In this document: positions 1 through 64,000 of the stretch, one piece after another
How the letters are laid out: each line of letters starts with the position of its first letter
Numbering within the stretch: position 1 is the first letter of the stretch
The notes under the pieces: model-generated
What the model saw: the letters and a program-made list of their open reading frames with translations, nothing else
Told to the model about the DNA's origin: nothing
Databases searched by the model: none
Program-made: the position numbers and the translations under genes
Source: a virus
Taxonomy: Duplodnaviria; Caudoviricetes
IMG/VR virus record: IMGVR_UViG_3300037361_000044
Span: 64,001-128,000 of that record
Strand: one strand, 5' to 3'
DNA length: 64,000 nucleotides

Positions 1-27
1 TCAGATAGGATACGCGTTCACGGCATA

Positions 28-56
28 GGGCTAAGGAAAAGGGGCTTTTGGCCCCT
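28..56 (-). terminator. Intrinsic terminator with TAGCC tail
   Basis: Minus strand reads GGGGC-CAAAA-GCCCC then TTTTCC-TTAGCCC, just after the stop of 64..285. Confidence 0.7.
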
Positions 57-63
57 CCTCCGA

Positions 64-285
64 CTATCTTGTTCTGAGCTCCCAGGCGATGGCTTCCTCT
101 TTGGCCGTCGCTTTCTTTTTTAGCTCCTCGATAGTCTCTTTGAGGTACTCATTCCGCAGCTCCAAGTAGTGCGACCTATTATGGTACGGCAGCCCTTGTA
201 GCTCCTCCTCGTTGGACCCCAGCTCTGCTTCGAGCAGCGTCAACTGCTTCTTGATTTCCTTCAGCTCTGCTTCGTGCGTAGCCAT
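64..285 (-). CDS. Hypothetical coiled-coil protein
   Basis: 73 aa ORF, heptad-rich, purine-rich upstream region, followed by a terminator. Confidence 0.7.
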   Translation of the reverse strand: MATHEAELKEIKKQLTLLEAELGSNEEELQGLPYHNRSHYLELRNEYLKETIEELKKKATAKEEAIAWELRTR

Positions 286-304
286 CTGCGTACCTGTGTC
301 CTTC

Positions 305-571
305 CTAGGTCAGTCTGTAGCGGAGCAGCGTGCTCCCTCGCTTGTCCTCGTCTTCTTCAATGCCCTTCGGTAGAACCCACTCGAGACCGTCATTGGTCTC
401 AACCAGTCGTGCCAGGATGAATTCTGCATCGGCGTGGCTCAGGCTTGGATCCTTCTCTCGAAGAAACCTGCAAAGCGTGTCTTCTCGGCGCCACCGCCCC
501 TGCCCAATGTGCTTCTTCAGCAGCATAATCAGGCGGTACCTGGTCACTTGATGTCCTTGTAGATGGACCAC
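305..571 (-). CDS. Hypothetical protein
   Basis: ORF packed into the minus-strand gene string. Confidence 0.6.
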   Translation of the reverse strand: MVHLQGHQVTRYRLIMLLKKHIGQGRWRREDTLCRFLREKDPSLSHADAEFILARLVETNDGLEWVLPKGIEEDEDKRGSTLLRYRLT

Positions 572-873
572 ACCAATGCCCAGAAGCTGGAGCCAAGCAT
601 GAAGCCAAGCAGGAACACCATGAGCTGGGCCTGTCTGGTGAACGTGTTCATCTCCTTTTTGATGCCGTTGCGTAGGTTGCTGAAAGCGTGGTCAGCCTCT
701 TGTGGTTCACAACGCAGGCACTGGTACCCGGCGCTGATGTCACCAGTTCCCCACCTGCAGTGGGGGCATACTGGCTTGGAACAAGTGACACAGACTGCCA
801 GGTCCCATGTGCTACCGCATTTGTGACAGGCAGTAACAAGACAGGCTCCTGGTCGGACGATCCAGAGCAGCAT
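544..873 (-). CDS. Zn-finger protein with C-terminal TM helix
   Basis: Four CxxC pairs and a hydrophobic C-terminus; TGATG coupling to the upstream gene. Confidence 0.6.
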   Translation of the reverse strand: MLLWIVRPGACLVTACHKCGSTWDLAVCVTCSKPVCPHCRWGTGDISAGYQCLRCEPQEADHAFSNLRNGIKKEMNTFTRQAQLMVFLLGFMLGSSFWALVWSIYKDIK

Positions 874-1196
874 CAGGAACCGGCCTTGGTCTTGCGTAGG
901 TTGAATTCTACAACCCTCGCATGTTCCTGCATGGCTCCGAGCCATTCCTGCTCATCCGAGCCCATCAAGATCGGTGAGGTGTAGTTGATGAGTTTCCCGT
1001 GATAGATGTACTGGCAGTCGATGGCGTCGCCCCAGAAATGCAGTCGCCCATCGGCGTCTACGCGGGCGTACCAGCGCTCTCCGTGGATGTTGGTGAACAG
1101 CGAGCTGAAGACCACGGGGTCTTCTGGCTTGGGCTCCTCCCTCCAGGCCGGGTTGAGTCCGGTGTCTCTTCGTCGTCCTCTCGGTAGCTTCTCCAT
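873..1196 (-). CDS. Hypothetical protein
   Basis: ATG at 1196 with AGGAG upstream; this start avoids overlap with the plus-strand gene at 1248. Confidence 0.6.
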   Translation of the reverse strand: MEKLPRGRRRDTGLNPAWREEPKPEDPVVFSSLFTNIHGERWYARVDADGRLHFWGDAIDCQYIYHGKLINYTSPILMGSDEQEWLGAMQEHARVVEFNLRKTKAGS

Positions 1197-1247
1197 GAGT
1201 TCACTCCTGATTTGAATCTGGCGGCCGGTGGGTGTATCCTCTGGGGC

Positions 1248-1529
1248 ATGGCCGAAATGACCCCAGACTTGGCAGCAGTGACTGCCAACGCGTTCTATGA
1301 CGAGCTCTCGAAGTTGGCTGCGGCTGGCGCCCTCGGTAAGTTCTGGGATGGCGCCAAGCACGAGCTAGGACCAGCCATGGGAGCCGTGGGCGGGGCTGGT
1401 GTTGCCAAGATGGTCGGTGTTGACCCTCTGGCGGGCGCTGCCGCCGGCTACGGTCTTGGCGCGACCGGCGACATCGTGAAGGCCATCAAAGAGAAGCGAC
1501 TGGCCAGAACCCTAGCCAGTCACCCCTGA
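1248..1529 (+). CDS. Glycine-zipper protein, probably late-expressed
   Basis: GxxxG-rich; TTGAAT-17-TATCCT promoter ends 7 nt before the ATG. Confidence 0.65.
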   Translation: MAEMTPDLAAVTANAFYDELSKLAAAGALGKFWDGAKHELGPAMGAVGGAGVAKMVGVDPLAGAAAGYGLGATGDIVKAIKEKRLARTLASHP

Positions 1530-1534
1530 GGGAT

Positions 1535-1810
1535 CTAGCGGTCCTTCCAGCTGGCTCCTTGGATAGCCGCGCAATCGGAACACATGGGGTGTTGGCTGTG
1601 CTCTTCCTGCTGGGCAACGGTGACGTCAGCCCCACATTGGGTCTCGGCCACGTAGTCAGCGCGAATCTCTAGCACCAGGTGCCAAACCCCATCGGAGCAC
1701 AGCAGGTAACGCTTGCCCTTCCATCCGGGTACGAACTCGCCGAGTGGAAGTTGTAGTTGCCGCTGGTCGACAGCGGCCTTCTTCTTTTTTGGTCTCAGGG
1801 TGACGTCCAC
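1535..1810 (-). CDS. Hypothetical protein with Cys/His motif
   Basis: GTG start after AAGGAG; contains WH...CG...CxxC. Confidence 0.55.
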   Translation of the reverse strand: MDVTLRPKKKKAAVDQRQLQLPLGEFVPGWKGKRYLLCSDGVWHLVLEIRADYVAETQCGADVTVAQQEEHSQHPMCSDCAAIQGASWKDR

Positions 1811-2019
1811 AGCATAGCTCCTTCTTTTCGGCAGACAGCAGCGTCTGCACGGCATTCATCGTTGCACTTGAGGTGGTTCATCGAGCCCACCTGGTTCTTG
1901 GAACTGCAGTGTTGCTCGCAGCGTTGTTCACGTGCACGGCATACATCGTTCGGCGCCGCGAAGCTAGAGCTCGCCAGCAGAAGGTATGCGCAGCTCAGGA
2001 TCCTTGAGTGTTTTGGCAT
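1795..2019 (-). CDS. Secreted Cys-rich mini-protein
   Basis: Signal-peptide-like N-terminus ending SFA; six symmetrically spaced Cys. Confidence 0.6.
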   Translation of the reverse strand: MPKHSRILSCAYLLLASSSFAAPNDVCRAREQRCEQHCSSKNQVGSMNHLKCNDECRADAAVCRKEGAMLWTSP

Positions 2020-2500
2020 AGACTCCTTTGTCAATGAATGTTTGTACTAGCTCAGCGTATTGTTGAAGCACCTCACGCCCTATGCCCTCGTTGTGTAGAA
2101 GGTAGGCCATGCGCGAGGCCAAGTACAGCAGCTGCCGCAGCGGTGGGTCCACGCAGGCGGGGCAGTCCACCCCAAGCACCTCTCCCAGTGCCGCGGTCAT
2201 ATCCACGGTAAGCGGCACACCACGCGGCGACGTTAGCTCGTACAAAGCTTCTCGCACCTTGCCCGTGTAGCGCTTCTCTTCGTACTGACGCACTGTGCGC
2301 AGGTGAGTGCCATATTCGTTGGTACTCTCCTTGCCCACCGGGTAGTTTCCGCCAACATCGAAGACGTGCTTACTGGCGGTAGTAACCAGCGTGCGCCCGA
2401 CTTTAGCTATGGTCGTATGTAGCACCCGGTCAGCCGCGTTGTTGATGTTGTACCGAAGCACAACCACTTCCATGCCTACAGGCCAGTCAGCTATCGGCAT
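1964..2500 (-). CDS. Hypothetical protein
   Basis: 178 aa ORF overlapping both neighbours. Confidence 0.65.
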   Translation of the reverse strand: MPIADWPVGMEVVVLRYNINNAADRVLHTTIAKVGRTLVTTASKHVFDVGGNYPVGKESTNEYGTHLRTVRQYEEKRYTGKVREALYELTSPRGVPLTVDMTAALGEVLGVDCPACVDPPLRQLLYLASRMAYLLHNEGIGREVLQQYAELVQTFIDKGVYAKTLKDPELRIPSAGEL

Positions 2501-3050
2501 TGCTGAGTCCCTTCACGAGTGAGGCCACATCGTCGTATGGCGCTGGACCGAAATCCCATGCGTCCACTCCGAGGCTGATTGAGGCCGGTCCTGTGACCTT
2601 TGTCGTTGCGTGGCTGTGCCCGTGCAGCAGAATCTCTCCCTTGTGCCTACGAGGCCGAAGAGCCTTGTACTTGTCGGGCTTCTCCACACTGGCTGTCTTG
2701 TACGGGTAGTGGCTGAGGCGGCAGGGTACTTCGCCGATCTGCATGACCGCTTCGTGAAGCACTAAGCTGAACCCCATCGAGGCCATGGTTGTGTCTCCTT
2801 GGTCGTGGTTGCCCACGATGAGAATTTTGTAGCCGCAGAGCTCGGTGAGCATGTTTCTGTATCGTTCGGTGTCTCCTTTGAAGAAGCAGTCGCCAAGCCA
2901 GACAACTGTGTCATCTGGCCCGACCATACGATTGTAGTTGTCGGCTAGCGTCAGGTTCATCTCCTCAATGTCAGAGAAGGGTCTGTTGCAGTAGCCGATG
3001 ATGTTTGCGTGAGCAAAGTGTGGGTCTGAGAAGAAGGCTTTGATCTTCAT
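2487..3050 (-). CDS. Calcineurin-like metallophosphoesterase
   Basis: SDPHFAH, LGD, GNHD and HGHSH motifs. Confidence 0.9.
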   Translation of the reverse strand: MKIKAFFSDPHFAHANIIGYCNRPFSDIEEMNLTLADNYNRMVGPDDTVVWLGDCFFKGDTERYRNMLTELCGYKILIVGNHDQGDTTMASMGFSLVLHEAVMQIGEVPCRLSHYPYKTASVEKPDKYKALRPRRHKGEILLHGHSHATTKVTGPASISLGVDAWDFGPAPYDDVASLVKGLSNADS

Positions 3051-3322
3051 GCTGACTTTGGTTGCATCCCATAGGTGCGTTGAAAGAGGATGTGCTTTAC
3101 GATCATGCGCGCGCGGATGAGGCCCTTGTCCCCTTCGATGAACTTCTTCTTCACCGCATCAAAGGGAAGTCCTGCGGCGGTTGCTACGATGGTTAGGTAG
3201 AAGTCTCTATTCTCTAGGACCTTCTGTGGTGCGATGTCTGCGTCGTAGGCTGCTTTCAGCAGCAGTTGCTGGTCAATAGAGGCCTCAGAGTCTATGTTGA
3301 CTTTCATGGCGGGTTCATCCAC
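3047..3322 (-). CDS. Small protein resembling the PolA fingers subdomain
   Basis: ARMIVKHILFQRTYGM resembles PolA motif B (RxxAKxxxFGxxYGM). Confidence 0.55.
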   Translation of the reverse strand: MDEPAMKVNIDSEASIDQQLLLKAAYDADIAPQKVLENRDFYLTIVATAAGLPFDAVKKKFIEGDKGLIRARMIVKHILFQRTYGMQPKSA

Positions 3323-3357
3323 CTCTCTTATCCCCGAAAGGGTGCTACCCTTGCCCT

Positions 3358-3630
3358 ATGTCCGGCAAGCTCATTGAACTTCCCCGCAGACTCGAGTGGA
3401 AACCGATTGAGACCTGGATCGGACGGGTCAAGGGCACGGGCCTGTGCACGAAGGTCTCGGAGAAGCTCGAGGGTGCTGGCTTCGTATGGGAGGCGTGGAG
3501 TGGCTGCTCACTGGTTGCTGCCGGGGAAGCTCCAGACATGCTTGCGGGGCGTAAGGCCGCGGAAGAAGCTCTGGAATCGGGAGTGGTGGTTGTGCGCCCC
3601 TTGCCTTCCTCGAACAAGGGCGTACCTTGA
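3358..3630 (+). CDS. Hypothetical protein
   Basis: TGCTACCCT extended -10 ends 6 nt before the ATG. Confidence 0.6.
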   Translation: MSGKLIELPRRLEWKPIETWIGRVKGTGLCTKVSEKLEGAGFVWEAWSGCSLVAAGEAPDMLAGRKAAEEALESGVVVVRPLPSSNKGVP

Positions 3631-3682
3631 TTGGTGATGGATGGGGATGCCGCAGTCAGTGGCACTCCATCTGTCCCGTTTT

Positions 3683-3714
3683 GGGGGCTACAAGAAAGCG
3701 GGTTTCCCCGCCTC
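3683..3714 (-). terminator. Intrinsic terminator with TAGCC tail
   Basis: GCGGG-GAAA-CCCGC then TTTCTTG-TAGCCCCC. Confidence 0.75.
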
Positions 3715-3720
3715 CCTGCA

Positions 3721-3936
3721 TCAAGACTTGCTGCGAGCATGCCGCCGTGGCGGCCGTTCGAAGCTGGCTCCGCACCAAGGACAGAACTTCACAGCCACCT
3801 ACTCAATGGCGTAGCCCCGTATCACAGCTCCGCTTCCCCAATCCTCTGCCAGAAGTTGTACGTGCTGATGATATGGAAAAGGGCTGGGTGTATCGGCTAG
3901 GCGTAGGTACTTCTTTCCCGATTCACAGCAGTCCAT
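3721..3936 (-). pseudogene. CC...FCPxCG small protein with an in-frame TAG
   Basis: Translates as MDCCES...YAIE*VAVKFCPWCGAS...; TAG at 3801-3799; ends just before a terminator. Confidence 0.6.
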
Positions 3937-4183
3937 GTTGTTCCGTCGGTAGGGTGATGTCCACTAGGTCCAGGTCGAAAGTGGTGAGCTTGGTGCGCAC
4001 GCAGCTGGCGTTCAGGTCGTCCCAGGTGAGGCCTTCGCCATGCCCGTGCGTGGGTTGGTCACACCTGGAGGCACACTCGGCAGCATGGGCACAGGATTGC
4101 CGCTTCTCTTTGAAGTTCCCAACGCACTCGGGTGCGGTGTAGGAGAAGAGTAGTCCAAGGCAGTGTGGCTTCTGCGAGTTCAC
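3923..4183 (-). CDS. Cys4-domain protein
   Basis: PxC(L/F)GxxFSxxxxECxG...C...C domain shared with 4602..5696. Confidence 0.65.
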   Translation of the reverse strand: MNSQKPHCLGLLFSYTAPECVGNFKEKRQSCAHAAECASRCDQPTHGHGEGLTWDDLNASCVRTKLTTFDLDLVDITLPTEQHGLL

Positions 4184-4605
4184 AGCTCCACCTCGCTGAC
4201 CAGCTCAACTATGCTGGCTGCTGCCGTGCTGCTGAAGTCCCAGAGTGCATCTCGACGCTTCTGGTGCTGCACAGGGTCAAGTCCTCGAGGACGTACAGCA
4301 GCCGTGGTGATCCAGGAGCGGGCGGCCTCGAGCGCCTCATCCAGGTCTGAGCAGTGTCCGTGAGTACCAGCGCGATCCTTCTCCCACAGCCTTGCGTCGG
4401 CCACGGCCCTGGCCAGGATGTAGTCCCTTGACTCCCCTTTGAGCTCCTTGGCCACCACCGCCAAGTAGCTTCGAACGTAACCGACCAGCATGTACTTCAG
4501 GGAAGCACTGTGCCAAGCGTCTGTGAGCTCGCTCGCGGTTAGTTCACTCGGTGTCCCCGCTATAGGTCGTAGAGTCTTGCGTGTCTGCAGGTCTGAGTCG
4601 GTCAT
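4180..4605 (-). CDS. Hypothetical protein
   Basis: AAGGAG RBS and a GGCATAAG motif upstream. Confidence 0.7.
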   Translation of the reverse strand: MTDSDLQTRKTLRPIAGTPSELTASELTDAWHSASLKYMLVGYVRSYLAVVAKELKGESRDYILARAVADARLWEKDRAGTHGHCSDLDEALEAARSWITTAAVRPRGLDPVQHQKRRDALWDFSSTAAASIVELVSEVEL

Positions 4606-5696
4606 GGTGTGTCTCCTTCTTCTCTCTTATGCCGGAAACCGGCTCTCAGTTGCACCAAGTGCTGTTGGCTGTTCTCCTTGCAACCCTTCCATGCGTCGCA
4701 TTCAGGTACATCCGTTCTCCCTAAGCACTCCACTGCCGTTGCCGAGAAGGATTTCCCGAAGCATGGCGGCATAGTAGCGGACGAGCCAGAGCGGATCTTG
4801 CAAGCTCTGTGCAGGTCACAGGCTGGCTTGTACGGACTGGTGCCGCACTTGGTACTACCCACACAATCGGGTTCCTTAGTTGAGAAGTGTATTCCAAAGC
4901 AGGCCGGGGGTAGGGACGGCGTTGAGCTGCGTGGCAACTCCGTTGCAGCCGTTGCAGTGTTGTAGACTTTGGCTGCGATGTTCTCTTTGATGATGGTGCG
5001 AGCTTTGTCCTTGAGCTGTTGCAGCTCCTTAGCAGCCGCTTGTTGCTCGAGTTCCTTCTTCTGCAGCAGCTTCTGTCGTTGTGCTTCTTTACGGGCCGCC
5101 GCCTGGGTGCGTAACTCCACTGCGCGCAAATCTTCTACGAAGAGTCGGTCTGCTCTCTCTTCTGGGGTTTCATTGATCCAAGGAATGGCCAGTACGCGCT
5201 CAGGGGGTTTCTTGAATCCTTCCTCCCAGTGGGGGTCGAAGTCAGACGCCAGCGCGCTTGCTTTTTCCTCTTCTTCCTCTTCATCCTCAGGTTCCTCGGT
5301 TTCTGGGGTCCACGCGCCAAGCACCTTCTGCATTTCCTTGCGTATATCCTCTTGCAGGATCTGCAACGAATCCTCGGACCACAGCGTGCCGTAGGTCTCG
5401 TAGTCCGTTGCACGCTTCGACTTGCGGTGTTCACGTCCGTCCAAGATCATGCCCCGATACAACTCGTCGCGGCACTCATGGCACATTGGTGAATGCCCGG
5501 CTTTCATGGAGGCACGAATCTGGCTAAGTGGTCTTTGTGCGTATCGTCCGCAGGTGCATTGCAGCATCCATACGTTTCTACCCGCATAGTTCTCTACAAT
5601 GTGCAGAGCGGTCAGCTCGCCAAACCGGCGCCCCTTCACACCATCTTCATCCAGCGCCAGCTTCTCCTCTGGCAGTACCTGTGCTGTAGCTTGCAT
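4602..5696 (-). CDS. Multi-domain Zn-binding protein
   Basis: N-terminal GRRFGELT...WMLQCTCG module typical of phage HNH/AP2-associated domains, acidic linker, coiled coil, two Cys4 repeats; no HNH core seen. Confidence 0.7.
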   Translation of the reverse strand: MQATAQVLPEEKLALDEDGVKGRRFGELTALHIVENYAGRNVWMLQCTCGRYAQRPLSQIRASMKAGHSPMCHECRDELYRGMILDGREHRKSKRATDYETYGTLWSEDSLQILQEDIRKEMQKVLGAWTPETEEPEDEEEEEEKASALASDFDPHWEEGFKKPPERVLAIPWINETPEERADRLFVEDLRAVELRTQAAARKEAQRQKLLQKKELEQQAAAKELQQLKDKARTIIKENIAAKVYNTATAATELPRSSTPSLPPACFGIHFSTKEPDCVGSTKCGTSPYKPACDLHRACKIRSGSSATMPPCFGKSFSATAVECLGRTDVPECDAWKGCKENSQQHLVQLRAGFRHKREEGDTP

Positions 5697-5708
5697 AGTG
5701 GCTCCTTC

Positions 5709-5723
5709 GTTGTACTTATACCG
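5709..5723 (-). promoter_or_regulatory. GGNATAAG-class promoter motif
   Basis: CGGTATAAGTACAAC, identical to the 15-mer at 10836-10850 (+). Confidence 0.65.
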
Positions 5724-5739
5724 TAAATACATGGAATTT

Positions 5740-5776
5740 GGGGGCTACGAAGAAACGGGTTGTACCCGTCTCTTGT
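5740..5776 (-). terminator. Intrinsic terminator with TAGCC tail
   Basis: GACGGGT-ACA-ACCCGTT then TCTTCG-TAGCCCCC. Confidence 0.7.
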
Positions 5777-5810
5777 GAGCTACTATCGTCAAGCTCAACC
5801 GATGCCAAAC

Positions 5811-6194
5811 CTATTGGTGCAGTCGGTTCATCCAATCGAGCAGGATGATGTCCTCCGCAATGTCCTCCTCCAGCTCGGTGGCGCGCTTCTCCAGCATAGC
5901 GAGAACGTCGTCCCGATCCTCCTCGGGCATGTCCATGATTCGGTAGTACTCGCCGACAGACAAGGCAATCGCCGCTTCCTTCCCGTCGTTGCCCGTATTC
6001 ATGTCCAGCACGTATTTGGTGCTCAGGGCATGGAGGAGCGCGGCGGCAACCTTGGTGTCATCGACGTACACGCGACTATCCAGAAGCATCAACATGACAT
6101 CTGCCGGGATTGCTCGAATCCTGGCTTTGACGTCAATCTCCGGCTTGTCGTTGGCTGCTGAGGTTGGTGCTACTGGTTCTGCTTCGAAACACAT
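5811..6194 (-). CDS. Hypothetical protein
   Basis: AGGAG RBS; GGGATAAG motif at 6240-6247. Confidence 0.7.
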   Translation of the reverse strand: MCFEAEPVAPTSAANDKPEIDVKARIRAIPADVMLMLLDSRVYVDDTKVAAALLHALSTKYVLDMNTGNDGKEAAIALSVGEYYRIMDMPEEDRDDVLAMLEKRATELEEDIAEDIILLDWMNRLHQ

Positions 6195-6262
6195 GTGGTT
6201 CTATTCTCCTGGCGAGGGGGTTCTGTTCCTCTCACATCTCTTATCCCTGTTTTCCACGGTTT

Positions 6263-7249
6263 TTAGCGGCTCACAGTCTTTCCCTTGCTCCGTGGTGTAT
6301 TTTTGAACGCCTTGTTCAGAATGGTCGCTGGGTAAACGCCAACCGCGCGGCGCGCCCCGTTGATCTCCTCAGTAGCCGTCTTTGGTGGCTTGTGCCCGTA
6401 CTTGTCGATGAACAACGCGGTCGCGGCTCTACCCAGGGAGCTGTTGGCGACTGGAGCGTGTTCTGGCGTGTGGTTGCTGCGCCAGCTGGAGATGCTGTAC
6501 AAAGGTGCGCTTGGCGCAAGAGTGGCTGAGGGAGGATCTGTTTGCGCTGTCGAGGCAGTTGGCGTAACCACCACTATAGGCTTTGGCTTCTTCGCCTTGG
6601 CCGCGGCACCCTTGTTGGCAAGGGCCTTTTCACAGGTGGTTATGACCTCAGCCATTTGGGTTGTTATGGCGCGTGCCCTGTCTTCTAGTGAGGTTGCCTC
6701 CTCCAGCACCTGTTGCGGGCTTTCCAGCTCTGCTAGCTGCCCGCGCAGATCTTTTATGGCGTCCGTGTGTACGCGTACTTCTCGTTTCAGCTCCTGCACG
6801 TCCCCTGCTACAGCATCTAGGCTTGGGGCGACAATGATGCCTTGCTCCTGCTGCACAAGGGCCGTAGTCCGGTTGTACTCCTCCACAGCTAGTACATGGT
6901 TGAGCAGTAGGAAGAATGCTTTGACGTACTGTACGAGCAACGCACTGGCATTGGGGGTGTCCGACTTGCCGACGAGGAACATGACCTGGGGCTGGTTGAA
7001 GGCCATCTCTTCGAAGTCACGGGTAGCTCCTTGTCCCGCCTTGAGCTTGACCTGTACGGTACAGGTCTTGCCCAATTCTGCGAGTTTTTCGGCATGTCTG
7101 ACCGCCAGCTGCCTCAATGTGTCCTTGTCCTTGTACCCCAGCAGGTGGGCGAGGTCGGTGAGGCTGATGCGGGCTTGCTCTATGGCTTCCACCGTGGTCT
7201 CAGCCAGGTGGAATGGGATGCTGTTCTTGACGATTACGATGTCGGTCAT
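6263..7249 (-). CDS. Phage antirepressor-like DNA-binding protein
   Basis: ISLTDLAHLLGY N-domain, coiled coil, C-terminal LGR...KYGHKPPK...VGVYP domain; AGGAG RBS. Confidence 0.65.
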   Translation of the reverse strand: MTDIVIVKNSIPFHLAETTVEAIEQARISLTDLAHLLGYKDKDTLRQLAVRHAEKLAELGKTCTVQVKLKAGQGATRDFEEMAFNQPQVMFLVGKSDTPNASALLVQYVKAFFLLLNHVLAVEEYNRTTALVQQEQGIIVAPSLDAVAGDVQELKREVRVHTDAIKDLRGQLAELESPQQVLEEATSLEDRARAITTQMAEVITTCEKALANKGAAAKAKKPKPIVVVTPTASTAQTDPPSATLAPSAPLYSISSWRSNHTPEHAPVANSSLGRAATALFIDKYGHKPPKTATEEINGARRAVGVYPATILNKAFKNTPRSKGKTVSR

Positions 7250-7317
7250 GGTTCTCCTGGCAGTTGGATGTTCTGCCCTCAGGTTGCTTATCCCTGTTCT
7301 GCCTGCGCTTTTCGACG

Positions 7318-7351
7318 CAGAAAGGCCCCCACCGGCAACCGATGAGGGCCT
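7318..7351 (-). terminator. Intrinsic terminator without TAGCC tail
   Basis: AGGCCCTCATCGG-TTG-CCGGTGGGGGCCT then TTCT, downstream of the S53 gene. Confidence 0.6.
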
Positions 7352-7422
7352 ACTTGCAAGCAGCTTGGGGTCGACTGTAAAGTTTTGGACCCCTGATTGT
7401 AAAGTTTCTGAACAGCCGGTCG

Positions 7423-8586
7423 CTAAACGGTCTTGCCATCCACGGTAACCGACAAGGCATCGGTGACCACGATGAGGCGGGTGGTTGCCGTCGGCGCGGG
7501 GACAGGTACTGGAGTCGGCGTAGGCGCCACGGATCCTTGTAGGGCAGCGAGTAGCTTGGTGCCAACAGGCACGCCCATACCCGTGCAGCAATCGTAGCCT
7601 GCGCGCGCGGCGTAGGTGCCATTGTTGCCCACGGTGATGTCACGGCTCCAGCCAGCTAGGGCGTAGAGCTTATCGTTCATGAAGCCAACGTTCTTGCCCA
7701 AGGCTTGGCCCAAGCAGACTGAGAGGGCCGCCCACATGGGAGCAACTGCGCTTGTTCCTCCAATTACCAGCTGCTGCCCATCCACGATGATGACCCAACC
7801 GGTGTCGGGATCGGCGTTGCCACCCACGTCGGGTACACCGCGGTATTTGGCACCTGGTACGTTGGCTAATCTTTGCCAGTCCGGAAGGAGGAAGTGGGAG
7901 CTCACACCCCCGCCAGTGGCACCACCAGCGCTGCCGTCATTCCATACCGTCTCGTTGATGGGTGAGGTGGCGACCAGTGCTGTGCCTCCACAACCAAGCA
8001 CGTACGGGGAGCTGGAGGGGAAGTCTACATTCTTGCCAGGAAGCCCATCACCGGACCCGTTGTCCCCAGCCGCGGCTGTGACCGTGATTCCTGCGGCGGC
8101 AGCCTTAGCGAAGGCCGTGTTGAAACTGGCCATGACCGCGTCGGTCCAGTCCTTCTCTGGAGCTCCCCACGAGATGCTGATGGCATCCATACCGTCGGTG
8201 ATGGCCTGGATGATGGCCGCTAGGAATCCTGCGTCGGTGTTCGGAGCTGTGTAGCAGTGGAGCTCAGCACCTGGGGCCATGCCACCGATGACGCACAAGT
8301 CGAGCATCACTTCGCCGTCGGCCCCATCTGGTCCGTCCGAGGTGTTTTTGGCACCTTGAATCGAATGGAACAACACGGGCTTGACCGTGAGGCCCAAGCT
8401 CTTGAAGTAGGTGTCGAGGTCTGCTTGGTTGTAAGCTCCCCCAAGTTCGATGACGGCAACTTTCTTGCCGGTACCGGTGGAGCCTGGCGGGAATCCGTAG
8501 AAGGCAGCCAACTGTTTCGGAGTGTAATTGGTCCCGGTAGTGTGGTTCTTGAACCGTCCGTGCTTGAGGTATGAACGTAGTTTCAT
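7423..8586 (-). CDS. Sedolisin/kumamolisin-like S53 serine-carboxyl peptidase, catalytic domain only
   Basis: EVMLD (Glu/Asp), SISWG, AAGDNG, GTSAVAP (Ser) and the Ca site DITVGNN...GYD..TGMG. Confidence 0.92.
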   Translation of the reverse strand: MKLRSYLKHGRFKNHTTGTNYTPKQLAAFYGFPPGSTGTGKKVAVIELGGAYNQADLDTYFKSLGLTVKPVLFHSIQGAKNTSDGPDGADGEVMLDLCVIGGMAPGAELHCYTAPNTDAGFLAAIIQAITDGMDAISISWGAPEKDWTDAVMASFNTAFAKAAAAGITVTAAAGDNGSGDGLPGKNVDFPSSSPYVLGCGGTALVATSPINETVWNDGSAGGATGGGVSSHFLLPDWQRLANVPGAKYRGVPDVGGNADPDTGWVIIVDGQQLVIGGTSAVAPMWAALSVCLGQALGKNVGFMNDKLYALAGWSRDITVGNNGTYAARAGYDCCTGMGVPVGTKLLAALQGSVAPTPTPVPVPAPTATTRLIVVTDALSVTVDGKTV

Positions 8587-8587
8587 C

Positions 8588-8635
8588 TTGGGTACTACTT
8601 CCTTTTGGCGGAGTGCCTAGGTAAGTAGTACCCAA
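8588..8635 (-). promoter_or_regulatory. RBS-sequestering hairpin
   Basis: Perfect 13-bp inverted repeat TTGGGTACTACTT/AAGTAGTACCCAA ending 1 nt before the S53 ATG. Confidence 0.7.
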
Positions 8636-8657
8636 ACTGCAGCTACGGTCAATCTGG

Positions 8658-9260
8658 TTACTTCAAATCATGCGCGGCTGCAAAGGCATGGTGCTCTGCC
8701 TGGTCCCATTGGTTTGTGGCATTTCCATGAATGACGTGTCCGAGCTCGTGCTCGAAGGCAGTACTTTCAAGTGGATCTGTCATCTTGTCGTAATCCACCA
8801 TGAAGCAGTGTGTGCCGCTGATTGTGAAGCCCTTGCACAACCTGCCAGCCATTGGCGACACCGTTTCGTTCAGTGTCTTGTCGAACCACACCCAGTTGAT
8901 CTCCGATTTGACTATGGCCTCTGCGTTGGGGTGGTACGGGGTCCATCCTTCGATGGTTCTCTTGATGAGGGTATCCAGCACGTAATTGTCGTGCGGAAGA
9001 AGGTAGCCACCAGGGCTAACCATGAAACCGTAACGTGGGTACCAGATGAACTGGGAAAGCCACTTCTTACGCTGCAGCGCAAAGACTAGCCAGATACCGA
9101 TGAAGCAGAGGCCAACTACAGCAGTGAGGCACAGCCCCTCTTTTGCGTGTGGGCCCTGCACGCCGGAGAAGGCTGCGTAGATGAGTAGCCCTAGCGACAC
9201 GATGCCGCCAAGACCGATGGTGAGTAGATCGACTAATCGAAACCAGCTGGGCTTCTTCAT
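8658..9260 (-). CDS. Membrane-anchored HExxH metallopeptidase-like protein
   Basis: Two N-terminal TM helices; HELGH motif. Confidence 0.7.
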   Translation of the reverse strand: MKKPSWFRLVDLLTIGLGGIVSLGLLIYAAFSGVQGPHAKEGLCLTAVVGLCFIGIWLVFALQRKKWLSQFIWYPRYGFMVSPGGYLLPHDNYVLDTLIKRTIEGWTPYHPNAEAIVKSEINWVWFDKTLNETVSPMAGRLCKGFTISGTHCFMVDYDKMTDPLESTAFEHELGHVIHGNATNQWDQAEHHAFAAAHDLK

Positions 9261-9277
9261 GATGCGAGGCTAACACT

Positions 9278-9309
9278 GGGCTAAGAAAAAGCCCACAGGC
9301 GGCCCTTTC
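9278..9309 (-). terminator. Intrinsic terminator with TAGCC tail
   Basis: Imperfect stem then TTTTTC-TTAGCCC. Confidence 0.55.
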
Positions 9310-9317
9310 CCAGCGCT

Positions 9318-9809
9318 TTAGTTGGCCTCTGCTCCTGGAGGTGCCGGCGCCGCCCCAGGCTTCGGTCCAAGAATGACGCCGAACAGGTTCTTCAGCGCGT
9401 TCTCTCGGTCTACTCGCATCTGGTCGACGTCCGCGTTCTCGTAGTGCGCCATCGCGTGGGCGACGTACATCGAGCCCTTTACGTGGGCTCCTGCAGCAAC
9501 GCGCCCAGCAAGCGTCAAGAGCATGCACAGTAAATCCTGCGCCACCATGTCCATCACGCAGTCCAACGCCTCGGTTGAGATCGGCGTACCTGCGTCCGCT
9601 TGCGCTAGGCCCACTGCCTCGCACCCATCAATGCCACTGGTCATGGCCACGCTGTAGGCGTTGGCGAGTTTCTCTTCAAAGTCATCAATGGCCGCGGCGT
9701 AGATCGCCACCAGTCGCTCAGCGATCTCGGGAGCAACGAGCTCCTTCAGCTTCTCCCTTAGTCCATCTGCGCCATTGATCTCAGACACATCCTTACTTGA
9801 CTTGCTCAT
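9318..9809 (-). CDS. Hypothetical protein
   Basis: 163 aa ORF; AGGTG RBS. Confidence 0.7.
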   Translation of the reverse strand: MSKSSKDVSEINGADGLREKLKELVAPEIAERLVAIYAAAIDDFEEKLANAYSVAMTSGIDGCEAVGLAQADAGTPISTEALDCVMDMVAQDLLCMLLTLAGRVAAGAHVKGSMYVAHAMAHYENADVDQMRVDRENALKNLFGVILGPKPGAAPAPPGAEAN

Positions 9810-9844
9810 ATCATCACCTGGTTTCTGGCCGTTTTGCTACCTAG

Positions 9845-10771
9845 TCACTTCTTCAGCTTGTTCAGACGTTCTGTTGTGTTCGTATAGTCAAGGCCTTCGA
9901 TGATGGCGATTAGCCGTTCACGGCCGTCCATAGATAGGTTGGTGGACGCCAGCACGATGTCTCGTGCCTTCTTGGCGTTTGGTATGAAGAACAGCTCAAT
10001 ACGCTTTTTCAACTTGGCGAAGGCGGTACCCATGTCCTCAGGGGTTTCAGGTAACTCGTGGTCTGTCTTCACTGCGGGTGGATCCACTGGGGTCGCTGCA
10101 GCCTTATCTGGTTCTTTGTTGTATTCCAACTCTGTTTGCTGAGGAGCACGCTTGCTTTTATCGAGCTTGTCCCATTGCAGATTTAGAGCCCATTGCACAC
10201 ACGCGTAAGCTCTATTCGTTTCGCTTGGATTGTAGCGATCCTCCGTATTACCGCAGCTACTGCGATCTGGGTTTGCGTACGGAGCGCCCCATGCGTACTT
10301 CAAGATCTCTGCGTCATCTTCGTAGATGTGCTTGGCTGCCTTGGTTCCAAGCTTTAGCTGCTGCGTCAGACGGTACTTCAAAGTTTGCTTGGACTTGTTG
10401 CCTCGGCTGCTTGTTAGCTTTCGTCCTGCAACAGCCAGCCATAGGTCATCGAAGCCGTTTCCATGCACCATGTCTTGATGCAGAAGCACAAATAGAACCA
10501 CAGCGCGTGTACGCGGTGAGCAGGCAGTAAATTCCTCTCCGCGTGTGGTGTACCCTTTTCCAAACTCGAGAATAGCTGTTTGACTACGCTCAGGTGGAAC
10601 GCACGCCCACTCAGGTATGGTCAGCTCCTTGTCTGGCTTGGCTGCTAGCCTTTCTTTGTAGCCTTCTTTTTGCTGCGCACGCGCAATGTCCTTGTCGAAC
10701 TTCACGCAGTACTCAGAACCAGATTCTACCTTAGGTTTACGGACTCGTTTGACTGTTCTTTGCTCTGGCAT
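9845..10771 (-). CDS. Hypothetical protein
   Basis: AGGAGG RBS; GGAATAAG motif upstream. Confidence 0.75.
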   Translation of the reverse strand: MPEQRTVKRVRKPKVESGSEYCVKFDKDIARAQQKEGYKERLAAKPDKELTIPEWACVPPERSQTAILEFGKGYTTRGEEFTACSPRTRAVVLFVLLHQDMVHGNGFDDLWLAVAGRKLTSSRGNKSKQTLKYRLTQQLKLGTKAAKHIYEDDAEILKYAWGAPYANPDRSSCGNTEDRYNPSETNRAYACVQWALNLQWDKLDKSKRAPQQTELEYNKEPDKAAATPVDPPAVKTDHELPETPEDMGTAFAKLKKRIELFFIPNAKKARDIVLASTNLSMDGRERLIAIIEGLDYTNTTERLNKLKK

Positions 10772-10808
10772 ATCCACCTCCTGGTGGGCTGCAATTACAA
10801 CCAAGTTG

Positions 10809-10850
10809 CTTATTCCGGCAACTTGCCACCGATTGCGGTATAAGTACAAC
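10809..10850. promoter_or_regulatory. Divergent pair of GGNATAAG motifs
   Basis: GGAATAAG (-) at 10816-10809 and GGTATAAG (+) at 10837-10844, exactly at the strand switch. Confidence 0.7.
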
Positions 10851-11156
10851 ATGCAGGTCAGGATCATCCCCTATGCTGAGCTCTTCGTCACCGTCACTAT
10901 GACCTTGGACGAGACGGTGGCCTTGAGCTCCGCATTAAGTGGGCTACTCGATGGGACCTCTACGGAGTTGAGAAAGCTGCTCGAGTACGCACTGGAACGA
11001 GCGGCCCAGATGCAAGAGAGAGGAAAGAATGCCAAAGTGGACAATACTGGACAAGCAAACAAGGGAGCACCTAGGAGAGGTGACGGCGGACATTCAGAAG
11101 GACGCGCTGAGGTACGCCCAGCAGGAGTTCGGAAACGACGGAAGTCGGTACGTTGA
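10851..11156 (+). CDS. Hypothetical protein, possibly leaderless
   Basis: ATG 6 nt after GGTATAAG. Confidence 0.55.
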   Translation: MQVRIIPYAELFVTVTMTLDETVALSSALSGLLDGTSTELRKLLEYALERAAQMQERGKNAKVDNTGQANKGAPRRGDGGHSEGRAEVRPAGVRKRRKSVR

Positions 11157-11451
11157 GGTGACGCTGCACTTGCAAGATCGGCCACCAGTGACACGTCCTC
11201 CGGGATTCACCTTGAGTCAGGAAGAGGTGGAGCTTGCGCTTCTCACCTGGGCCCGAGCCTTCAAGAATGTGCCAGAGGGGTTCAAGGTGAAAGTGGTTGT
11301 ACTGGCCAACCTCACGAAGCCAGCCATGCTGGCCCAGGTCTACGATGCCATGGAGAAGCCAGAGCCTGGGATCCACTACGATGAGGATCCGGAGGAGCCA
11401 GAGGACCAGGTGGAGGGATTTGGTCCAGGGGAGGCTCCAGAGGCAGGGTAG
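11029..11451 (+). CDS. Hypothetical protein with acidic tail
   Basis: GAGG RBS; 140 aa. Confidence 0.7.
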   Translation: MPKWTILDKQTREHLGEVTADIQKDALRYAQQEFGNDGSRYVEVTLHLQDRPPVTRPPGFTLSQEEVELALLTWARAFKNVPEGFKVKVVVLANLTKPAMLAQVYDAMEKPEPGIHYDEDPEEPEDQVEGFGPGEAPEAG

Positions 11452-11606
11452 CTACAAGAGGCATCCGAAAGGGGTGAAAAGAGGGTCACTACTGAACATG
11501 CATCACGTAGTCCAGGGAGGCGCTTTTGCGGTTTGACCCCAAAGGTGTTTTTGGAGATTTGCTATAAAACAAGCCTTCCTGGAACGCTAACTGATCATTC
11601 TCTATT

Positions 11607-11706
11607 TTCTTCTAAGGAAGAACTTTTATTTCTGAAGAGGTATACCCCCCACCCCCTCTTGGTACCCCCAGCCCACCCCCTGAAGAAATAAAAGTTCCGA
11701 GAAGAA
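11607..11706. repeat. AT-rich inverted repeat enclosing C/G tracts
   Basis: GAACTTTTATTTCT (11620-11633) and AGAAATAAAAGTTC (11684-11697). Confidence 0.8.
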
Positions 11707-11945
11707 GCACACCAGCGAAAGAGCAACCTACCAGGTGTATTTCCCTGGATTCTTTCGAAGGAGGCCGTTGTGGCCACCAAAAAGAGACGCCCTAAGCGGC
11801 TGGCAACCCCTGTGCAGCAACAGACGCCAGCCGTGTGGACTGACTGGCTTCGGGATCTCGAGGCAGAGGCCAACCAGATTCCGCAACCTGGAGAAGTACA
11901 TGCCGTACAGCAGGATCGTAGAAAGCAAAGACTTGGAGCGACAAG

Positions 11946-12350
11946 ATGACGTTCTCGATGAGCTGGGACCGGAGCGGAAAGCCCCGACTCTCAAAGCGCG
12001 CCCCCGCCGTACTGCGACGGCTGGTCGAGGAGGGGCACTTCAACCAAAAGCCGATGCCAGAGTACTCAAAGCCACGAAAGCGACCAGAGCAGTTCTTCAG
12101 GTTCAGAAAGTCAGCGGTGCCACCAGTGGGTAGCAATCCCTTCGGCGTGGCTCCTGCTGAGGAGTGGCTGGATGGGGATCGCCGGAACAACACCCAGGAT
12201 GGGGCACCTCGCTACCTCAGGGTAGTTGCCGTGGGTGATACCCACGCTGTCGTGGAGAACAAGGCTACGGGGCACAGGTCCACCGTCAAGCTCACCAACT
12301 TCTCAGGGAAGCCCAAGAAGCTATCACGTGTGGGGAAGGTACATGGCTAG
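11946..12350 (+). CDS. Hypothetical protein
   Basis: GGAG RBS; 134 aa. Confidence 0.55.
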   Translation: MTFSMSWDRSGKPRLSKRAPAVLRRLVEEGHFNQKPMPEYSKPRKRPEQFFRFRKSAVPPVGSNPFGVAPAEEWLDGDRRNNTQDGAPRYLRVVAVGDTHAVVENKATGHRSTVKLTNFSGKPKKLSRVGKVHG

Positions 12351-12489
12351 GTACCTTCTGGCATTGCTATTCACTTTCCTGCCGTTCGCGGCGGGTTACT
12401 TAGTTGGGTTCCGTAGGGGGCTCTATCGAGCCCAGAAAGGAGGAGGCGTGCAAGCTTCCTCGAGGAAGGCGTCGGATGTCCAGAGGTAG
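12343..12489 (+). CDS. Small membrane protein
   Basis: Single hydrophobic helix; GGAAGG RBS. Confidence 0.5.
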   Translation: MARYLLALLFTFLPFAAGYLVGFRRGLYRAQKGGGVQASSRKASDVQR

Positions 12490-12808
12490 GAAGCCGACGT
12501 ATCGATTGCTCATAACTGAGAAATTCAACAAGAAAAGTAAGACGTTTGCAGGAGTGGCATTTGCGGGCAACTTCAACTCCTTGAACATCTGCCTGAATCC
12601 CGGAGTCCGGCTGGATTGGCGGGACATGGACAGTGTTTGGCTCACCTTGGTACCGTACACGGGGGACTACAATGCCCCCGATGTGGACCCAGGGCCTGCC
12701 TCAGATGTTGAAGAGCCTACAAAAGTAGAGCAAGCTGAGACCAGTGCCAATGACGACAAGCCCGAAGAAGGACGACCCCCATCAAGAGACGACGACTTCC
12801 CCTTCTGA
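12476..12808 (+). CDS. Small protein with SSB-like C-terminal tail
   Basis: Beta-rich core, acidic linker, ends DDDFPF. Confidence 0.65.
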   Translation: MSRGRKPTYRLLITEKFNKKSKTFAGVAFAGNFNSLNICLNPGVRLDWRDMDSVWLTLVPYTGDYNAPDVDPGPASDVEEPTKVEQAETSANDDKPEEGRPPSRDDDFPF

Positions 12809-13394
12809 GAAGATCCGAGTCTTGTTCGATGTGGATGGCGTCATTGCTGACTACGCTCAGCTACATGTGCATGCTGTGATCGCCGCGGGGGTGCGCAACA
12901 TCCCCACGGCATGGCGTCCTAGTCAGTGGGACATCAACAAGGAGTTGAAGCTGACGAAAGAGGAAGCAGACAGGGTTCAGAAGCTCGTAGACTTTCCAGG
13001 CGCAGCCAAGTCGCTGGTCCCGTTTCCTGGGGCCGTCGAGGCGGTCAAGCGTATGGCCGAGATTGCCGACGTGTACTTTGTGACAGCCATCATGCCTGAC
13101 AGCCCCACTTGGGGGTTCGACCGCACTGAGTGGTTGAAGGAGAAGTTCGGCAATGAGCTCGGAAAGAAGTTTGTGCTCACCGATCACAAGTACCTCATAC
13201 CTGCGGCGTACTTGGTAGATGACAAGGTGGACAACTGCAAGACCTGGGAAGCATGGAACCCTGGAGGCATCGCACTACGATGGTGCGTGACCGGCATGTC
13301 CTTAGAGAAGGACCTCATCAATGTTACGGACTGGTCGACTGTTGAGAGGTTTGTGGAGATAGCAGCGCAACGCAGGGCGAACTTTCTACGTTGA
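12750..13394 (+). CDS. 5'(3')-deoxyribonucleotidase (NT5C, HAD family)
   Basis: FDVDGVIAD, VT, K and VDDKVDN motifs; start uncertain. Confidence 0.85.
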   Translation: MTTSPKKDDPHQETTTSPSEKIRVLFDVDGVIADYAQLHVHAVIAAGVRNIPTAWRPSQWDINKELKLTKEEADRVQKLVDFPGAAKSLVPFPGAVEAVKRMAEIADVYFVTAIMPDSPTWGFDRTEWLKEKFGNELGKKFVLTDHKYLIPAAYLVDDKVDNCKTWEAWNPGGIALRWCVTGMSLEKDLINVTDWSTVERFVEIAAQRRANFLR

Positions 13395-13439
13395 ACGAGG
13401 GCCGCCCGCAAGGGCGACCTTTGCTAGCTCACAGAAGGG

Positions 13440-13631
13440 ATGGGGATCATGAATTCAACATTGGCGAAGGCATGGGAAGTACTGCTGGTGATGCAGCAGT
13501 GGGCGTGGACCGGCTTGCGGTGGTTTTTGATGGTGATGGGTGCGGCGACGTTGTTGGCCCTTATTGTCGGAATTGGAGTCGGCAAGTACTTCTCGAACAA
13601 GGGCATAAGCGGAGCTGAAGGAGACAAGTAG
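13440..13631 (+). CDS. Small membrane protein
   Basis: Long hydrophobic segment. Confidence 0.55.
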   Translation: MGIMNSTLAKAWEVLLVMQQWAWTGLRWFLMVMGAATLLALIVGIGVGKYFSNKGISGAEGDK

Positions 13632-13633
13632 TT

Positions 13634-14086
13634 ATGGGCAAGCGTCCGGTTCTTTCGAACTACCCGCACCTGCACAGTATCCTGCGGAACGACCCGGTCG
13701 CGAACCAGCAGTTCAATGCCGCAATCTCTGGCCTCAGCCTACCCAACACTGGTAGCGAGGAAGCTAGGCTACAGAAGCAGCTCGATGACATGCGAAAGTC
13801 GCTCATCGCCCAAGAGACCAAGGTGAAGGAGGCCGGTAGGCTGCTTATGCGGCAGCGGGCATTCATCAAGCTCTTGGGCGAGGTCATCGAGTCGCAGACA
13901 AAGCTCGAGCCGCACACCACAGACATCGACCGTGGTAGGAGATACGACATCTCCTTCAGCCCTGACAACATTCGTGTGGCTTTGCGGTTGTACTGGGATA
14001 TTTTGTCTAAGGATATGGAGTCCTCCATCGCGCGGGTGGTGAGCATCAAAGCTGCGCAGGAAGCTCCAGAAGATGAGCTTGAATAG
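13634..14086 (+). CDS. Hypothetical coiled-coil protein
   Basis: AAGGAG RBS; GGCATAAG at 13602-13609. Confidence 0.7.
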   Translation: MGKRPVLSNYPHLHSILRNDPVANQQFNAAISGLSLPNTGSEEARLQKQLDDMRKSLIAQETKVKEAGRLLMRQRAFIKLLGEVIESQTKLEPHTTDIDRGRRYDISFSPDNIRVALRLYWDILSKDMESSIARVVSIKAAQEAPEDELE

Positions 14087-14555
14087 CGGAAAGAGTAGCG
14101 CTGCTGACCTCAGGTGGAGGCGGCAGCGCAAAGCTCTGGACAAAGCCAAGGCTGACAGGAAGGCCTATCGTCGCTACGTTGTGATCAAGACGTCAGAGGA
14201 CATGGAGGCGGAGTTCGTTCGACTCACATTTGCTAAGGAGCGGCATGTAGTCGGCGTCGACATTGGCGCCGTAGAGTCCGACCGCTCAGCGCTTGTGGCG
14301 GGTCGACAGCTTGGAAAGAACCTGTACATCGAGTTCATTCAGCACATACAGGCCGAGACTCGCTTCATGTTTAGCACTCCAGTGCAGGAGCTGAACGAGG
14401 CAGCGCTGCACGAGATAGAAAGGATCCTAGATGACTACGAAGCCTCCGTTGGGTCAGATTCAAAGGACCCCGGCACACCTAGAGTGGAGAGTATCCGCAG
14501 TGACTTGCGAAAGCTCTTCGGAGTTCGCGGCGGCGCTGCAGGAGGAGTTGAATAA
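14073..14555 (+). CDS. Hypothetical protein
   Basis: 160 aa ORF in the operon; contains a GVDIG...DRSA segment. Confidence 0.6.
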   Translation: MSLNSGKSSAADLRWRRQRKALDKAKADRKAYRRYVVIKTSEDMEAEFVRLTFAKERHVVGVDIGAVESDRSALVAGRQLGKNLYIEFIQHIQAETRFMFSTPVQELNEAALHEIERILDDYEASVGSDSKDPGTPRVESIRSDLRKLFGVRGGAAGGVE

Positions 14556-14688
14556 GAACACCGCTGAGGGCTTTTCGTTAGCCCAGATGTTCGTACGTGG
14601 ACCAAATTCGGACGCAATACTGGTTCATCAGCGGGTTACGGTACAGCCCGCGAGCGAGCCACCCAGTTCAGCAGAAGGAATGCACTAA
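14431..14688 (+). CDS. DUF4177-like small protein
   Basis: EWRV...LQEELN...EGFSL pattern. Confidence 0.5.
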   Translation: MTTKPPLGQIQRTPAHLEWRVSAVTCESSSEFAAALQEELNKNTAEGFSLAQMFVRGPNSDAILVHQRVTVQPASEPPSSAEGMH

Positions 14689-15495
14689 ATGGAAACTGAA
14701 GAAGTCGAAGGCACGATGACCTTGGAGATCGCTCAGAAGGAAGTAGTTGAGTGGGCGTTGCGAAACTTCGGGGAGCAGGGTTCCTATCGCCCGTTGATGG
14801 GCATGCTGGAGGAGCTCGGCGAGTTCTGTGAGGCAAGGGATCGGTTCGACGTAAAGAACATGCGTGACGCCATCGGCGACATCGGCATCTACATGTTGCA
14901 CTACTGTGCCATCCGCGGCTGGAGCATGTCCGAGCTCTGGGACGACAGGGTCGGCCCCACTGGCCCCACCATGTCCACGGTGAAGGCGCTGTGCCACAGC
15001 CAGCTCAAGGGCGAGCAGAACATTCGAGGTGGTGCCGCCAGGCATGACTTCCTTCTGAAGAAGGAGCTGTCCAACCTGCTGTGGCGCATGGACCAGGCAG
15101 CCATCGATGTTGGCACCGACTGCTTGGTGCTGATTTACAACATCTGGGAGAAGGTGAAGCAGCGGGACTGGCAGAAGAATCCCAACAACGCGGACAAGGT
15201 TGCTGCTGGTGCATCGCCCGAGGGTGCTGGGGGCGACTCCCCAGTGGTGCTGGAAATTCTTGCTGAAGAGGATGCCAAATTTATAGCGGACATAGATGCA
15301 GCAGTGGAGGCATCTCGCTGCGAGGACACACTACGTCCAGATGAGACGCCAGCGTTAGCCGAAACAGCGGAAGCGTTTCACGCCATGCTGGAGAGCAAGA
15401 ACCCATCTAGGTCAATGTTCAGCATGGAGCTCATTGAAGACACCCCGGAGGTCCCGGGTCCCGAGGCTCACAGGAATACGGTGTCCAATGGCTGA
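14689..15495 (+). CDS. MazG-like nucleotide pyrophosphohydrolase
   Basis: EELGE...DAIGD metal-binding motif. Confidence 0.8.
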   Translation: METEEVEGTMTLEIAQKEVVEWALRNFGEQGSYRPLMGMLEELGEFCEARDRFDVKNMRDAIGDIGIYMLHYCAIRGWSMSELWDDRVGPTGPTMSTVKALCHSQLKGEQNIRGGAARHDFLLKKELSNLLWRMDQAAIDVGTDCLVLIYNIWEKVKQRDWQKNPNNADKVAAGASPEGAGGDSPVVLEILAEEDAKFIADIDAAVEASRCEDTLRPDETPALAETAEAFHAMLESKNPSRSMFSMELIEDTPEVPGPEAHRNTVSNG

Positions 15496-16126
15496 CGGAG
15501 GAGTCCTCACCGGTCCTGAGATCGAGTACCAGTGCAAGCGGGGGAACATCGTCATCGACCCGTTCAATCAGGAGCAGGTCAACCCCGCGTCGTACGACCT
15601 GCGGTTGGGGTCTAAGGTGGCCGTCTACCGCGCGTGCGTTGTTCGGTCTCTTACGAAGATAGACCCAAACCAAGTAGCGCAGGAAGGCAACATAGTCGCA
15701 GAGACGACAGGAGAGGGGCTGTATCCTTGGAGCGACGTCATGGACTCCAAGCAGCCACAAGGGGTGCTGGAGTTCGAGATGAATCCTGACCGCGGGTGGT
15801 TGCTGAAGCCTGGCGTCGGGTATCTCATGCATACGGCTGAACGCGTGAGGACGGACAAGTATGTTCCCGTGCTGGATGGCAAGTCCTCCATTGGTAGGCT
15901 CTTCATAGCGGTGCACGTGACTGCAGGTTACGGAGACACGGGCTTCGACGGGCAGTACACTCTGGAGGTTGTGGCCACCCATCCCGTCATCGTCTACCCT
16001 GGGATGCGCTTCTGCCAGATTCGATTCCACACCGCAGTAGGGGATGTGCTCCCGTACCGCGGCAACTACACCGGGGATGCCTCCATGGGTCCTGTGCCGT
16101 CACGGGCGTACAACCAGTTCAAGTGA
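15488..16126 (+). CDS. dcd: dCTP deaminase
   Basis: NPASYDLRLG, GKSSIGRL, GDTGFDGQYTLE and PGMRFCQ motifs. Confidence 0.93.
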   Translation: MADGGVLTGPEIEYQCKRGNIVIDPFNQEQVNPASYDLRLGSKVAVYRACVVRSLTKIDPNQVAQEGNIVAETTGEGLYPWSDVMDSKQPQGVLEFEMNPDRGWLLKPGVGYLMHTAERVRTDKYVPVLDGKSSIGRLFIAVHVTAGYGDTGFDGQYTLEVVATHPVIVYPGMRFCQIRFHTAVGDVLPYRGNYTGDASMGPVPSRAYNQFK

Positions 16127-16138
16127 TAGGCTTGTGCC

Positions 16139-16489
16139 ATGCCCTCGGTAGACGCACCTTCCCAGCAGTCGAACAAGGAAGCTGGTGCCCTCGATCAGAA
16201 CGAGGAGCTTCGACGCGTCATCAACCAGTCCTTGGGCGCGGTACTGGGAAGGCAGACGACTGAGAGCTTCTTCGCCATTACCTACGAAGAGCTGGCTGAC
16301 GCGCAGATAGAGAGAATCTCAGGCAAGGGTACGGATGTTCGTCCGAACGAGCTCGAGCGGGTAGCAAAGGTGAAAAGTGACCTGCTGGGCGTGGTGGACA
16401 AGATTCGTGCCTTGCCGCCTGAGAGCTTCCTGATGAGCGATGCCACGAGGGACGTCAACACCCCCGTGGAGCCTGCCGACGAGGTATGA
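16139..16489 (+). CDS. Hypothetical protein
   Basis: 116 aa ORF. Confidence 0.65.
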   Translation: MPSVDAPSQQSNKEAGALDQNEELRRVINQSLGAVLGRQTTESFFAITYEELADAQIERISGKGTDVRPNELERVAKVKSDLLGVVDKIRALPPESFLMSDATRDVNTPVEPADEV

Positions 16490-16496
16490 TGCCTCT

Positions 16497-16550
16497 GGTA
16501 CCTGGGTCTCGGTTCTTTCCCCCTCTACGGGGCCCAGGTACCTTTCTTTT
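16497..16550 (+). terminator. Intrinsic terminator upstream of glf
   Basis: GGTACCTGGG...CCCAGGTACC stem then TTTCTTTT. Confidence 0.65.
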
Positions 16551-16559
16551 AGGTAGCCA

Positions 16560-17654
16560 ATGGCAAAGTGGATAGTCGTCGGAGCAGGTCTCACGGGCGC
16601 CACGTTGGCGGAACGCATCGCCACTGTACGCGGTGAGGAGGTCAGGGTGGTCGAGCGGAGGCCTTACGTTGGGGGCGCCGCGGCGGACTACGTGATCGAT
16701 GAGGGTTTGCTGGTTCAGCGGTGCGGTCCCCACGTTTTCCACACGGAATCCCCAAGGCTGTGGAACTACCTGGAGCCGTTTTCGGACTGGCGGCCGTTCC
16801 GGTACCAGGTGTCTGCCTACACGAACGGGAGCTTCGTGCCGCTGCCGGTCGGCTTCCGCGGGATCGACATCCTGTTCCCCGAGAAGGCGTCAGCCGTGAA
16901 GATGGCGCTCACGGACAGGTTCGAGGTTGGGCAGAAGGTCTCCATCCACAAGCTGTTGAAGGAGCCAGAGCCTCTACTGCATGAGGTTGCCTGCACCATC
17001 TACGATACGGTGTTTCGCTGGTACACGATGAAGCAGTGGGGTATTCAACCAGAGGCGCTTGACCCGTCTGTGCTGGCACGCGTGCCCATCATCATTGGTG
17101 ACCAGGACAGCTACACAGGAGACCGCATTCAAGCGGTTCCTACCAAGGGGTTCACGCACCTGGTGTCACGGATGCTGGACCATCCCAAGATCACAGTCGA
17201 CCTTCAGAGTGACTACGATCCGCAGTACCCAGCCGCTGGCTACAACGTTCTGTACAGCGGTGCCATTGATGAGTTCTTCAGGTACGAGTGCGGAAGTCTT
17301 CCGTATCGCAGTGTGTGCTTCGACCTGCAGGTACTGCAGCAGGAGCATGTGCTTCCAGTTCCCACGGTGACCTACCCGAACAGCATGCCGTACACGCGAG
17401 CTACGGATATGAAGCAGGTTACGGGGCAAGCGCATGCGCTGTCGGCAGTGGTCTATGAGTACCCGACGCCTTGTCGGAGAAACATGCCCCCTTACTACCC
17501 AGTGCCAACCACCAAGAGCCGAGAACTGTACTTGATGTACGCCAGAAGGGCGGAGACTACGGACGTGCGTTTCTGCGGGCGCCTTGGCGAGTATCGGTAC
17601 TACAACATGGACCAAGCTGTGGCTTCGGCTCTGGCCCTTTTCGAGAGGTTGTGA
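16560..17654 (+). CDS. glf: UDP-galactopyranose mutase
   Basis: GAGLTG FAD motif, GPHVFHT, YTMKQWG, LPYRS, PYYP and GRLGEYRYYNMDQ. Confidence 0.95.
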   Translation: MAKWIVVGAGLTGATLAERIATVRGEEVRVVERRPYVGGAAADYVIDEGLLVQRCGPHVFHTESPRLWNYLEPFSDWRPFRYQVSAYTNGSFVPLPVGFRGIDILFPEKASAVKMALTDRFEVGQKVSIHKLLKEPEPLLHEVACTIYDTVFRWYTMKQWGIQPEALDPSVLARVPIIIGDQDSYTGDRIQAVPTKGFTHLVSRMLDHPKITVDLQSDYDPQYPAAGYNVLYSGAIDEFFRYECGSLPYRSVCFDLQVLQQEHVLPVPTVTYPNSMPYTRATDMKQVTGQAHALSAVVYEYPTPCRRNMPPYYPVPTTKSRELYLMYARRAETTDVRFCGRLGEYRYYNMDQAVASALALFERL

Positions 17655-18346
17655 TGCGCAAGAATCTACTGGTTGTGCGCGCGGGCGAGCCCTCTATGCA
17701 TCCTGAGTGGGATGACGGCTCGCCTCGAAACTTTGATTTGATGGTGTCCTACTACCACCCAACAATAGAGCCCTTCGAGGACGACTCCGAGTATCAGCAT
17801 CGCTGCGAAGGGCCTCCGTGGAAAGGCAACGCAGACGTCTGTAAGAAGCACGCAGAGCTGTTGACCTCTTACGACTTCGTTGCATTTGCCGATGATGACA
17901 TCTTGACCACGTACACAGACATGAGTCGTCTCTTCGACATCTGCTCCTGGTACGGGCTGTCTTTGGCCACTCCTGCCATCACGGTCAACTCCGTCCCAGA
18001 CCTAGAGCCACGCAGTGGTTTGTTGCTGCGGTATATGGATAGGTGCGACCTCATCTGCCCGGTGTTTGGAATGGCTGCTCTGGTGCGCCTCATGAGCACC
18101 TTTTCAGAAAGCCAGTCTGGGTGGGGTCTTCCTCATCTTTGGGCGCACATGTGCGCTCGTCCGTTCTTCACCACAGCGGTGGTGGACGACGTGGTCGTGC
18201 GGCACATGCGTCCCTTCAGCGGGGGCAGACTGCAGGCCGGTGGGGTGAACCCCCTCAAGGAGCAGTACGAAATCTTCACGAAATATGGGCTGAAGCCTGC
18301 GGACCGTCGGTTTTTTGGGGAGGTACCCCTGTTCGCTTCCAGGTAG
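17654..18346 (+). CDS. DUF707-like putative glycosyltransferase
   Basis: NLLVVRAG...RNFDL..SYY, YDFVAFADDDI (DxD-like) and SGWGL; TGATG-coupled to glf. Confidence 0.65.
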   Translation: MRKNLLVVRAGEPSMHPEWDDGSPRNFDLMVSYYHPTIEPFEDDSEYQHRCEGPPWKGNADVCKKHAELLTSYDFVAFADDDILTTYTDMSRLFDICSWYGLSLATPAITVNSVPDLEPRSGLLLRYMDRCDLICPVFGMAALVRLMSTFSESQSGWGLPHLWAHMCARPFFTTAVVDDVVVRHMRPFSGGRLQAGGVNPLKEQYEIFTKYGLKPADRRFFGEVPLFASR

Positions 18347-18366
18347 GTGCGTGCATAATGGGGGAC

Positions 18367-18801
18367 ATGGCTGCCACCGACACCAAGACCGTGCCTGAGA
18401 ACGAGCTTAGCGAAGCCACCTGCGTAGACCGTGGCAAGTGCGCGTGCCACGCAGACCAGGACGCCCTTGGTAGGCAGTTCTCGTCCCATCCCGATCCACA
18501 TGTTCGAATGATCGCGCACATGTCGAATCGGCAGCTGGCACTATCAGAGCAGTTGGGCGACAACACGAAGATGGCGTTCAAGTTAGCGGGGGCAGTACAT
18601 TCGTTACAAGAGAAGGTGGACGTCAATACCACCGAGCTACGCAAAGTGAGTGAAGCGCTGGCGTCTATGGCCGCCGCGATGGAGAAGCTCATTGAGGCAG
18701 TAGGGGCGTTGACCAAACAACACTCCGACCTTGCTGAGCGCACAGAAGACCTAGAAGAAGCTGCTGGCTTGGGCGCAGGTGCAGCCATACCTCCCGCCTG
18801 A
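18367..18801 (+). CDS. Coiled-coil protein
   Basis: Heptad repeats; CATAAT 7 nt before the ATG. Confidence 0.65.
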   Translation: MAATDTKTVPENELSEATCVDRGKCACHADQDALGRQFSSHPDPHVRMIAHMSNRQLALSEQLGDNTKMAFKLAGAVHSLQEKVDVNTTELRKVSEALASMAAAMEKLIEAVGALTKQHSDLAERTEDLEEAAGLGAGAAIPPA

Positions 18802-18867
18802 CCGGGCGGTGGTTTGACCTGTTGAAGTTCCCCGTGCTACTAAGCCGGTTCAGCACAAGGAGGAACT

Positions 18868-19512
18868 TTGCGATTGAGGGTACTATCTGCGGGCCTCTGT
18901 CTCGTGCATTTGGCGTACGGGCAAGAATGCCCTGCGGACATGGTGTTGGCGAGACCAGGCGTATGCGTCGACAGGTATGAGTACTCGAGCATGCCTACCG
19001 ACATAGGCTTGGGTAAGCCATTCTTGGCGGCAAGCGGGATACCAGAGCCTGGTTTTATAGACGGAGTGATCTGGGATGCGACAACATCATGCCGCTTGAG
19101 CGGCAAAAGAACGTGTCATCTCCGTGAGTGGGTAGCCGCTTGTAAGGGCGTCGGCGGTACGAAGTACCCGTACGGGGATCGCTATGATGCATCGGCCTGC
19201 AATACGAACAAGCAATGGAGGTACTTCGACTTCAAGAGGGTGTCCTCCAGGAACTATGATGAGCTAGAGCGCTTAGACCAGAGCGCACCAGTTGGCTCTT
19301 TCCCTCGCTGTGTAAGCGCTGCGGGGGCCTACGACATGGTCGGTAACGCAGAGGAGTGGGTGCGATGCGACTCAGGTAAGTTTGGGTGGTGTTTGGTTGG
19401 TGGCTATTGGGCTCACCCGCAAACCTGCACAGAAGCCATCGTGGTGCACGCCCCCAATTGGCATCTGTACGAGACATCATTTAGGTGCTGCATGGACGTG
19501 GAGATTACATGA
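18868..19512 (+). CDS. Secreted FGE-sulfatase (SUMF1-like, C-lectin fold) protein
   Basis: Signal peptide; CVDRYEY, EWxxAC, YPYG, DMVGNAEEW and FRCC; AGGAGG RBS. Confidence 0.85.
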   Translation: MRLRVLSAGLCLVHLAYGQECPADMVLARPGVCVDRYEYSSMPTDIGLGKPFLAASGIPEPGFIDGVIWDATTSCRLSGKRTCHLREWVAACKGVGGTKYPYGDRYDASACNTNKQWRYFDFKRVSSRNYDELERLDQSAPVGSFPRCVSAAGAYDMVGNAEEWVRCDSGKFGWCLVGGYWAHPQTCTEAIVVHAPNWHLYETSFRCCMDVEIT

Positions 19513-20228
19513 CGACATTGATTCAGGCGATTACGGTACTACTCATGGGTTTCATCATGCGGGAGGCTCCCAACGTACGCGAGGGCAAGCCGATCTACGA
19601 TGAGTTCCAGACGAGCATCGGCACTCTAGTGCCACTGCATGCGCGCATCGCCACGGGTCTGTTGGTGGACCCGCAGTTTGATATCTTGGTGCTGTCGGCT
19701 GTGAACTACAGAGAATCGCGTATGCGACTGCCGGCCCCCGAAGGCGACTGCCGTTGGGGGCACAAGCTCGACCACGTACCGTCTGGATCGTGGCCTGAGG
19801 GGTACAAGCCAAAGTCCATGCGCATCTGCAACGCAGTTGGTCCCATGCAGCTCAATCGAGGAGCGGGGTATCAAACGCTCAGTTGGACGGAGACCAACGA
19901 CATGTTCTCCGTCAAGGGCGTACGCGACCTGCAGGACACGGAAACCAACGTGCAGTTGGCCTACGCCATTCTCACTCACTGGAAGAACGTGTGCCGGGAT
20001 CGAGATGGCAGTGAAGCTCCCATGGGTGTGTGGCTGACGGCGTATCGCCGCGGCAGCTGCCCTACGGTGGGGAAGACTCGCAGGTACTACGTGGACCATG
20101 AGGCCAAGATTCGGTGTAAGATGGCCAACGACATGGCGAAGGACCTGCAGGGGAACGACGGGGTGGCCTATGCCGGCCCCATCGAAGTTCCTTGTACGTA
20201 CGCAGACGAAACCAAGCCTAGAGAATAG
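19509..20228 (+). CDS. Lytic transglycosylase-like protein
   Basis: RES, GPMQL and AY motifs; N-terminal hydrophobic helix. Confidence 0.7.
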   Translation: MTTLIQAITVLLMGFIMREAPNVREGKPIYDEFQTSIGTLVPLHARIATGLLVDPQFDILVLSAVNYRESRMRLPAPEGDCRWGHKLDHVPSGSWPEGYKPKSMRICNAVGPMQLNRGAGYQTLSWTETNDMFSVKGVRDLQDTETNVQLAYAILTHWKNVCRDRDGSEAPMGVWLTAYRRGSCPTVGKTRRYYVDHEAKIRCKMANDMAKDLQGNDGVAYAGPIEVPCTYADETKPRE

Positions 20229-20241
20229 AACGGAGAATCAC

Positions 20242-21366
20242 ATGGTAAGTGCAGCTTCAATTGGTTGGGGATCCTATCAGCAATTTGAAGGTCCTTGGTA
20301 CAAAGGGAAGTGCTCGTATGTACTTCCCGGAAGCCCATCTGAGGATGAGAAGGTCATGGCGGTCATCACGGCGACCGAGGGGGGTAAATTTGACGCCTTC
20401 AACGGCTACGACAGCTGCGGCTGGACGTCAGGCATCATTCAATGGATCGAGAAGGGGCAGTACTCCATCTCGGACATGCTGGGCGCTGTGGCTGAGAATG
20501 ATGCCACCTCTGAAGACGAGTTCCTAAAGACGGTGGATGCCATGGCCGCGTCTTGTGGCTATTCGTTCCGCAAGTGGGTCGGAGGTCGCTACCGGTTCTC
20601 TTCGTCGGCAGGCGTGGTCGACACGTACGACGAGCAGAAGAAGCTCTTTTACGTGCACGGTGACGGGACCAAGGGCACGTGGGATGACGGTACAAAGCTC
20701 TACGCACGGCAGTGGGCGGCGGCTATCTCCACCGTGTGGGAGAACTCCGAGTCGCAGAAGGTCCAGCTCACCTTCACGGCGCAGCGCCTTGGCGGTTTCA
20801 TGCAGGTGTACGCCAAGGGGATCTTCGAATCGATGCCCGATACTGACCTTGCCAGAGGTGTCAGGGCTGCTTACCTGTCCTTCGCCGCCAACAACCCCAC
20901 CTGGGCGAACAAGGCACTGAAGGCAGGTGTGAACAGCACCACGACAACTCCTTGGACTATGGACTGGGCCATCGCTGTCTTGAAGTACCTGACGTTCAAC
21001 CCGCAGGTTGCAATCTACCCCCACAGGTATGACTGCATCAGGCCCGTGCTCGAGAAGGTCTATGGGCTGCAGCTTCCAGACTTCGCGGCGGAGCTCAAGG
21101 CATGGTCAATCAAGACTGGCATCCCCGCGGGGATCGCCACCGTGGACGTGCAGCGTGCGCTTCTCAAGCTCGGCTACGACCTGGGTCCTGCCGAGGATGA
21201 TGGAAAGTACGGCGACAAGACCAGGGCCGCGGTGCTGTCGCTCGAGCAGACGAGTGGCATGGTCCCCAAGGAGGCGCAGGATGGAATGGTGGACGTCTAC
21301 ACCTTCCCAGCTCTATGCGCCGCGCTGGAGGCTAAGGGACTGCCCCTGATGTCCACTGATGGCTGA
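20242..21366 (+). CDS. Endolysin: lysozyme-like domain plus C-terminal PG-binding domain
   Basis: TEGGKFDAFNGYD..SGIIQW; VQRALLKLGY...DGKYGDKTRAAV. Confidence 0.8.
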   Translation: MVSAASIGWGSYQQFEGPWYKGKCSYVLPGSPSEDEKVMAVITATEGGKFDAFNGYDSCGWTSGIIQWIEKGQYSISDMLGAVAENDATSEDEFLKTVDAMAASCGYSFRKWVGGRYRFSSSAGVVDTYDEQKKLFYVHGDGTKGTWDDGTKLYARQWAAAISTVWENSESQKVQLTFTAQRLGGFMQVYAKGIFESMPDTDLARGVRAAYLSFAANNPTWANKALKAGVNSTTTTPWTMDWAIAVLKYLTFNPQVAIYPHRYDCIRPVLEKVYGLQLPDFAAELKAWSIKTGIPAGIATVDVQRALLKLGYDLGPAEDDGKYGDKTRAAVLSLEQTSGMVPKEAQDGMVDVYTFPALCAALEAKGLPLMSTDG

Positions 21367-21423
21367 AAAACAGGCTGACGAAGAAAGTACTTGCCCAAAG
21401 CTCGAGCTGCTGTAGGATTGGCT

Positions 21424-21514
21424 GGCACACGGTTGTTCGTTCTCGGGCTAGTGACGCACTTGTGGTAGGTGGATTGGAGGCTCCCGGCACACCCCGGGGG
21501 CCTCTCCTTTTTTT
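21424..21514 (+). ncRNA. Candidate small RNA
   Basis: TTGCCC-16-TAGGAT promoter, about 90 nt with no complete ORF, 11-bp hairpin plus T7. Confidence 0.45.
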
Positions 21515-21540
21515 AGCCCCTCGGAATGCTAGGATGAGCT

Positions 21541-22197
21541 GTGCCCGTAGACTTCCAGGTCGCGTTCCCGCAAGAGCTCGTGAAGGTCAGCCAAATCACC
21601 AACGTGGCTGGTTTGGCGTTGCGCACCTTGAACATCGTTGGCGATGACTTCCGATCAGTCGACGAGGTTCGGATGAACGAGGTCGTCTCACCCTCGGTGG
21701 TGGTGCTCAGCAAGAACCGACTGTTGGCGGAGGTTCCTGAGTCCTTGCGGGAGTCGACCATAACGTCGGTGGCTGTCCTGAGCAGGCGGCTCATTATCAC
21801 GCCGCGAAGCTTCATTCGATTCCGCATAGGGACGTCTGCTAGCAAGACACGCGGCATTTTGCGCTTGATGCAACTGTTCCTGAAGATCCTGTTCACCACA
21901 CCAGGTACGGACATCTTTGCGCCAAAGATCGGCGGAGGGGCATTGACGCACTTGGGACAAAGCGTAGGCCTTGAGCAGGGGTCAGATGTGACGGCAGGAT
22001 TGGTTGTGAGTGTGGACTCCACTGCTCGGCAGATCGTGCAGATTCAGGGTAGAAATCAATCCATACCCCCTGATGAGCGCCTGCTGTCTGCCAAGGTACT
22101 GTCGGCTGGATTCAACAAGAACGAGACGGCCCTCGTGGCTTCCATCGAGCTGGTATCCATGGCTGGTACGGCTGCTGTTGCACGGCTCGAGGTTTGA
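21541..22197 (+). CDS. Baseplate wedge protein, gp25-like (putative)
   Basis: LKILFTTPGTDIFAPKIGGG pattern; lies before the baseplate genes. Confidence 0.55.
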   Translation: MPVDFQVAFPQELVKVSQITNVAGLALRTLNIVGDDFRSVDEVRMNEVVSPSVVVLSKNRLLAEVPESLRESTITSVAVLSRRLIITPRSFIRFRIGTSASKTRGILRLMQLFLKILFTTPGTDIFAPKIGGGALTHLGQSVGLEQGSDVTAGLVVSVDSTARQIVQIQGRNQSIPPDERLLSAKVLSAGFNKNETALVASIELVSMAGTAAVARLEV

Positions 22198-22233
22198 GGG
22201 GGCTAAAGAAAAGACGGGTGTATTCGTCTTTTC
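22198..22233. terminator. Bidirectional terminator, TAGCC tail on the minus strand
   Basis: GAAAAGACG...CGTCTTTTC between convergent genes. Confidence 0.75.
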
Positions 22234-22317
22234 AGTGAATTGCGTTAGCGGTACTAACGCAAAGGACCCACTCAAGGCATTCCCTTAGGGTCTCAAAATG
22301 ATACCATAGGACTTGTA

Positions 22318-22845
22318 CTAGTTCAGTAGCGCCTTTAGTTCCTTCTGTGCGTGCAGTGCTCTGCCTGCAGAAGAGGCAGCTACGCGTAGCGCAGGCTGCA
22401 CTTGGTCAATGCGCTCTGCAAGTTGCTGGTTTTGCGCCTCCAGTCGGGCAATCGTGGCTTGAAACTCCGCGGTGGACACCGTGTTTTCCAGGGTTGACCT
22501 GATGATCTCGTCTAGTATGGCTTCTTGGAAGTCTACTGCAGTCGGTGAGTTTGATAGGGTGGCAAAGCGGATGGCGTCGCGCAGGGTCACCAGTCGCATG
22601 TCTCCTCTTACGTACTTTACGCCGAAGGCGTCTTTGTGGTCCTTTAGAAACTGAATTGCGTGTCTATCTGCAACGCTAACGGTGTCGAAACGGTGTTGGT
22701 AGCGTGAGTGGATCAGACGGAGGGCATTGTCTGTGGTACCAAGCGCCACCGCTACAACGTGTCTTGTGGTCAATCTTTCGCCGTTGGCCGTTTTGAGCAT
22801 GGGCAGCGATGGGCCGTTTGGTATGTGCACTATAACTTTCTGCAT
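22318..22845 (-). CDS. ORF6N/antirepressor-like DNA-binding protein
   Basis: TTRHVVAVALG...IHSRY..RF N-domain plus coiled coil. Confidence 0.6.
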   Translation of the reverse strand: MQKVIVHIPNGPSLPMLKTANGERLTTRHVVAVALGTTDNALRLIHSRYQHRFDTVSVADRHAIQFLKDHKDAFGVKYVRGDMRLVTLRDAIRFATLSNSPTAVDFQEAILDEIIRSTLENTVSTAEFQATIARLEAQNQQLAERIDQVQPALRVAASSAGRALHAQKELKALLN

Positions 22846-22913
22846 CTGTACTTTCTGGTAGGACGGGCTGGTGTCCTCATAGTCCTTATTCCCTGTTCTA
22901 TTGTGGATTACAT

Positions 22914-22950
22914 GGCTAAGAAAGAAGCCAACTTGGTAGTTGGTTCTTTC
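22914..22950 (-). terminator. Intrinsic terminator with TAGCC tail
   Basis: CCAACT-ACCA-AGTTGG then CTTCTTTC-TTAGCC. Confidence 0.7.
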
Positions 22951-22956
22951 CCCACA

Positions 22957-23709
22957 CTACGCGCAGTACGTAGCGTAGTAGTCGTTGCAGCCCTCCTCTG
23001 TAGGGCCCAGGAAGTTGGGATCGAGTGGCACCCCATCACTCCCTATCCTGCGGCAGAACACCTCACTGTTGGAGTTTCTGCACATTAGCGTAGACCCGTC
23101 AACTGCCGCGTGGCAGCTGCTCGTTGAGGCCAACCACAAGTCTCTGCAAGTAACGGAACCCCAGACAAAGGTGGAGCCACCAGTGCCTGAGCTACCACCA
23201 GCCGTGCTTGTGCCGCCTGCGGCAGTGGTGCCACCGGTGCTCTGCGCACCGCCAGTAGCCGTGGTTTGCACCGAGGTGCTCCCACCTGTTGCCACCACGC
23301 TGGTCGTAGTTACGACTGTGGTGCCGCCAGCGCTTGTAGTGGTTGAGGTCTTTCCGCCTGTGGCAGTACTTCCGCCGGTACTGGTTGTGGTCGTCCCTCC
23401 TCTGGAGGAAGTGCCACCCGTTGCTGTGGTGCCTCCTGTTGAGGTAGCCCCGCCCGTTGCCGTAGTCGTGCTCGGCGCTGCGCCGCCGGTCGAGGTAGTG
23501 GCTTTCAACGTAGATCCGCCGACTCCTGTGACTTTGCTACTTGATCCACCGGTGGCTACGGTTGAAGCCCCTCCGGGGCTTGTACTGGTAACCTCTGCGG
23601 GCTGCCCAGCCGCCGCCGCCGCGTCAGTGGTACTCTCGAAGGAGCCGACGTCATCGCTACAGGCAGACACTAGAAAAGACATTACAAGCAGGTAGTTCAT
23701 GGTTTTCAT
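22957..23709 (-). CDS. Thr/Gly-repeat lipoprotein with Cys-rich tip
   Basis: Lipobox LVSAC; many (A/S)TGG repeats; six-Cys C-terminal domain. Confidence 0.8.
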   Translation of the reverse strand: MKTMNYLLVMSFLVSACSDDVGSFESTTDAAAAAGQPAEVTSTSPGGASTVATGGSSSKVTGVGGSTLKATTSTGGAAPSTTTATGGATSTGGTTATGGTSSRGGTTTTSTGGSTATGGKTSTTTSAGGTTVVTTTSVVATGGSTSVQTTATGGAQSTGGTTAAGGTSTAGGSSGTGGSTFVWGSVTCRDLWLASTSSCHAAVDGSTLMCRNSNSEVFCRRIGSDGVPLDPNFLGPTEEGCNDYYATYCA

Positions 23710-23859
23710 GGCACGGCCTTTCTTCGGGTTGGTTGTTCCCTCTACCTATCTTATTCCCGATTTTGCTTACGGATTGCCCTAAACCTGCAGCAAAGCCAGG
23801 TAAGCCAGCGTCTTCTTTCAACTACTTTCCTGTTGTTCCAGCGTGCTATGCTGGCCTCC

Positions 23860-26800
23860 ATGGCTACTTTCGACCTTCAGGTGTACATTCAGGAGCGGTT
23901 GCGGTCCTTTGACGAGAGCATGGATGTAGCCGCCGGCTCTCCCGTAGACATTCAGGTGATTCAGCCGTTGCTGCGCAGGCTCGGTACCGACCCGTTCACC
24001 GTGGACCTCGCCGTGTTTCTCAGCGACCGCCTGAAGCAGGCGTTTCCGGAGATGGCTACGGACGAAGGCGATGCCATCACTGACTTGCTCATCAAGCCGG
24101 CGCTACTGCTGTGGGATCCTATTGTGCGCGAGATTTTCCGTGTCCGAAGCTGCCAGAGCTTCAAGGACCCTCAGTCTCTCACCACCGACGAGGCCGACGC
24201 GCTGGGTGCCAACTTGTTCAGTGACCGCGAGCGTGGAGACTTTTCCCGCGGGGTGGGTAGGTTGTATTACGCGCAGCCGCGGCAGGTTTCTGTTACCCCC
24301 GTCAACTTCTTCACGTCCCGAAGTGGGCTGCACTTCTTCCCCGACGGGCAGCAGAACATCACGGTCAATGAGATGCTGCTCAACATCTCGGGTAGCCTGT
24401 ACTACTTCGATGTGAATCTCATCGCAGAAGCAGCCGGCACTGCCTACAACATAGAGGCCAACGAGCTCATCAACGTAGCCAACATGGAGGGTACAGTGCA
24501 GGTGAAGAACCTGCGGCGCTTCAGGTCAGGGCAGAAGGAAGAGACCGCTGTTGAGTACATCGACCGCGCGCAACAGGAGCTTACCGAGAGGTCCATGGTC
24601 ACCTTACGTGGCCTAGGCGCGCGCATCCCGAAGGCGTTCCCAGAGGTCACGCGATTGGCCGCCGTGGGCTTTGGCGATCCGGAGATGCAGAGGGACGTCC
24701 TCACTGGCGGCGGGCTTGGTCCCATTGTAGGTGCTGGCTTTGCCGGCTCTACTGTCGTGGATCTGGAGAGAAAGCCGCTCACTCGACGGATGCAGCTGCT
24801 GGACTCTGGGGTGGACTTGTACTCGCTGCTCGATACCGACGCCCTCAGCAGTTACGTCCTTACGGTCTTTGAGGCGTTCTCCTCCTCGCCTTCTGTGCGG
24901 GACTTGACCGTCCAGAGCATTGTAGACAGCACAACCATCGAGGTAGCTGAGCAAGTACTTACCCCCTTCGGTATCGGGAAGTCGTGGATGCTTCGGAAAA
25001 AGGAGCTCACGCTGAGTGGAATTCCAGGTGGCATCTTGTTCCCTGACAGCGCAGCAGGGACCGTGGCTATCCCTGAGGGGGAAGTACATGTGGGAGGACA
25101 TTATGATGTCTCTGTCCGAGGTAGCGACTTCGATACCGCTACCCTGGTGTTGGAGAACGTGAGTGACGCCAGTCCTGCCGCCAGCGGTAGTCTTTTGGCG
25201 TTTTCCTCCGTGGCCGTGGCAACGCTCGCAGACCTGGTACTGGGCATAAACTACGCGGTAGGTGATGCCACCTACGTGGCGCTATCTGAAGCCAAGCAGT
25301 TCGGATTCACTCTGCAGGTGTTGACTGGAGTGAACGCAGGGAACTACCGAGTCATCGATGTGGCGCAGGCGAACGGCACGTCGCCACAGCTGACGCTAGA
25401 CACCAGCACGCCGATACTACCAGGCACCTACAAGTGGCGGCTCGTGGACATTATTGACGTGGACCTCGTGGAGCCGAAGGACACGCGCGTGTCCGGCGGT
25501 GACCTGCAGTCCGTGCAGAACCAGGATGTTCTGTCTACCGCCAGCAGCACAGATCTCATGGCGCTTGGCGTGAGCGTGGAGGATACCCTACGCATCGAAA
25601 GTGGGGCCGATGCCGATGACTATACAGTGAAGGCGCTGCCCGCGTTCAATGCGGTGCAGGTTGATCGCACCATGAAGGCTACCTCTGGCAACCTGAAGTA
25701 CACCATCTTCAAGCCCAATGCCGCAGGTGGTGTGCAGCGTCCCTTCGTGCGAGTTACGAAGCTCGAGTTGCTGGATACGTCGGGGCAGCCTGTGGGCTCG
25801 GTGGTTCCCTACGCGCACCCCGTGGACATCCAGAGCCGGTCCTTTGAGAACCCAGGACGTGGCGTGAAGAAGGACTTGCTAGATGGAAGATTGGGCATAC
25901 TCACCAGCAAGATGCCAACTGGAGGCTTCCCCGTTGGAGGCCAGACGTTAGTATTTCACTTCTTCGCGTCGGATCTGACTACACCCGCTTACTCGGACAT
26001 GACTGTGACGTTCTCGGCTGGGGACAAGAACTATGCGCAGGTGGTGACTGAGGTGAATGCCGTGGCCGCATTCCACATAGGGGCGACGGCGGTCATGGCT
26101 GTGTCTGTGTTCGACGGTGACGCGTACAGGGTTGGAATAGTGCCGGTGGCTCCGTTGGTTACGGTGTCTGGAGGCACCTCCATGACTGGTCTGTTCGGCA
26201 GCACAGCTGAGAGGTCCACGCGGGACATCTGCAGTGATTCTTTGCCGTCAGTAGGCTGGTTATCCGTCACGCCCAGCATTGACCAGGATGACCTTGATGC
26301 GGTGCAGGTGCTCGATGGTACGCAGATTGGAAGCTATGGCTCACTGCGCGTGGAACTCACTGCTCCGTCTTTGTTGGTGGCCGGGTCTACCTCGTACTCC
26401 ACCGATCCACCGGCGTTTGCCCCCGAGGTTGGCCGGCACATTCAGGTTGGTGCTCGCTCCATTGGCAGCGTGCGTTGCTTCTTCCTGGAGCCCACCAGCA
26501 TCGAGTTTGGTAGGCTCGCATTCTTCACGGCCACCTTGGCCGATGGCGCCGTGGTGCGATTCCGCCCAGATCCGACACTGGACTTCGTCAAGTTGCCAGC
26601 GTACCCGGCAACCGCACTGATCAAGGATGGCTCCAGTACGGCTGGCCTCAAGACCTTCACGTCAGCGTCGCAGAACTACGTGCTGAGTAGTGTGGTGGAG
26701 GGAGACCTGCTGGACATCCTCTACATCCCGATCATAGGCGCTGTAGCGCTTGGAAGCTCCACGGTTACCTCGGTGGCTGTGGCGAACAAGCAGCTTGTCT

Positions 26801-27861
26801 TGTCCATTGATGGCAGGGCAGACCAGACCATCACGTTTGCGAATGACTCTTCAAGCATTGCGTCCACGCATGTGACCCGCGATGGTGTCGTCTCCCAAAT
26901 CAACAACGCGGTAGGGAGGGCAGTAGCCAAGCTCAACAGCGCGTATCACCTTGAGTTGGAGGGCGATGTAGCCATCTTCGTCAGGGGCTCTGTGGCGCCC
27001 ACCTCAGCAAATTCCGTGTTGGGGTTTGGCGACAACGACCAAGATAACGCATCGTCGAATGCCGATACGTACACAATCGTCGCGGTAGATGCCGACGTGC
27101 TTACACTGCACACGGCCACCCCGGTTACGGAGACCAGGGAGTCTTACGTTGTGCGCAGACCAGGTACGCAGCGCATCTGCTCTACGCAGATGGCCAAGCA
27201 GACGTCCACTGCCGGCTTGTATTACTGCGACGTGGAGTTGGTGAGCGAAGGCACTGGTGACATCTTCAACATCGACAGTTCGTTGCAGCTGACAGCAACG
27301 GGGTACCGAAGCGACGGCTACTACCTGACGACAAGAGACGCCAACCTGGCCTTCTCCACCGTGGAGCAACTATCCCTGCACGTTTCTCGGTCCATACTCG
27401 AGGTGGGTGTGGCGGACGACCCGGCAAACGCCACCCAGCTCACTGGTCAAAACCTCGAGCTCGCGTACGACAGGTCCACGCTGGTCGCTGACGTGCAGAA
27501 CTTCGCTACCAGCGAGACGGAGCGCGTGGTGTGCTCCAACCCGCTGTCTAGGCACTTAGTTCCACACTTTGTGCGGTTCGACTTCGAATACGTCGGTGGG
27601 TCCAGCGCTGACATAGTGACCGCGGACATGGTCACGTACATCAAGGATCTGTTCCCGCAGGACTACCTCGAGGTTGGGGACTTGACGAACTTGGCGTACC
27701 AGCGAGGGGCCACTGGTGTGTCAAATCCCATCGACCTGATTGCCATCGTGCACAACTACGACCGCACGGTGTGGGCGCAGCGCTCTCAGAACGCGCTCAA
27801 CACCGGAAGGCTGGCAGCCTTCATCTCAGACGTCATCAACGTGAACCGCCGTTCGGGTTGA
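23860..27861 (+). CDS. Large baseplate J-like wedge protein
   Basis: N-terminal AEAAGTAYNI...N...F.SG..EET...YI.R baseplate-J pattern; 1333 aa. Confidence 0.75.
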   Translation: MATFDLQVYIQERLRSFDESMDVAAGSPVDIQVIQPLLRRLGTDPFTVDLAVFLSDRLKQAFPEMATDEGDAITDLLIKPALLLWDPIVREIFRVRSCQSFKDPQSLTTDEADALGANLFSDRERGDFSRGVGRLYYAQPRQVSVTPVNFFTSRSGLHFFPDGQQNITVNEMLLNISGSLYYFDVNLIAEAAGTAYNIEANELINVANMEGTVQVKNLRRFRSGQKEETAVEYIDRAQQELTERSMVTLRGLGARIPKAFPEVTRLAAVGFGDPEMQRDVLTGGGLGPIVGAGFAGSTVVDLERKPLTRRMQLLDSGVDLYSLLDTDALSSYVLTVFEAFSSSPSVRDLTVQSIVDSTTIEVAEQVLTPFGIGKSWMLRKKELTLSGIPGGILFPDSAAGTVAIPEGEVHVGGHYDVSVRGSDFDTATLVLENVSDASPAASGSLLAFSSVAVATLADLVLGINYAVGDATYVALSEAKQFGFTLQVLTGVNAGNYRVIDVAQANGTSPQLTLDTSTPILPGTYKWRLVDIIDVDLVEPKDTRVSGGDLQSVQNQDVLSTASSTDLMALGVSVEDTLRIESGADADDYTVKALPAFNAVQVDRTMKATSGNLKYTIFKPNAAGGVQRPFVRVTKLELLDTSGQPVGSVVPYAHPVDIQSRSFENPGRGVKKDLLDGRLGILTSKMPTGGFPVGGQTLVFHFFASDLTTPAYSDMTVTFSAGDKNYAQVVTEVNAVAAFHIGATAVMAVSVFDGDAYRVGIVPVAPLVTVSGGTSMTGLFGSTAERSTRDICSDSLPSVGWLSVTPSIDQDDLDAVQVLDGTQIGSYGSLRVELTAPSLLVAGSTSYSTDPPAFAPEVGRHIQVGARSIGSVRCFFLEPTSIEFGRLAFFTATLADGAVVRFRPDPTLDFVKLPAYPATALIKDGSSTAGLKTFTSASQNYVLSSVVEGDLLDILYIPIIGAVALGSSTVTSVAVANKQLVLSIDGRADQTITFANDSSSIASTHVTRDGVVSQINNAVGRAVAKLNSAYHLELEGDVAIFVRGSVAPTSANSVLGFGDNDQDNASSNADTYTIVAVDADVLTLHTATPVTETRESYVVRRPGTQRICSTQMAKQTSTAGLYYCDVELVSEGTGDIFNIDSSLQLTATGYRSDGYYLTTRDANLAFSTVEQLSLHVSRSILEVGVADDPANATQLTGQNLELAYDRSTLVADVQNFATSETERVVCSNPLSRHLVPHFVRFDFEYVGGSSADIVTADMVTYIKDLFPQDYLEVGDLTNLAYQRGATGVSNPIDLIAIVHNYDRTVWAQRSQNALNTGRLAAFISDVINVNRRSG

Positions 27862-28189
27862 TAATGGGCACGTCACCATGAACCGCCTTGTTGGGGTCCC
27901 CTAGTTCGACGATCATCCCGTCAAAGGGGTTCATGGTGAAACCGCAGGCATGGCACTTCAGCAGGTTGCGCGGGACCAGCCAGTTGCTGTCGGCGAAGGC
28001 GAACTTGGTGCCACCGTAGCTCTGCTCCATGGTGGTGCCGCACCCGTTCTTGCAGAACTTGTGCTGGCGGTACAGGGCGTCGGCCTTGGCTTTCTCTCCC
28101 GTTAGGACGTCGGGGATACCCTCGATGGCCTTCCGTGCTAGTTCTGGATCCAGCGTCTGAAATCCGATAGGGATACCTCGTTCGGCCAT
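27836..28189 (-). CDS. Zn-ribbon protein
   Basis: CxxxC and CxxC; TTGCGG-17-TACACT promoter 6 nt before the ATG. Confidence 0.65.
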   Translation of the reverse strand: MAERGIPIGFQTLDPELARKAIEGIPDVLTGEKAKADALYRQHKFCKNGCGTTMEQSYGGTKFAFADSNWLVPRNLLKCHACGFTMNPFDGMIVELGDPNKAVHGDVPIINPNGGSR

Positions 28190-28293
28190 TTCCCCAGTGT
28201 AGTGGCAGGAAATATCCGCCGCAAGTGAGGCTTTTGGGTCGAAGGCCCAGCTTCCTGGTACAATCGGAACGGACGCACCCTGGAAGGCACAGC

Positions 28294-31200
28294 ATGGCAG
28301 CTACCGCGCTCATCAAGTTCACGCAGAATACCAACGTAGGCGCAGACGGGCAGGCCCTTCTGGGTGTGCTTTCGGTGGCCGTCAACCTTTCCAACGTCGA
28401 CAACACCGGTGTGCGATCTTGGCAGGTGGAGCTTGTAGCAGCAGCCACAGACAGCTCTTTGGCGCTGGATGTGCTTGCCTACTCGGACAATAGCTCCACG
28501 CCAGCCGCTAACTTCACCCCCGACACCAGGGGGAGCTACAGGCTCGTCCTGAAGGTGTGGGATGCCATCAACAGGGTTGGTGACCCTACCAGTGTGGACA
28601 TTCGTGTCTTTGCCGTGCCCGAGGTGAATGGGTTCGTAACTCCACCTCCTCAAGTGTGGCCGCAGCCACTGCCAGACCCGCGCTCTGGAGAGACCACATC
28701 CAGGCCAAACGAGCTGAACTTCTCCGGTCAGGGCAATGGCTGGGCCGGTGCCGGAGCTGGTGACGGGCTTTTGAACCAGCTGGTGAAGAAGGTGGATGCC
28801 CTGTCCGCTTTCGATCCGTCCTCGCTCGTTACGCCACCAGACCCAGATACGGCCGGTGCCTTCGAAAAGCTAACTGCCGTGGGGTTCCATCGTCCCGTGG
28901 CCACTGTCTACTTCCAAGACGCCGTGTGGGTGCTAGAGGCTGGTGACTGCCGTAAGCAGGCCAGGCCTAGCCTAACCAGATTGGACTTGGCTACGCGCCG
29001 CCCAGACTTATCGGTCAGTTCTCCATCGGACGTAGAGGAGTGGCTGAACGTAGCTGCAGACGCTTCGAACAGGCTGTGGGTTGTCGGCGACCACATGCGT
29101 GGGATCAGAAGGTTTATGCGGTACATCGACTTCTCGGTGTCTCCGCCGGCGGTGAGCGCTTTGATTGATTGCGGGGCGCCTCCTTCGACCAGCGTCTCCC
29201 AATCGGCTTCAGTACCACCAGCAGCCCCGTTATCGTTTGACGGCACACGCATGTGGACTGTGCTACTTGACAGGGCAGTAGGTGTAGGCCAATACGGGGT
29301 GGAGCTGAGTGCTAGCCCCAGCACAGGCCCTACTTATATTTATGCCGACGCTACGGAGAGGGCTGCTGCTCTTTCTATGTTTGTTGCCGCAGACGCCGGC
29401 AGTGTAGCCTTGCAGACAGATGACTCAACCTACTGGATTTTGGAGTACTCGGATCCAACATTCAGTTGGAGCAGTATCACAGCACTCGGCTACCAAGGTG
29501 CCCGCAACGCCCACCCGCAGTGGGTAGTCTGTGACGAAGACACCACACACTACACGGATACGGCGCCACGAGTCTGGGTGCTGAGCTCGTCAGACGACCC
29601 TCTGTACAGCGGCGTAACTTCGGTGCTGGATAGGCTCTCCGCAGCTGGTACTTTGGATGCCACACGTAAGTGGGGTGATTCTATACCGCACCAGCTTTTG
29701 GTCGGTGGGGCGCATTTATACGTGCTACTTGAGCGCGCCGTTTCGAACCAGATTCAGCGGTTGGTTCCAGACACGTTGGTAGTGGCAGGATCCGGGTTCC
29801 CCAACACCGGCGTACGTCCTTTATCTTTTGCTTACAACGCCGCAAGTCTTTCACTAGCAGTGTTGGGGCTGCGCGCGTCTTGCTCTGGTTCCCTGTATTG
29901 TGCTGCCACCTTACCGGCTACGGCGTTGACTCCAGTAGTTGTTGGGAACCTGGCGTCCACCGTCGCAAGTGGACTAGAGCCATTGCTAGTGAATGTACTC
30001 CCCATACCCTCTGGTGTGCGTTGCTTTTACCCCACGGGTGCAGATGGCAGGTCTCTGTATCAGGTGGCTTCGGTTTCAGGAAGCATTGTATTCACAGCAT
30101 TCTCCAGACGCGGCCTTGGGTACGTACCGACGTCAGTAGATGTGCCTCCACCAGTGTCTACGTTATACGTGCAGCCATCTGCCACAATGGTGGCGCCACC
30201 ATCTCTGCAGGACGGATCCTCCGCAAGGCCGTTTACCGACCTTCAAAGCGCCTTGGATGTAGTGAATACAAACACGGATGCTTCTGTCATAGCCTGGAGG
30301 ATTTGCCTGGCTGCTGGAGACTACTCGGGGTCGTACGCGCTAGCCCCAGCTTCCAAGTCTGCCAGTGATGTCTGGATCACCATAGACGGAGTGCCTGGAA
30401 ACATGGGGCACACGACCATTCATGGTTCTCTGAACGTGGTAACCACGCGCCTAGGCGGCAGGTGCTCGTACGCAATCAACAACGTGCGGATGTACAACGG
30501 CATCGTTCTGACTAAGAGCGTGGCAGGGGTAAGCCATGGCGTGGCGCTGGAGCTTCGAGACTCTTCGTGCAGCGCCATTACAGCGGACGGCTTAGACGCG
30601 TCGGACACCCTGGACCTATTCATTAGAGGCACAGGTCTCTACTCGGACGCAGACACCGCGAACACGTACTACACCAGTCAGGTGGGCGCGATTTCTTGTG
30701 CAAACGCCACCTGCTCGGTGTACACAGACGGAGCCAACCTGCTTGACTCCTGCGTGGTACTGGGTAAGGGCGTTTTCAGAAACACGGACCTGGCGAGTGG
30801 CGTAAGCTTGACAGCCAGCGCCCTAAAGCTGCTGGACTCGGGCCATAGCGTTGCTGCTGGCAGTGGGATTCTCACCGCTACAGGCCCCTCGAAGGCCATC
30901 GAGATGGATTCCGCCTCCTTTGCTCGGGTGCTCAAGTTTGGCACAGAGCTAGCTGCGTTGTCTCATCTGTTGTCCGTAGGTGGCGGAGAGTTCATGTACG
31001 AGTTTCCAGTGGTGGAGACCGCCGCCGACACAGCGGACCAAGTACTGTTCTCTCAGGATCTGCAGCACTGGCCTAGCGGTATTGTGGTTGCCGTGCGAGC
31101 GGTGGTCACCGTCTACAACAAAAGTACGTTGACCGACCATGGCTACTTCGAACGTGTAGCCGTCTTTGACAGGCGCACAGCTGGCGTGACCTTGGTCAAA

Positions 31201-31377
31201 GAGGGGGATACTCTTTACTCGGCTGGGCCATCAGTAGACATGTCCTCAGCGCATTCCGTGCGCTTTTCTGTGGTAGGTACATCGGCGTCCTTGCTGTGTA
31301 CGCCTTCTTCGTCTACTTCTGACCACAACAACAGCTGGAAGGTTGCTGCCTACTTCTCGGTGCACAAGGCGTCCTAA
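28294..31377 (+). CDS. Tail fibre/tailspike-like receptor-binding protein
   Basis: PKD-like N-terminus, propeller-like repeats, and DGSSARPFTDLQSALD preceding a beta-helix-like region. Confidence 0.65.
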   Translation: MAATALIKFTQNTNVGADGQALLGVLSVAVNLSNVDNTGVRSWQVELVAAATDSSLALDVLAYSDNSSTPAANFTPDTRGSYRLVLKVWDAINRVGDPTSVDIRVFAVPEVNGFVTPPPQVWPQPLPDPRSGETTSRPNELNFSGQGNGWAGAGAGDGLLNQLVKKVDALSAFDPSSLVTPPDPDTAGAFEKLTAVGFHRPVATVYFQDAVWVLEAGDCRKQARPSLTRLDLATRRPDLSVSSPSDVEEWLNVAADASNRLWVVGDHMRGIRRFMRYIDFSVSPPAVSALIDCGAPPSTSVSQSASVPPAAPLSFDGTRMWTVLLDRAVGVGQYGVELSASPSTGPTYIYADATERAAALSMFVAADAGSVALQTDDSTYWILEYSDPTFSWSSITALGYQGARNAHPQWVVCDEDTTHYTDTAPRVWVLSSSDDPLYSGVTSVLDRLSAAGTLDATRKWGDSIPHQLLVGGAHLYVLLERAVSNQIQRLVPDTLVVAGSGFPNTGVRPLSFAYNAASLSLAVLGLRASCSGSLYCAATLPATALTPVVVGNLASTVASGLEPLLVNVLPIPSGVRCFYPTGADGRSLYQVASVSGSIVFTAFSRRGLGYVPTSVDVPPPVSTLYVQPSATMVAPPSLQDGSSARPFTDLQSALDVVNTNTDASVIAWRICLAAGDYSGSYALAPASKSASDVWITIDGVPGNMGHTTIHGSLNVVTTRLGGRCSYAINNVRMYNGIVLTKSVAGVSHGVALELRDSSCSAITADGLDASDTLDLFIRGTGLYSDADTANTYYTSQVGAISCANATCSVYTDGANLLDSCVVLGKGVFRNTDLASGVSLTASALKLLDSGHSVAAGSGILTATGPSKAIEMDSASFARVLKFGTELAALSHLLSVGGGEFMYEFPVVETAADTADQVLFSQDLQHWPSGIVVAVRAVVTVYNKSTLTDHGYFERVAVFDRRTAGVTLVKEGDTLYSAGPSVDMSSAHSVRFSVVGTSASLLCTPSSSTSDHNNSWKVAAYFSVHKAS

Positions 31378-31408
31378 TCATGATCGAACTGCAGAATAGA
31401 GGTGTCTT

Positions 31409-34400
31409 GTGAGTGGCGGCTACGGCTCTGGCTGGGGCCTGACCCCGTGGGGCGGCTTTTTGCTGCCGAGCACCGGGGGACCGGTACCGCCCACACCGCC
31501 CGAAGGGTGGGACATCTACGTCTACTACGAGTGGGAAGGGTCGATGGGGGTAATCCTCGACGACCCTAACGTAAGCGTGGTAGGCGGCGCCTTCGAGATC
31601 AGTCTTAGCAGCGACTTGTGCCTACGCAGTGGTGCCCCGTCGCCATCCACCGATGCGTATATGCACCTTGCTGCCCTGGTGCCGGACAGCTACACGTTGC
31701 AAGCCACGTTCGTGTCCGATTGGCTGCCTGTCGACTTCTCCAACCTCATTTACTCGCACTTGTACGTAGGCGCTGCCAATCAAGTGGGCTACGCGGCAGG
31801 GCTGTTCTTCTCTAGCGCGGGTATTGCGTACACCGGGGCGGTGTATCTGACGAGTGGGAACTTGGCCTTGTCTGGTCCCATGCAGGTCATCCCCGGTACC
31901 GCGGGTCTCATCGAGCAGGGGGTGGATTACACCATCCGCATTGCCGTAGATGCCGCTACAACCACTGCCTACATCTTTGTTACGGAGACGCTGCCGCTAG
32001 AGCAAGGCCTCGTTGGGCACCATCTTATTGCGATTCTGCCAGCCATCACAACCAACGGGATAGTGGCGGACGGTACGTACATCAGCTTGCGTGGCACCGA
32101 CGTACGCGAAACACAGGCATGTTTCAGCATGCTTGGCATGGCCACAGGCCTGTACATGCCAAATGTGCCGCCTCGATCAGACGCGGGTAAAGATCAGTCT
32201 TTGCGCATGTGCAGTGTCGGGATTCTGGATGGCACGGCCAGCACAGATCCGGAGGGTGGCGCGCTCACCTACAGCTGGAGGCTGATTGACGCACCGTCTA
32301 CCAGCTCTTACGCCTTTGAGGGGCATGACGGCTTCACTGTTCCGCTGCCCGTGCCCACTGGCTACACCGACAAGTTCTACTCCGCTGAGCTGGGCAACGA
32401 GTCCCTACTGGATGACATAGTGGAGGGCGATGTCGTTCTCTTTGGAAGTGTGGCCTACTCCGTGGTGTCCACGGGCGTTGATGGCACTGGCTTCTACGTG
32501 CAGACAACCACGAATGCTTTCGTGGACTCGTTGTCCTCAGTGACCTTCAAGCTCCTGCGCGCGCGCTTCTTGTCGAATGCGGCTACAGCCAAGCCCTCTT
32601 TCTATCCGGACGTACCGGGCGTCTACAAGTTCGACTTGGTGGTGTACGACGGCCAGTACTTGAGTACGGCGTCCACCACCGTCGTGAATGTGATGGAGAG
32701 CCAGGTACCAAAGGGCTGCATCCCAGACCTCAGCTTCATGTGGCAGCACCTGAGCGACTTCTGGAAGCTGGTGGAAGACCGCGAGCGCATTCAAGTATTG
32801 TGGGAGAGTATGGCTCAAGTAGCTGCCGCTGAGCTCCTCACGCTGTGGCAGATCGACTATTCCAAGAGCCTGCGTGATATCCAGCGCACATTTCAGAGAC
32901 GTTGGCTGCATTACGATCTGCGGCTCCCCGAGCCACTCCCCGGCCTCACTACGGTGCGGTGCAGCTACGGCGGCGTGGCCACCAATGTCGACATTGACTC
33001 GACGGCGGGCGTTTCTGGTGTGCAAGGCACAGCCCTGGTGATCGAATCGCCGGTGCATGCGACTGTGCGCATTCAGTTTCAGCAGGCCAATCCGTACACC
33101 GCCTCCAAGCTTCAGAGCACGCTGCAGATCAAGCTACAAGGTGCCGACAGCCGGTACAGCGTTGTGGTGTTGGGCACAGGGGCAGCTCAGCGTGTGCTGA
33201 TTGTGGCCCCCTTCTACTTCGTGGTTGGCTCTGGTTCCACCTTGCCGGTGTTCACGGTAGGCGCTGCGAATGCCAAGCCCAGTGGTGTGTGTGGGGTGCG
33301 ACTGGCCCCTCGCACATATCGAGTGGACAGGAGTCTGCAGGGGCTAAGCGTTGTCGAGGGTGACATCCTGGTGGTGGGCGGCAACGGGTACCGCATCTCT
33401 CGAGTAGTTGATGACGTGGGCGATCCCCTTCGGTACCAGCGTTTGGTGCTGCAGGCAGACTTGCCGATGATTCCCGGTGATGCCTGGTCGATCACAGCCA
33501 CGGTTACAAGCCGCCTGCTGAACTTCTACGGTGGTTTGGTCTCTGCTGGGGACCTTGCTGTCTTTGAGGTAACGGACTCCACGGTGGAGGGGTTGACCCT
33601 GTTGTCCGCCCCAGTCACGGCCGCCTGCGAGGCAGAGGTAACGAAGCTGGGTGTGGACCTGACAGCGCTGGGCGCTAGGTTGTCCGTGCCTACGGTTACC
33701 GCGAAGCTGGCGTACGTCACTCGGCGCACTCGGTTGCCGGTGGGGGACTTGGTTACGGATATCCCTTGCCTGCAGGAGAAAATACAAGAGTCGGACGACG
33801 GCGCCATTCTGCGCAGAAACGTCGACTACTTCCTAGAGACCTACCGAGATCACAACTCCATTAGATTCGTTGCAGGAAATAGTTGGGACCCCGGTGACGT
33901 GTGGCAAGGTGGCGTTCCACCGGACCGTCTGTGGTCCGAGGTGACGTACTTCGACAACAGGCCCGCGGTGGAAGCAAACTTCGGTATCCCTGCCGAGTTC
34001 ACATTGGACCAGTTGGCTTCCATTGAATCCGACTTGGATTACTTGTCGGCGGTGCGCGGGCTTTGGTACTCGTACCTGAACGGGCCAACCATGTTCAACC
34101 TGCGTGCGGGGGCGCAGATCCTACTAGGGCTGCCCTTTGCTGAAGAAGCGGGTGTGATCGAGGAGATTCGTACAGATTTCTCGGTGACGCAGGGACGCAT
34201 TCTTGTGCGTGACGCGGCAAACGCCGCCATCGTACGCTCGTACCACTTCCCGCTACCGCTGGGTCTGGAGACCAACCCCAGCACTGGCTTGCTGTACGCA
34301 GTGGGGGATAGCGTGACGCAGTTTGCCCCCTTGGTGCAGGGCGCCGAGGTCATTGACTACGTAAAGGATCCCACTTGGTTCGAGGGGATCATGCATCAAG

Positions 34401-35299
34401 GTGTCTTCTTCGAGGTGGAGAAGTTTCACAAGTTCATGATGCGCGTGGATAGTGCCGCGTTCAGTTTGAGCTCTCTCATGTTCGTTCGAAGCTTCGTGCT
34501 GCGCGTGAAGCCCACGTACACCTTCCCCCTGTTCGTAGTACGCTCGGCGGTAAAGGACACCGAGGTCAGTGTGCTCGACACCGTAGTCTGCACTGGACGT
34601 TTGGTGCTGAACGACGGCGCGCGGTTCGATGCATGGAACTACTCCACCATGCTAGATGACTACCGCGCAGCTGGCGGCGGCGTACGTAACCAACTCGATT
34701 CGAACAGCAATCCCTTCGACTCCACTCCGGTCTTCCCTACCCCAGACACCGAGATTCTATGGGGGTTGGACAAGAACTACTTGTCGCCCGAGGACCACAT
34801 CGTAGTGTCTTGGCTGTACGCGCATGCGGGGGGACCGGTACCTCTGGACGCTGGGTTCAAGTTGGATGGAGGCAACGTGCCGTCTTTCCCATTCTCGGCG
34901 ACACCACTAACCGCGGTTCCTGCTGCTCCGGGTGGGTACTTGTTCGGGAGCACGTTCACGGTGGGTGTGGCAGGGAACATCGAAGGCATCCGCCTGATCG
35001 TTCAAGGGGGTCTTGGCGCTGGGGCGCTGGGAGACTACGTGCTGTCGGTGCTGGTGAATAGCGTGGCGCACACGTCGGCCATCACTATTCCGCCGGGCGG
35101 TATGATCGGCTCCATATCCCTCACGGGCGTGGCTGTCGTGCCAGGTGATACCGTGGAACTGCGCCTGATTCCTGGTAGCTCGGGGGCGCGCACGCCTGAC
35201 TGGACGTACTTCTCGGCCATACTGGACTGCACGCCGGTACCCTTTCAACTCGACACCGGCTTGGCCGCCGGTACATACTCCAACAGCCGAGTGCTCTAA
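31409..35299 (+). CDS. Large baseplate-associated protein with PKD-like domain
   Basis: DAGKDQ...LDGTASTDPEG..LTYSW...PDVPGVYKFDLVVYDG. Confidence 0.7.
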   Translation: MSGGYGSGWGLTPWGGFLLPSTGGPVPPTPPEGWDIYVYYEWEGSMGVILDDPNVSVVGGAFEISLSSDLCLRSGAPSPSTDAYMHLAALVPDSYTLQATFVSDWLPVDFSNLIYSHLYVGAANQVGYAAGLFFSSAGIAYTGAVYLTSGNLALSGPMQVIPGTAGLIEQGVDYTIRIAVDAATTTAYIFVTETLPLEQGLVGHHLIAILPAITTNGIVADGTYISLRGTDVRETQACFSMLGMATGLYMPNVPPRSDAGKDQSLRMCSVGILDGTASTDPEGGALTYSWRLIDAPSTSSYAFEGHDGFTVPLPVPTGYTDKFYSAELGNESLLDDIVEGDVVLFGSVAYSVVSTGVDGTGFYVQTTTNAFVDSLSSVTFKLLRARFLSNAATAKPSFYPDVPGVYKFDLVVYDGQYLSTASTTVVNVMESQVPKGCIPDLSFMWQHLSDFWKLVEDRERIQVLWESMAQVAAAELLTLWQIDYSKSLRDIQRTFQRRWLHYDLRLPEPLPGLTTVRCSYGGVATNVDIDSTAGVSGVQGTALVIESPVHATVRIQFQQANPYTASKLQSTLQIKLQGADSRYSVVVLGTGAAQRVLIVAPFYFVVGSGSTLPVFTVGAANAKPSGVCGVRLAPRTYRVDRSLQGLSVVEGDILVVGGNGYRISRVVDDVGDPLRYQRLVLQADLPMIPGDAWSITATVTSRLLNFYGGLVSAGDLAVFEVTDSTVEGLTLLSAPVTAACEAEVTKLGVDLTALGARLSVPTVTAKLAYVTRRTRLPVGDLVTDIPCLQEKIQESDDGAILRRNVDYFLETYRDHNSIRFVAGNSWDPGDVWQGGVPPDRLWSEVTYFDNRPAVEANFGIPAEFTLDQLASIESDLDYLSAVRGLWYSYLNGPTMFNLRAGAQILLGLPFAEEAGVIEEIRTDFSVTQGRILVRDAANAAIVRSYHFPLPLGLETNPSTGLLYAVGDSVTQFAPLVQGAEVIDYVKDPTWFEGIMHQGVFFEVEKFHKFMMRVDSAAFSLSSLMFVRSFVLRVKPTYTFPLFVVRSAVKDTEVSVLDTVVCTGRLVLNDGARFDAWNYSTMLDDYRAAGGGVRNQLDSNSNPFDSTPVFPTPDTEILWGLDKNYLSPEDHIVVSWLYAHAGGPVPLDAGFKLDGGNVPSFPFSATPLTAVPAAPGGYLFGSTFTVGVAGNIEGIRLIVQGGLGAGALGDYVLSVLVNSVAHTSAITIPPGGMIGSISLTGVAVVPGDTVELRLIPGSSGARTPDWTYFSAILDCTPVPFQLDTGLAAGTYSNSRVL

Positions 35300-35327
35300 C
35301 CTACATGCTAGAATTGCGAGAAGTCGA

Positions 35328-35957
35328 ATGAGGTTCCTAGAAACAGTCGAGGTCCAGAACAACCTCAAGCTCATCGCAAGGGATAGGGGCAAGATCGTCG
35401 CCAGACGAGAAGGCCACAACATCTGGCTGGACATCGGCCGGGAGTACTTGGCGGCGCTGATTGCGTTGACCTCGTACGGACCCGATACGCCGGAGCGCAA
35501 CGACCGTATCAAGTACATGGGCTTCGGTGTGGGCGGCACTCGGCAGGTAGCTCCCGGCATCGCCAACACGGCCCCCATTTCCGTGGCGTACCCGGGCACG
35601 AATGTGCAGACAGACCTTGACCCTACGGTGACCCGCTTGGAGCGCCCAGTGCGCGTCTCCGGCACCACCACGTCACCTAGCAGTCCGTATTCGGCAACGG
35701 ACGTTTGGCTTGGGACCATTCAGGCGCCGCCCATCCACACCACGACGAGCCAGGTGACCTTTCGACGGCTGTTTACGCAGACCGAGATCAGCTATGCCAC
35801 GTTCCTTTCGGTGCCACTCAGCGAGGTGGGCCTTTATACCTCGTTGGCTGTCCCTATTGGTCGGCCCTACAACACCCCCGTTGCCTATGACACCTTCGAC
35901 ACGATTTCAAAGACCGGTGCCTTTGAGATCGAGGTCGATTGGACTGTGAGGTTCTGA
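35328..35957 (+). CDS. Baseplate/tail structural protein
   Basis: HNI...GREYLA, YMGFG.G, LSEVGL and K...FEIEVDWTVRF. Confidence 0.65.
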   Translation: MRFLETVEVQNNLKLIARDRGKIVARREGHNIWLDIGREYLAALIALTSYGPDTPERNDRIKYMGFGVGGTRQVAPGIANTAPISVAYPGTNVQTDLDPTVTRLERPVRVSGTTTSPSSPYSATDVWLGTIQAPPIHTTTSQVTFRRLFTQTEISYATFLSVPLSEVGLYTSLAVPIGRPYNTPVAYDTFDTISKTGAFEIEVDWTVRF

Positions 35958-35961
35958 GATC

Positions 35962-38103
35962 ATGTTCCATCGTTTGACAGTACCCACGTATTTCGGTGGT
36001 CTTCCAGTTGGGGCTGACTACCTCAACACGCCGTCCGACCCCAGTGTAGGCGGCTCTGGTGTACCTGCCACGGCAGATGGAAAGAAGTCAGGGGGACCCA
36101 ATGACGGGACCTACTTCTATGCCTTCGGGGAGGATGCTACATCCTACTTTCTCAACAGAGGGGTGAAGGCCGTCGGTGAGAACACCGATACGCTCGACGA
36201 CTACCTGCACAGGGACGTGGCCGTCCCTGTACGCACGTTGAGCTCAACCGCGGGCACGCCTGTCTCGGCCATCGCCATCACTGGGCAGATCTTCATCGGC
36301 GCTCTAGGCACCGTAAACAACCAGGAGAACCGCGACTCGCTGTTCAGCGTCTTGGACAGTAGTGGCAATGAGATTCTAGCGGCCACCGGAAGTGGCGTTG
36401 TACAGGTAGGCCTGGTTCACGACGGCAGCGGCAACAACGTGGTCGGCACCCTAGCGAGCGGCTTCCGCAATGGCGTATCGCTCACGTTGACCAACGCGAT
36501 CCCAGTAGGCACCACTTACTACGTGGTGTACGGTGAGCGCGGCAACTTGGCAGCGCTGCCCGTAGACGCGTTTACCAGCATCAAAGTACGTGCTTCGCAG
36601 GAGGTGTCGGCAGAGGTTGAGCGGCTTCTCCGTGACCTGCATGGAACCGAGGCCTACCAGTTTGCATGGAATGACCCGTGGCCCGTGTCCATCAATGGCC
36701 TGTTGCGTGGTGGCTTGGATGCAAGGTACCGCAACTCCAGTGCGGATGCAGGGACCACCGGGCACATTGATACGGCGGGGGCTGGCTCTCGTATTTATCG
36801 AGATGGCCCAGCTGTGACCTTTGCGTGTCCCAACTTTGGGTGGGACACCATTGGCTACGCGGAGAACAGCACCCCAGACCCCACGCTGGCCTGTTTGCGC
36901 ATCACGCGCTCTTCTACGGCCAACACCATGCCCAGTCAGAACTTGGGTGGGGACATCGGGCTGATGCAGGAGTCACCGTACGCGCATACGTACGACTACA
37001 CCAGCGAGCGCCCATGGGGTAACCACCTTACGGGCCCGCTGCTGTTGGATGTTGCCTACTACAACTTCGGCGCAAGCACGATCATGGGCAATACGCTGCT
37101 GACGCGTATCGGCACAGAGAACGTGGCCTTGCTGAATCCCGATGCGACTGGAGAAGGCCTTACCCCAGGTTGCCTGCGCACGCTTCAGGTTGCTTCCCCA
37201 GACTACTTGCGGCTTGGTGGCGCTACGGCGTTGCGCACCACAGACCTGATCGAGGTCATAAACCACTCGACAGGGGCTGTAATAGGCACCTTCCGTGTCG
37301 ACGACATTCTCTCGGATACCCGCTTCAGGCTTCGTGCGCTTTCCGGCGACAACGGGATCACCCCCGGCGTAGCCATGCAAGCCACGCAGGTCCGTCTACG
37401 CTGGTTACAACCAACGCTGTCCGCAGGTGGACGTTTCCGTGAGTACGCCACGAACCCCGACTACAACACTCCACACTTCATGGTGGCGCAGCCGGGTCAG
37501 GTCACCTCGGATGTGAATGAGGCCGTTTGGGCCACGCACAATGCCATCTTCCTTTCGGCGTTGAACAGCCGCAAGTGGAACGGCACGCAAGTCACCAACG
37601 ACATGCTCTTGAGCTCGATGGCATGGGGTGGCTTCGACATCTACGGAAGGCCAGCGGTCAAGGGCGTGCTCCGCGGTGATGGCGGCATTGACTGTATTGG
37701 CGGCAGGCAGCGGATGAACCTACTGAACCGGGCTGAGTACATAAGTTCGTACTCCGGTGCTGGTAGCGTCACTTGCGTCAGCCCCTACGGGGCGGCCTCA
37801 CATATCGAGTACTACGTCAACCCCACGGCTACGACGCACTTGACCTTCCAGTTCCTTATGAGTAGCTGGGGGTACGCCTATGAAGTGGGCGACGAGTTCG
37901 ACTTTGCGCTGCATATAGCAGCAGGAGCTGTCGGTCCGTTGGACATGATATGGCCAGCTGATTTTCACTTCAGTGGCAATGACGCCACGGTTCCTGGGGC
38001 AAATGCCACGGCAAACACGTACACGTTGCTGTACCGATTCAAGTACATAAATCGCAATGGCACGCCTGGTTGGTACGCCACACGCACCGACTACGACTCG
38101 TAA
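35962..38103 (+). CDS. Tail fibre-like protein
   Basis: 713 aa, Gly/Thr-rich, in the structural cluster. Confidence 0.55.
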   Translation: MFHRLTVPTYFGGLPVGADYLNTPSDPSVGGSGVPATADGKKSGGPNDGTYFYAFGEDATSYFLNRGVKAVGENTDTLDDYLHRDVAVPVRTLSSTAGTPVSAIAITGQIFIGALGTVNNQENRDSLFSVLDSSGNEILAATGSGVVQVGLVHDGSGNNVVGTLASGFRNGVSLTLTNAIPVGTTYYVVYGERGNLAALPVDAFTSIKVRASQEVSAEVERLLRDLHGTEAYQFAWNDPWPVSINGLLRGGLDARYRNSSADAGTTGHIDTAGAGSRIYRDGPAVTFACPNFGWDTIGYAENSTPDPTLACLRITRSSTANTMPSQNLGGDIGLMQESPYAHTYDYTSERPWGNHLTGPLLLDVAYYNFGASTIMGNTLLTRIGTENVALLNPDATGEGLTPGCLRTLQVASPDYLRLGGATALRTTDLIEVINHSTGAVIGTFRVDDILSDTRFRLRALSGDNGITPGVAMQATQVRLRWLQPTLSAGGRFREYATNPDYNTPHFMVAQPGQVTSDVNEAVWATHNAIFLSALNSRKWNGTQVTNDMLLSSMAWGGFDIYGRPAVKGVLRGDGGIDCIGGRQRMNLLNRAEYISSYSGAGSVTCVSPYGAASHIEYYVNPTATTHLTFQFLMSSWGYAYEVGDEFDFALHIAAGAVGPLDMIWPADFHFSGNDATVPGANATANTYTLLYRFKYINRNGTPGWYATRTDYDS

Positions 38104-38114
38104 GGAAGAGCATC

Positions 38115-38537
38115 ATGCAAGACCTGGACATCATCGGACTGCTAACTCGCCCCGGCACGTACGTTCTTGGCTTGGCCATCTACATTGTGACGTTCTTTAT
38201 TCGTCGCATCGTGGAGGGTATTCAGCCGAAGTGGAAGAAGCAGGCAGATGCCAACGCAGCTAAGACCACGTACCTGACTACCTGGTCGCGTTGGTGGAAC
38301 GAGGTTATTCTGTACGCGATCCCCGTGTATTTTGGGGGTGCCAGTGGACTACTCAAGAGTGACTTCTTCTTTGCTGGCATCGGGGACAAGGGAGGACGCA
38401 TCATCTTCGGCGTCGCTGTGGGGTACTTGTCCAGCTTCCTGTACAAGTGCCTGCAAAAGGTAATCAAGCAGAAGCTCGGACTCGACATCGTTCCAGACGT
38501 GGACGCAAAGGACGGCGACACGCCGGCGGGTGGGTAA
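38115..38537 (+). CDS. Putative holin
   Basis: Three TM segments and a charged C-terminus, downstream of the fibre gene. Confidence 0.6.
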   Translation: MQDLDIIGLLTRPGTYVLGLAIYIVTFFIRRIVEGIQPKWKKQADANAAKTTYLTTWSRWWNEVILYAIPVYFGGASGLLKSDFFFAGIGDKGGRIIFGVAVGYLSSFLYKCLQKVIKQKLGLDIVPDVDAKDGDTPAGG

Positions 38538-38538
38538 G

Positions 38539-38907
38539 ATGACGACCCCGGTCTGGCTTTTCTTGACGTGGGAGTGGCTCAAGCGGTACTGGAAGTGGCT
38601 GCTTCTTCCGCTTGGTATTCTTCTGTGGTTCTTAGGGCGAGCAACCGCCAAGAAGGAAGTCACTGTCACCAGCACGGCACTGGCCGAATCCGACACAGCC
38701 AAGGCAGCCATCGATGCGAAGGCTTTGGAACAGACGGCGCAGGCGGACGCGAAGGAGGCAGCCCAACTAGCGGTGGTTACATCCCAGCGCTCGGCGGCAG
38801 TTGCAGCGGCCACTCAAACGCAGATTGATGCGGCATCAGCTGCCCAAGGTGATTCGGGGGCAGTGAACTCTATACTCACCAACGTGGGCAAGGATATGAG
38901 ACGATGA
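38539..38907 (+). CDS. Putative inner-membrane spanin (Rz-like)
   Basis: N-terminal TM helix plus Ala-rich coiled coil, following the holin. Confidence 0.5.
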   Translation: MTTPVWLFLTWEWLKRYWKWLLLPLGILLWFLGRATAKKEVTVTSTALAESDTAKAAIDAKALEQTAQADAKEAAQLAVVTSQRSAAVAAATQTQIDAASAAQGDSGAVNSILTNVGKDMRR

Positions 38908-39890
38908 ATCATGGGCAAGTTACACGGGCGCAGGGGATTCATTCTATTGTTGCGTTCGTGTACGCAAACGCTGCAGCACGTGCAGGGGCCACCGGGCTAA
39001 CTGCGGCAGATGTCGGTAAAGTGGCCCTGCAGGCGGACTCTGGAACTTACTGGATTCTTGCTAGCACCTCCCCCACGTGGCTGCAGGTGAACGTAGGGGC
39101 TGTGGTTCTGCCTTCCTGGAAAACATTATTTAGTGTGGACTTTACTGCGCACGCAGCGGTTGACATGTCCGTGGATGGTGCGGTGCTCGTTGGTGGTGTG
39201 TCAGCCACGAAGCAGGGGTCTTCTTATGGCTCGTCTTTTGTACTCAACGGCATTCAGCCAAATATGGGATTGAGTTTGATGCCGAATATGGCCGGCGCCA
39301 ATGATCCGCGCCAGCCGATCATAAAGAGGCCGTCCCTGCGGTTCCAGCTGAACACATTATTGGGCTCCAGCTGGCCGCATGGGATGCCGTTGCGTGTAAC
39401 TACGGTTTTGAATTACGTAGGCGCCTACATACCGAATGGTAATAACCAGTACTTGGGTGTGATTGCCCAGGGTACCAGTGTAGGGCGGATGGGTTCTATT
39501 ATTCAGCAGACAGGTGGGCATGCCAACGTTGTGACTAGTGTCACGACCTACTCAGCCCCTGATGGCAACTACTCGCTGAATGCAAGCACAGACTCTAACT
39601 ACACGGGGTTACGCGTGTTGCAACTTGAGCTACCGCAAGGGGTAGTGGGACCCATTGTCTACCGAGGGGCTGCAGGGACAGCCATACCCAGTACAGATGA
39701 CGCGGCCTGGCTGCACCTCGGCGTCGTAGCTAGCTGGGGCGGAACGGCTTCGTCTACGTTCAGCACAGACCCCACCGCAGGGTTAGCTGCTAACTGGGCT
39801 GTGGAGCTCGGTAACTGGGGGAGTGGTTACGAGAACGCGGCGCTGATTCCTCCGAAGTACACCAGCCTTCTTGTCGAGGCCTTCTCGTAG
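38904..39890 (+). CDS. Fibre/receptor-binding protein with shared N-terminal module
   Basis: YANAAAR...DVGKVALQ.D.GTYWIL module plus a beta-rich C-domain. Confidence 0.6.
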   Translation: MNHGQVTRAQGIHSIVAFVYANAAARAGATGLTAADVGKVALQADSGTYWILASTSPTWLQVNVGAVVLPSWKTLFSVDFTAHAAVDMSVDGAVLVGGVSATKQGSSYGSSFVLNGIQPNMGLSLMPNMAGANDPRQPIIKRPSLRFQLNTLLGSSWPHGMPLRVTTVLNYVGAYIPNGNNQYLGVIAQGTSVGRMGSIIQQTGGHANVVTSVTTYSAPDGNYSLNASTDSNYTGLRVLQLELPQGVVGPIVYRGAAGTAIPSTDDAAWLHLGVVASWGGTASSTFSTDPTAGLAANWAVELGNWGSGYENAALIPPKYTSLLVEAFS

Positions 39891-39892
39891 CC

Positions 39893-40444
39893 ATGCCCAC
39901 TTTCATGTTACGGGAGCTACAAGAAGAGTTCCCAGCTTTTTGTTTAGTGGCAAAAGCGGACAGTCGCCTCATGCGGTTCCTTGATGTACTTCTTCGCGTC
40001 ATCACGTTTGGTACTGCCCGCGGGTTTATGACGAACTTCATCACTACCATCGGGTACACGGTGTACGTGAACAAGGGGTGGGACGACTCGTCGGAGGTGG
40101 GCAAGATCATCGTCCTACGTCACGAGCGTGTGCACATGCGGCAGCGGCGCAAGTACGGGTCTTTCCTGTTCTCGCTGATGTACTTGCTGCTGCCGGTACC
40201 CTGTGTGTTCGCCTACTTTAGGATGAAGTTCGAGATGGAAGCGTACGCGGAGACGCTTCGGGCCATCGTGGAGCTCAACGAGGGGGCCATCCCCACCCTG
40301 AAAACGTATGGTCACAAGCAGTACGTGGTCAGCTTCTTCACAGGCCCCGCGTACTTCTGGACGTGGCCGTTCCGCAGAAGGGTGGAGGCGTGGTATGACG
40401 CCTCGTTGAAAAAGGCCTTGGTCTCAGCTCGAAGTCCCGTTTAG
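39893..40444 (+). CDS. HExxH metallopeptidase-like protein
   Basis: TTIG, HERVH and FEMEAY. Confidence 0.7.
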   Translation: MPTFMLRELQEEFPAFCLVAKADSRLMRFLDVLLRVITFGTARGFMTNFITTIGYTVYVNKGWDDSSEVGKIIVLRHERVHMRQRRKYGSFLFSLMYLLLPVPCVFAYFRMKFEMEAYAETLRAIVELNEGAIPTLKTYGHKQYVVSFFTGPAYFWTWPFRRRVEAWYDASLKKALVSARSPV

Positions 40445-40470
40445 GCCCGTAGGATGCTACCCTGGGGTGG

Positions 40471-40959
40471 ATGAACTGGCGAGCAAGCATCATAGTCCTC
40501 CTGCTTCCCGCTGTTGCTCTGGCTGAGCAGCCGCAGCTTCCGACACCCCAAGTGGTCACGTATCCACCCGGGGACGACAAGATCACGGTTGTGCGCAAGG
40601 GCGACCCGGTACCCTACACGGGCCAGCTGTTTGAGGACAACACAGCCCTTCGTTGGGCGGTGTGGCTTCAGCAGTACAAGGCCAGATACGGCCTCGACAT
40701 GAAGGCCGAGCAGGATAGCTGCCAGGTGCGCCTGCAGCATACCTCAGACCTGGCCAAGATCGAGGCAGACCGCACAGCCAAGATCGAGGCAGACCTCCGT
40801 CAGCGGCTGAAGGATACGGATGCTCAGAGACTGAAGCTCGAGGAGGAACTTCGAAACCCAGGCTTCTTCAAGCAGCCTGGGCTATGGGTTGGCGTAGGGG
40901 TAGTCACAACCCTGGCAGCGGTGGCCGTTACCGCGTACGCCGTGCACGAAACCAAGTGA
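40471..40959 (+). CDS. Spanin-like envelope protein
   Basis: Signal peptide, coiled coil and C-terminal TM helix; no lipobox. Confidence 0.5.
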   Translation: MNWRASIIVLLLPAVALAEQPQLPTPQVVTYPPGDDKITVVRKGDPVPYTGQLFEDNTALRWAVWLQQYKARYGLDMKAEQDSCQVRLQHTSDLAKIEADRTAKIEADLRQRLKDTDAQRLKLEEELRNPGFFKQPGLWVGVGVVTTLAAVAVTAYAVHETK

Positions 40960-40967
40960 GGTAGCCG

Positions 40968-41243
40968 TTGGCAACGATAACCATCGGGAGGAAGCTCAGC
41001 TACCTCACGGACTCTGTAACGACAGCACAGGGTCCGTCCGGTGGGCAACCGTGGCTTACGGCCGAGCAGAACCAGCTTGTACCCACGCAGTATGACTACC
41101 TGGGCCTGTCGTACCACCCAACCAAGACGGACTTGGTGACTGGCGTCGTCTACAAGATAGGCGGCGCTTCCGGTATTGTAGTCGCCACATTGGCCATTAC
41201 ATACGACGCCAACGACAACATTTCCTCCGTAACGAGAACCTAG
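40968..41243 (+). CDS. Putative virion protein
   Basis: GAGG RBS, TTG start, structural cluster. Confidence 0.55.
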   Translation: MATITIGRKLSYLTDSVTTAQGPSGGQPWLTAEQNQLVPTQYDYLGLSYHPTKTDLVTGVVYKIGGASGIVVATLAITYDANDNISSVTRT

Positions 41244-41569
41244 TGCCAAGGCTGGCCTTCAACCCATTTACCGGCAACTTCGACTACGTCACCAGGCGTG
41301 GCGAGAATACGCGTGTCGGTGTGGCGTTGTCGGGGGCCGTTGACGGTACGAACGTGACCTTCGCAACTCCCCAGAAGTTCTTAGTTAGAGGTGGCTGCAC
41401 CATCGCCGTGTACCTGAATGGTGTCCGCCTTTCCCCAGGAGCTACGAGTGATTACGTCATCGCGGAGTCTGGGGGTCCTGGCTCAGGCCATGATACAGTT
41501 ATTCTAGCTATCGCCCCCAAACCTACGCCAACCTTAGACCAGCTGGTGGCCGACTACATGGAGCTTTGA
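41243..41569 (+). CDS. Putative virion protein
   Basis: DGTNVTF and VYLNGVRL...DY beta-domain. Confidence 0.6.
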   Translation: MPRLAFNPFTGNFDYVTRRGENTRVGVALSGAVDGTNVTFATPQKFLVRGGCTIAVYLNGVRLSPGATSDYVIAESGGPGSGHDTVILAIAPKPTPTLDQLVADYMEL

Positions 41570-41570
41570 T

Positions 41571-43136
41571 ATGGCACGTACATGCATCCGTCAAGACGAA
41601 CAGATCGCACAGTCCGATACGTACAACGACGGAATAGCTCCGTCTCTGGCCAACTTCCAAACCAATGCCGGCAACATTCAGGATGACTTGAACAGCATCC
41701 GGTCTGACCTGTCCTACTTGAAGGACCAGCAGGTTGGCAACTGGTACGACACGCTGCTGTCTCCGACTACCTTCGAGTCCGGTACCACCCGCGGCGTCGA
41801 CAATCTGAACCAAGACCTGCACGACCTGGAGCGGAAGCGTATTCTTCGCTACTCCACGGCCTTGACCGACATCACCGTACCCAACACACAGAACTACGTG
41901 GTGATTGGGTCTGGGGCGCTGCCGGGTAACGTCATCGCTGCAATCGGGACCGTGACCACGCTAGGTACCGTGGTGGCCACGAACGCCACGTTCGGCGCGC
42001 ACTCCTTGGCTGCGGTTGGTGGAGCATCTACAATCAGTCCAAAGAACTTGGTTGGGGTGGTTGACGGAAGCACAAGAGACCCCATCTTGGATGCGTCTGG
42101 GCGGCGTATCTACGGTCTAGCTCAGTCGGAAAGTGCCACGAATGGGTCTACCATTACGATCACTACGCCCAACCGGGTGCAGGTCTCCTTTGTTGTTCTA
42201 AGCGCCACCGGCGACTCTCTGATCGCTTGTGCCGCCTCGGACATTCAGAACAAGACCGTCAACATTCACTGGGTCGAGCGCGTGTACTTGCTCGGTCTTA
42301 CCGAGCAGGACTTCTTGCGCGGCGCGGCGGTGGATGTGCCGAGTTCTACGACGGTTAGCCGTCAGGTGGCATACGACAACCAGGGAACGACCCCGGTGGA
42401 GTTGACCACGCATGCATCGCTAGACTTGAACGCTGCCGGGGTTTACTGGGAGATTCGAGACCTAGCAAACGCCACCCTTCTGCGCGTGACAGAGGGGTCT
42501 ACTGGAGGAACTACGGTCCTTCAGGTCGCCAGCGATGTCGACACGTTCGACGTGAACGCCATCGTGAATGACTTCAACGCAGGCATCCATGCCCGTACCG
42601 GTGGTACGCGGCCAATCGACATTGGGATCAATGATGGCGTTATCGAATCGACTGCGGGCGATCTGCGCATTCTTGGCGCTGGTGAGCTCTACCTCGACGA
42701 CGGCAATCAGACCGGCTCGACGTGGGCACAGACCTCTGGCATCAAGCTGTCGGACACGACCGCGGAGTGGGATACTTTCGAGACCAACTTCGGTGAGGTC
42801 TCGTTGCTCAACGCGATCAACCAGGCCTACAACTCGACCACCCACAATAAGGTCTACGCCGTCGTCACGGCTAACGTACTAGCCAACGTGGACGTGTCGG
42901 GCCCGACCACAGACAACAACCTGGATGTGGACCTAGGGAACCTGAGCGTAGGCTCGTTCATCAACGATTACGACTTGTACCTGAATGGCGTCTTGCTCCG
43001 CGCTGGGGCGAACGCCGCGGCGAACCACGACTACTACCCGGGGACCTCTTTGGCCCTTGGGCAGCTCAAGTTCGAGTTCGCCCTCAAGGGCACGGGCACC
43101 AAGCCCGACCAGCTCACCCTGGTGAAGTACCGGTAA
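41571..43136 (+). CDS. Putative virion fibre/decoration protein
   Basis: 521 aa; C-terminal LYLNGVLL...DY domain like the upstream gene. Confidence 0.65.
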   Translation: MARTCIRQDEQIAQSDTYNDGIAPSLANFQTNAGNIQDDLNSIRSDLSYLKDQQVGNWYDTLLSPTTFESGTTRGVDNLNQDLHDLERKRILRYSTALTDITVPNTQNYVVIGSGALPGNVIAAIGTVTTLGTVVATNATFGAHSLAAVGGASTISPKNLVGVVDGSTRDPILDASGRRIYGLAQSESATNGSTITITTPNRVQVSFVVLSATGDSLIACAASDIQNKTVNIHWVERVYLLGLTEQDFLRGAAVDVPSSTTVSRQVAYDNQGTTPVELTTHASLDLNAAGVYWEIRDLANATLLRVTEGSTGGTTVLQVASDVDTFDVNAIVNDFNAGIHARTGGTRPIDIGINDGVIESTAGDLRILGAGELYLDDGNQTGSTWAQTSGIKLSDTTAEWDTFETNFGEVSLLNAINQAYNSTTHNKVYAVVTANVLANVDVSGPTTDNNLDVDLGNLSVGSFINDYDLYLNGVLLRAGANAAANHDYYPGTSLALGQLKFEFALKGTGTKPDQLTLVKYR

Positions 43137-43159
43137 TTTCCGGGTACTGGGTAGTACAT

Positions 43160-43192
43160 GAAGGCCGGGACCCCACAGGTCTCGGCCTTTCT
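43160..43192 (+). terminator. Intrinsic terminator without TAGCC tail
   Basis: AAGGCCGGGACC-CCACA-GGTCTCGGCCTT then TCT. Confidence 0.65.
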
Positions 43193-43206
43193 GGTATAGG
43201 TGGCAC

Positions 43207-43803
43207 ATGTCTACACTTGAGAAGGCTGAAGTCAAAAAGCTCACCGCTATCAACATCGGCGCCGGCATCGAGGATATGCAGGAGCAGGCCCGTACCGCAG
43301 AGAAGATGCACCAGGGTGGCCACCTCATACTGAAGGAAGCCATTGGCAAGATTGCCGCGCTGACGGATGTTCTGCGCTCGGAGTTCATCGAGGGCGTCAT
43401 CAAACCAGCGGACATCGAGTCTCCGGAGAAGGTTGAAGCCCTGGTACGGAGGTACATAGCCCGATCTCAGAACATCGTGGACAACATGCGCATGGGCGAG
43501 GTGAACGCCCAGATTGCGGCAGCTGCGGCCGCCCAAGCCTATGGCAAGGCCATGACCGTGGTTACGAAGGTTGTGGCGGAGGAGCAGCGCAAGATCGATG
43601 CGGTGATGTCCCCGGAGCAGCCTGTGGAAGAGGACCGTCCTCAGGCCCGCGCGGTAGGCCAGCACCCCGGGGATCCCCTCGCTGACCGCCGTGTTGCGCC
43701 AAAAAGCCCCGAGGAGGGTATCCTAGGAGGGAAGGCTCCTACGGTTCCCCCTGCCAGTGGGAAGGCCCTGAAGCCCCCGAAGAAAGGTCCGGCGCGTGGT
43801 TAG
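43207..43803 (+). CDS. Hypothetical helical protein
   Basis: 198 aa ORF. Confidence 0.7.
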   Translation: MSTLEKAEVKKLTAINIGAGIEDMQEQARTAEKMHQGGHLILKEAIGKIAALTDVLRSEFIEGVIKPADIESPEKVEALVRRYIARSQNIVDNMRMGEVNAQIAAAAAAQAYGKAMTVVTKVVAEEQRKIDAVMSPEQPVEEDRPQARAVGQHPGDPLADRRVAPKSPEEGILGGKAPTVPPASGKALKPPKKGPARG

Positions 43804-44095
43804 GACTGCAGACAGATTTCCCGGTGAGCGCGAAGACGAAGGGATGGTCCTTTCGGACGAGGGCGTTGGCACATCCCAGGAAGGGGAAGTCAGGTACCAT
43901 GCTGGGTCTTTCCAGATGCAGGACGCCATAGGGGCGTTCAATCCACGCAGTAGCGGCAGCAGCTACACGGCAACACGCCGGGGTCAGATTCTGTTCTCAT
44001 TGGATGCCTCGACGTTTGTGCCGGCGAACCCAGTGGTGGACGACGTGGGCGACATCGTAACCGACGACACTTACGAGATGGTGGTGGAGACCTAA
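43796..44095 (+). CDS. Putative virion protein
   Basis: 99 aa ORF coupled to the fibre gene. Confidence 0.6.
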   Translation: MVRTADRFPGEREDEGMVLSDEGVGTSQEGEVRYHAGSFQMQDAIGAFNPRSSGSSYTATRRGQILFSLDASTFVPANPVVDDVGDIVTDDTYEMVVET

Positions 44096-46798
44096 ATGCG
44101 ACATTCCAAGCTCACAGCTACCGAAGGCATCCACACCGTCATTGCGTACACCTACGCTGACGCCGCGGCACGTACAGGGGCCACGGGCTTCACCGTCGAG
44201 GATGCGGGTAAGTTCGCCAAGCAGCTGGACAACGGCACCATCTGGATGCTGACGGCGTATTCACCGGTTACCTGGGCGTCCGGGGCAGGCTCGTCGGCGC
44301 CGTTGGCGCATGCTTCCACCCATCTCCCCGGGGGTTCCGACGCGCTGACATACGCAACCCCCTCGGACATTGGGACAGCCAATGCCGCGGGAACAGGCAT
44401 CAACACCGCGCGCGGCGACCACGTGCACAACCTGCCCTTCAGTGTGGTGCAGACGGTACTGGGTGGCTCCACGGGGTCGGTGGGCTTCAACTCCCAGAAG
44501 CTCACCAATGTGCTGGATCCCACCGCAGCGCAGGACGCTGCCACGAAGGCCTATGTCGACGCGTTGTCGCAGGGGTTGGATACGAAGGGCAGCGTAGTCG
44601 CTGTATCCACTAGCAACATCGCGTCGCTGTCGGGACTGGCCACCACCGTGGATGGCGTCCTGCTGAACACTGACAGTTGGCGTGTGCTGCTGGCGGGGCA
44701 GTCAACCGCCTCCCAGAACGGCATCTACCTGGTGCACTCTGGGGCATGGACGCGGTCGGCGGACATGGCCGCAGGCAGTGACGCAGCCGGAAACTACTGC
44801 TTTGTAGAACAGGGAACCTCCTACGCAGACAGCGGCTGGGTCTGCACCACGAATACTGGTAGTGCTGTCGTCGGCACCAACAGCCTGGCCTTCACCCAGT
44901 TCAGTGGTGCCGGGCAAATCACAGCCGGCGCCGGCATGACGAAGACCGGCAACACGCTGAATGTGATTGCCAATGCTGATGGCTCCATCGTCGTCAACGT
45001 CGACGACATTCAGGTTGGCGTAATCACGAACACGCAGCATGGTAGCCGCGGCAACGGGACGTTGCACACGGTTGCTACATCTACCGCAGCTGGCTTCATG
45101 CCACAGTCGAACTTCTCGGCGACGGTAGATCCCGCAGTAGGTAACGACAACACGCAGGGCTACGTAGCGGGGTCTATCTGGCATAACGCGACGGCGGGCA
45201 CTGTGTGGCATGCCATCAGCGTAGCCACGGGTGCTGCCGTGTGGAAGAAGCTCATCACCACCAGTATGGGTTTCGTCAATGGCGGCGAGGCTGGTGGTGC
45301 CGCCAGGACGCTGGGAAACACCGACGCCTACTCTCTGGCGTTCTTGACCAATAACCTGCAGCGTCTTCTCATCAACTCGGATGGGTCGATGCTGGTCACG
45401 GCTAGTACCGCAGCCAGCACAGCCTTCGCCATCAAGGCAGCCGCCGCACAAACAGGCGACCTCTTGATGTTCCAGAACTCCTCTGGAACAGAGATGTCCT
45501 GTATCACAGCTGCGGGGTGGCTCAATATCGCAGGCAGTACAAACCCGTTCCCCACGTCTCCGCTATTCGTTTCTCTGGCTACGAACTCGTACCTGCAGTT
45601 GGTTGCGCAGAACACCAGCACAGGAACCTCGGCCAGCTCCGACTTTGTAGCCACTGCCGACAACGGTTCCGACACCACAAACTTTGTAGACCTGGGAATC
45701 AACGGGTCTGCCTACAACCAGGCCGCGTACAACATAGGTGCGGCAGACGACGCGTATCTGTTGGCGGTAGGCGGGCACTTAGCTGTAGGCACAGGTACAG
45801 CTACAAAGACCATCAAGTTTCATACGGGAGGGACCACAACCACCCAACTGCGCGCCACCATCACGGATACGGCGCTGGTGATGAACACGCTCCCCATTCA
45901 GGGGGTTGTGGACCCAACTAACGCCCAGGATGCTGCCACAAAGGCGTACGTGGACGCCAACGCTGGTGGCAACATCGGGTACAAGCTGGTGGTAGCCGTG
46001 GCCACCACGGCGAATATCACGCTGTCTGGGACGCAGACTATCGATGGGGTGGCCGTAGCTGCAAACAACCGTGTGCTGGTGAAGAACCAGACAGCGGGTG
46101 CCGACAACGGCATCTACGTGTGCTCGGCAAGCACCTGGTCACGCGCGACGGACTTGAGCACAAGCGCCGAGTGTGACATCGGCGCTATCGTAGTGGTACG
46201 CAAAGGTACTGTCAACGCAGGCACCGAGTGGCTGTTAGCTACGCAGCCAGCGATTACATTGGGGTCTACGGCACTTTCATTTGTGCCGCTCACGTACGTA
46301 CCACTGGCTCGCCAGCAGTTCTCGGCCCCAGACTTCGATGACCCCGGGACGGACTGGTCCGTAGTGTACGCTGCGGGGCTTACAGCGGACTCGGTAAACG
46401 CGGCGGTCATGGTCCGCAGGTTCGACGACACAACGCAAGAGGGTGTCGGCTGGTCTGTGCTGATCCCAGCGGCAGCGACTCAGGTACGCTTCACGTTCAT
46501 GAGCAAGGCGTACGGCTCGCCCTCGGCGCCAGACCGTACGGTAGGTATTGCCCTGAAGAAGCGGGAGGTCCCCAACAATGCTTCTCTTGGGGCCTGGGCT
46601 TCTTCCACCTTGTCTGACTTGACGATCACGCAGGACGTGTACTTCCATCGAGCGTCGCAGACCGTAAGCCTCTCTACGCTCAGCTTGACGGCAGACCGCG
46701 TGTACCAGCTAGAGCTGGTTCGGCAAGGGCCCTCGGCAGGCACCGGCCTTGTTGGCGACTGGTGTCTGACCATGCTGCTGGTCGAGTGGCTACCGTGA
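44096..46798 (+). CDS. Long fibre protein with internal duplication
   Basis: Two copies of DPT.AQDAATKAYVD plus NI.LSG..T.DGV...RVL...Q....NGIY; shared N-terminal module. Confidence 0.75.
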   Translation: MRHSKLTATEGIHTVIAYTYADAAARTGATGFTVEDAGKFAKQLDNGTIWMLTAYSPVTWASGAGSSAPLAHASTHLPGGSDALTYATPSDIGTANAAGTGINTARGDHVHNLPFSVVQTVLGGSTGSVGFNSQKLTNVLDPTAAQDAATKAYVDALSQGLDTKGSVVAVSTSNIASLSGLATTVDGVLLNTDSWRVLLAGQSTASQNGIYLVHSGAWTRSADMAAGSDAAGNYCFVEQGTSYADSGWVCTTNTGSAVVGTNSLAFTQFSGAGQITAGAGMTKTGNTLNVIANADGSIVVNVDDIQVGVITNTQHGSRGNGTLHTVATSTAAGFMPQSNFSATVDPAVGNDNTQGYVAGSIWHNATAGTVWHAISVATGAAVWKKLITTSMGFVNGGEAGGAARTLGNTDAYSLAFLTNNLQRLLINSDGSMLVTASTAASTAFAIKAAAAQTGDLLMFQNSSGTEMSCITAAGWLNIAGSTNPFPTSPLFVSLATNSYLQLVAQNTSTGTSASSDFVATADNGSDTTNFVDLGINGSAYNQAAYNIGAADDAYLLAVGGHLAVGTGTATKTIKFHTGGTTTTQLRATITDTALVMNTLPIQGVVDPTNAQDAATKAYVDANAGGNIGYKLVVAVATTANITLSGTQTIDGVAVAANNRVLVKNQTAGADNGIYVCSASTWSRATDLSTSAECDIGAIVVVRKGTVNAGTEWLLATQPAITLGSTALSFVPLTYVPLARQQFSAPDFDDPGTDWSVVYAAGLTADSVNAAVMVRRFDDTTQEGVGWSVLIPAAATQVRFTFMSKAYGSPSAPDRTVGIALKKREVPNNASLGAWASSTLSDLTITQDVYFHRASQTVSLSTLSLTADRVYQLELVRQGPSAGTGLVGDWCLTMLLVEWLP

Positions 46799-46805
46799 GG
46801 TCCCT

Positions 46806-47510
46806 ATGGCAATGAACTTCGTAGGATCGAGTTCTCAGCGGCTGACTTTGAGTAGCTCGCTATCAACGTTTCAGAATGTGACTGGCGGTACCATCATGTG
46901 CTGGGTGAACCTGCAAGGCACGCTGCCTACCACGGAGACCGTCATCTACTTATACTCGGTGAATGGGTCCGGAAGCGCCCGGTTTTCGGTGTCCTTCCGT
47001 GGGCAACTTACGAAGTTTCGGGCCTCAGCGCGCCGGCTAGATGCGGACTCCGCCACCACAGTGGACGGTACAACCACGGTCGTAGCCGGAACCTTGTACC
47101 ACATCTGTGCGGTGGCAGAGTTCAACAATACAGCTCTGCGCCTGTACGTGAACGGGGTGCAGGAGAACTCAGCTACCATTGCGGGGTGGACCGCGGCCAC
47201 GTCGAACACGGCATCTACGTCCGCCTACGTGGCTTCGAATTCAACCGGCAGCTACTTCACTGGGCTCGTGACTGATGTGCGCTCTTACTCTAGGGCACTG
47301 ACCGCACAGGAGGTATTGAACGTGTACGGGGGCCGTGGCAGGGACTCGGTAGTCCTCAGCATGCAAGACCGCTGGAAGATGGCAGGGGACCCACCCGGTA
47401 ATAACGGAACTCCGCAGTCTATAGGGTTGCTGCAGGCGTGGGCGTCCCAGACGAACAACCCACTGTACGCAGAGAACATGGGAATCTCTTCGCGTCGAAG
47501 GAGCATGTAA
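46806..47510 (+). CDS. LamG/concanavalin A-like lectin-domain protein
   Basis: TIMCWV, YHICAV, LYVNG and FTGLVTDVRSYSRALT..EV. Confidence 0.85.
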   Translation: MAMNFVGSSSQRLTLSSSLSTFQNVTGGTIMCWVNLQGTLPTTETVIYLYSVNGSGSARFSVSFRGQLTKFRASARRLDADSATTVDGTTTVVAGTLYHICAVAEFNNTALRLYVNGVQENSATIAGWTAATSNTASTSAYVASNSTGSYFTGLVTDVRSYSRALTAQEVLNVYGGRGRDSVVLSMQDRWKMAGDPPGNNGTPQSIGLLQAWASQTNNPLYAENMGISSRRRSM

Positions 47511-48103
47511 TGTCGGATGTAGTCCACAGAGTATCCAAGCAGCTGCTGCGCAGCGTGAACACCCCAGACTACCCAGCAGCGGAGTGGCTCATCAACCCAG
47601 ACCTGACCCTACTGGAGACGGTGCCCCTGCAGTACCTCAAGGTGACCGGGGATACCCTGGCGGAGATGACTGCGGAGGAGAAGCTAGCTGTCGATTACGG
47701 CACGCTCGAGCAGGCACGCGCGCGGTATCTCAACATGGTGGACTCCGTGTGCGAAGCACGCATCATGTACGGGGATGGCGTCGAGATCCTGGGCTCCGGC
47801 AAGAAGGTTTCGACCAGCCTTAGTGCACAAATCAAGTGGATGGGCTGGTGCACAATCATCGACCAGTGGGAGGCACTAGGGAACTCATTTCCCTTCCGAG
47901 TCCGCACCAAGTGGGATGACGACTACATTGAGATTCCGAACGCAGCTGCCGTAAAGGAAGCCTACGGGACCATCGTGAACTTCATCACAAGCACGCTGCA
48001 GGAAGCAGAGGTGGTGAAGTCCACCATACAAACCTCCATGTCGATTAACAGCATTCTCGAGGCGGCAGCGCCGTACCTGGCTACCGCTCCGGAGGCTGCA
48101 TGA
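47510..48103 (+). CDS. Fibre assembly protein-like (DUF4376-like)
   Basis: Follows the fibre genes; WLINPD, EMTAEEK and a helical C-terminus. Confidence 0.5.
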   Translation: MSDVVHRVSKQLLRSVNTPDYPAAEWLINPDLTLLETVPLQYLKVTGDTLAEMTAEEKLAVDYGTLEQARARYLNMVDSVCEARIMYGDGVEILGSGKKVSTSLSAQIKWMGWCTIIDQWEALGNSFPFRVRTKWDDDYIEIPNAAAVKEAYGTIVNFITSTLQEAEVVKSTIQTSMSINSILEAAAPYLATAPEAA

Positions 48104-48645
48104 GTGGCATCGCCATCACCGTAGAGAAGCAGATCACTGCTTTCCCGCTGTCCTTGAATTTGCAGCAGGAGGGAGTGGGCGGCATTTCCGGGCAGAGCCC
48201 GACGGTGAAGGTGCGCCGAGGGAACACGACGAATAGCTACCTGGACTTCGCGGACAACGCCTTCAAGACCTCCGGTTGGGCCTTGAAGGAAGCCACAATG
48301 CAGGAGGTTGGGGACGGGAACTACCAGAGGAGCTTGGACATTGCCGCGCTGGCGGTTGCCAAGGACGATGTACTGGTGGCCGAGTACCACGTCGATGACG
48401 GCGGTGACGTGGTTGGCTCAGCCCTGGACCTGCTCATCGTCACGGAGTTTGGGTTCGACCTGGCCTTTGTGCGCAAGTCCGTGACCAATCGCATGGCCAC
48501 CTTTGCGGGCACGCCAGGCGTCTTGCTGCTCTTCGACGACGACGATTCCACCGTGATCGGGCGTTGGGAGCTGAGGGACTCAGCCGACGGCGGCATCATC
48601 GCCACTGTGGCATCACCGGCCAAGAGGGGTAAGAATCAGGTATGA
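48100..48645 (+). CDS. Putative virion protein
   Basis: ATGA-coupled 181 aa ORF. Confidence 0.65.
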   Translation: MSGIAITVEKQITAFPLSLNLQQEGVGGISGQSPTVKVRRGNTTNSYLDFADNAFKTSGWALKEATMQEVGDGNYQRSLDIAALAVAKDDVLVAEYHVDDGGDVVGSALDLLIVTEFGFDLAFVRKSVTNRMATFAGTPGVLLLFDDDDSTVIGRWELRDSADGGIIATVASPAKRGKNQV

Positions 48646-48872
48646 ACACCAGGCCTGACAACCTCTCCGCGGGCTTCTTCCTGGGCTTTGGCTGCCTGAA
48701 GCTTACGCGGGGACTGGGGCCGTGCTCGGGCGTGCCCATTGTGGAGTCCGCCGTTGCCCACGCTAAGGATGGCGGCCCAGGCCCCCACGCCAGGGCTACC
48801 GTACCTGACCACCCTCAGGTACTTGGGGTCGACGTGAGCGGGCGTAGCGCCAAGAAGTGCAGCGACGAATAG
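48642..48872 (+). CDS. Hypothetical protein
   Basis: ATGA-coupled; ends at the terminator. Confidence 0.5.
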   Translation: MNTRPDNLSAGFFLGFGCLKLTRGLGPCSGVPIVESAVAHAKDGGPGPHARATVPDHPQVLGVDVSGRSAKKCSDE

Positions 48873-48907
48873 GGGGCTAAGAAAAAGCAGGTTGTCCTGC
48901 TCTTTCC
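48871..48907. terminator. Bidirectional terminator, TAGCC tail on the minus strand
   Basis: AGCAGG-TTGT-CCTGCT; minus-strand tail TTTTTC-TTAGCCCCC. Confidence 0.75.
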
Positions 48908-48912
48908 CATGG

Positions 48913-49104
48913 TCACCCTGCGGCGACCATGTTCGAACGTGCCCGCGACTGGCGCACTACTTCCAGTAGGCACGCTAGGAGATACTTGGGGCGGCTTTGT
49001 ATCGGCAAGTGCTTGGTGTCCCATGCTGTGCTCACATGGCCACATCCAGTGCATTGCCAAACAGCGCCGTCCCGGTGAATCTCCCCTTTACAGATCGTAC
49101 TCAT
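48913..49104 (-). CDS. Small Zn-ribbon protein
   Basis: C...WQCTGCGH; start uncertain. Confidence 0.5.
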   Translation of the reverse strand: MSTICKGEIHRDGAVWQCTGCGHVSTAWDTKHLPIQSRPKYLLACLLEVVRQSRARSNMVAAG

Positions 49105-49150
49105 TGTAACCTTTCCGCACAACCTGAGTACGTTCTCGGGCCAGTACAAG

Positions 49151-49351
49151 TCACACCAACTCGCACTGTCGAACTCGTTGCTTCAGCAAATCGAGACTAG
49201 GGTCATCTTGAACCAACACGCCCAGCTGCATAGCCAGGCCCCGTAACCGCGTGTACGAGAGGGAGTTCAGGAAGCTCTCGCTCACTTCAATCACGTCACG
49301 GGGCCCCACTCTAGTGCAGTTCGGCCAGGTCTCGATCTCTACTATTTTCCC
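49151..49351 (-). CDS. -1 frameshift extension of 49342..50205
   Basis: Open frame from the GGGAAAA heptamer to TGA at 49153-49151; encodes LNSLSYTRLRGLAMQLGV (HeH/Rho-N-like). Confidence 0.6.
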   Translation of the reverse strand, partial: GKIVEIETWPNCTRVGPRDVIEVSESFLNSLSYTRLRGLAMQLGVLVQDDPSLDLLKQRVRQCELV

Positions 49352-50205
49352 TTGTTGACCTTGACCTTGGTGCCCTTGGGCTTGGCCGCAGGTACCTCCT
49401 CAGCCGGGTCGGCGCTGATGAATTGAGCGATCACGTTCTCCGTGGCGTTCAGCTCCTCCATAGCAATCTGGATGACGTCCGCCGCGTTGGCACCCAGTGC
49501 CTGCTCCGCAACCTTCAGGGATACGCTCGTTCCAATCGCCGTGTGTCGGTAGCCAAGAACGATGGAGTCTTGCAGTGCGGCCATGTTGTCGGCCAGCCCT
49601 TGAACCACACCAGCGATGTCATTCACGGTCTTCTGCAGACTCTGAACTACACCGAGAAGCTGAGCACCAGCTTGCGGTGCCGCTGCAGCAGTAGCTGGGT
49701 TACGCAGTGGGGCGGCAGCTGTGGCTGTTGCTGGCGTGCGTTGAGCAGCCGGGGCAGCCTTGGGGGCAGCCACAGGAGCGCGTGCTGGGACCCCACCGGT
49801 GGTGCGGCGCACGGGAGGCGGAGGAGGTGCTTCCTCTTCCTCGTCGTCGACCTCTTCCTCGGTCTCCTCGTCAACTTCTTCCTCGTCAACTTCCTCTTCC
49901 TCCTCTTCTTCCTCGGGAGGCGGGGCCTTCTTGGCCTTGTTGTTCACGGGGGTGCGCGCAGGAGCAGCGGGAGCTGCCGTGCCCTTCTTGGCCTTCTTGC
50001 CGCCGCGTGCCTCGATAAGCGCATCGCTGACTTGTTGGCACTGCGCCGCAAAGTCCTGGGCTAAGAAAGCAGTGCGGGCAGCTTCGTCGGCACCATCGAA
50101 GATACCAAGCTTCTGGGCAAGCACACGTACGTTGAATCGGCCGATGGTGGCGAGTTCAGCTGGATCGGTAGGGGCGGTTTCAATGGAGGCGGGGGTAACA
50201 GTCAT
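49342..50205 (-). CDS. Low-complexity acidic/Ala-Pro-rich protein with coiled coil
   Basis: 287 aa with a poly-Glu tract; ends AAG GGA AAA TAG. Confidence 0.8.
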   Translation of the reverse strand: MTVTPASIETAPTDPAELATIGRFNVRVLAQKLGIFDGADEAARTAFLAQDFAAQCQQVSDALIEARGGKKAKKGTAAPAAPARTPVNNKAKKAPPPEEEEEEEEVDEEEVDEETEEEVDDEEEEAPPPPPVRRTTGGVPARAPVAAPKAAPAAQRTPATATAAAPLRNPATAAAAPQAGAQLLGVVQSLQKTVNDIAGVVQGLADNMAALQDSIVLGYRHTAIGTSVSLKVAEQALGANAADVIQIAMEELNATENVIAQFISADPAEEVPAAKPKGTKVKVNKGK

Positions 50206-50594
50206 GGTGTTCTCGTTTTCCTTATCAGTCGATGTTTTTGAACGAAGGGTTCGTTCCCGTGCAGGTCGATAATACATGCAATTACTTGCATGTCGGTACA
50301 ACCGAAGCACGGTCTAGGGTTGGGGGTTACTTTGTCCTTCAAGTGCCTTGCAGGGCAAGTGATTTGTGTTTCTATCTTCTTCCAGTGTTCGTGGAAGAAC
50401 GCGATGAACGCGTTCCGCCAGCCGTGCAGTACATGGTCCTCTTCCGTGTACGGCGGGGGCTCCTTCCAGCCCTCCAGGTAGGCAATCATGCATTCCGTCG
50501 CCTCGTTTGGCCTGACTAGGATGCCTGCCCTAATACATGTCTGGTAGAGCTCGGTGCGGTTGAACCTGTCATAGACTGAGGTTGAGCGCGTCAA
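50202..50594 (-). CDS. Hypothetical Cys-containing protein
   Basis: ORF coupled by ATGA to the next gene; start uncertain. Confidence 0.6.
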   Translation of the reverse strand: MTRSTSVYDRFNRTELYQTCIRAGILVRPNEATECMIAYLEGWKEPPPYTEEDHVLHGWRNAFIAFFHEHWKKIETQITCPARHLKDKVTPNPRPCFGCTDMQVIACIIDLHGNEPFVQKHRLIRKTRTP

Positions 50595-51018
50595 GTGGCG
50601 ATCCCTCCTTCTCGACGTCCCAGATCCAGATGTCCGTCTGCTCCTTCGGCCCCTGCACGGAGACGCCACCTATCGCATGGAAGTGTGAGTCGTCCACTGA
50701 CGTCACTTCGGCCAGTACATCTTCCAGCAACTTGAAGCGATTGGTGGTGTCAGCGTGCTTATACCTGGCCGCAGCGCTTTTTGGCCAGGTCACATTTAGC
50801 AGGTCTGTGAGGGTAAACCTGTAGAAAAGGCTGTAGGGACGGTTTGGCACCATCCCCTGAAGCACGAAGGCGTACTTCTTGGTCAGGTGGGCCGTGGCCT
50901 CGTTCTTGAACTTCCTTCCCTCCTTAGTAAGGTACCGCTTGGTACCCTTTGCCAGCTTGACGGTACCGTAGGCGTGGTTGGTGGAGACGGGGAGCATCGG
51001 AAGCACAAGGTGCCTCAT
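50569..51018 (-). CDS. RusA-like Holliday junction resolvase
   Basis: PVSTN, DxxNxxKxxxD and DD motifs. Confidence 0.8.
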   Translation of the reverse strand: MRHLVLPMLPVSTNHAYGTVKLAKGTKRYLTKEGRKFKNEATAHLTKKYAFVLQGMVPNRPYSLFYRFTLTDLLNVTWPKSAAARYKHADTTNRFKLLEDVLAEVTSVDDSHFHAIGGVSVQGPKEQTDIWIWDVEKEGSPLDALNLSL

Positions 51019-51671
51019 GTGGTTCTCCTGCCCATGCCACGACCACCAGTCACAGGCACACCGCGTGCCCCTCTGACGTTGGAGTTTCTGGTTGTGCCCT
51101 CGAACTCCTGGCGGCGAATCTCCACGGTCCGTGAGTGGAGCGCCTGCTCGTCTCCAGTGCCGTCAACGCGGGCTCCCAGCCTGAGAACTACCTCTTTCTG
51201 GAATAGCTTCTCTGTCTGAAGCTCTCGGTAACGGGGGTTCCTGCCAATCTTGTCCGTCATCTCTTGCGCGGATGGTGCTTTCAAGCCGCCTTTGGCCGTA
51301 GTCTTCTGGTTGTGTTTCCGCTCCGAGGTGCGAATACGGCGACCGATGTCGTCCATCTCCGCCTCTATCTCCAGTAGTCGCGCCTGGTGCTCTGCCAGCT
51401 TCTGCCTAAGGTAGGTCAGCCAGGCTGTCCTCTTCTCGTAGAGCTCCATGTACGCGTTGCTGTCCGTGGTTGTGAGCGCTTTTGGCGTCATTTCCGGGTA
51501 GTCGAACAGCGGCTCTTTGGGGATGGGGCATCCCACCACCATGTGCAGGTACTCGGTCACCTTTGAGGTAACCGACCACTGCTGGCGAATGTCTTCTTCT
51601 TCGGTGGCGCCGACACCATCCAGTACCTCATCGAGGTGTAGGCCACCCATGTGCTGTGGTTCTCTGTTCAT
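51015..51671 (-). CDS. Helical coiled-coil protein, possibly a UvsY-like mediator
   Basis: All-helical; located in the recombination cluster. Confidence 0.5.
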   Translation of the reverse strand: MNREPQHMGGLHLDEVLDGVGATEEEDIRQQWSVTSKVTEYLHMVVGCPIPKEPLFDYPEMTPKALTTTDSNAYMELYEKRTAWLTYLRQKLAEHQARLLEIEAEMDDIGRRIRTSERKHNQKTTAKGGLKAPSAQEMTDKIGRNPRYRELQTEKLFQKEVVLRLGARVDGTGDEQALHSRTVEIRRQEFEGTTRNSNVRGARGVPVTGGRGMGRRTT

Positions 51672-52591
51672 GTGACTGGTGTCCTGGGCACACGCATACC
51701 GCTAGGCCCGTGGCGCTTCAAGCGCCTTTCTTGTACTTGCCTGTCTTTCTTGTATTGCTTGCTTCTTTCCTTCCGTTCCAGGCACTCCGGCTTGCACACC
51801 CAGGAGTAGCCGCAGAACTGGCAGCCGATTCCCTCCACACGAGGGGGTAGCTCATTGATGACCGCCAAGTGGCGGACTTCCTTTGTTTCCTGCTCGATGA
51901 CGTTCCAGAGCTTGTGGTCGAAAGGGAACAGGTACGGGCTTGTGCTGGGGATGATGTTCTGGTTCCCCTTGTTGACGTACATCGTGTACAGCAGGGGGAC
52001 GTCCAGGCACTTCATGTAGACGCAGGTCTGGCGGAGATGTTGGGGATCGGGCTCCGTCAGCTTCTCGTACTCTTTGGGGGACTTGGTCTTGATCTCCAGA
52101 CCTACCCGCATCGTGGCTGCCCCCCATGAGTGCTCATAGAAGATGAACACGCCATCGCAGCTGGATTCGATGCCGTACTGCTCGGCTACCAGCTGCAACG
52201 TTGGGTCGATGCGAACCTCCTTCTGGAAGGACAGGAAGCCCTTGCTCCTCTCGCAGAGTCGACGCCAGTCCTCTTGGATCATGGCGTGGTACATGTGCCC
52301 GATGCGGAACCTCTTCTTCCAGAAGGGGTCTAGGTCCGCATCTACGCGCTTTTCACCCTTCAGGGAGTACCATACTGTGCGTCGGCACTCGCCAGACATC
52401 TCCGAAGCGTGGATGCCCTGAGATCGTTGCTTGGCCCCGTGCCAGCCGGCCACAAAAGCCACGTCCTCATCATCGTTACGAATGAAGTCCTCGTACATGA
52501 TGCTGAGGTCCGAGGCCCATTGCATGTAACTGGCTACCTGGTCCTTTGGCTCAGTCGTCAGGTCCTTGATGGTTACAAGACCCATAGTCAC
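51668..52591 (-). CDS. Cas4-like PD-(D/E)xK exonuclease
   Basis: HASE...C.R, DG, LEIKT, QxxxY and CxxC.....C Fe-S ligands. Confidence 0.85.
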   Translation of the reverse strand: MTMGLVTIKDLTTEPKDQVASYMQWASDLSIMYEDFIRNDDEDVAFVAGWHGAKQRSQGIHASEMSGECRRTVWYSLKGEKRVDADLDPFWKKRFRIGHMYHAMIQEDWRRLCERSKGFLSFQKEVRIDPTLQLVAEQYGIESSCDGVFIFYEHSWGAATMRVGLEIKTKSPKEYEKLTEPDPQHLRQTCVYMKCLDVPLLYTMYVNKGNQNIIPSTSPYLFPFDHKLWNVIEQETKEVRHLAVINELPPRVEGIGCQFCGYSWVCKPECLERKERSKQYKKDRQVQERRLKRHGPSGMRVPRTPVT

Positions 52592-52926
52592 TCCTTGTTT
52601 TGCTGGGCAAGCCAGACTTCATACGGCACAGCTACCCAGTGATCTTCGGTGCGTCCGTTAGCGTCGATGAACGTAACGTCCAGCACCGGTGTTTCGTCGA
52701 AGGCACACTCGCTTCGAATCTTGTCCAGAATCTCACGAGACATGGAGAAGGACATCTTCTTGGTGAACTTGCATTCAGCCCTGAACTTTCCCTTCTTCCG
52801 AACATCGCCCTTAGCCCACGGGAGGCACCCAGAACCCTTCTGGGTCTTACCTCCCGCTTCGTTTGCTAGCTTTGCTTCTTGTCTCCGAGAGCGCCTCTTG
52901 TTTTGCTTCGGGGTGAAGACGGACAT
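52588..52926 (-). CDS. PD-(D/E)xK resolvase-like nuclease
   Basis: QE...GSG...KGDV...ECKFT. Confidence 0.75.
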   Translation of the reverse strand: MSVFTPKQNKRRSRRQEAKLANEAGGKTQKGSGCLPWAKGDVRKKGKFRAECKFTKKMSFSMSREILDKIRSECAFDETPVLDVTFIDANGRTEDHWVAVPYEVWLAQQNKE

Positions 52927-54308
52927 CAGCAGTAGATGCCAGAGACGCCCGCAACCATGCACACCTCGCGGCGCACGTCCCATTCGACCTCCGGAGCCTC
53001 CTGCAGTGCCTGGACGAACTGCTCCTTGCCATCGATCTGGCAGAGGTAGTCGTCCGGCTTGCCGTTGCGGAAGAAGGTGAACTTTCCTCCCGCCTCGCGG
53101 ATGACCCCATAGCGAAGGCCTGCCAGGAGCACGGTGTTGTACAGGTTGAAGCCACGCTCATCGTAGTAGTAGGGTGTGTCTCCTACGATGTTGTCGTGGG
53201 TGCCTTCTCTGCCCTTTGGCATCTTCCAGTTGATTTGCTTACCGACCACCACCTTGCTGCTGCCCTCCTTGAGCTTCTCACCGCTGCTCACCTGTACGTG
53301 GATTGCGCGCCAATGCTGCAGCGCCCAGGCGGACTTGTCGTCGGAGTAGTCTGGCAAGTACTTCTGCATGGGCCCAGGTGCTTCCGCCTTCTTGCGGTTG
53401 GTTCGAACCTGGGTGGTCATCATAAGCGTGGTGTAGTGCTCGGGGCTTCGTTTGATTGGACCGTAGTGCTGCATAAACCTGGTGATGAGGTTGGCACGGG
53501 CTGCCTGCTGAGCGTTGTCCTCGAGGGAGTCCAGACCAGCCTCTGCCCCGGGTATGAGGCTTTCGTAGCTGTCCAGGCCGATGATGCCGTACAGGTTGGA
53601 CCGGAGCAGGTCCTCAGTAGCATCCAGGATCTCCTCCATGGTCCCGGTCTCGATGATGGTGTTGGTGCCTACACTTCTGCGAAGCTCAGCCACCTCTTCC
53701 TTGGTGAGCGGTGGGTACCCCTGCTCCTCTCTCGACAGCTGCATGGCCTCGATGACGTTGAGCGGAAGCGGCACGATCCATCCGCAACGTCGAGCTTGGA
53801 TGTAGTCGATCCCTCCCTCAGGCGCGCCTAGGGCGATGAATGAGTAGTCCCCGTAAATACGCTGATGCTGCGCGAAGGTGTAATAGAGCAGCGTTGACTT
53901 GCTTGCCTGAGGTGGACCGCCGATCGTGACAAAGGACTGCGCAGGGAAGCCGCCGCCCAGGTCTACGTCCAATTGCAGGATGCCTGTGGGTCGGCGCAAG
54001 TACGAGTTCGAGCAGGCACTATCGGCAGGTATGACAATGGGCGGGCCGTCTTTTCCGCTGATGGAGGTGTTGATCTTGTTCAGCGTGGCGTTTACTTTGG
54101 CCTGCTGCTGCGCCAGTGTGGTGTTGGGGCGCCCTGCTAATCTCTTCACCTTAGCCCCGCCCTTACCAATCGCTGGTGCGCGGGGAGCCGGTGTTCTTGG
54201 CGGGCTGGGGGCTACGGCCGCTTTGCTTGTAGTCCCCTTTGCCACCTTCGGTGCAGCCTTTGCTGCTGTCTTCTTCGCAACCTTCTTCTTCTTCTTCGCA
54301 GCCATCAT
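52926..54308 (-). CDS. recA: RecA/UvsX-like recombinase
   Basis: PTGILQLDVDLGGGFP, Walker A GPPQASKST, IIGLDS, AR and QVR; basic N-terminal tail. Confidence 0.85.
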   Translation of the reverse strand: MMAAKKKKKVAKKTAAKAAPKVAKGTTSKAAVAPSPPRTPAPRAPAIGKGGAKVKRLAGRPNTTLAQQQAKVNATLNKINTSISGKDGPPIVIPADSACSNSYLRRPTGILQLDVDLGGGFPAQSFVTIGGPPQASKSTLLYYTFAQHQRIYGDYSFIALGAPEGGIDYIQARRCGWIVPLPLNVIEAMQLSREEQGYPPLTKEEVAELRRSVGTNTIIETGTMEEILDATEDLLRSNLYGIIGLDSYESLIPGAEAGLDSLEDNAQQAARANLITRFMQHYGPIKRSPEHYTTLMMTTQVRTNRKKAEAPGPMQKYLPDYSDDKSAWALQHWRAIHVQVSSGEKLKEGSSKVVVGKQINWKMPKGREGTHDNIVGDTPYYYDERGFNLYNTVLLAGLRYGVIREAGGKFTFFRNGKPDDYLCQIDGKEQFVQALQEAPEVEWDVRREVCMVAGVSGIYC

Positions 54309-54463
54309 TCCCTTTTCTTCTCGAACGGTTTTGTGCCGCAATTGGGGCAAATGAGTAGGTGGCCATGCCGTTCGCACTTGGCCCCGCACTCAGGGCAGCC
54401 TTGGGCAGCTGCCTTTTCCATCACGTCTTGCTCTACCGATTCGTCAACTCCGAGCTTGTCCAT
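54305..54463 (-). CDS. Small Zn-ribbon protein
   Basis: CPECG and CPNCG; GGAG RBS. Confidence 0.65.
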   Translation of the reverse strand: MDKLGVDESVEQDVMEKAAAQGCPECGAKCERHGHLLICPNCGTKPFEKKRE

Positions 54464-54764
54464 TTGTTTTCTCCAGGTTCTGCAGGGCTCTTGAGAAGTC
54501 CGTGCGTGCCTTGGAGAAGTGTACCCCAAAACCACGCCCAACGCTGGGCGCTGGGTGGGTTCCCCGGTACTGGACCAGGTTGCTTGTATTGGCCAGCCGC
54601 GGTCTGGTGAGTACGAACTTCCCGAAGCCGGCCAGTACAACCGGTTCACCCCGTGCCACCGCGTCTATGATCTTCCGCAGGAACAGCGCTGTGGTGCAGG
54701 CGGTGTCAGCTAGGGTGCTGCCAACCTCCTGAGCCACCTCTCTATCCAGATCGGCCTTGTTCAT
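54444..54764 (-). CDS. HU/IHF-like DNA-binding protein
   Basis: MNKADL...GEPVVLAGFGKF. Confidence 0.85.
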   Translation of the reverse strand: MNKADLDREVAQEVGSTLADTACTTALFLRKIIDAVARGEPVVLAGFGKFVLTRPRLANTSNLVQYRGTHPAPSVGRGFGVHFSKARTDFSRALQNLEKTNGQARS

Positions 54765-54766
54765 GG

Positions 54767-55510
54767 TCAGTCCTCGTCGGGTACCTGAATGCACTCGAAG
54801 GGGAAGCCAAGCGCGCCGCCCTTGAAGGCAGCTTCGGGAACAATCTTCAACCAGCGTGGAGGGTCGTTCCGGAAATAGAACCCCCGCGACTGCGCCTGGT
54901 CCTTATCCGCCTTGGACACCATAGCCTTCACGGTAATGTGCGGCTCCATCGCTTGCTCCACAAGCTCCACCAAGTCGTAGCCAAGCTCATGCACCTTGGT
55001 CAGAAGCCGGGCGATGATGTCGCAGTCCGTGAGCGCGCGGTGGGCGGAGATGACAGGTACGCCGTGCGCCAGCGCTATGGATACCAGGCTCTTGCTGCCG
55101 TACTTGTTGGGCCAATGGATGTTGGCTAGCGTGCACACCCACTTCTTCTCGTCCACCAGACCCTTGTCGATAGTACCTGCCTGTTTCAGCATGCGCTTGT
55201 CGAAGGTCGCACTGTGGGCAAGTACGGCGCCAGCCCTGTCCATGAGATCGTGCAGTACTGCAGACGCTGGCGAGTTCTCTAAGGCCGTGGATAGGTCCAG
55301 CAGCGACTGCGGTATCCCGTGCACTTCTTCCGCTGTCATCCCACCAATGCTGCTGGGTGGAGGGGTCTTCACGGGGATGAGCGTGGAGAACGTGGTTACT
55401 GGTGCCGCGTGGACCAGGCTGTACAGAATCATGGCCACTTCGACTACTAGGTCTGAGTGGCGGAAGCCGGTGGTCTCGGTGTCGGTGATGAGTATTAGGT
55501 CTAGTGACAT
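54767..55510 (-). CDS. DEDDh 3'-5' exonuclease (DnaQ-like)
   Basis: DTETTG, HSATFD and HRALTD. Confidence 0.9.
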   Translation of the reverse strand: MSLDLILITDTETTGFRHSDLVVEVAMILYSLVHAAPVTTFSTLIPVKTPPPSSIGGMTAEEVHGIPQSLLDLSTALENSPASAVLHDLMDRAGAVLAHSATFDKRMLKQAGTIDKGLVDEKKWVCTLANIHWPNKYGSKSLVSIALAHGVPVISAHRALTDCDIIARLLTKVHELGYDLVELVEQAMEPHITVKAMVSKADKDQAQSRGFYFRNDPPRWLKIVPEAAFKGGALGFPFECIQVPDED

Positions 55511-55517
55511 GTGGTTC

Positions 55518-57572
55518 CTACTTAGCTGAGCCCCAGGAGGGACCCGATCCGACGTCGGCAAGCAGTGGTACGCCGATGTCCGTGGGGAATGGATGTTCCA
55601 TCCACTCGTGGATTCTGTTCTTTACCTCAGGTACGCTGTCGATGGGGCACTCTCCAACGATTTCATCGTGGACCTGCAGGCACATGCGATAGCCGTATTT
55701 CTCGCGAAGCTCCACGTCTTGGTAGAGGTGAATCATCGCCATCTTGCAGGCCTCTGCGGCGGTACCCTGAATGGGCATGTTGGAGGCTTGGCGTTCGGCT
55801 CTGAATCGAATGTAGTCCTTCTTGGCGTTGATGTTGGGTAGGCGTCGGCGCCTGCCAAGGAACGTGTACGCAGCTCCGTGCTCGCGGGCTAGTTCGCCTG
55901 CCTCGTCGAAGAACATCTGCACGGCCGGGTATTTGGCCATGTACTGTTCGATCTTTGCTTCAGCCTCCTCCACGGAGCAGCCCATGCGTGCAGCCATGGC
56001 CTTCTCCTTCATACCGTAGTTCAAGCCGAACCCGATGGTCTTGGCGTCACCACGTGCTTTGAGGCATTGCAGCACGTACTTGGTCATCTCCGTAGGCGGT
56101 AACTTCCCTTCCTTGACCTGCTTGTCCACCTTCTTGGCTAGTACAATATCGTCGTAGGGAAGGTCAAACACAAGGGAGGCGTTACCCATGTGGATGTCCC
56201 AGTTCCTGTGAAAGATGGCCATCATGGCCGGTTCCTGTGAGGCAGCTGCCAGGATGCGCATCTCTAGCTGCGAGTAGTCAGCCACCACCATCGAATAGCC
56301 AGGCGCGGCAATGAACGCGTTACGAAGGTGGAACCTATCCTTCTCGCCAGTCGTGACGTTCTGCATGTTAGGGTCGCTCGAGGAGAGGCGTCCCGTGCGT
56401 GCTACGTCTTGGTTCAACTTCATGTGCACACGGTCTTCGCTATCGAGCCGTGCCGGCATCTTCTGGATGTACGTACTGTACTGCTTGGAGATGGCCTCGT
56501 GCTCTACCAAGAGCTTGGCCACCTTTCCTACGGTGGTTCCTGGCCTATCGTCGGCAATCCACTGTAAGAACTTCGCATCGACTGACGGCTTCTTTACACC
56601 TGACTTGCCGCCCTTGGTCATCTTGTGCGGTCGTATGCCGTTCTCTTCGCAGAAGTACTTGGCTAGACCTGGACCACCGGTCTTCATGAGGCGCCCTGTG
56701 AGGCTGTTTATCTCGAAGCGCAGTGCCTCCATGTCACTGATGATGCTGGGTGTGATCTTCTCCAGGTAGGGGCGGTCCACTCGTAGACCGTTTCTCTCGC
56801 ATGCGTAGAGGACACGGGTGAATGGCACCTCCGTCTGGTCGTAGTAGTCCTTCATCGTTCTGATGTAGGGCCACTGGTCGTCGTAGAAGCTCTGTACAGG
56901 GGTCTCCGACATCTCCTTGGCTAACAGCTGTTCCAGTTTCCACGTGCCGTAGGCGTCGTTGGCAGCGTAGTCGATGAGCTTCCCCATGTTCTCTTGCTCT
57001 GCCTTGTGCAGCACATCGAGTGGGGAGATCTGCCGGAACATGCCGCAGCCGGTCTTCTTGCAGTAGCCAGTCTTGTTCTCGTGGGCAGCCTGCGTGGCAC
57101 CACAGCGGCATACGCCCTTGCGTACTCTGCCGAAGGTGTCTTCGAAGTTGGTCCATTTCCAACCCAGCATGCGTAGCGCCATCTCCTTCAAGCCGTGTGG
57201 CTCCTCGTCGTACAGGAGCGCGTGCATTACGGAGACATCTACGAGTCTCCCGGCGATGTTGACACCGCGGTTGGCGCACATGTGAACATCGAACTTTGCG
57301 TTGGCGAAGATCCAGTTCTTGTTCAAGTCCGCGAAGGAGTACTTGAACGCCTGCATGGTTTCCGCCGGCATTGTGAGTCTGCGGTCTCTCCCGTTTGAAC
57401 TTGTCCAACTCAAGGACCAGTAGAACGGCTTGCAACGCATGAGGTCGAGACCGTCGGTCTCGGTGTCGATGGCCACCTTCTTCTGGTCGTAGACCTCTCT
57501 GACGACGCCATCTAGGGCTGGGTCACTCAGCGTGTAGTACTCGGCGTCTGGTACGTCTAGGTTCCATGCCAT
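55518..57572 (-). CDS. polA: Family A DNA polymerase (3'-5' exonuclease plus polymerase)
   Basis: DTET, NAKFD, YAAND, TGRLSS, DYSQLEMR, RGDAKTIGFGLNYG and QVHDE. Confidence 0.96.
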   Translation of the reverse strand: MAWNLDVPDAEYYTLSDPALDGVVREVYDQKKVAIDTETDGLDLMRCKPFYWSLSWTSSNGRDRRLTMPAETMQAFKYSFADLNKNWIFANAKFDVHMCANRGVNIAGRLVDVSVMHALLYDEEPHGLKEMALRMLGWKWTNFEDTFGRVRKGVCRCGATQAAHENKTGYCKKTGCGMFRQISPLDVLHKAEQENMGKLIDYAANDAYGTWKLEQLLAKEMSETPVQSFYDDQWPYIRTMKDYYDQTEVPFTRVLYACERNGLRVDRPYLEKITPSIISDMEALRFEINSLTGRLMKTGGPGLAKYFCEENGIRPHKMTKGGKSGVKKPSVDAKFLQWIADDRPGTTVGKVAKLLVEHEAISKQYSTYIQKMPARLDSEDRVHMKLNQDVARTGRLSSSDPNMQNVTTGEKDRFHLRNAFIAAPGYSMVVADYSQLEMRILAAASQEPAMMAIFHRNWDIHMGNASLVFDLPYDDIVLAKKVDKQVKEGKLPPTEMTKYVLQCLKARGDAKTIGFGLNYGMKEKAMAARMGCSVEEAEAKIEQYMAKYPAVQMFFDEAGELAREHGAAYTFLGRRRRLPNINAKKDYIRFRAERQASNMPIQGTAAEACKMAMIHLYQDVELREKYGYRMCLQVHDEIVGECPIDSVPEVKNRIHEWMEHPFPTDIGVPLLADVGSGPSWGSAK

Positions 57573-57610
57573 GGCTAAGAGAGAAGGCCCCCACAGGTGT
57601 AGGGGCCCTC
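57573..57610 (-). terminator. Terminator with TAGCC tail abutting the polA ATG
   Basis: GGCCCC...GGGGCC stem then TTCTCTC-TTAGCC-ATG. Confidence 0.65.
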
Positions 57611-57626
57611 CACCTTTCTGTGCTCG

Positions 57627-58832
57627 TTAGGCTGTTGGTCGGTACGGGCGCGTGCCCTTGCTTATCGGTTGACGGGTACCCTTCGGCACCGTGTCGGTCA
57701 TGACGTCGTCATCACCCGGAGGTACACCGAACAATGACTCTTGGCGTTCCAAACTGTCCGGCATGAAGATCTTCGGCAGGTCCAGCGGTTGCCGCAAGTC
57801 TTCTCCGTACATGTCTGCAATCGGCCGCGGCCCCATGGCCCCCGTGATTTGCAGAGCGGTCTGGTTACCGCCGTCCTTGGCAGTGGTTTCAACCCGCTTC
57901 ACCTTCAAGTCGAAGTCGAATAGGGTTGCCGGCTCTCCTTGATCACAGTTGTTACACTGGACCATGTCCTCGAGGTAGTCGGTAGCGCCGCAATGCGGGC
58001 AACGAGCTTCCTCAGTACGTAGCCGCTCCAAGTCTTCCTCATCCAGGGCCGTAGTGGACATGTCCACCACTGCTTCACCACAGTGTTGACAGATGAATGC
58101 CAGCTCTTCGATGGTGTCCGTACCGCCACACGTGTGGCAATTCTTGGCTAGGCTGTCTGCAAACTCTTGCAGCACTGCCCAGTGACCATAGGTCATTGAC
58201 CAATGCATCACGTGCCCTTCTTTGCGCTCGTACCCAGCCGCCGCGTACTCATCGTTCCCGCGTTTGGACCCCTTTACCCAGTTGTAGTAGGGCTCGTGGG
58301 TATTCGGGTTGATCTTCTCGTTGCCGTTAGCGTCCCTGTCAGGGACTTTGTAGAACGGTGCCTGTACCAGCACCGAGAAGGCCCACTTCTCACTGCGACG
58401 CATAGCATTTGGGTGCTTCGCCTTGTGCTTGTTGCGCTGGCGCCACTCCCACCAGTACCAATCGGCGGCGAGGCAAGGTTCTCCCTTACCTTTGAACATG
58501 CCGAGAGGACCTTCGGAGCCGATAACGCCGCGTTGCCTCACCCCATGGAAGTAGTCAACGTACTTCCAGAATGGCGTGAGGTCCGTGATGATTTGACCGG
58601 CATCATTGTAGTAGTAGTCTCTGTTGTCTTGGTCGATCCTGGGTGTCGGGTACGAGCCCTGTAGTATGCGGATGATGTCCGCAGGTCCGGTAGTGGGCGG
58701 CAAGTAGCGGTTGCGGAAGTTTGCTCCGCCTCCACCACCTCCCCCTCGAGGCGCACGCTGGGTGCTCCTCTTCATTTGCTGTCGTAGGTTAGCTCTGCCT
58801 GGTGTTACAGGTCGACTTTTTCCGAATGCCAT
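57627..58832 (-). CDS. Putative ssDNA-binding protein with Zn-finger insertion
   Basis: Between primase and polymerase; aromatic-rich, four CxxC pairs, acidic C-region. Confidence 0.55.
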   Translation of the reverse strand: MAFGKSRPVTPGRANLRQQMKRSTQRAPRGGGGGGGANFRNRYLPPTTGPADIIRILQGSYPTPRIDQDNRDYYYNDAGQIITDLTPFWKYVDYFHGVRQRGVIGSEGPLGMFKGKGEPCLAADWYWWEWRQRNKHKAKHPNAMRRSEKWAFSVLVQAPFYKVPDRDANGNEKINPNTHEPYYNWVKGSKRGNDEYAAAGYERKEGHVMHWSMTYGHWAVLQEFADSLAKNCHTCGGTDTIEELAFICQHCGEAVVDMSTTALDEEDLERLRTEEARCPHCGATDYLEDMVQCNNCDQGEPATLFDFDLKVKRVETTAKDGGNQTALQITGAMGPRPIADMYGEDLRQPLDLPKIFMPDSLERQESLFGVPPGDDDVMTDTVPKGTRQPISKGTRPYRPTA

Positions 58833-58872
58833 TTTTGTTCTTCCGTGGCCACTTAGGGGCCGTTGTATTTGC

Positions 58873-59844
58873 TCAGAATAGAGCCATCAGTTGGTAGTCC
58901 GTCGCGGACTGAATCAGCCCTTTTACTTCCTCACGAGGAACTCCGTCGGGCTGCAACGCATCGTATTCCACAATGCGTACGTCGGGGCAAAATGTAGCCA
59001 GTTCTTTGCTGATTGTTATGGTCCCGTCGATGCCGGCGTCGTCGTTATCCAGCATCAGGATGAATGGTCCTCCCATCTTTTGTAGTATCCAACGCTGTGC
59101 CCAGCTTAGTGTTTTGGTCATCAGACCGACTACGTTGGGAACTTGTGCCTGCCAGACCCACATGCAGGCCTTGAAGCCTTCCACGATTACAATCGGTACG
59201 TTGGAGGCCTTCATGACCTCCGGGAATACCACGTGGGCATTCCAGAGCAGGTTGCTCTTGTCCGTGTCGTAAGGCGGAAGCTCCCAGTGCCGGTACTCCT
59301 CCTTGTAAACCTTGTACCTGGACTCCATGTGTTCCAACCGCGCGCGCCCGCTGATGCCAACTAGGTTGCCGTGCAGGTCACGCAGAGGGTAGGTTGTCCG
59401 GTTGTGGTACTCGTCCACGCCTATACCGAAGTGCAGCAGAGTCTCCTCATCGAACCCATCATCCAGCAGGTCCTCAGGGCACTTGTGGAACATCCCCAAG
59501 ATGTCACCGGGTATGTGGGCATTGGTGTCGTGCACCACCACGCCTGGCTTAGTGGGGTCCGGTGGCGGTGGAAGGTTGTCCTTCAGGGACTTCAGCGTTT
59601 GCCCGTAGTGGTAGCGGATCTCGTCGGAGGTTAGCCCAACCTTCCTGAGGAAGCTGTTGAACGTGCCCTTCTCACCACACGCGTAGCAGATGTAGAGTCC
59701 GTTCTGCGTGTTCATGGCGAAGGAGGGGCTGTTGTCGGTATGGAAGGGGCACCTCATGATGACGTTGGTAGGGCCCGCTTTCCTGATGGGCCCATCTATG
59801 TACTGCTCCAATGTGGACAGCACTTTGTCAGACGCTGCTTTCAT
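58873..59844 (-). CDS. dnaG: DNA primase
   Basis: CPFH..SPSF..CYAC zinc finger; TOPRIM VEG and DND.AG. Confidence 0.92.
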   Translation of the reverse strand: MKAASDKVLSTLEQYIDGPIRKAGPTNVIMRCPFHTDNSPSFAMNTQNGLYICYACGEKGTFNSFLRKVGLTSDEIRYHYGQTLKSLKDNLPPPPDPTKPGVVVHDTNAHIPGDILGMFHKCPEDLLDDGFDEETLLHFGIGVDEYHNRTTYPLRDLHGNLVGISGRARLEHMESRYKVYKEEYRHWELPPYDTDKSNLLWNAHVVFPEVMKASNVPIVIVEGFKACMWVWQAQVPNVVGLMTKTLSWAQRWILQKMGGPFILMLDNDDAGIDGTITISKELATFCPDVRIVEYDALQPDGVPREEVKGLIQSATDYQLMALF

Positions 59845-61307
59845 CTAACCCTCATTCCTCTTGGTACGGATAGGTTCTGCAGGCGGCTCTGCGTGGCCGC
59901 CTGCGTCGTCCTCGCTATCTCGCTCTTTCTGGCCTTGATCGCCGCAGGGTCCTTCGATGAAGGCTTCTTCGAGGGAGGCATGACCCCACCCACGTCCTTC
60001 TCGTTGCTGCGGTCATCGCGCTGCTTGATGTTCAGCGCTTCACGTTCGTCCAAACATTGGATGAAGCTGAAGTCGGTGGCGCACTCGGCAAAGATGCGGC
60101 AGCCGCTGAACTGCCACTCACGAGAACCGCCAACGATAAGACTGGCTATGTCCTTCCCGCCAAACTCTTCCATGCGGTCTTCGTTCACCACACGCATAGC
60201 AGCCGTGGCGTCCTGAGCGATGGCGTCTGAGAATGCGATTTCGTCCAGGTTTGCGTTCTTGTGGCCGGCTGCTGCGCGTGTTGCTTGGATAGTCGCCACC
60301 ACCGGGGTCTCCGTCGCTAGAATCATCTGCCGGATGTCTCTGGAGATGTTCTGCACTCGGAAATTGTCCTTTTGGTTCTTGCCACCCTTGCTGTCGCTCA
60401 GCAGGTACATACCGTCAATGAACACAATGTCGGGCTTGTACTTGTCTACTTTGGCCTGTAGCCAATCAACTGTGTCTCCTCCGCCTCTACTGTCCTTTCC
60501 GTCCAGGGCTATCATGTTCTGGTGGTCGCGGACGTCTTTTGCAGCCTCCACGATCTGCTGCAGGGTTTCTCGCTCATCCACGGACAGCTCACCTTTACGT
60601 AGCCGTTGGTACTGGACCTGGGCCATGCACGCGCCTACGCGTTTGAATAGGTTGTCTCCTGTCATCTCTTTGGTGTAGATGAGCGGGCGCTTCCCTTGAA
60701 GAAACATGCAGGCTATGAAGTAAGCCAACATCCAGGACTTCTTACTCTTGGGCCTTCCGTAGAACACAATGTAGTCGTCGCTCTGCACCCCTTGCGTTGC
60801 GTCGTTGAATGGCTCCCACGGCCACTTGGCGATGGATAGGTCTTCACCCAGCGCCTTGCGGTCGTGGTCTATCAGTGAGCGGGATAGGGACTCTGCGAAG
60901 CTGACGTCGTTTCTTTGCCCATACCCTACAGCCAGGATGTTGCGCTGTATGCGCTCCATGGCAGCAATAGCAATCTCCATGGGATCGCCTACGCCCGTGG
61001 CTATCTGACGCACCACGGTCTGCAGCTCGAGCTTGTGCTTCTGCTGGCGTACCTGTTTGCATAGCGCCTCCAGGGACATCGTCTGGTCGCTGCAGAACAC
61101 GAAGTCGGGGTACAGGTTCCTGATAGCGTTCGTACCCAGCATTGACCTCTTGAATTGCGGGTCACGCAGCGCATACATCATTCCATCAAAGATGGCGTGC
61201 CCCTCGTCCGTGATGAAGTCGTCTTCTCTGATGCCCCAGTTCAGTGCCTCATTGAGCTCGCCATGTTCAATGATGTGGCTGAGTAGTTGCATTTCGGCGT
61301 TAGCCAA
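59841..61307 (-). CDS. dnaB: DnaB-like replicative helicase
   Basis: GRPKSKKS, EM, VFIDG, Q..R and SDAIAQDA. Confidence 0.88.
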   Translation of the reverse strand: MANAEMQLLSHIIEHGELNEALNWGIREDDFITDEGHAIFDGMMYALRDPQFKRSMLGTNAIRNLYPDFVFCSDQTMSLEALCKQVRQQKHKLELQTVVRQIATGVGDPMEIAIAAMERIQRNILAVGYGQRNDVSFAESLSRSLIDHDRKALGEDLSIAKWPWEPFNDATQGVQSDDYIVFYGRPKSKKSWMLAYFIACMFLQGKRPLIYTKEMTGDNLFKRVGACMAQVQYQRLRKGELSVDERETLQQIVEAAKDVRDHQNMIALDGKDSRGGGDTVDWLQAKVDKYKPDIVFIDGMYLLSDSKGGKNQKDNFRVQNISRDIRQMILATETPVVATIQATRAAAGHKNANLDEIAFSDAIAQDATAAMRVVNEDRMEEFGGKDIASLIVGGSREWQFSGCRIFAECATDFSFIQCLDEREALNIKQRDDRSNEKDVGGVMPPSKKPSSKDPAAIKARKSEIARTTQAATQSRLQNLSVPRGMRVR

Positions 61308-61334
61308 AGTTCGGTGCTCCTTGCCCGGGTGGTG

Positions 61335-61373
61335 AAAAAGGGGGGAGCCATGCTGTGTCCCAGCATGGCTCCC
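61335..61373 (-). terminator. Strong terminator upstream of dnaB
   Basis: 13-bp stem GGGAGCCATGCTG/CAGCATGGCTCCC then CCCTTTTT. Confidence 0.75.
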
Positions 61374-61441
61374 GTCAATGAGTCCTGTCAGACCCCAATA
61401 CCTTGTGGTGGGTACCCTGACAGGTCACCACGTCTTGGGGG

Positions 61442-61780
61442 TTATACCGAGGGCGCCTCGGTGGCTGTACCTGCGTGTTCCCCGATCCCACCAGGGTCGG
61501 GTGGGAAGAGCGGCCCGCCGGAAGACGCCACAGCCCCGGCTCCTTCCGTTTCGAACACCAGGCTGGCCAGGTCCTGCTCCATGCTTGCCCGCAGCTCCTC
61601 GAGTAGCGCCAGCGTGGTTGGAGACCAGTGTGAGCACGTGGTTCTACCGTAGGTCGACCCAGTTCTGGTATCGATGAAGGCACCGTGGCCGACCAGCGAG
61701 TGCCCTCGGTTGGCGAAGTTGATCTCCTCCATCTCCAGCAACGTCACAGCATTGAATCTAGGTGAGCCTTCTACCGGCAT
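61442..61780 (-). CDS. Hypothetical protein
   Basis: GGAGG RBS. Confidence 0.65.
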   Translation of the reverse strand: MPVEGSPRFNAVTLLEMEEINFANRGHSLVGHGAFIDTRTGSTYGRTTCSHWSPTTLALLEELRASMEQDLASLVFETEGAGAVASSGGPLFPPDPGGIGEHAGTATEAPSV

Positions 61781-61781
61781 G

Positions 61782-62114
61782 TCACCCTCCCTGTCTGGCG
61801 GTCTCTTGTTCCGCCGCCGCTTGTAGTTCCGCACAGAGTTCGTTCCAGCCGTCGGTCATCAGCTCGTGCGCCTTGTAGAACGCCAGCTCCCCTGCCTTGT
61901 TGATGGCAGTTTCACTTTGGTCACAAGCCAGGGAGACGTTCGCCGATACTTTGACTGCACCGAAGTCGGAGCTTTGCGACACGCTGATGCTGACCCGCGC
62001 AGGCTGCAGCTCTTTGTTGGACCAGAGCGCTGTGAATTTGTCCTCTGTCAGTTGTCCTCTGGTGCCGCTTTTACCTTTGGCCTTGGGCGTGCGCTCAGTC
62101 GTGAAGTCGTTCAT
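61782..62114 (-). CDS. Hypothetical protein
   Basis: ATGA-coupled ORF. Confidence 0.65.
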   Translation of the reverse strand: MNDFTTERTPKAKGKSGTRGQLTEDKFTALWSNKELQPARVSISVSQSSDFGAVKVSANVSLACDQSETAINKAGELAFYKAHELMTDGWNELCAELQAAAEQETARQGG

Positions 62115-62572
62115 AGGATGATCTTCTTCGGTATGTGGTACGTGCGCGCTGTGGTTTGAAACTCCGCCAAGCATTCTTGCGGAATCTTGCCACTGGCGAT
62201 GGCTGCTTCGACGCGGTTCTTGTCCACGGCGTATACCGTCTTCTTGGAGACAGAGCCACCGCACTGCAGAAAGAGCTCTTCACCAAGCTCTTCGTACATC
62301 TTATCTGCGTCGTTGTTGATCTTGGTACTGTAGTTGTCGAAGGGGCCGCAGGAGATGCCCTTCAAGCGTACTACCTTCTCGGCAGCCTCCAGGGCAGTGT
62401 TGTGCTGCTCCACCAGGTCGTCGAACTGACGGAACACGTCGGGATTGTCTACCCGCAGAGCCATGAGTTGTTCCTGGACGTCCAGGTAGGCACTCACTTC
62501 GGGTATGGCTTCGGCTGGCAGCCGAGCTCCGTTTTCTACGGCCGGTGTGGTCTTCTTCTTTTTAGCCGCCAT
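62111..62572 (-). CDS. Hypothetical protein
   Basis: GGAG RBS; 153 aa. Confidence 0.7.
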   Translation of the reverse strand: MAAKKKKTTPAVENGARLPAEAIPEVSAYLDVQEQLMALRVDNPDVFRQFDDLVEQHNTALEAAEKVVRLKGISCGPFDNYSTKINNDADKMYEELGEELFLQCGGSVSKKTVYAVDKNRVEAAIASGKIPQECLAEFQTTARTYHIPKKIIL

Positions 62573-63407
62573 CTTCAGGCTCCTCTTCTTCCTCGTTACG
62601 TAGGTCGGGGTCGGTGTAGTAGGTGGGCACAATGCCCGTCACTTCCTCATGGTAGCGCCGGTACATCGCTCTGGCACGCTTTAGGTCCTCGGACAGCCTG
62701 TCGAAGCTATTGCCACGCCCGTAGTCCAAGATCGAATTGTTGGCGTCCTCTGGGTCTACCGTCGGTATCATGTGGTACCCAACAGGGAATGGCTCTACTG
62801 GCCGTTGCCACACGCCCTTGAACTTACGCTTCCAGACTTGCTTCTTCGCGGATAGCGACGGGACGAATCCAACCCCGGGGACTGTGATCATCATGGACTT
62901 GACCATGTTGCTCAGCTTTACCGAAGCTCCGGCTAGCGCCGAGGCTGCATGCTGGCCTAGCGCCACAATCACCACAGGGTCGACTATGTAGACCTCCTCG
63001 ATGAGCCGCTGTCGACAGGCCGTCATCTGCGGAATGTTGGGTGGCTGATCCGCCAGCATGGGTCCTTGGTCTTCGCCACGCCAGTTGGTCCGTCGGCGCT
63101 CCTGCATCTTGTCGTCCAGCATCGGAGCACAGCTTCGGCACGCTACCAAGTTGGTGTAGTAGGCTGGCTGGATCTGCAGCTGACGGACCATCTTCAGCAG
63201 TAACTGCCCTCCGGAGCTAGAGAAAAGGCCACGCTCTTGCTCATCCCTGGAGTTAGGAGCGGAGCCGATGAACATGATGCCGTTTGGGTCTCCACCACCT
63301 AGCAACACCGGCAGGTTTATGGGGCGGTACATGTGAAGGTCACATGCGCTGCAGCCGTCCCATTCTGCCGCTAGTTCTTCCATGGTTTTTCGTGCGTCTG
63401 TAGGCAA
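62562..63407 (-). CDS. Family-4 uracil-DNA-glycosylase-like protein, degenerate active site
   Basis: CxxC.L, IMFIGSAP, TNLVACR, C..RL.EE...VDP.VIVALG..A. Confidence 0.8.
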   Translation of the reverse strand: MPTDARKTMEELAAEWDGCSACDLHMYRPINLPVLLGGGDPNGIMFIGSAPNSRDEQERGLFSSSGGQLLLKMVRQLQIQPAYYTNLVACRSCAPMLDDKMQERRRTNWRGEDQGPMLADQPPNIPQMTACRQRLIEEVYIVDPVVIVALGQHAASALAGASVKLSNMVKSMMITVPGVGFVPSLSAKKQVWKRKFKGVWQRPVEPFPVGYHMIPTVDPEDANNSILDYGRGNSFDRLSEDLKRARAMYRRYHEEVTGIVPTYYTDPDLRNEEEEEPEDGG

Positions 63408-63408
63408 G

Positions 63409-64000
63409 CTATCCTCCTGTGCGTGGTGTCCTTATCCCCACCGTCGACCCTTGTCTGCGGGATAGAGACGGGTGGTCTACCTGCAGGTACTTGAATGGGC
63501 CGCCTTCATCCACGGGCCAATCCCTGAGGTGTCTTCGTAGTTTCATGCACTGCCCTATCAGTGGCCCAACATTGTCCTCCAAGAAAACCAGCTCAGAGTT
63601 GTGCTTGTCTCTTGGGCGCCCCATCACCTGCTGCAAGACGTTCTTGTCCGACATGGGCTCGCACACAACGATGGCTGACAGCTTCTTATCGTCCAACCCC
63701 TCTCTGCCGTACTTCATAATGGCAAAGATGACTTGGCGCTCTGCCAGCATGCGCATGCGGTCTGCAGGTTTTACTGCCTCCGTGAATAGTCCGGCATCAC
63801 TCTTCTTGCCCAGCAGTTCTAGCAGGAAGGCGCGCTGCCTACGCCTGTACTCCTTCTCTGTCTTCTTCCAGACCTCGTACTGGTCCAGCATCTGCTGATA
63901 CTTCTCTTCACGTGCGGTGAACGCTTCACGTTTGTTCTGTGGCAGGCTCTTGGTCAACGCTAGGTTCCTGCGAATCTCCTTCAGGGTGGCGGTGACTTTC
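63409..64000 (-). CDS. SF2 helicase C-terminal part (5' end outside window)
   Basis: GREGLD (motif V) and QQVMGRPR (motif VI). Confidence 0.7.
   Translation of the reverse strand, partial: KVTATLKEIRRNLALTKSLPQNKREAFTAREEKYQQMLDQYEVWKKTEKEYRRRQRAFLLELLGKKSDAGLFTEAVKPADRMRMLAERQVIFAIMKYGREGLDDKKLSAIVVCEPMSDKNVLQQVMGRPRDKHNSELVFLEDNVGPLIGQCMKLRRHLRDWPVDEGGPFKYLQVDHPSLSRRQGSTVGIRTPRTGG

Follow-up and report, generated by a model that had tools for sequence, protein, structure and literature searches.

A TAGCC(C) tail after hairpins and pyrimidine tracts at gene 3' ends in a group of uncultured phages

Background

The class II pause and termination signal of T7 RNA polymerase consists of the word ATCTGTT and a U-run, and this single-subunit enzyme needs no hairpin to respond to it. 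The early termination signal of vaccinia virus, TTTTTNT (U5NU), is read by the capping enzyme/NPH-I and acts on the early-class polymerase only; it works as RNA, without a hairpin and through a known factor, and termination follows 20-50 nt downstream. Reb1 and TTF-I are roadblocks for Pol I, and like U5NU they are analogues of one of the explanations weighed below. Mimivirus is said to obey a "hairpin rule" for its mRNA 3' ends, and T4-type phages reportedly carry PeSL (promoter-early stem-loop) cassettes. How multisubunit RNA polymerases encoded by phages come to a stop has, to our knowledge, hardly been studied.

In a group of uncultured phages with genomes of ~190 kb, many genes end in a hairpin, a pyrimidine run and TAGCC(C), and a literature search found no account of such a terminator tail. 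The sites described here lie in a stretch of 64,000 nt (the window) of one such genome of 190,298 bp, referred to as G000.

Tailed hairpins at gene 3' ends

The nine sites listed within the window all carry TAGCC(C) after a hairpin and a 7-9-nt pyrimidine tract, in sense orientation and at gene 3' ends. The original prediction had placed eight of them on the minus strand and one on the plus strand, and at each the TAGCC was indeed found after a stable hairpin and a T/C tract. On the minus strand the terminator after gene 64-285 (29..75, TAGCC 29-33) reads GGAGGAGGGGCC-AAAA-GCCCCTTTTCCT then TAGCCC, and a convergent plus-strand gene stops 1 nt past the tail. The next (3686..3725, TAGCC 3686-3690) reads GCAGGGAGGCGGGG-AAA-CCCGCTTTCTTG then TAGCCCCC, and that after gene 5811-6194 (5743..5785, TAGCC 5743-5747) is made up of a hairpin, TTTCTTCG and TAGCCCCC, with the start of a GGTATAAG promoter at 5722, 25 nt past TAGCC. 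The terminator that follows gene 9318-9809 (9279..9320, TAGCC 9279-9283; GGGAAAGGGCC...GGGCTTTTTCT then TAGCCC) is internal, the next gene (8658-9260) being without a promoter of its own. A convergent junction holds the terminator after gene 22318-22845 (22201..22245, TAGCC 22201-22205), where the plus-strand gene 21541-22197 stops 4 nt past the tail and the tail is found on the cassette side only. Gene 22957-23709 is followed by GGGGAAAGAACCAAC...GTTGGCTTCTTTCT then TAGCCA (22914..22960, TAGCC 22914-22918), and a GGAATAAG promoter starts at 22892, 26 nt past TAGCC. The replication-gene unit is closed, at its convergent junction with the structural operon, by GGGAAAGAGCAGG-ACAA-CCTGCTTTTTCT then TAGCCCCC (48875..48920, TAGCC 48875-48879); in the relative G003 the likely ortholog of this site (L142) has a different stem between two flanks that are both kept. 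The last minus-strand site (57573..57620, TAGCC 57573-57577; hairpin, TTCTCTCT, TAGCC) precedes the family A DNA polymerase gene (55518-57572), whose ATG abuts the TAGCC at 57573 and has no Shine-Dalgarno sequence. The single plus-strand site, after gene 20356-21366 (21470..21520, TAGCC 21514-21518), reads GGAGGCTCCCGG-CACACC-CCGGGGGCCTCTCC, TTTTTT, TAGCCCC.

Two weaker variants had also been proposed, and the one at 16554 (+) is real: before gene 16560-17654 a hairpin, CTTTCTTTTAGG, TAGCCA and then the ATG are found (16500..16558, +), the tail reading TTTTAGG-TAGCCA. The other, "near 13425", proved on direct reading to be a plus-strand CTTTGC-TAGCT and not TAGCC; it follows gene 12750-13394 (+) at 13396..13450 as GCCGCCC-GCAA-GGGCGAC, CTTTGC, TAGCTC. 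The terminators said to have no tail, at 7318 (-), 43160 (+) and 61335 (-), do lack it. They lie after the S8/S53-like peptidase gene (7290..7345; TTTCTGCGTCG, then a GGGATAAG promoter at 7294), inside the structural operon (43160..43200; TTTCTGGTATAGG) and upstream of the DnaB-like gene (61310..61375; CCCCCCTTTTTCACC).

The whole genome holds 17 tailed sites, all in sense orientation, nine at convergent junctions and eight in co-directional arrays, and 13 of them have a same-strand stop codon 30-150 nt upstream. Stems and loops vary at every site and TAGCC is constant; terminators carry either the exact TAGCC or unrelated sequence, intermediates being rare, some TAGCT excepted. The stable G+C-rich hairpin on the sense strand at the 3' end of a unit is that of an intrinsic terminator, but such a terminator needs nothing beyond hairpin and U-tract, and here an invariant TAGCC stands at a fixed offset. 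The interruptions of the tract noted in the original prediction are real: it contains only 4-6 T, broken by C and sometimes G, and the E. coli tracts picked by the same finder are stronger. REP/BIME-like or MITE-like mobile palindromes were ruled out, as the stem sequences are unshared and only the flanks are common. Pairing of TAGCC with an upstream GGCTA was seen only at the two-sided site 10386/10435, and a search of the whole window against Rfam 15 at the gathering score matched no RNA family.

Enrichment, relatives and controls

Counted over the two strands of the 190 kb, TAGCC is present 352 times (9.2e-4 per position), from which 0.07-0.11 tail hits would be expected by chance (25-40 terminators, 3-position window); the test of enrichment over chance attached to the original prediction thus gave a figure far above expectation for G000 terminators, with P(>=15) < 1e-27. 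When hairpin and pyrimidine context was defined loosely, TAGCC was found 13 times against 2.5 expected (p 2e-6). An energy-only hairpin scan was swamped by G+C-rich noise, stricter terminator finders miss some sites with bulged stems, and the built-in consensus terminator scan missed every minus-strand site in window 1-20000.

When 8-mers were ranked without bias by their intergenic enrichment, GGGATAAG came first, and TCTTAGCC, CTTAGCCC and TAGCCCCC ranked 2nd to 4th. As GGGCTAAG, the reverse complement of the commonest tail, is one base off the promoter octamer GGGATAAG (its invariant A being changed to C), the tail might be an antisense promoter-like decoy or insulator, on which holoenzyme docks without melting and so blocks or insulates. 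Six of the seven specified bases match, for which chance is estimated at roughly 0.02 allowing for alignments, and the top intergenic 8-mers include CTTAGCCC as well as CTTATCCC. However, no GYAA word is present 15-16 nt upstream in the antisense orientation, and the bases before TAGCC vary in relatives (CTAGCC, CGTAGCC, TTTAGCC); since the TAAG part changes whilst TAGCC stays, the conserved cores of tail and promoter overlap only partly, and we consider a decoy very improbable.

At least 10 tailed sites were found in the relative G001, at least 7 in G003 and 2-5 each in G006, G007 and G008. The DNA polymerases of the tail-bearing uncultured relatives are 38-72% identical, and a fused beta-beta' RNA polymerase is encoded by all five relatives searched (G001, G003, G006-G008; 50-74% identity). 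That of the phage itself is likewise a single fused beta-beta' chain, whose match to Pfam Rpb1 domain 1 is confined to positions 169-250 of that domain, so that the beta' N-terminus goes unrecognised. The closer relatives show enrichment of the promoter word as well as of the tail, and the same promoter-tail cassettes are present, judged from coordinates, in G001 and G003. The orthologous hairpin upstream of the DNA polymerase gene has no TAGCC in relatives, which indicates that the tail is dispensable at some sites. Megablast of 24 kb against cultured phages gave no match, and a scan of IMG/VR for the exact 14-mer CTTTTTCTTAGCCC turned up no more than isolated chance hits, for the most part in coding sequence.

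The strict tail pattern CTTTYYYKTAGCCC is matched 8 times in G000 and 11 times over four relatives (1-4 each), whilst the reversed control gave 0. It has 0 matches in E. coli K-12 and 1 in about 21 Mb of Acidobacteriaceae genomes (four) plus one MAG, this family being only a candidate host, hinted at by peptidase homology. The same criteria picked out 61 terminators in E. coli, and none of them is followed by TAGC or TTAG, TTTA/TTAT standing there instead, in line with the statement that canonical intrinsic terminators have no such tail. TTAG does follow terminators in the cultured distant kin Arash (8/27) and Vibrio phage D69 (9/39), where TAGCC was read at only 3-5 sites each. The tail was not extended to these phages, the counts being confounded by AGGAG sites and other-strand CTAA stops; in Arash an AGGAG ribosome-binding site or an opposite-strand CTAA stop accounts for many cases of a T-run followed by TAG.

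These Arash cases are also an argument for regarding the tail as a by-product of convergent stop codons (GGC-TAA), of ribosome-binding sites, of host-type terminators or of recent copying of one element. Five convergent genes do stop within 6 nt of a tail, and at one site (genome 35662) the TAA of GGCTAA is the stop of the convergent gene. Against this, a convergent gene is missing at eight sites, no Shine-Dalgarno word is present in the tail, the stems are unrelated and the sites are therefore not copies of one element; the divergence of the tail-bearing phages and the near absence of CTTTYYYKTAGCCC from the bacterial genomes sampled tell the same way. A by-product has already failed as an explanation for the G000 clade, and is hardly credible.

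Link to the promoter class

The promoter class in question, GYAA-N15/16-GGNATAAG, is phage-specific and sigma-28-like. A same-strand GGNATAAG promoter lies within 2 kb upstream of 13 of the 17 tails, whereas 5000 random trials averaged 2.5 and never exceeded 9, and on this ground the "private transcription grammar" in which promoter and tail had been combined is a fair description. The related proposal of a sequence-specific signal for pausing, termination, antitermination or processing, paired with the transcription machinery, held good in part, in that the tail is sequence-specific, tied to the direction of transcription and linked to the promoter. Two promoter-based readings of the tail were rejected. 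As an upstream promoter element it would be followed by GGNATAAG, and this is found 20-21 nt on at only three sites (2 of the 17 G000 tails and a duplicated pair in G007); as an opposite-strand late promoter it would resemble the words of late genes, which are TAG(G/A)AT/TAnnnT and not GGCTA.

It is also conceivable that a protein roadblock or class-specific termination factor binds TAGCC(C) and stops only the form of polymerase that started at GGNATAAG. A terminator has the tail in full or not at all, the tail goes with a single promoter class, hairpins shared by a cassette and a late operon carry it on the cassette side only, and late operons have TAnnnT-like words and tail-less terminators, all as such a factor would predict. 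Yet tail-less terminators are also found inside GGNATAAG-driven units (7318, 61335), 5-8 conserved bases would make a short site for a DNA-binding protein, hairpin and T-tract would already be enough for a bacterial-type polymerase, and no candidate factor was identified. A roadblock appears improbable.

A basal helix that ends at the tail

A purine tract upstream of the stem base-pairs with the interrupted U-tract to form a basal purine:pyrimidine helix, a pairing up to TAGCC that is new here and had been missed by the original prediction. The helix consequently usually stops 0-2 nt before TAGCC (31 of 43 sites); over these 43 sites, drawn from six genomes, the folding energy z-score has a mean of -3.6. 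The C's of the tract were paired with G's 44 times, compared with 33.7 +/- 3.6 under permuted pairings, a value reached in 5 of 2000 permutations.

A helix that reaches the base of TAGCC, with covariation in its basal part, would also suit RNA processing, in which a phage or host endoribonuclease cuts at the long hairpin and single-stranded UAGCC, protecting the upstream mRNAs and creating new 5' ends downstream, much as at T7 RNase III sites or under the mimivirus "hairpin rule". A conserved unpaired word flanking a stem of changing sequence is a usual sign that a protein recognises the RNA. Three tailed sites, among them the one abutting the DNA polymerase ATG, lie within operons where downstream genes need read-through, which speaks for processing and against termination, and at no fewer than two sites an ATG comes directly past TAGCC(A) with no Shine-Dalgarno sequence. 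On the other hand, a T-rich tract adjoins the G+C core at every site and is unneeded for processing, the nine convergent junctions are places where it matters that the polymerase be halted, the helices, at 12-16 bp, would make short substrates for RNase III, and no nuclease candidate was identified. Processing is regarded as unlikely.

A proposed clade-specific terminator of intrinsic type

The best explanation, to which we would give a little less than an even chance, is that the tailed sites are the phage's own intrinsic-type terminators, closing GGNATAAG units, and that TAGCC may serve as a pause/release mark for the phage polymerase. We infer termination and not processing, with the phage polymerase as reader and a pause-and-zip mechanism. 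The G+C-rich top of a hairpin of free sequence runs on into the basal purine:pyrimidine helix, of which the interrupted U-tract forms the 3' half, and TAGCC(C) begins 0-2 nt past this helix and 7-9 nt past the G+C core, which is the release point of a bacterial-type polymerase. The fused beta-beta' polymerase or its sigma might read TAGCC and its G+C-rich continuation on the DNA, or as the final bases to be templated; the polymerase would be halted at the end of a pyrimidine tract too U-poor to pause the enzyme alone, and the upstream purine tract would then zip up the whole RNA:DNA hybrid. The narrower claim, that TAGCC(C) is a dedicated sequence-specific pause/release element read by the single-chain polymerase or its sigma, is put forward more tentatively, as a possibility rather than a probability. 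The tail-less terminators inside GGNATAAG-driven units and the TAGCC-free hairpins upstream of the DNA polymerase gene in relatives weigh against the terminator reading, as do two further points: for E. coli polymerase a G+C-rich downstream duplex is expected to hinder termination by forward translocation, and TAGCC is a misfit to the E. coli consensus pause (G-10, Y-1, G+1).

If the narrower claim is true, this phage family would possess a terminator code of its own beside its own promoter code, and with TAGCC a multisubunit polymerase of bacterial type would for the first time be known to obey a sequence-specific terminator word. Were polymerase or sigma to read it, this would be a case of a bacterial-type polymerase evolving a sequence-coded terminator, and would offer synthetic biology an orthogonal promoter-terminator pair. 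A fixed word at the predicted release point that a deep clade has kept and that goes with a single promoter class is a concrete handle for mutation, and the pair of GGNATAAG and hairpin-TAGCC allows transcription units to be annotated throughout this group of uncultured phages.

Comparison with known systems

Bacterial intrinsic terminators share with these sites the position at gene 3' ends, the G+C-rich hairpin with a T-rich tract directly behind it and the predicted release 7-9 nt past the stem, and bidirectional A-tract terminators resemble them in that an upstream A/G tract mirrors the pyrimidine tract. The phage sites differ in the invariant TAGCC(C) after the tract and in a tract that is short and C-interrupted, with its C's paired to upstream G's. 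In the T7 class II signal, too, a phage polymerase stops at a conserved short DNA word beside a U-run, but there the word is upstream of the U-run and no hairpin is needed, whereas TAGCC follows the tract. Vaccinia U5NU offers a virus-encoded multisubunit polymerase, a virus-specific word and a promoter class tied to a terminator class; it is, however, an RNA signal with a known factor and an end 20-50 nt distant, and lacks the hairpin of the phage site. The mimivirus hairpins and the RNase III sites of T7 are similar in that the virus brings its own transcription apparatus and most of its genes end in variable hairpins, but these are processing sites without T-tract or fixed flank, both of which the phage has. 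The PeSLs are repeated modules of stem-loop and promoter that bracket small accessory genes, a likeness to be seen here at the three sites where GGNATAAG follows TAGCC. PeSLs, though, are longer, conserved and thought to promote recombination, whereas in the phage ~12 nt are conserved, the stems differ and most tails have no promoter downstream.

Number and reality of the tailed sites

All nine sites in the window that were originally predicted to carry TAGCC(C) after a hairpin were found in the sequence with the hairpin, T/C tract, tail and orientation as described, and the three terminators said to lack a tail do lack it. The weaker variant at window 16554 is also real, while at that placed near 13425 there is a hairpin (+ strand) but the following sequence reads CTTTGC-TAGCT, not TAGCC. 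Across the whole virus record (190,298 bp, single, 58.6% G+C, the window being bases 64001-128000) there are 17 tailed sites, the T of TAGCC lying at genome positions 9209 (-), 10386 (-), 10435 (+), 35662 (-), 62002 (-), 64033 (-), 67690 (-), 69747 (-), 73283 (-), 85514 (+), 86205 (-), 86918 (-), 112879 (-), 121577 (-), 136311 (-), 156148 (-) and 177651 (+).

The original prediction had named chance occurrence as one ground for its dismissal, and the tail proved to be enriched far above expectation. TAGCC has a frequency of 9.2e-4 per position. Given 25-40 terminators, each offering a window of three positions, about 0.1 tails would be expected by chance, the probability of 15 or more being below 1e-27. 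When 8-mers enriched between rough gene calls were counted without bias, GGGATAAG came first, followed directly by TCTTAGCC, CTTAGCCC and TAGCCCCC. Even with a deliberately permissive context, in which a pyrimidine tract had only to accompany a hairpin at least as stable as -8 kcal/mol, TAGCC occurred 13 times against 2.5 expected (p 2e-6), and comparable scores were obtained for T-runs only.

Anatomy of the hairpin and tail

The stem sequences have nothing in common among sites, and alignment yields the tail consensus C-TTT-Y-T-Y-(T/G)-TAGCC-C-C. The word is close to all-or-none, terminators having either exact TAGCC or unrelated sequence, with TAGCT in a few. For 43 sites from six genomes the mean z-score of the folding energy was -3.6, and in the predicted folds the pyrimidine tract pairs with a purine run (GGGAAAGA and similar) 5' of the G+C core, leaving a gap of 0-2 nt between the predicted helix and TAGCC at 31 of the 43. 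A tract C stood opposite a G 44 times, compared with 33.7 +/- 3.6 when purine tracts were exchanged among sites, a level reached in 5 of 2000 permutations, and thus the "interrupted U-tract" is one strand of a helix under selection. A helix ending at this point might instead mark RNA processing at the hairpin base, which is considered unlikely. In 13 of the 17 sites of this genome TAGCC starts 7-9 nt past the G+C core (aligned sequences, by inspection), the spacing being 11-14 nt at genome 9209, 10435 and perhaps 85514. At 7-9 nt past the core bacterial-type polymerases release RNA, as established for E. coli.

Placement relative to genes

Every one of the 17 tails is in the sense orientation, and 13 are 30-150 nt past a same-strand stop. 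A convergent gene faces nine of them, with no more than 6 nt between its end and the tail in five cases, and the stop of one convergent gene is the TAA shared with GGCTAA. At eight sites a co-directional gene comes next, and read-through is required at three sites. At window 57573 (-) the ATG of the DNA polymerase gene directly follows TAGCC, without a Shine-Dalgarno sequence. An ATG directly after TAGCC or TAGCT, again with no Shine-Dalgarno, is also seen at genome 182560 (-) and 189498 (+) and at window 16554 (+), and these four sites possibly represent an unusual context for translation start. The hairpin and T-tract directly 5' of the family A DNA polymerase gene (window 57573-57620 (-)) are kept across relatives (loci L009-L018), with the T-tract abutting the ATG, no Shine-Dalgarno intervening, in L011, L013/14, L016 and L018. 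In the relatives this conserved hairpin is without TAGCC; it could serve the polymerase gene as an attenuator or as a translational operator.

Association with a promoter class

The phage-specific promoter word GGNATAAG occurs 29 times, with GYAA 15-16 nt upstream in many copies, and in this it resembles sigma-28/FliA promoters, which have the form TAAA-N15-GCCGATAA. A same-strand GGNATAAG promoter lies no more than 2 kb upstream of 13 of the 17 tails, the random expectation being a mean of 2.5 and a maximum of 9 in 5000 trials. The gene map contains cassettes of promoter, gene or genes, and tail, many of them forming antisense islands between long + strand structural operons. Where a hairpin is shared by both strands TAGCC is on the cassette side only, the exception being 10386/10435. 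The late genes have TAG(G/A)AT / TAnnnT words instead, and terminators inside late units are tail-less. These -10-like words, found throughout the genome 5-25 nt before the start codons of late + strand structural genes (e.g. window 43190-43206, 40440-40470 and 35300-35327), constitute another promoter class, separate from GGNATAAG. Tail-less terminators also occur within GGNATAAG units (window 7318 and 61335), so the promoter-class rule is not absolute. An association of this kind might reflect a class-specific factor or roadblock acting at the tail, though this is judged quite improbable. It is less likely still that the tail is an antisense promoter-like decoy: GGGCTAAG, the commonest tail read on the opposite strand, is one base off GGGATAAG, the mismatch falling at the invariant A, but there is no -35-like GYAA upstream of GGGCTAAG, and the one-base likeness is not kept in relatives, in which the TAAG part varies.

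The genome encodes a fused beta-beta' RNA polymerase of 2133 aa (genome 140812-147213; Pfam Rpb2 domain 6, Rpb1 domains 2 and 5), the beta' N-terminus of which is not recognisable by Pfam, and a sigma factor (genome 26952-27722; Sigma70 region 3 match). The window itself encodes a family A DNA polymerase, a DnaB-like helicase and an S8/S53-like peptidase. Searches for Rfam families in the window and for tRNA genes in the rest of the genome gave no match. At each end of the record (genome 1-150 and 190150-190298) GGCATAAG lies in the same context, a pattern suggestive of a terminal repeat or, in a circularly permuted genome, of overlap in the assembly.

Conservation among related phages

A DNA polymerase search of IMG/VR returned 12 loci of 38-72% identity. 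YYYNTAGCCM was above its reversed control in nine of ten related uncultured phage records, the exception being a 27-kb fragment (G010), and the full architecture was present in all five records for which contexts were fetched, with at least 10 tailed sites in G001, 7 in G003, 2-3 in G006, 3 in G007 and 3-5 in G008. All five encode the fused polymerase (50-74% identity). Enrichment of GGNATAAG is seen in three of them (G001, G003 and G007), and most tails of G001 and G003 are preceded by it at a distance of 250-1650 nt. The tails at window 48875 and at locus L142 of G003 are likely an orthologous pair, CATGGGAAAG and TTTTCTTAGCCCCC being kept as the opposite flanks while the stems are unrelated. 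In G007 (IMGVR_UViG_3300017971_000006, 2022-9446) the fused polymerase matches as two pieces in one 2477-aa open frame, suggesting that ~330 aa (an intein or an additional domain) are inserted near query residue 790.

Among cultured phages, Salmonella phage Arash and Vibrio phage D69 are distant kin, with polymerases about 30% identical. T-run+TAG tails are many in both, and TTAG follows 8 of 27 perfect-stem terminators in Arash and 9 of 39 in D69 (Fisher versus E. coli 3e-5 and 1e-4), many cases being attributable to a ribosome-binding AGGAG that immediately follows the T-run or to an opposite-strand CTAA stop. TAGCC itself was read at only 3-5 sites per genome, including those after hairpin and T-run at 134669 (-), 101583 (-) and 70764 (-) in Arash (OQ632216.1) and at 147912 (-), 85638 (-), 56090 (-) and 53540 (+) in D69 (OZ195729.1). 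Extension of the tail to these phages is regarded as no more than a lead. In Arash the RNA polymerase beta gene has the TAA of GGCTAA as its stop codon; the Arash paper contains no promoter or terminator data.

Phage signal or host signal

A further ground for dismissal was that the tail might be equally common after host terminators, and in the bacteria sampled, E. coli and the candidate host family Acidobacteriaceae, it is nearly absent. That family is weakly hinted at as host by the best bacterial matches of the phage peptidase (about 50% identity, with similar G+C content). The strict pattern CTTTYYYKTAGCCC occurs eight times in this genome and 1-4 times in each of G001-G004, its reversed control having no match in these five. 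It has one match in ~21 Mb of four Acidobacteriaceae genomes and one MAG, a family chosen on that homology-based hint, and none in E. coli K-12. In 61 E. coli terminators (one finder) TTTA and TTAT were seen, with no TTAG or TAGC. Taken together with the relatives' G+C range (52.5-60.4%), the strict-pattern counts and the E. coli control argue, short of proof, for a phage-borne signal. A peptidase 70% identical to that of the phage is found on L216 (CABMCB010000100.1, 45 kb), filed under "uncultured archaeon LFW-28" and probably a related-phage contig binned into an archaeal MAG.

Proposed mechanism and comparison with known terminators

The favoured reading is that the tail is part of a terminator acting on the phage polymerase. 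TAGCC and its G+C-rich continuation would stall the polymerase where the U-poor tract ends, and the upstream purine tract would then displace the entire hybrid. Compatible with termination of this kind are the constant spacing of the tail, its all-or-none occurrence, the covariation of the basal helix, the link to a promoter class and the clade-wide conservation, as well as the unrecognisable beta' N-terminus of the polymerase. In E. coli the zinc-binding domain of the polymerase modulates intrinsic termination. No description of a TAGCC-type terminator tail was found in the literature searched; the TAGCC-tailed hairpin is read as a variant of the intrinsic terminator and not a new kind of system.

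Follow-up and report, generated by a model that had tools for sequence, protein, structure and literature searches.

GGnATAAG as a probable phage-specific promoter motif upstream of non-structural genes in a Caudoviricetes genome

Introduction

Non-structural genes of an uncultured phage of the Caudoviricetes are repeatedly preceded by the octamer GGnATAAG, which raises the question of whether this word belongs to a promoter and, if so, which sigma factor and RNA polymerase read it. The stretch of DNA analysed here (hereafter, the window) comprises 64,000 nucleotides, positions 64,001 to 128,000 of IMG/VR record IMGVR_UViG_3300037361_000044, and the whole genome of approximately 190 kb and several related phages were also considered. 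No description of a GGnATAAG promoter was found in the literature. Based on the sequence comparisons below, we consider it likely that the octamer forms the extended -10/-10 element of a promoter specific to the phage and is read by the phage's own sigma factor and polymerase.

Distribution of the motif and its transcription units

In the window, the pattern GGNATAAG occurs 12 times, at exactly the positions and on the strands listed in the original prediction, and the expected enrichment over shuffled sequence is evident: dinucleotide-preserving shuffles of the window contain 3.38 +/- 1.64 copies (maximum 7), and none of 100 reaches 12. Eleven copies lie 6-45 nt from a start codon, in agreement with the claim that they stand close upstream of genes, and the copy at 50758 is intragenic. 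Distances are counted from the last base of the motif to the likeliest start of the following ORF on the same strand. The putative promoters and the genes that they precede are as follows.

3320..3355 (-), promoter 1: octamer GGGATAAG at 3327-3334, -35 box GGCAAG, score 31.1; predicted start near 3320, ATG 19 nt downstream; ORF 3047-3307 (86 aa, no family match), probably also 2487-3050 and 1964-2500
4619..4654 (-), promoter 2: GGCATAAG at 4626-4633, within the last codons of ORF 4602-5696, score 26.6; ORF 4180-4605 (141 aa), ATG 20 nt downstream
5708..5743 (-), promoter 3: GGTATAAG at 5715-5722, score 29.5, sharing the 15-mer CGGTATAAGTACAAC with promoter 7; ORF 4602-5696 (364 aa), start codon 18 nt downstream
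6233..6268 (-), promoter 4: GGGATAAG at 6240-6247, -35 box CGCTAAA, score 35.0; ORF 5811-6194 (127 aa) after a 45-nt leader with first bases GAGAGGAAC
7280..7315 (-), promoter 5: GGGATAAG at 7287-7294, score 29.8; ORF 6263-7249 (328 aa; weak match to Rha-like regulators, PHROG 518, E 6e-4), start codon 37 nt downstream
10802..10837 (-), promoter 6: GGAATAAG at 10809-10816, left member of a back-to-back pair, score 24.6; start 37 nt downstream, ORFs 9845-10771 and 9318-9809, terminator at 9278
10816..10851 (+), promoter 7: GGTATAAG at 10837-10844, right member of the pair; ORF 10851-11156 (101 aa), ATG exactly 6 nt on, apparently leaderless
13581..13616 (+), promoter 8: GGCATAAG at 13602-13609, -35 box CGGCAAG, score 21.7; start 24 nt downstream, ORFs 13634-14086 and 14073-14555, terminator at 14574
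22878..22913 (-), promoter 9: GGAATAAG at 22885-22892, score 26.0; start 39 nt downstream, ORF 22318-22845 (175 aa), a one-gene unit closed by the terminator at 22200
23743..23778 (-), promoter 10: GGAATAAG at 23750-23757, -35 box GGCAAT, score 33.8; start 40 nt downstream, ORF 22957-23709 (250 aa)
50751..50786 (-), intragenic copy: GGTATAAG at 50758-50765, within the RusA-like ORF 50569-51018, score 12.5
63424..63459 (-), promoter 12: GGGATAAG at 63431-63438, in the 3' end of a 923-aa ORF that leaves the window, score 14.3 (the weakest context among promoter-like copies); ORF 62562-63407 (281 aa, TTG 23 nt downstream), head of the replication-gene block

The two copies said to face apart at the 10.8-kb strand switch do form a back-to-back pair, 10809(-)/10837(+), and the 15-mer said to be common to two copies is exactly identical at 5709-5723(-) and 10836-10850(+). 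ORF 10851-11156 is conserved in five relatives, among which G002 retains GGCATAAG-N6-ATG. Promoter 10 faces away from the + strand tail/baseplate block, which begins at 23833/23899. The ORF around the 50758 copy matches RusA-like resolvases (PHROG 140, E 1.2e-5), and the weak promoter context of this copy suggests a chance occurrence or a weak internal promoter.

Many motif-led units close at a family-specific terminator that consists of a hairpin followed by TTTCTTAGCCC. The following terminators of this family type were predicted in the window.

28..62 (-): GC hairpin followed by TTCCTTAGCCC, 26 nt past the stop of - strand ORF 64-285
9278..9312 (-): hairpin and TTTCTTAGCCC, 30 nt past the stop of - strand ORF 9318-9809
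14550..14584 (+): hairpin and TTCGTTAGCCC, 19 nt past the stop of + strand ORF 14073-14555
21475..21519 (+): strong hairpin (-25.6 kcal/mol) and TTTTTTAGCCC, 3' of + strand ORF 20098/20356-21366
22200..22234 (-): hairpin and TTCTTTAGCCC, end of the promoter 9 unit
48874..48908 (-): hairpin (-28.7 kcal/mol) and TTTCTTAGCCC, at the junction of the + strand structural block and the - strand replication block

Across the genome there are 29 GGnATAAG copies, 20 of which are intergenic by our own rough gene calls, compared with 12.3% of the sequence (binomial P 2e-12), and every promoter-like copy is oriented toward the next gene. Single-base variants of the octamer show no enrichment in the genome-wide count. 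The motif heads approximately 24 short transcription units, 11 of them in the window, which hold mostly small genes without known relatives and, besides these, the sigma operon and some accessory genes. As originally proposed, these units may form an early/middle regulon. That it is absent before structural genes is true within the window; genome-wide, the + strand head, tail and virion blocks (49% of the genome) contain 2 of 24 promoter-like copies (P 2e-5), one of which is the head of the sigma operon. Many non-structural units also have no copy, among them the greater part of the + strand block at genome 37-64 kb, which implies that GGnATAAG is not the sole promoter type; head, tail and polymerase genes do without the motif, and a different signal probably serves them.

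Promoter architecture and transcription start

The conserved positions have the layout of a sigma70-family promoter: cGCAAa at -35 to -30, a spacer of 15-16 bp, GG at -14/-13, nATAA at -12 to -8 and G at -7. The G at -7 is invariant, -12 is unconstrained, and neither T-15 nor T-12 is conserved in the source phage. Among the promoter-like copies (n=23), A occupies -31 in 22 and C or G occupies -33 in all 23. An upstream (C/A/T)AA had been proposed, and the signal is stronger than that claim, with A at relative position -17 in 22/23 copies and at -18 in 16/23. Six bases follow G-7, and then come a pyrimidine at -1 (22/23) and a purine at +1 (22/23); the motif is followed by a conserved purine-rich stretch similar to GAGGAAC.

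In three cases (window 10837, genome 37136 and genome 185017; P 0.004) the motif is followed by N6 and ATG, and these genes, which start exactly 6 nt past the motif, look leaderless. In four relatives (L020, L021, L023 and L025), the gene orthologous to that at genome 37150 starts 7-9 nt past the motif. Together with the pyrimidine/purine pattern, the leaderless genes indirectly support a transcription start about 6 nt after ATAAG, as predicted.

A role of the motif in the 5' leader RNA, as a processing site, a translational operator or a ribosome standby site, would be in line with the short distance to start codons (median 22 nt) and with the GAGGAAC-like stretch. Such a role is very improbable: the motif has another conserved box at a constant spacing of 15-16 bp on its 5' side, which would precede the start of the RNA if the motif were part of a leader, some genes starting 6 nt past the motif leave no space for a ribosome site, one Arash copy precedes a tRNA gene, and copies stand back to back at strand switches.

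The motif had been described as not sigma70-like, which is too strong, as it equally resembles the extended -10 sequence TGnTATAAT with G for T at -7. It might be an early promoter of this type for the unmodified host holoenzyme with its primary sigma, the phage sigma reading another set, such as late promoters. A-11, T-10, A-9, A-8 and G-14 fit that consensus, as do T-15 and T-12 in Arash and D69, and in the classical cascade a sigma gene stands under an early host-read promoter, just as the sigma gene here follows the motif. We nevertheless regard this reading as quite unlikely. T-7 is one of two bases buried in the sigma70 pocket (PMC7598289), whereas G-7 is invariant here and the T variant, GGNATAAT, occurs nowhere in the genome. 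The -35 box reads GCAA instead of TTGACA, T-15 and T-12 are unconserved in the source phage, and sigma70-consensus promoters are depleted (2 found in window 1-20000 versus 6.6 +/- 2.9 expected). In addition, a bipartite layout with an extended -10 suits a sigma with domains 3 and 4, both of which the phage sigma has.

Conservation in related phages

Counts of the motif and of a reversed-pattern control in relatives were 18/4, 26/10, 27/15, 36/15, 25/13, 20/6, 16/6, 23/6, 42/18 and 22/2, and in Salmonella phage Arash 43 versus 15, with 36/43 copies on the - strand. By an unbiased search for 7-mers upstream of starts, the motif was the top word in four genomes. Relatives in which it is the top word before genes are Arash (TGGTATAAG), Vibrio phage D69 (variant TGTTATAAG) and uncultured phages. 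At orthologous sites both boxes are retained and spacers and flanks have diverged. The motif lies immediately 5' of the sigma gene in four relatives (L027, L033, L035 and L037), and one Arash copy is found 12 nt before a tRNA gene.

The phage sigma factor and RNA polymerase

Both a sigma factor and an RNA polymerase are encoded outside the window, where the original prediction had allowed for them: a 256-aa sigma (genome 26952-27722) and a fused beta-beta' polymerase of 2133 aa (genome 140812-147213), the latter with no motif copy upstream of its gene. The sigma matches Pfam Sigma70_r3 above the cut-off (42 bits), with weak r2 and r4 matches in the correct order, and matches PHROG 351 (E 1.6e-15). 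Its best cellular family is FliA/WhiG; identity with FliA was rejected, as the match reaches 44.6 bits and the cut-off is 189.6. Region 2.3-3.0 aligns best to SigA/RpoD (E 4e-13); in the alignment, the phage sigma does not retain the two aromatic residues of region 2.3, which are WW in SigA. In an AlphaFold model (pLDDT 82), the top fold matches are all sigma factors, the best being B. subtilis SigD.

In the proposed mechanism, the motif would be read by this sigma70-family factor through contacts of domain 4 with the GCAA box, of domain 3 with GG and of domain 2 with ATAAG. A-11 would be flipped out, a feature of all sigma70-family promoters, and the sigma pocket would accept G rather than T at -7. 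The core enzyme would most likely be the phage single-chain beta-beta' polymerase. Should the sigma read its own promoter, its first molecules must come with the virion, and sigma in the virion is known for Arash only: mass spectrometry of Arash virions detected Gp10, the sigma, together with subunits of the RNA polymerase, among them beta' Gp216 (PMC10585845).

The phage sigma could instead work with the host core RNA polymerase, the phage enzyme serving another promoter class. Redirection of host core is the known rule for phage sigmas, stated for jumbo phages that lack a polymerase of their own (PMC7598289), and the polymerase gene lacks an upstream motif. Against this stand the complete beta-beta' enzyme encoded by the phage and the presence of both sigma and polymerase subunits in the Arash virion, and we judge the arrangement unlikely.

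Comparison with known systems

The motif was originally likened to sigma28 promoters. Class-3 flagellar promoters of sigma28 (FliA) read TAAA-N15-GCCGATAA, and the P. aeruginosa fliC promoter is (-36)TCTAAAG(-30) ... (-15)GCCGATAA(-8) (PMC12784957). The likeness holds in part: the phage promoter is also bipartite, it shares ATAA at -11 to -8 and AA at -32/-31 with the sigma28 promoter (PMC12784957), a G/C pair 5' of the -10 acts as an extended -10, and the presumed reader is a short sigma of regions 2, 3 and 4 with FliA/WhiG as its best family, albeit far under the cut-off. However, GCCG is absent, with GGn in its place (G instead of C occupies -13, and -12 is free), GCAA replaces TAAA, and there is an added invariant G-7, which sigma28 promoters do not require. 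It is thus highly doubtful that a FliA-type host sigma reads the motif; the phage's own FliA/WhiG-like sigma makes a host factor unnecessary, and some hosts are unflagellated or do not express FliA.

Extended -10 promoters of primary sigma factors share with the phage promoter G-14, the A, T, A, A at -11 to -8 and a start about 7 nt past the hexamer with pyrimidine/purine at -1/+1, and differ from it in that the phage has the invariant G-7, a required G-13 (T in D69) and a GCAA -35 box.

T4 late promoters (TATAAATA), which have no -35 box, and SPO1 middle promoters are read by the phage-encoded sigma factors gp55 and gp28, respectively, on host core polymerase. As in these systems, a sigma-family protein of the phage would set a non-host promoter class and a phage-only regulon, although the source phage, unlike T4 and SPO1, also encodes the catalytic enzyme.

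The virion polymerases of phiKZ/AR9-type jumbo phages use AT-rich early promoters without a -35 box and have no recognisable sigma70-family subunit (PMC7598289). Similarities include a conserved motif of about 10 nt, centred near -10 and detectable by sequence before presumed early operons, and a phage-encoded relative of bacterial beta/beta', found in the virion for Arash, whereas the source phage has full sigma70-family promoter geometry and a recognisable sigma.

A further comparison is with Arash (OQ632216.1) and Vibrio phages D69, D181 and D148, whose genomes are of similar size (181 kb and, for the Vibrio phages, approximately 187 kb) and whose sigma shows 31-35% identity across 73% of the query. 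According to the paper reporting Arash, which does not describe promoters, the genome codes for beta and beta' subunits of RNA polymerase (PMC10585845). Compared with the source phage, Arash and D69 have lower GC (53% and 45%), T fixed at -12 and a weaker, A-rich -35 box; the promoter word in D69 is the variant GTTATAAG, and the predicted transcript start of Arash differs (TGTAA). As the Arash and D69 consensus matches TGnTATAAT at 8/9 positions, some use of their promoters by host sigma70 is conceivable.

Distribution of the motif

The octamer GGnATAAG was analysed in the window (genome 64001-128000) and in the whole IMG/VR record of 190,298 bp (coordinates marked genome refer to the latter), which is rated complete by CheckV and for which our own rough gene calls, made with a self-trained codon model, comprise 222 genes (88% coding). 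A 201-nt repeat is present at both record ends (genome 1-201 and 190098-190298; 200 of 201 bases identical), although its IMG/VR class is linear, with no end repeats; a GGCATAAG that is not a promoter lies in each repeat copy. No match to a phage collection was obtained by Megablast with window 1-20000.

The 12 copies of GGNATAAG reported for the window in the original prediction were all recovered with the same positions and strands, and the enrichment expected over shuffled sequence was observed (12 copies versus 3.38 +/- 1.64, a number reached by none of 100 dinucleotide-preserving shuffles). Eleven of the 12 are located 6-45 nt upstream of the best same-strand ORF start, in agreement with the proposed placement close before start codons, while the copy at 50758 indeed lies within a RusA-like gene (PHROG 140) and has a weak promoter context. 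The 15-mer common to two copies and the back-to-back copies at 10.8 kb were confirmed as well. Across the genome, 20 of the 29 copies are intergenic, compared with 12.3% intergenic DNA (binomial P 2e-12, by our own gene calls), and all 24 copies with promoter context face the next gene; such context suggests that some 24 of them are functional. Octamers with one base changed show no enrichment in the intergenic DNA of the genome, and the variant with T at -7, GGNATAAT, does not occur in the genome at all. A few further candidate promoters carry one change, with GAGATAAG at genome 140732 (also present in relatives) and GGGAAAAG at genome 130783, the head of the minus-strand block entering the right end of the window.

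Predicted promoter architecture

Alignment of 23 promoter-like copies on the octamer confirmed the "(C/A/T)AA" originally noticed upstream, which forms part of a box c-G-(C/G)-A-A-a located 15-16 bp 5' of the octamer (relative position -17 is A in 22 of 23 copies, -18 is A in 16 of 23, and -19 is exclusively C or G). Downstream, a pyrimidine at position 14 and a purine at position 15 (22 of 23 copies each) are followed by a purine-rich stretch like GAGGAAC. If nATAAG is set as the -12 to -7 hexamer, the GG falls at -14/-13, where an extended -10 element would lie, the upstream box at -35 to -30, and the pyrimidine/purine pair at -1/+1. The two boxes, cGCAAa (-35 to -30) and GGnATAAG (-14 to -7), keep their spacing with an offset of 0 in 16 of 23 copies and of +/-1 in seven. 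The motif is therefore a predicted promoter with the complete geometry of the sigma70 family, and the earlier statement that it does not resemble sigma70 goes too far, the likeness to an extended -10 sigma70 promoter with G for T at -7 being just as close. The invariant A at -11 accords with this family, whereas -7 is an invariant G rather than T, which places the -10-like element outside the primary-sigma consensus.

The originally proposed likeness to sigma28 (element numbering from PMC12784957) was retained in part: ATAA at -11 to -8 is shared and AA at -32/-31 coincides, but the GCCG part is absent. Compared with the sigma28/FliA -10 element GCCGATAA, ATAA alone is in common, with G instead of C at -13, a free -12, and a weak G at -15; compared with the -35 TAAA, the AA at -32/-31 coincides, but the bases before it are GC, not CT/TA. 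Recognition by host FliA could account for the ATAA and the AA, yet in view of these mismatches it is very improbable. Extended -10 promoters share G-14 and ATAA with the motif but have T instead of G at -7. The putative promoter behaves like sigma28 and extended -10 promoters and matches neither consensus.

Predicted transcripts open with a conserved purine-rich word (GAGAGGAAC, GAGGGAAC, GAAGGAGA) at +1 to +10, as at window 6225-6233(-), 7272-7280(-), and 23735-23743(-), including cases in which the start codon is 30-45 nt away and is served by a ribosome site of its own. The counterpart of this word in Salmonella phage Arash is TGTAA. It might be required as an initial transcribed sequence, serve as a standby site for ribosomes, or stabilize the RNA.

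Probable leaderless genes and divergent promoters

An ATG exactly 6 nt past the motif was observed at three sites in the genome, against 0.3 expected (P 0.004).

Sites with the arrangement motif-N6-ATG
Window 10837-10853, + strand: 101-aa ORF at window 10851-11156
Genome 37136-37152, + strand: gene at genome 37150
Genome 185008-185024 (motif 185017), - strand: gene called at genome 184096-185046, a start placed by the caller 36 nt too far upstream of the motif-N6-ATG start

Such an ATG leaves no space for a ribosome-binding site, and the three genes are probably expressed from leaderless mRNAs if transcription starts where the geometry predicts; genes that start right after the motif, like the pyrimidine/purine pair, support the predicted start site, about 7 nt past the -10 hexamer, indirectly. 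The 101-aa ORF is conserved in five relatives, with GGCATAAG-N6-ATG retained before its orthologue in the relative G002, and in four relatives the orthologue of the gene at genome 37150 begins 7-9 nt past the motif.

At window 10802-10851, two divergent promoters overlap back to back, each -35 box lying in the spacer of the other, with a palindrome GGCAAGTTGCC (10817-10827) at the centre; these promoters may be co-regulated or in competition. Five relatives have also conserved a divergent pair with a wider gap, found at genome 37064/37136.

Candidate sigma factor and RNA polymerase

The original prediction attributed the motif to a phage sigma factor or RNA polymerase encoded outside the window, and both genes were detected in the rest of the genome. 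The sigma factor (256 aa; genome 26952-27722) matches Pfam Sigma70_r3 above the cut-off (42 bits) and PHROG 351 (E 1.6e-15), with weak matches to r2 (residues 80-106) and r4 (230-253) in the correct order. In profile comparisons, its family aligns best with SigA/RpoD over regions 2.3-3.0, and the full-length matches are group-3 sigma factors of solved structure. Among NCBI families, all of which score far under their cut-offs, FliA/WhiG is the best (TIGR02479, 44.6 bits versus a cut-off of 189.6), followed by WhiG, SigB/F/G, and RpoD. The AlphaFold model has a pLDDT of 82, and its top Foldseek matches are all sigma factors, Bacillus subtilis SigD being the first. With regions 2, 3, and 4 in order and a sigma fold, the protein belongs to the sigma70 family; the ECF-type domain Sigma70_r4_2 has no match in the genome. 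A second protein of 2133 aa (genome 140812-147213), in which Rpb2 domains precede Rpb1 domains, is, by its predicted domains, a fused beta-beta' RNA polymerase.

Proteomics of purified virions of Arash, the sole cultured relative with such data, detected the sigma factor Gp10 (100% coverage) along with RNA polymerase subunits, beta' Gp216 among them (PMC10585845); promoters are absent from that account.

Conservation in related phages

The phage sigma factor has 85 homologues in metagenomes, and many of these contigs are 186-203 kb long. IMG/VR gave no match when scanned with the single sigma protein, and the 24 IMG/VR loci compared here were taken from an alignment-based scan; the closest homologues (83-88% identity, on metagenome contigs) are outside the compared set.

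Counts of the octamer and of the reversed-pattern control in whole relatives (motif/control; G001-G013 are genomes of relatives)
G001: 18/4
G002: 26/10
G003: 27/15
G004: 36/15
G005: 25/13
G006: 20/6
G007: 5/4, weak or no enrichment
G008: 16/6
G009: 23/6
G010: 26/19, weak or no enrichment
G011: 30/21, weak or no enrichment
G012: 42/18
G013: 22/2
Salmonella phage Arash: 43/15, 36 on the - strand, nearly all GGTATAAG

In Vibrio phage D69, the exact octamer is not enriched (24/26) because this phage carries a variant with T at -13: its whole genome (OZ195729.1) has GTTATAAG in place of GGnATAAG, with TTATAAG, GTTATAA, and TGTTATA as top words. This natural variant could be matched to changes in the D69 sigma factor. 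When 7-mers in the 70 nt preceding the gene calls were ranked without bias, the motif came first in all four whole genomes analysed, and in each of them the AA at -32/-31 recurs, as does the pyrimidine/purine pair.

Top upstream 7-mer words
This phage: GGGATAAGAG
G012: GGGTATAAG
Arash: TGGTATAAG
Vibrio phage D69: TGTTATAAG, the variant with T at -13

In relatives, both boxes are retained at orthologous places, with diverged spacers and flanks. They head the sigma operon in the loci L020-L025 and recur at a divergent pair 9 kb beyond it, and the motif immediately precedes the sigma gene in four other loci (L027, L033, L035, L037). The sigma gene is downstream of a motif-type promoter throughout the clade, implying positive feedback and also that sigma must come with the virion or first arise in another way.

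One GGTATAAG copy of Arash (59089-59096(-), locus L045) is located 12 nt upstream of a tRNA-Asn gene within a large tRNA cluster, which favours control of transcription over control of translation. It is probable that tRNA genes in Arash are also driven by the phage's own promoter type. That the motif is instead an element acting at the RNA level is highly improbable, even with its position close before start codons.

Predicted regulon and terminators, and a possible late promoter class

Genes right after the motif are mostly small and without known relatives, and Pfam and PHROG searches of the ten genes directly downstream of window promoters gave almost no match; the designation "non-structural" hence reflects position and a lack of structural matches rather than positive annotation. 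The original prediction that the motif marks such genes is borne out by its distribution: plus-strand blocks (whose boundaries are partly inferred) make up 49% of the genome and hold the terminase, major head protein, tail-fibre-like and virion proteins, and the polymerase, but contain 2 of 24 copies (P 2e-5). The predicted regulon, which may be early or middle as originally proposed, consists of non-structural genes and the sigma operon. The replication/recombination module (window 49342-61307(-)), which encodes a DnaB-like helicase, primase, UvsX-like recombinase, Cas4-like exonuclease, RusA-like resolvase, and a family A DNA polymerase with a separate exonuclease subunit, has no strong copy, being preceded by a weak copy at 63431 and the variant GGGAAAAG.

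Some transcription units appear to be closed by an element composed of a GC-rich hairpin followed by a T-rich TTTCTTAGCCC(C) with an invariant TTAGCC tail. It is present in 13 copies in the genome, 10 of which are intergenic and lie 19-267 nt past a same-strand stop codon (most within 53 nt).

Terminator-like elements (hairpin and TTTCTTAGCCC)
Window 28-62, - strand
Window 9278-9312, - strand
Window 14550-14584, + strand
Window 21475-21519, + strand
Window 22200-22234, - strand
Window 48874-48908, - strand
Outside the window: genome 9204, 10381, 136306, and 177646

Several GGnATAAG units end at such an element, for example 22885 to 22200 and 10809 to 9278. Canonical intrinsic terminators are not enriched in window 1-20000 (16 versus 15.5 expected), and the hairpin-TTTCTTAGCCC element is a predicted, family-specific terminator. 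GGGCTAAG, considered as a second promoter, proved to be the reverse complement of the terminator tail, and GTACATG/AGTACA, enriched in the "intergenic" set, was dropped due to its inconsistent context.

In Arash, a second word, cTAAAATA, occurs 17-31 nt before plus-strand genes including the endolysin, often back to back with GGTATAAG; an enriched word TAAAATA(TAG) is common to D69 and Arash. Similar places in this phage, the heads of plus-strand blocks, have cGTGCTA.

Sites of the second words
cTAAAATA: Arash 30633, 109249, 111110, 137631, 139407, 142696, and 173499
cGTGCTA: window 23843-23848, + strand, in front of the tail block
cGTGCTA: genome 63461, 130850, and 185100

These words may represent a late promoter class, for which sites are few and evidence is thin.

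Proposed recognition of the promoter and its significance

Considering that a bipartite promoter with an extended -10 element is what a sigma factor with domains 2, 3, and 4 reads, it is likely that the motif is a promoter recognized by the phage's own sigma factor, which probably works there with the phage's own polymerase. A review sorts large phages into those that have sigma-less polymerases of their own and those that have a sigma factor for the host core (PMC7598289), and the phage sigma could likewise read the motif on the host core polymerase; with a fused polymerase encoded in the same genome and both proteins present in Arash virions, this is unlikely. Recognition by the unmodified host holoenzyme draws support from the consensus of Arash and D69, which equals TGnTATAAT at 8 of 9 positions. 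However, G at -7 in place of T and GCAA in place of TTGACA, both of which depart systematically from the host consensus, are kept across phages of 45-64% GC and different hosts (Salmonella and Vibrio among them), T-7 is one of two bases buried in a pocket by primary sigma (PMC7598289), and sigma70-consensus promoters are depleted in window 1-20000 (2 versus 6.6 +/- 2.9 expected), and we regard recognition by this enzyme as decidedly improbable.

The clade might possess a self-contained transcription system unusable by the host. A virion-delivered holoenzyme (single-chain beta-beta' and FliA-like phage sigma) would fire GGnATAAG promoters at DNA entry, the GCAA box together with the unvarying G at -7 would hide them from host sigma70, positive feedback would result from the position of the sigma gene behind a promoter of its own type, part of the first messages would be leaderless, and units would be closed by the matching family-specific terminator. 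Taken jointly, these parts form a tentative proposal that falls somewhat short of an even chance; if true, a bacterial-type, sigma-dependent holoenzyme would act as an injected viral polymerase.

The finding is a predicted phage-specific promoter for a phage-encoded sigma factor. It supplies a promoter definition that is precise and testable for a large clade of ~190-kb phages, most of them uncultured, with Arash as an easy laboratory model. Transcription units can be annotated with the motif (in the window alone, 11 promoters and 6 terminators), which also hints at which genes the phage's own machinery switches on. The invariant G-7, compared with T in almost all sigma70-family promoters, is a natural experiment on the specificity of the sigma -7 pocket, and a compact sigma-polymerase pair with its own promoter and terminator could become an orthogonal expression system.

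Literature searches found no description of promoters of this clade: a full-text search for GGTATAAG returned primers only, searches on phage polymerase and sigma promoters returned the phiKZ/AR9 work only, and the "moraphage" paper (PMC12619734) deals with T4-like phages and is not relevant. The virion-polymerase promoters of phiKZ and AR9 are likewise short conserved motifs near -10 ahead of early operons, but they are AT-rich, have no -35 box, and are read by enzymes without a recognisable sigma (PMC7598289). Phages of this clade differ from both classes of PMC7598289 in encoding a bacterial-type polymerase together with a recognisable sigma factor, a combination that, if the proposed system is true, would be outside both the phiKZ/AR9 scheme and that of a phage sigma on the host core.

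Follow-up and report, generated by a model that had tools for sequence, protein, structure and literature searches.

Does a gene of a soil phage produce two proteins through a shift of the reading frame at its 3' end, and what would the longer protein carry? The question arises in the window, a stretch of 64,000 nucleotides analysed here, which belongs to a 190,298-bp IMG/VR virus record rated complete. On the minus strand of the window, an ORF of 287 codons ends on a heptamer of the slippery class while the -1 frame continues to be open. From comparisons with related loci we consider programmed -1 ribosomal frameshifting by tandem slippage, in a gene of a recombination operon, to be very probable.

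The site and its gene context

The elements of the site are as follows.

49345..50205, minus strand: 0-frame ORF of 287 codons, with the ATG at 50205.
49345..49351, minus strand: candidate slippery heptamer G GGA AAA, an X XXY YYZ sequence in the 0-frame register.
49339..49344, minus strand: tandem 0-frame stops TAG TAG, immediately 3' of the heptamer.
49151..49345, minus strand: putative -1-frame extension of 64 sense codons, plus the TGA at 49153-49151.

The 3' end of the 0-frame ORF reads AAG GGA AAA TAG TAG. Its last sense codons, AAG GGA AAA, occupy positions 49353-49345, with the heptamer in the register of the upstream frame; they are followed by one TAG at 49344-49342 and a second at 49341-49339. 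The extension, read from 49345, translates as IVEIETWPNCTR...CELV, and the predicted frameshift product has 351 aa. The heptamer, the stops and the 64-codon -1 frame running to the TGA at 49151 were all found in the sequence where the original prediction had placed them.

We scanned both strands of the 64-kb window for XXXYYYZ heptamers and kept those preceded by 100 or more open codons, followed by a 0-frame stop no further than 5 codons away and continued in the -1 frame for 50 codons or more. A single heptamer among the 236 present passed all these filters, and this was the G GGA AAA at 49351-49345. By this whole-window scan of both strands, the site exceeds chance.

The gene is the second-to-last in a minus-strand recombination operon that also codes for a UvsX-like recombinase, a resolvase (phrog_2002), a Cas4-like exonuclease, a 218-aa protein, RusA and a 155-aa protein. 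A small Cys-rich ORF lies 3' of it, followed by structural genes on the plus strand, convergent with the operon. The gene had been described as a member of a replication module. Strictly speaking, its neighbours (UvsX-like, Cas4-like and two resolvases) make the operon one of recombination rather than replication. The same gene order, RusA, a small gene and the frameshift gene, was observed in one of the distant relatives (L021). No promoter-like site was found 5' of the extension.

Conservation of the heptamer and coding in the -1 frame

Relatives of the locus were reached via the extension and not via the 287-aa product. A word-based protein search with the 287-aa product was swamped by its low-complexity linker and gave two close homologues only, with ~73-80% identity and the ending KGK; the contigs of both contain an identical GGGAAAATAGTAG. 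A tblastn search of the 287-aa product against INPHARED phages gave no match, and nothing was found when viral contigs were searched for the locus with an alignment of the 287-aa protein. The search with the extension peptide, on the other hand, detected seven loci in IMG/VR and four further loci in metagenomes, while an exhaustive HMMER search among 1.84 billion representatives led to seven more distant loci.

The final set had 19 distinct loci in viral and metagenomic contigs, mostly from 186-196-kb phages. It was divided into 12 core loci (nine of the AAC type and three of the AAA type with respect to the last heptamer codon) and the distant loci L020 and L021-L026. In L021-L026 the extension was only ~35-50% identical and the upstream proteins were barely alignable. 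Since the long contigs among the relatives span 186-196 kb, the relatives represent a clade of phages with similar genome size.

We found G GGA AA(A/C) in the 0-frame register in 18 of the 19 distinct loci; conservation of the heptamer among homologues, chosen beforehand as the check on which the original prediction should stand or fall, therefore held. All 12 core loci carried the heptamer in this register, as G GGA AAC in nine cases and as G GGA AAA in three, with the 0-frame stop 0-3 codons past it, and the same arrangement was observed in L021-L026. The heptamer and its register were conserved in spite of diverged flanks, even where the identity of the extension was only ~35%. The codon 5' of the heptamer varied (AAG, GAG, GCG, CAG, CCG, CTG) and ended in G every time. 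Most relatives have an acidic 0-frame tail where that of the window is basic, and Gly286, the glycine of the heptamer, is the sole invariant residue of the C-terminal tail in the 0-frame alignment. The second TAG of the window is the alignment counterpart of the single stop of the relatives.

The sole exception with respect to the heptamer was L020, which has AGGAAAA. This locus is probably chimeric, because it sits on a short contig (524 nt) with 0.8x coverage whose upstream half resembles an unrelated aminotransferase.

An arrangement of this kind could also appear if a single ORF were broken by a homopolymer indel, either in assembly or sequencing or in the course of gene decay, and homopolymer runs are error-prone in some sequencing chemistries. 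However, the same frame arrangement was present in at least 18 independent assemblies made from different samples and studies, in diverged sequences, with the 0-frame stop consistently 0-3 codons past the site. Such comparative data refute the error or decay explanation for practical purposes, and we give it next to no credence.

The stretch in which both frames are open turned out to be short in several relatives: 13 nt in L014, 22 nt in L016, 25 nt in L011 and 28 nt in L005, with only the one heptamer inside each. The overlap in L014, tga AGC GGGAAAC GAG taa, consists of the heptamer and 3 nt on either side of it; a frame change within such a short overlap is therefore pinned to the heptamer. 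In 11 of the 12 core loci, no second in-register heptamer was present where the frames overlap.

A frame change at this position might also occur in transcription, if the polymerase added or skipped a base in the G3A4 or G3A3 run and a subset of mRNAs coded for the fusion. Such slippage would yield the two products as well and would equally account for the conservation of a site with a homopolymer in it. Known productive sites of transcriptional slippage, however, need homopolymers of roughly 6-9 nt or more, which agrees with the review PMC5009743, while the runs here are of 3-4 nt only and G3A3C is the commonest variant. The strict X XXY YYZ register and the conserved RNA structure downstream (see below) fit ribosomal slippage instead, and we regard slippage of the polymerase as extremely unlikely.

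We then come to the coding of the extension, where one motif has a particular role.

49316..49327, minus strand: W-P-x-C motif, located 5' of the GTG at 49309; the next x-R completes W-P-x-C-x-R.

The pattern V-x-V-x-x-W-P-x-C-x-R is conserved at codons 5-15 of the extension, with W, P, C and R invariant in the 12 sequences, and WPG(C) is retained in the distant relatives. At the nucleotide level, the W-P-x-C-x-R residues in these 12 sequences are encoded by four Pro, two Cys and four Arg codons, including AGA versus CGN. Kept through synonymous changes, the motif must therefore be translated in the -1 frame. For codon pairs with a single difference, we counted 175 synonymous versus 102 non-synonymous changes in codons 3-15 and 852 versus 202 in codons 29-67. 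The extensions in the window and in its relative L001 differ at 12 positions, with eight synonymous and four conservative changes (N/S, F/Y, L/M, K/R); three of these changes, two synonymous and one conservative, are situated 5' of the GTG at 49309. The -1-frame Val codon is GTA in 12 of 12 sequences, because this codon overlaps the 0-frame stop.

The first canonical start in the -1 frame of the window is the GTG at 49309, with no SD-like sequence found before it, and further GTG codons are located at 49294 and 49285. Among the relatives, the first ATG, GTG or TTG past the heptamer was observed at codon 16 in L005, 24 in L009 and L013, 27 in L006, 35 in L011, 40 in L008 and 44 in L014. Most relatives have no ATG, GTG or TTG ahead of the W-P-x-C-x-R motif. 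We see that in the more diverged core relatives the -1 ORF is coding from the shift site on and has no initiation site of its own. A separate gene with its own start, which had been set beforehand as a ground for refutation, was not encountered in most relatives, which are devoid of a start before codon 16-44 and show protein-level selection extending from the heptamer on.

In databases, the extension appears only in the form of 45-77-aa fragments that begin at internal starts (HMMER search, 1.84 billion representatives), and no credible in-frame fused homologue was found by the same search. Its two long matches considered as fused homologues, P0007 and P0010, were tandem-repeat proteins and were judged spurious.

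These fragments raise the possibility of two separate genes, with a small protein of ~52 aa translated from the GTG at 49309 or from another internal start, maybe by termination coupling, and with a heptamer that is incidental. Gene callers do annotate a 52-aa gene in L001, and proteins of 45-77 aa are present in databases. The window offers the three GTG codons, and in L021, L022 and L023 a GTG or ATG immediately precedes WPG; the start called in L021 and L023, a GTG, is at or near the Val/Ile of a conserved G-K-R-V/I segment 3' of the heptamer. Still, the two-gene explanation meets the lack of starts before codon 16-44 in most relatives, the invariant WPxCxR at codons 8-15 with its synonymous variation and the GTG at 49309 that has no SD. 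It also leaves unexplained the in-register heptamer in 18 of 19 loci and the overlaps of 13-28 nt. We consider two separate genes very unlikely, though some independent initiation may take place in the window, L021, L022 and L023, where a GTG or ATG stands in the -1 frame. With the programmed frameshift as the preferred explanation, annotation would be corrected for the whole clade of ~186-196-kb phages: the 45-77-aa "genes" would be fragments of a trans-frame product.

RNA helices downstream of the heptamer

RNAalifold was run on eight and then on 12 sequences. It gave two helices, the same as the outer and the inner stems of the original prediction:

49329..49343, minus strand: predicted helix 1, 5' arm; the 10-bp core begins 6 nt past the heptamer and the outer pairs begin 1-2 nt past it.
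49185..49197, minus strand: predicted helix 1, 3' arm, in the S-L-D-L-L codons; it closes a domain of ~160 nt.
49295..49307, minus strand: predicted helix 2, 5' arm, in the GGGGCCCCGUGAC region.
49235..49247, minus strand: predicted helix 2, 3' arm, in the Arg codon and the next variable codon.

The minimum free energy (MFE) fold of the window region has -68.6 kcal/mol, with z = -2.3 versus shuffles, a modest value when taken alone. Both pairings that had been proposed, 49338-49329 with 49197-49188 (10 bp) and 49305-49295 with 49247-49237 (11 bp), are present in the sequence and in this fold.

All 13 pairs of helix 1 are formed in the window, 8-13 of them in the 12 core loci and, with a different sequence, 12 in L024. 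Compensatory pairs of this helix include alignment columns 21/169 (CG in five sequences, AU in three, GC in two, GU in one) and 22/168. In helix 2, six of the eight pairs were changed on both sides; one of the pairs appeared as CG in four sequences, GC in three, UA in three, GU in one and UG in one. This helix joins a variable amino-acid stretch to an invariant Arg that uses six codons, covarying with the 5' arm. Such a pattern is what would be expected from selection acting on the RNA.

For the two helices together, 90.4% of the cells were paired, compared to 27-38% when the partners were slid by 1-3 columns. The number of pairs changed on both sides was 11 of 20, compared to 2-4 in the slid controls; these counts are biased somewhat in favor of the structure, which was predicted on the same alignment. 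The covariation score was 0.443 versus at most 0.12 in the slid controls, and none of 500 shuffles reached the observed value. A codon-based alignment produced the same result for the helices.

A third, middle stem had been proposed as well. Its two sides, CTGCA-C-TAG and CTA-TGCAG, are present in the window; in the family, 56% of the cells were paired, no better than in shuffles. Thus, two of the three stems, the outer and the inner, stood up to the comparison, with compensatory changes in relatives, and the middle one did not.

The conserved helices with compensatory changes begin 1-8 nt past the heptamer. The spacing between the heptamer and helix 1 varies: in the short type the outer pairs are 1-2 nt away, and the distance is 8 nt in the type with a two-codon insertion. 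In the five most distant loci, helices 1 and 2 were not recovered by column mapping, and a search for a common architecture in the MFE folds of the six most distant loci found none, L024 excepted. No Rfam family was found at the site.

We also looked upstream of the heptamer for an SD-like stimulator, which dnaX/IS911-type sites would have at a distance of ~10-14 nt, and a conserved one was not found across the family. GAGGAG or GGAGGA occur upstream in L008, L009, L014 and L025, while the window has only AAGG (-3.3 kcal/mol). The spacing of the upstream SD-like sequences was 6-18 nt, and Glu codons in the acidic tails confound their signal.

The conservation of the heptamer, the start-less extension and the compensatory changes in the stems support the central claim of the original prediction, a programmed -1 frameshift in a gene that is not a chaperone. 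We infer the slippage itself, its rate, its stimulation by the helices and the function of the protein. On a ribosome at G GGA AAA, the P site would contain tRNA-Gly paired with GGA and the A site tRNA-Lys paired with AAA; most relatives have AAC as the second of these codons, which would be read by tRNA-Asn. Forward movement would be hindered by the adjacent stop and by the base of the ~160-nt RNA domain (49343-49329/49197-49185, enclosing helix 2), which begins 1-6 nt downstream. Some ribosomes would re-pair both tRNAs on GGG AAA, enter the -1 frame and continue for 64 codons to the TGA at 49151, and the remaining ribosomes would terminate at TAG TAG. The RNA domain downstream and the adjacent stop are the probable stimulators.

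The role of the helices is open to a second interpretation, in which the frameshift is real, with the heptamer and the adjacent stop as its sole drivers, while the helices have a part in stabilizing or processing the mRNA at the operon's 3' end or control the small gene that follows. About 130 nt separate the arms of helix 1, an unusual distance for a stimulator. The spacing from the heptamer is variable, and the most distant relatives keep the heptamer and not the mapped helices. Moreover, many lambda-type G/GT sites function without strong structure (review PMC5009743). On the other hand, the 5' arm of helix 1 lies 1-8 nt past the heptamer in every one of the 13 sequences with this helix, the position expected of a stimulator. 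We judge this second interpretation to be unlikely; the preferred explanation keeps the helices as probable stimulators. The long-range RNA structure is in any case a testable candidate for a frameshift stimulator.

Another thought, speculative and rather improbable, is that the ~160-nt RNA domain, which spans almost the whole extension ORF, is not a passive roadblock only and works as a tunable switch that sets, during infection, the ratio between a form with the N-terminal module alone and one that has the C-terminal HeH module in addition. Candidate inputs of such a switch would be temperature, a phage or host factor or the product with the HeH domain binding its own mRNA. If true, the recombination module in a widespread clade of ~190-kb soil phages would contain a recoding circuit that regulates itself.

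The heptamer G GGA AAC is best known from eukaryotic viruses. The present family would provide a natural bacterial-virus system with G GGA AAC and G GGA AAA alternating at one site. The mechanism of tandem -1 slippage is a textbook one, and G GGA AAG is a highly shift-prone form of the heptamer (PMC5009743). AAC in the A site is a weak shifter in synthetic constructs in E. coli (Atkins et al. 2016, PMC5009743). Since AAC is the commonest variant in the family, the efficiency of the frameshift could be low. GGGAAAC has also been predicted at the tail-chaperone site of Burkholderia phage KL1 (PMC3483164).

The two predicted products and known systems

The 0-frame product has an N-terminal four-helix domain at residues ~10-68 (AF2 pLDDT ~90) with the family signature TAP...GRFN.R.LAQELG.F. 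It is followed by a disordered linker (residues 72-177) that is K-rich, acidic and Pro/Ala-rich and that varies widely among homologues in both length and composition; the linker in the window has an extreme acidic run that the 223-aa relatives lack. A C-terminal helical hairpin or coiled coil at residues 179-263 (AF2 pLDDT ~83) precedes the basic tail, which ends in K-G-K.

The extension would add to it the following domain.

49154..49285, minus strand: SAP/HeH-like (Rho-N/LEM-like) helix-extended-loop-helix, predicted from an AF2 model and including the invariant LGVLVQDDP loop.

In the AF2 model of the extension, helices were placed at residues 25-30, 33-43 and 53-65, with pLDDT 68-82 over residues 21-60. 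Among 48,161 PDB representatives, its best VIA match was the Rho N-terminal domain 1a62_A (Z 5.5, rmsd 1.6 A, 44 residues), and the next matches were LEM domains (emerin, LAP2) and SAP domains (Hcc-1, MKL1, Ku70, PIAS1, FAN1). The ESM Atlas search with the extension led to SAP, Rho_N and Ydc2/A22-type resolvase clusters; Ydc2-type resolvases carry a SAP domain. The model superposes on SAP/HeH members with Z scores that, for a motif of 40 residues, are low in absolute terms and with pLDDT of 68-82. Because the theme of the structural matches is consistent in spite of the low scores, we accept an HeH-type fold for the model of the extension. An HeH/Rho-N-like pair of helices had been proposed from the sequence, and the proposal was supported at the level of the predicted fold by the leading matches (the Rho N-domain, then LEM and SAP) and by the SAP and Rho_N clusters in the Atlas. 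A second part of the proposal, that the extension echoes the protein's own N-terminal motif, came down to a weak profile match only (hhalign P 0.0014, probability 17%).

Profile and structure searches with the same sequences gave little else. No Pfam family, the SAP, Rho_N and HeH profiles included, matched the extension in any of 8 members at E up to 10, and scans of the 287-aa product and the extension against Pfam, PHROGs and NCBIfam returned low-complexity noise only. In the PDB sequence searches, CstF-50 for the extension was at chance level; so was YrbA/BolA for the N-terminal domain (E 0.004), which also conflicts with the all-helical model. At a cutoff of E <= 0.001, neither model had a Foldseek match in the PDB or BFVD. 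The VIA-wide list for the full-length model was filled with generic coiled coils, the only matches of the C-terminal hairpin, and ESM Atlas feature searches were blank.

The N-terminal helical domain, the linker and the coiled coil would be common to the two products, of 287 aa and 351 aa, while the WPxC segment and the SAP/HeH-type domain at the C-terminus would belong to the long form alone. The coiled coil could let the short and the long forms co-assemble in recombination. The frameshift rate would then set the share of subunits that have the extra HeH module, which is probably nucleic-acid-binding or partner-binding. The original prediction had thought of a possible nucleoid or scaffold protein. 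As the arrangement parallels the lambda G/GT logic, the purpose of the two isoforms may be to fix the proportion of HeH-bearing subunits in a coiled-coil assembly for recombination. This suggests that the short-to-long ratio of the isoforms of an HeH-bearing coiled-coil protein matters for phage recombination.

To our knowledge, annotated frameshifts of tailed phages are nearly all in the tail assembly chaperones, and cases among early or DNA-metabolism genes are rare. The mechanism proposed here is a known one; the locus would be a well-supported new example outside the tail chaperones, notable for the class of the gene, the deep conservation and the long-range structure supported by covariation.

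The closest parallel is the lambda G/GT-type -1 frameshift of tail assembly chaperones (Levin, Hendrix and Casjens 1993; Xu, Hendrix and Duda 2004; both as cited in PMC5009743). The heptamer class is shared, as is the location of the slip site at the extreme end of the upstream ORF; in both, a common N-terminal body would gain a C-terminal domain in the minority product, with a fixed ratio. Unlike the lambda genes, the present gene has a conserved downstream RNA structure supported by covariation and is located in a leftward operon for recombination that converges on the structural genes, not in a tail module just upstream of a tape measure gene. By its location the gene is not a tail assembly chaperone, as had been claimed originally. 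No chaperone family of Pfam, PHROG or NCBIfam matched either product, and no similarity in fold to such families was seen, with the caveat that they are very diverse.

Similarly to gamma/tau of E. coli dnaX, there would be tandem -1 slippage in a DNA-metabolism gene and two isoforms with a common N-terminal body, and an RNA structure is situated downstream, which in dnaX is a stimulator. However, dnaX slips on A AAA AAG and its product is truncated, while the present protein would be extended by a folded domain. The upstream SD-like stimulator is conserved in dnaX, whereas the SD-like elements here vary in strength and in spacing.

The orfA-orfB pairs of IS3/IS911 have in common with the present locus a start-less ORF that is, or here would be, expressed only as a fusion, together with a heptamer and a downstream structure. 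Those are transposase genes with A AAA AAG and a long orfB, as opposed to an accessory domain of 64 codons.

Phage -1 frameshifts outside the tail chaperones that place a C-terminal extension on a part of the molecules are also found in the capsid genes of T7 (gene 10A/10B) and of Lactobacillus phage A2 (for the latter, Garcia et al. 2004, as cited in PMC10885494). They differ from the present case in that their products are structural proteins with other slip sites and with no homology to the gene studied here.

With respect to the domain itself, the model of the extension superposes on Rho residues 1-44, on the LEM domains of emerin and LAP2 and on several SAP domains. It differs from all of them in the preceding WPxC segment, which has no counterpart there, and in the absence of a profile match. 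SAP, LEM and Rho-N domains are common on recombination and repair proteins, such as Ku70, FAN1 and the Ydc2-type resolvases.

Position of the 0-frame stops and the search for further sites

At the end of the 0-frame of the frameshift gene, two stop codons were found in tandem.

49339-49344, (-) strand: tandem 0-frame stops TAG TAG

This pair is present in the window and in its closest relatives, the viral or metagenomic loci L001, L002, L003 and L010. The other relatives have one stop, which aligns with the second TAG of the window, and the heptamer is located 1-3 codons 5' of it. Therefore, the position of the 0-frame stop is fixed relative to the extension, while the distance from heptamer to stop is variable.

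We defined a frameshift candidate by an in-register XXXYYYZ heptamer, a 0-frame stop at most 5 codons away and an extension that stays open in the -1 frame for 50 codons or more. By these criteria no second candidate was found on either strand of positions 1-64000 of the window, including the plus-strand tail and baseplate genes.

Exceptional and spurious matches

A degenerate site, AGGAAAA, was observed in a single relative, the 524-nt ENA contig L020. Given its coverage of 0.8x and an upstream ORF whose first half is aminotransferase-like, this contig is likely to be a chimeric or error-containing assembly.

Two long proteins with tandem repeats, P0007 and P0010 (452 and 603 aa, respectively), matched the extension profile with E values of 1e-9 to 1e-10, values built from 7-9 repeated weak matches. 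Both appear to be translated repeats rather than homologues.

Acidic run in the 0-frame product

The 0-frame product, P0001, carries an extreme acidic run, by which a word-based protein search with P0001 was overwhelmed.

49780-49930, (-) strand: run of E/D with V interspersed, residues ~95-135 of P0001

The run was found in the window, in L001-L003 and in L010, where it is longer still, while the relatives of 215-230 aa are without it. K-rich and Pro/Ala-rich stretches are situated on either side.

Flanking ORFs

Upstream of the frameshift gene, an ORF of 155 aa adjoins a RusA-like gene.

50202-50669, (-) strand: 155-aa ORF, read from the first GTG
50569-51018, (-) strand: RusA-like gene

Read in this way, the ORF shares 100 nt with the RusA-like gene. 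Since the syntenic genes are 130 aa long in L001 and 114 aa in the related locus L021, its real start probably lies more 3' than the first GTG.

Downstream, 47 nt separate the stop of the extension from a small ORF.

48913-49104, (-) strand: 63-aa ORF, start ATG at 49104 preceded by GGAAAGG

Cysteines occupy its residues 5, 18 and 21, and it looks like a zinc ribbon or rubredoxin; the sole match in a family search was rubredoxin-like, at chance level. The small ORF is also kept in L001 and L002.
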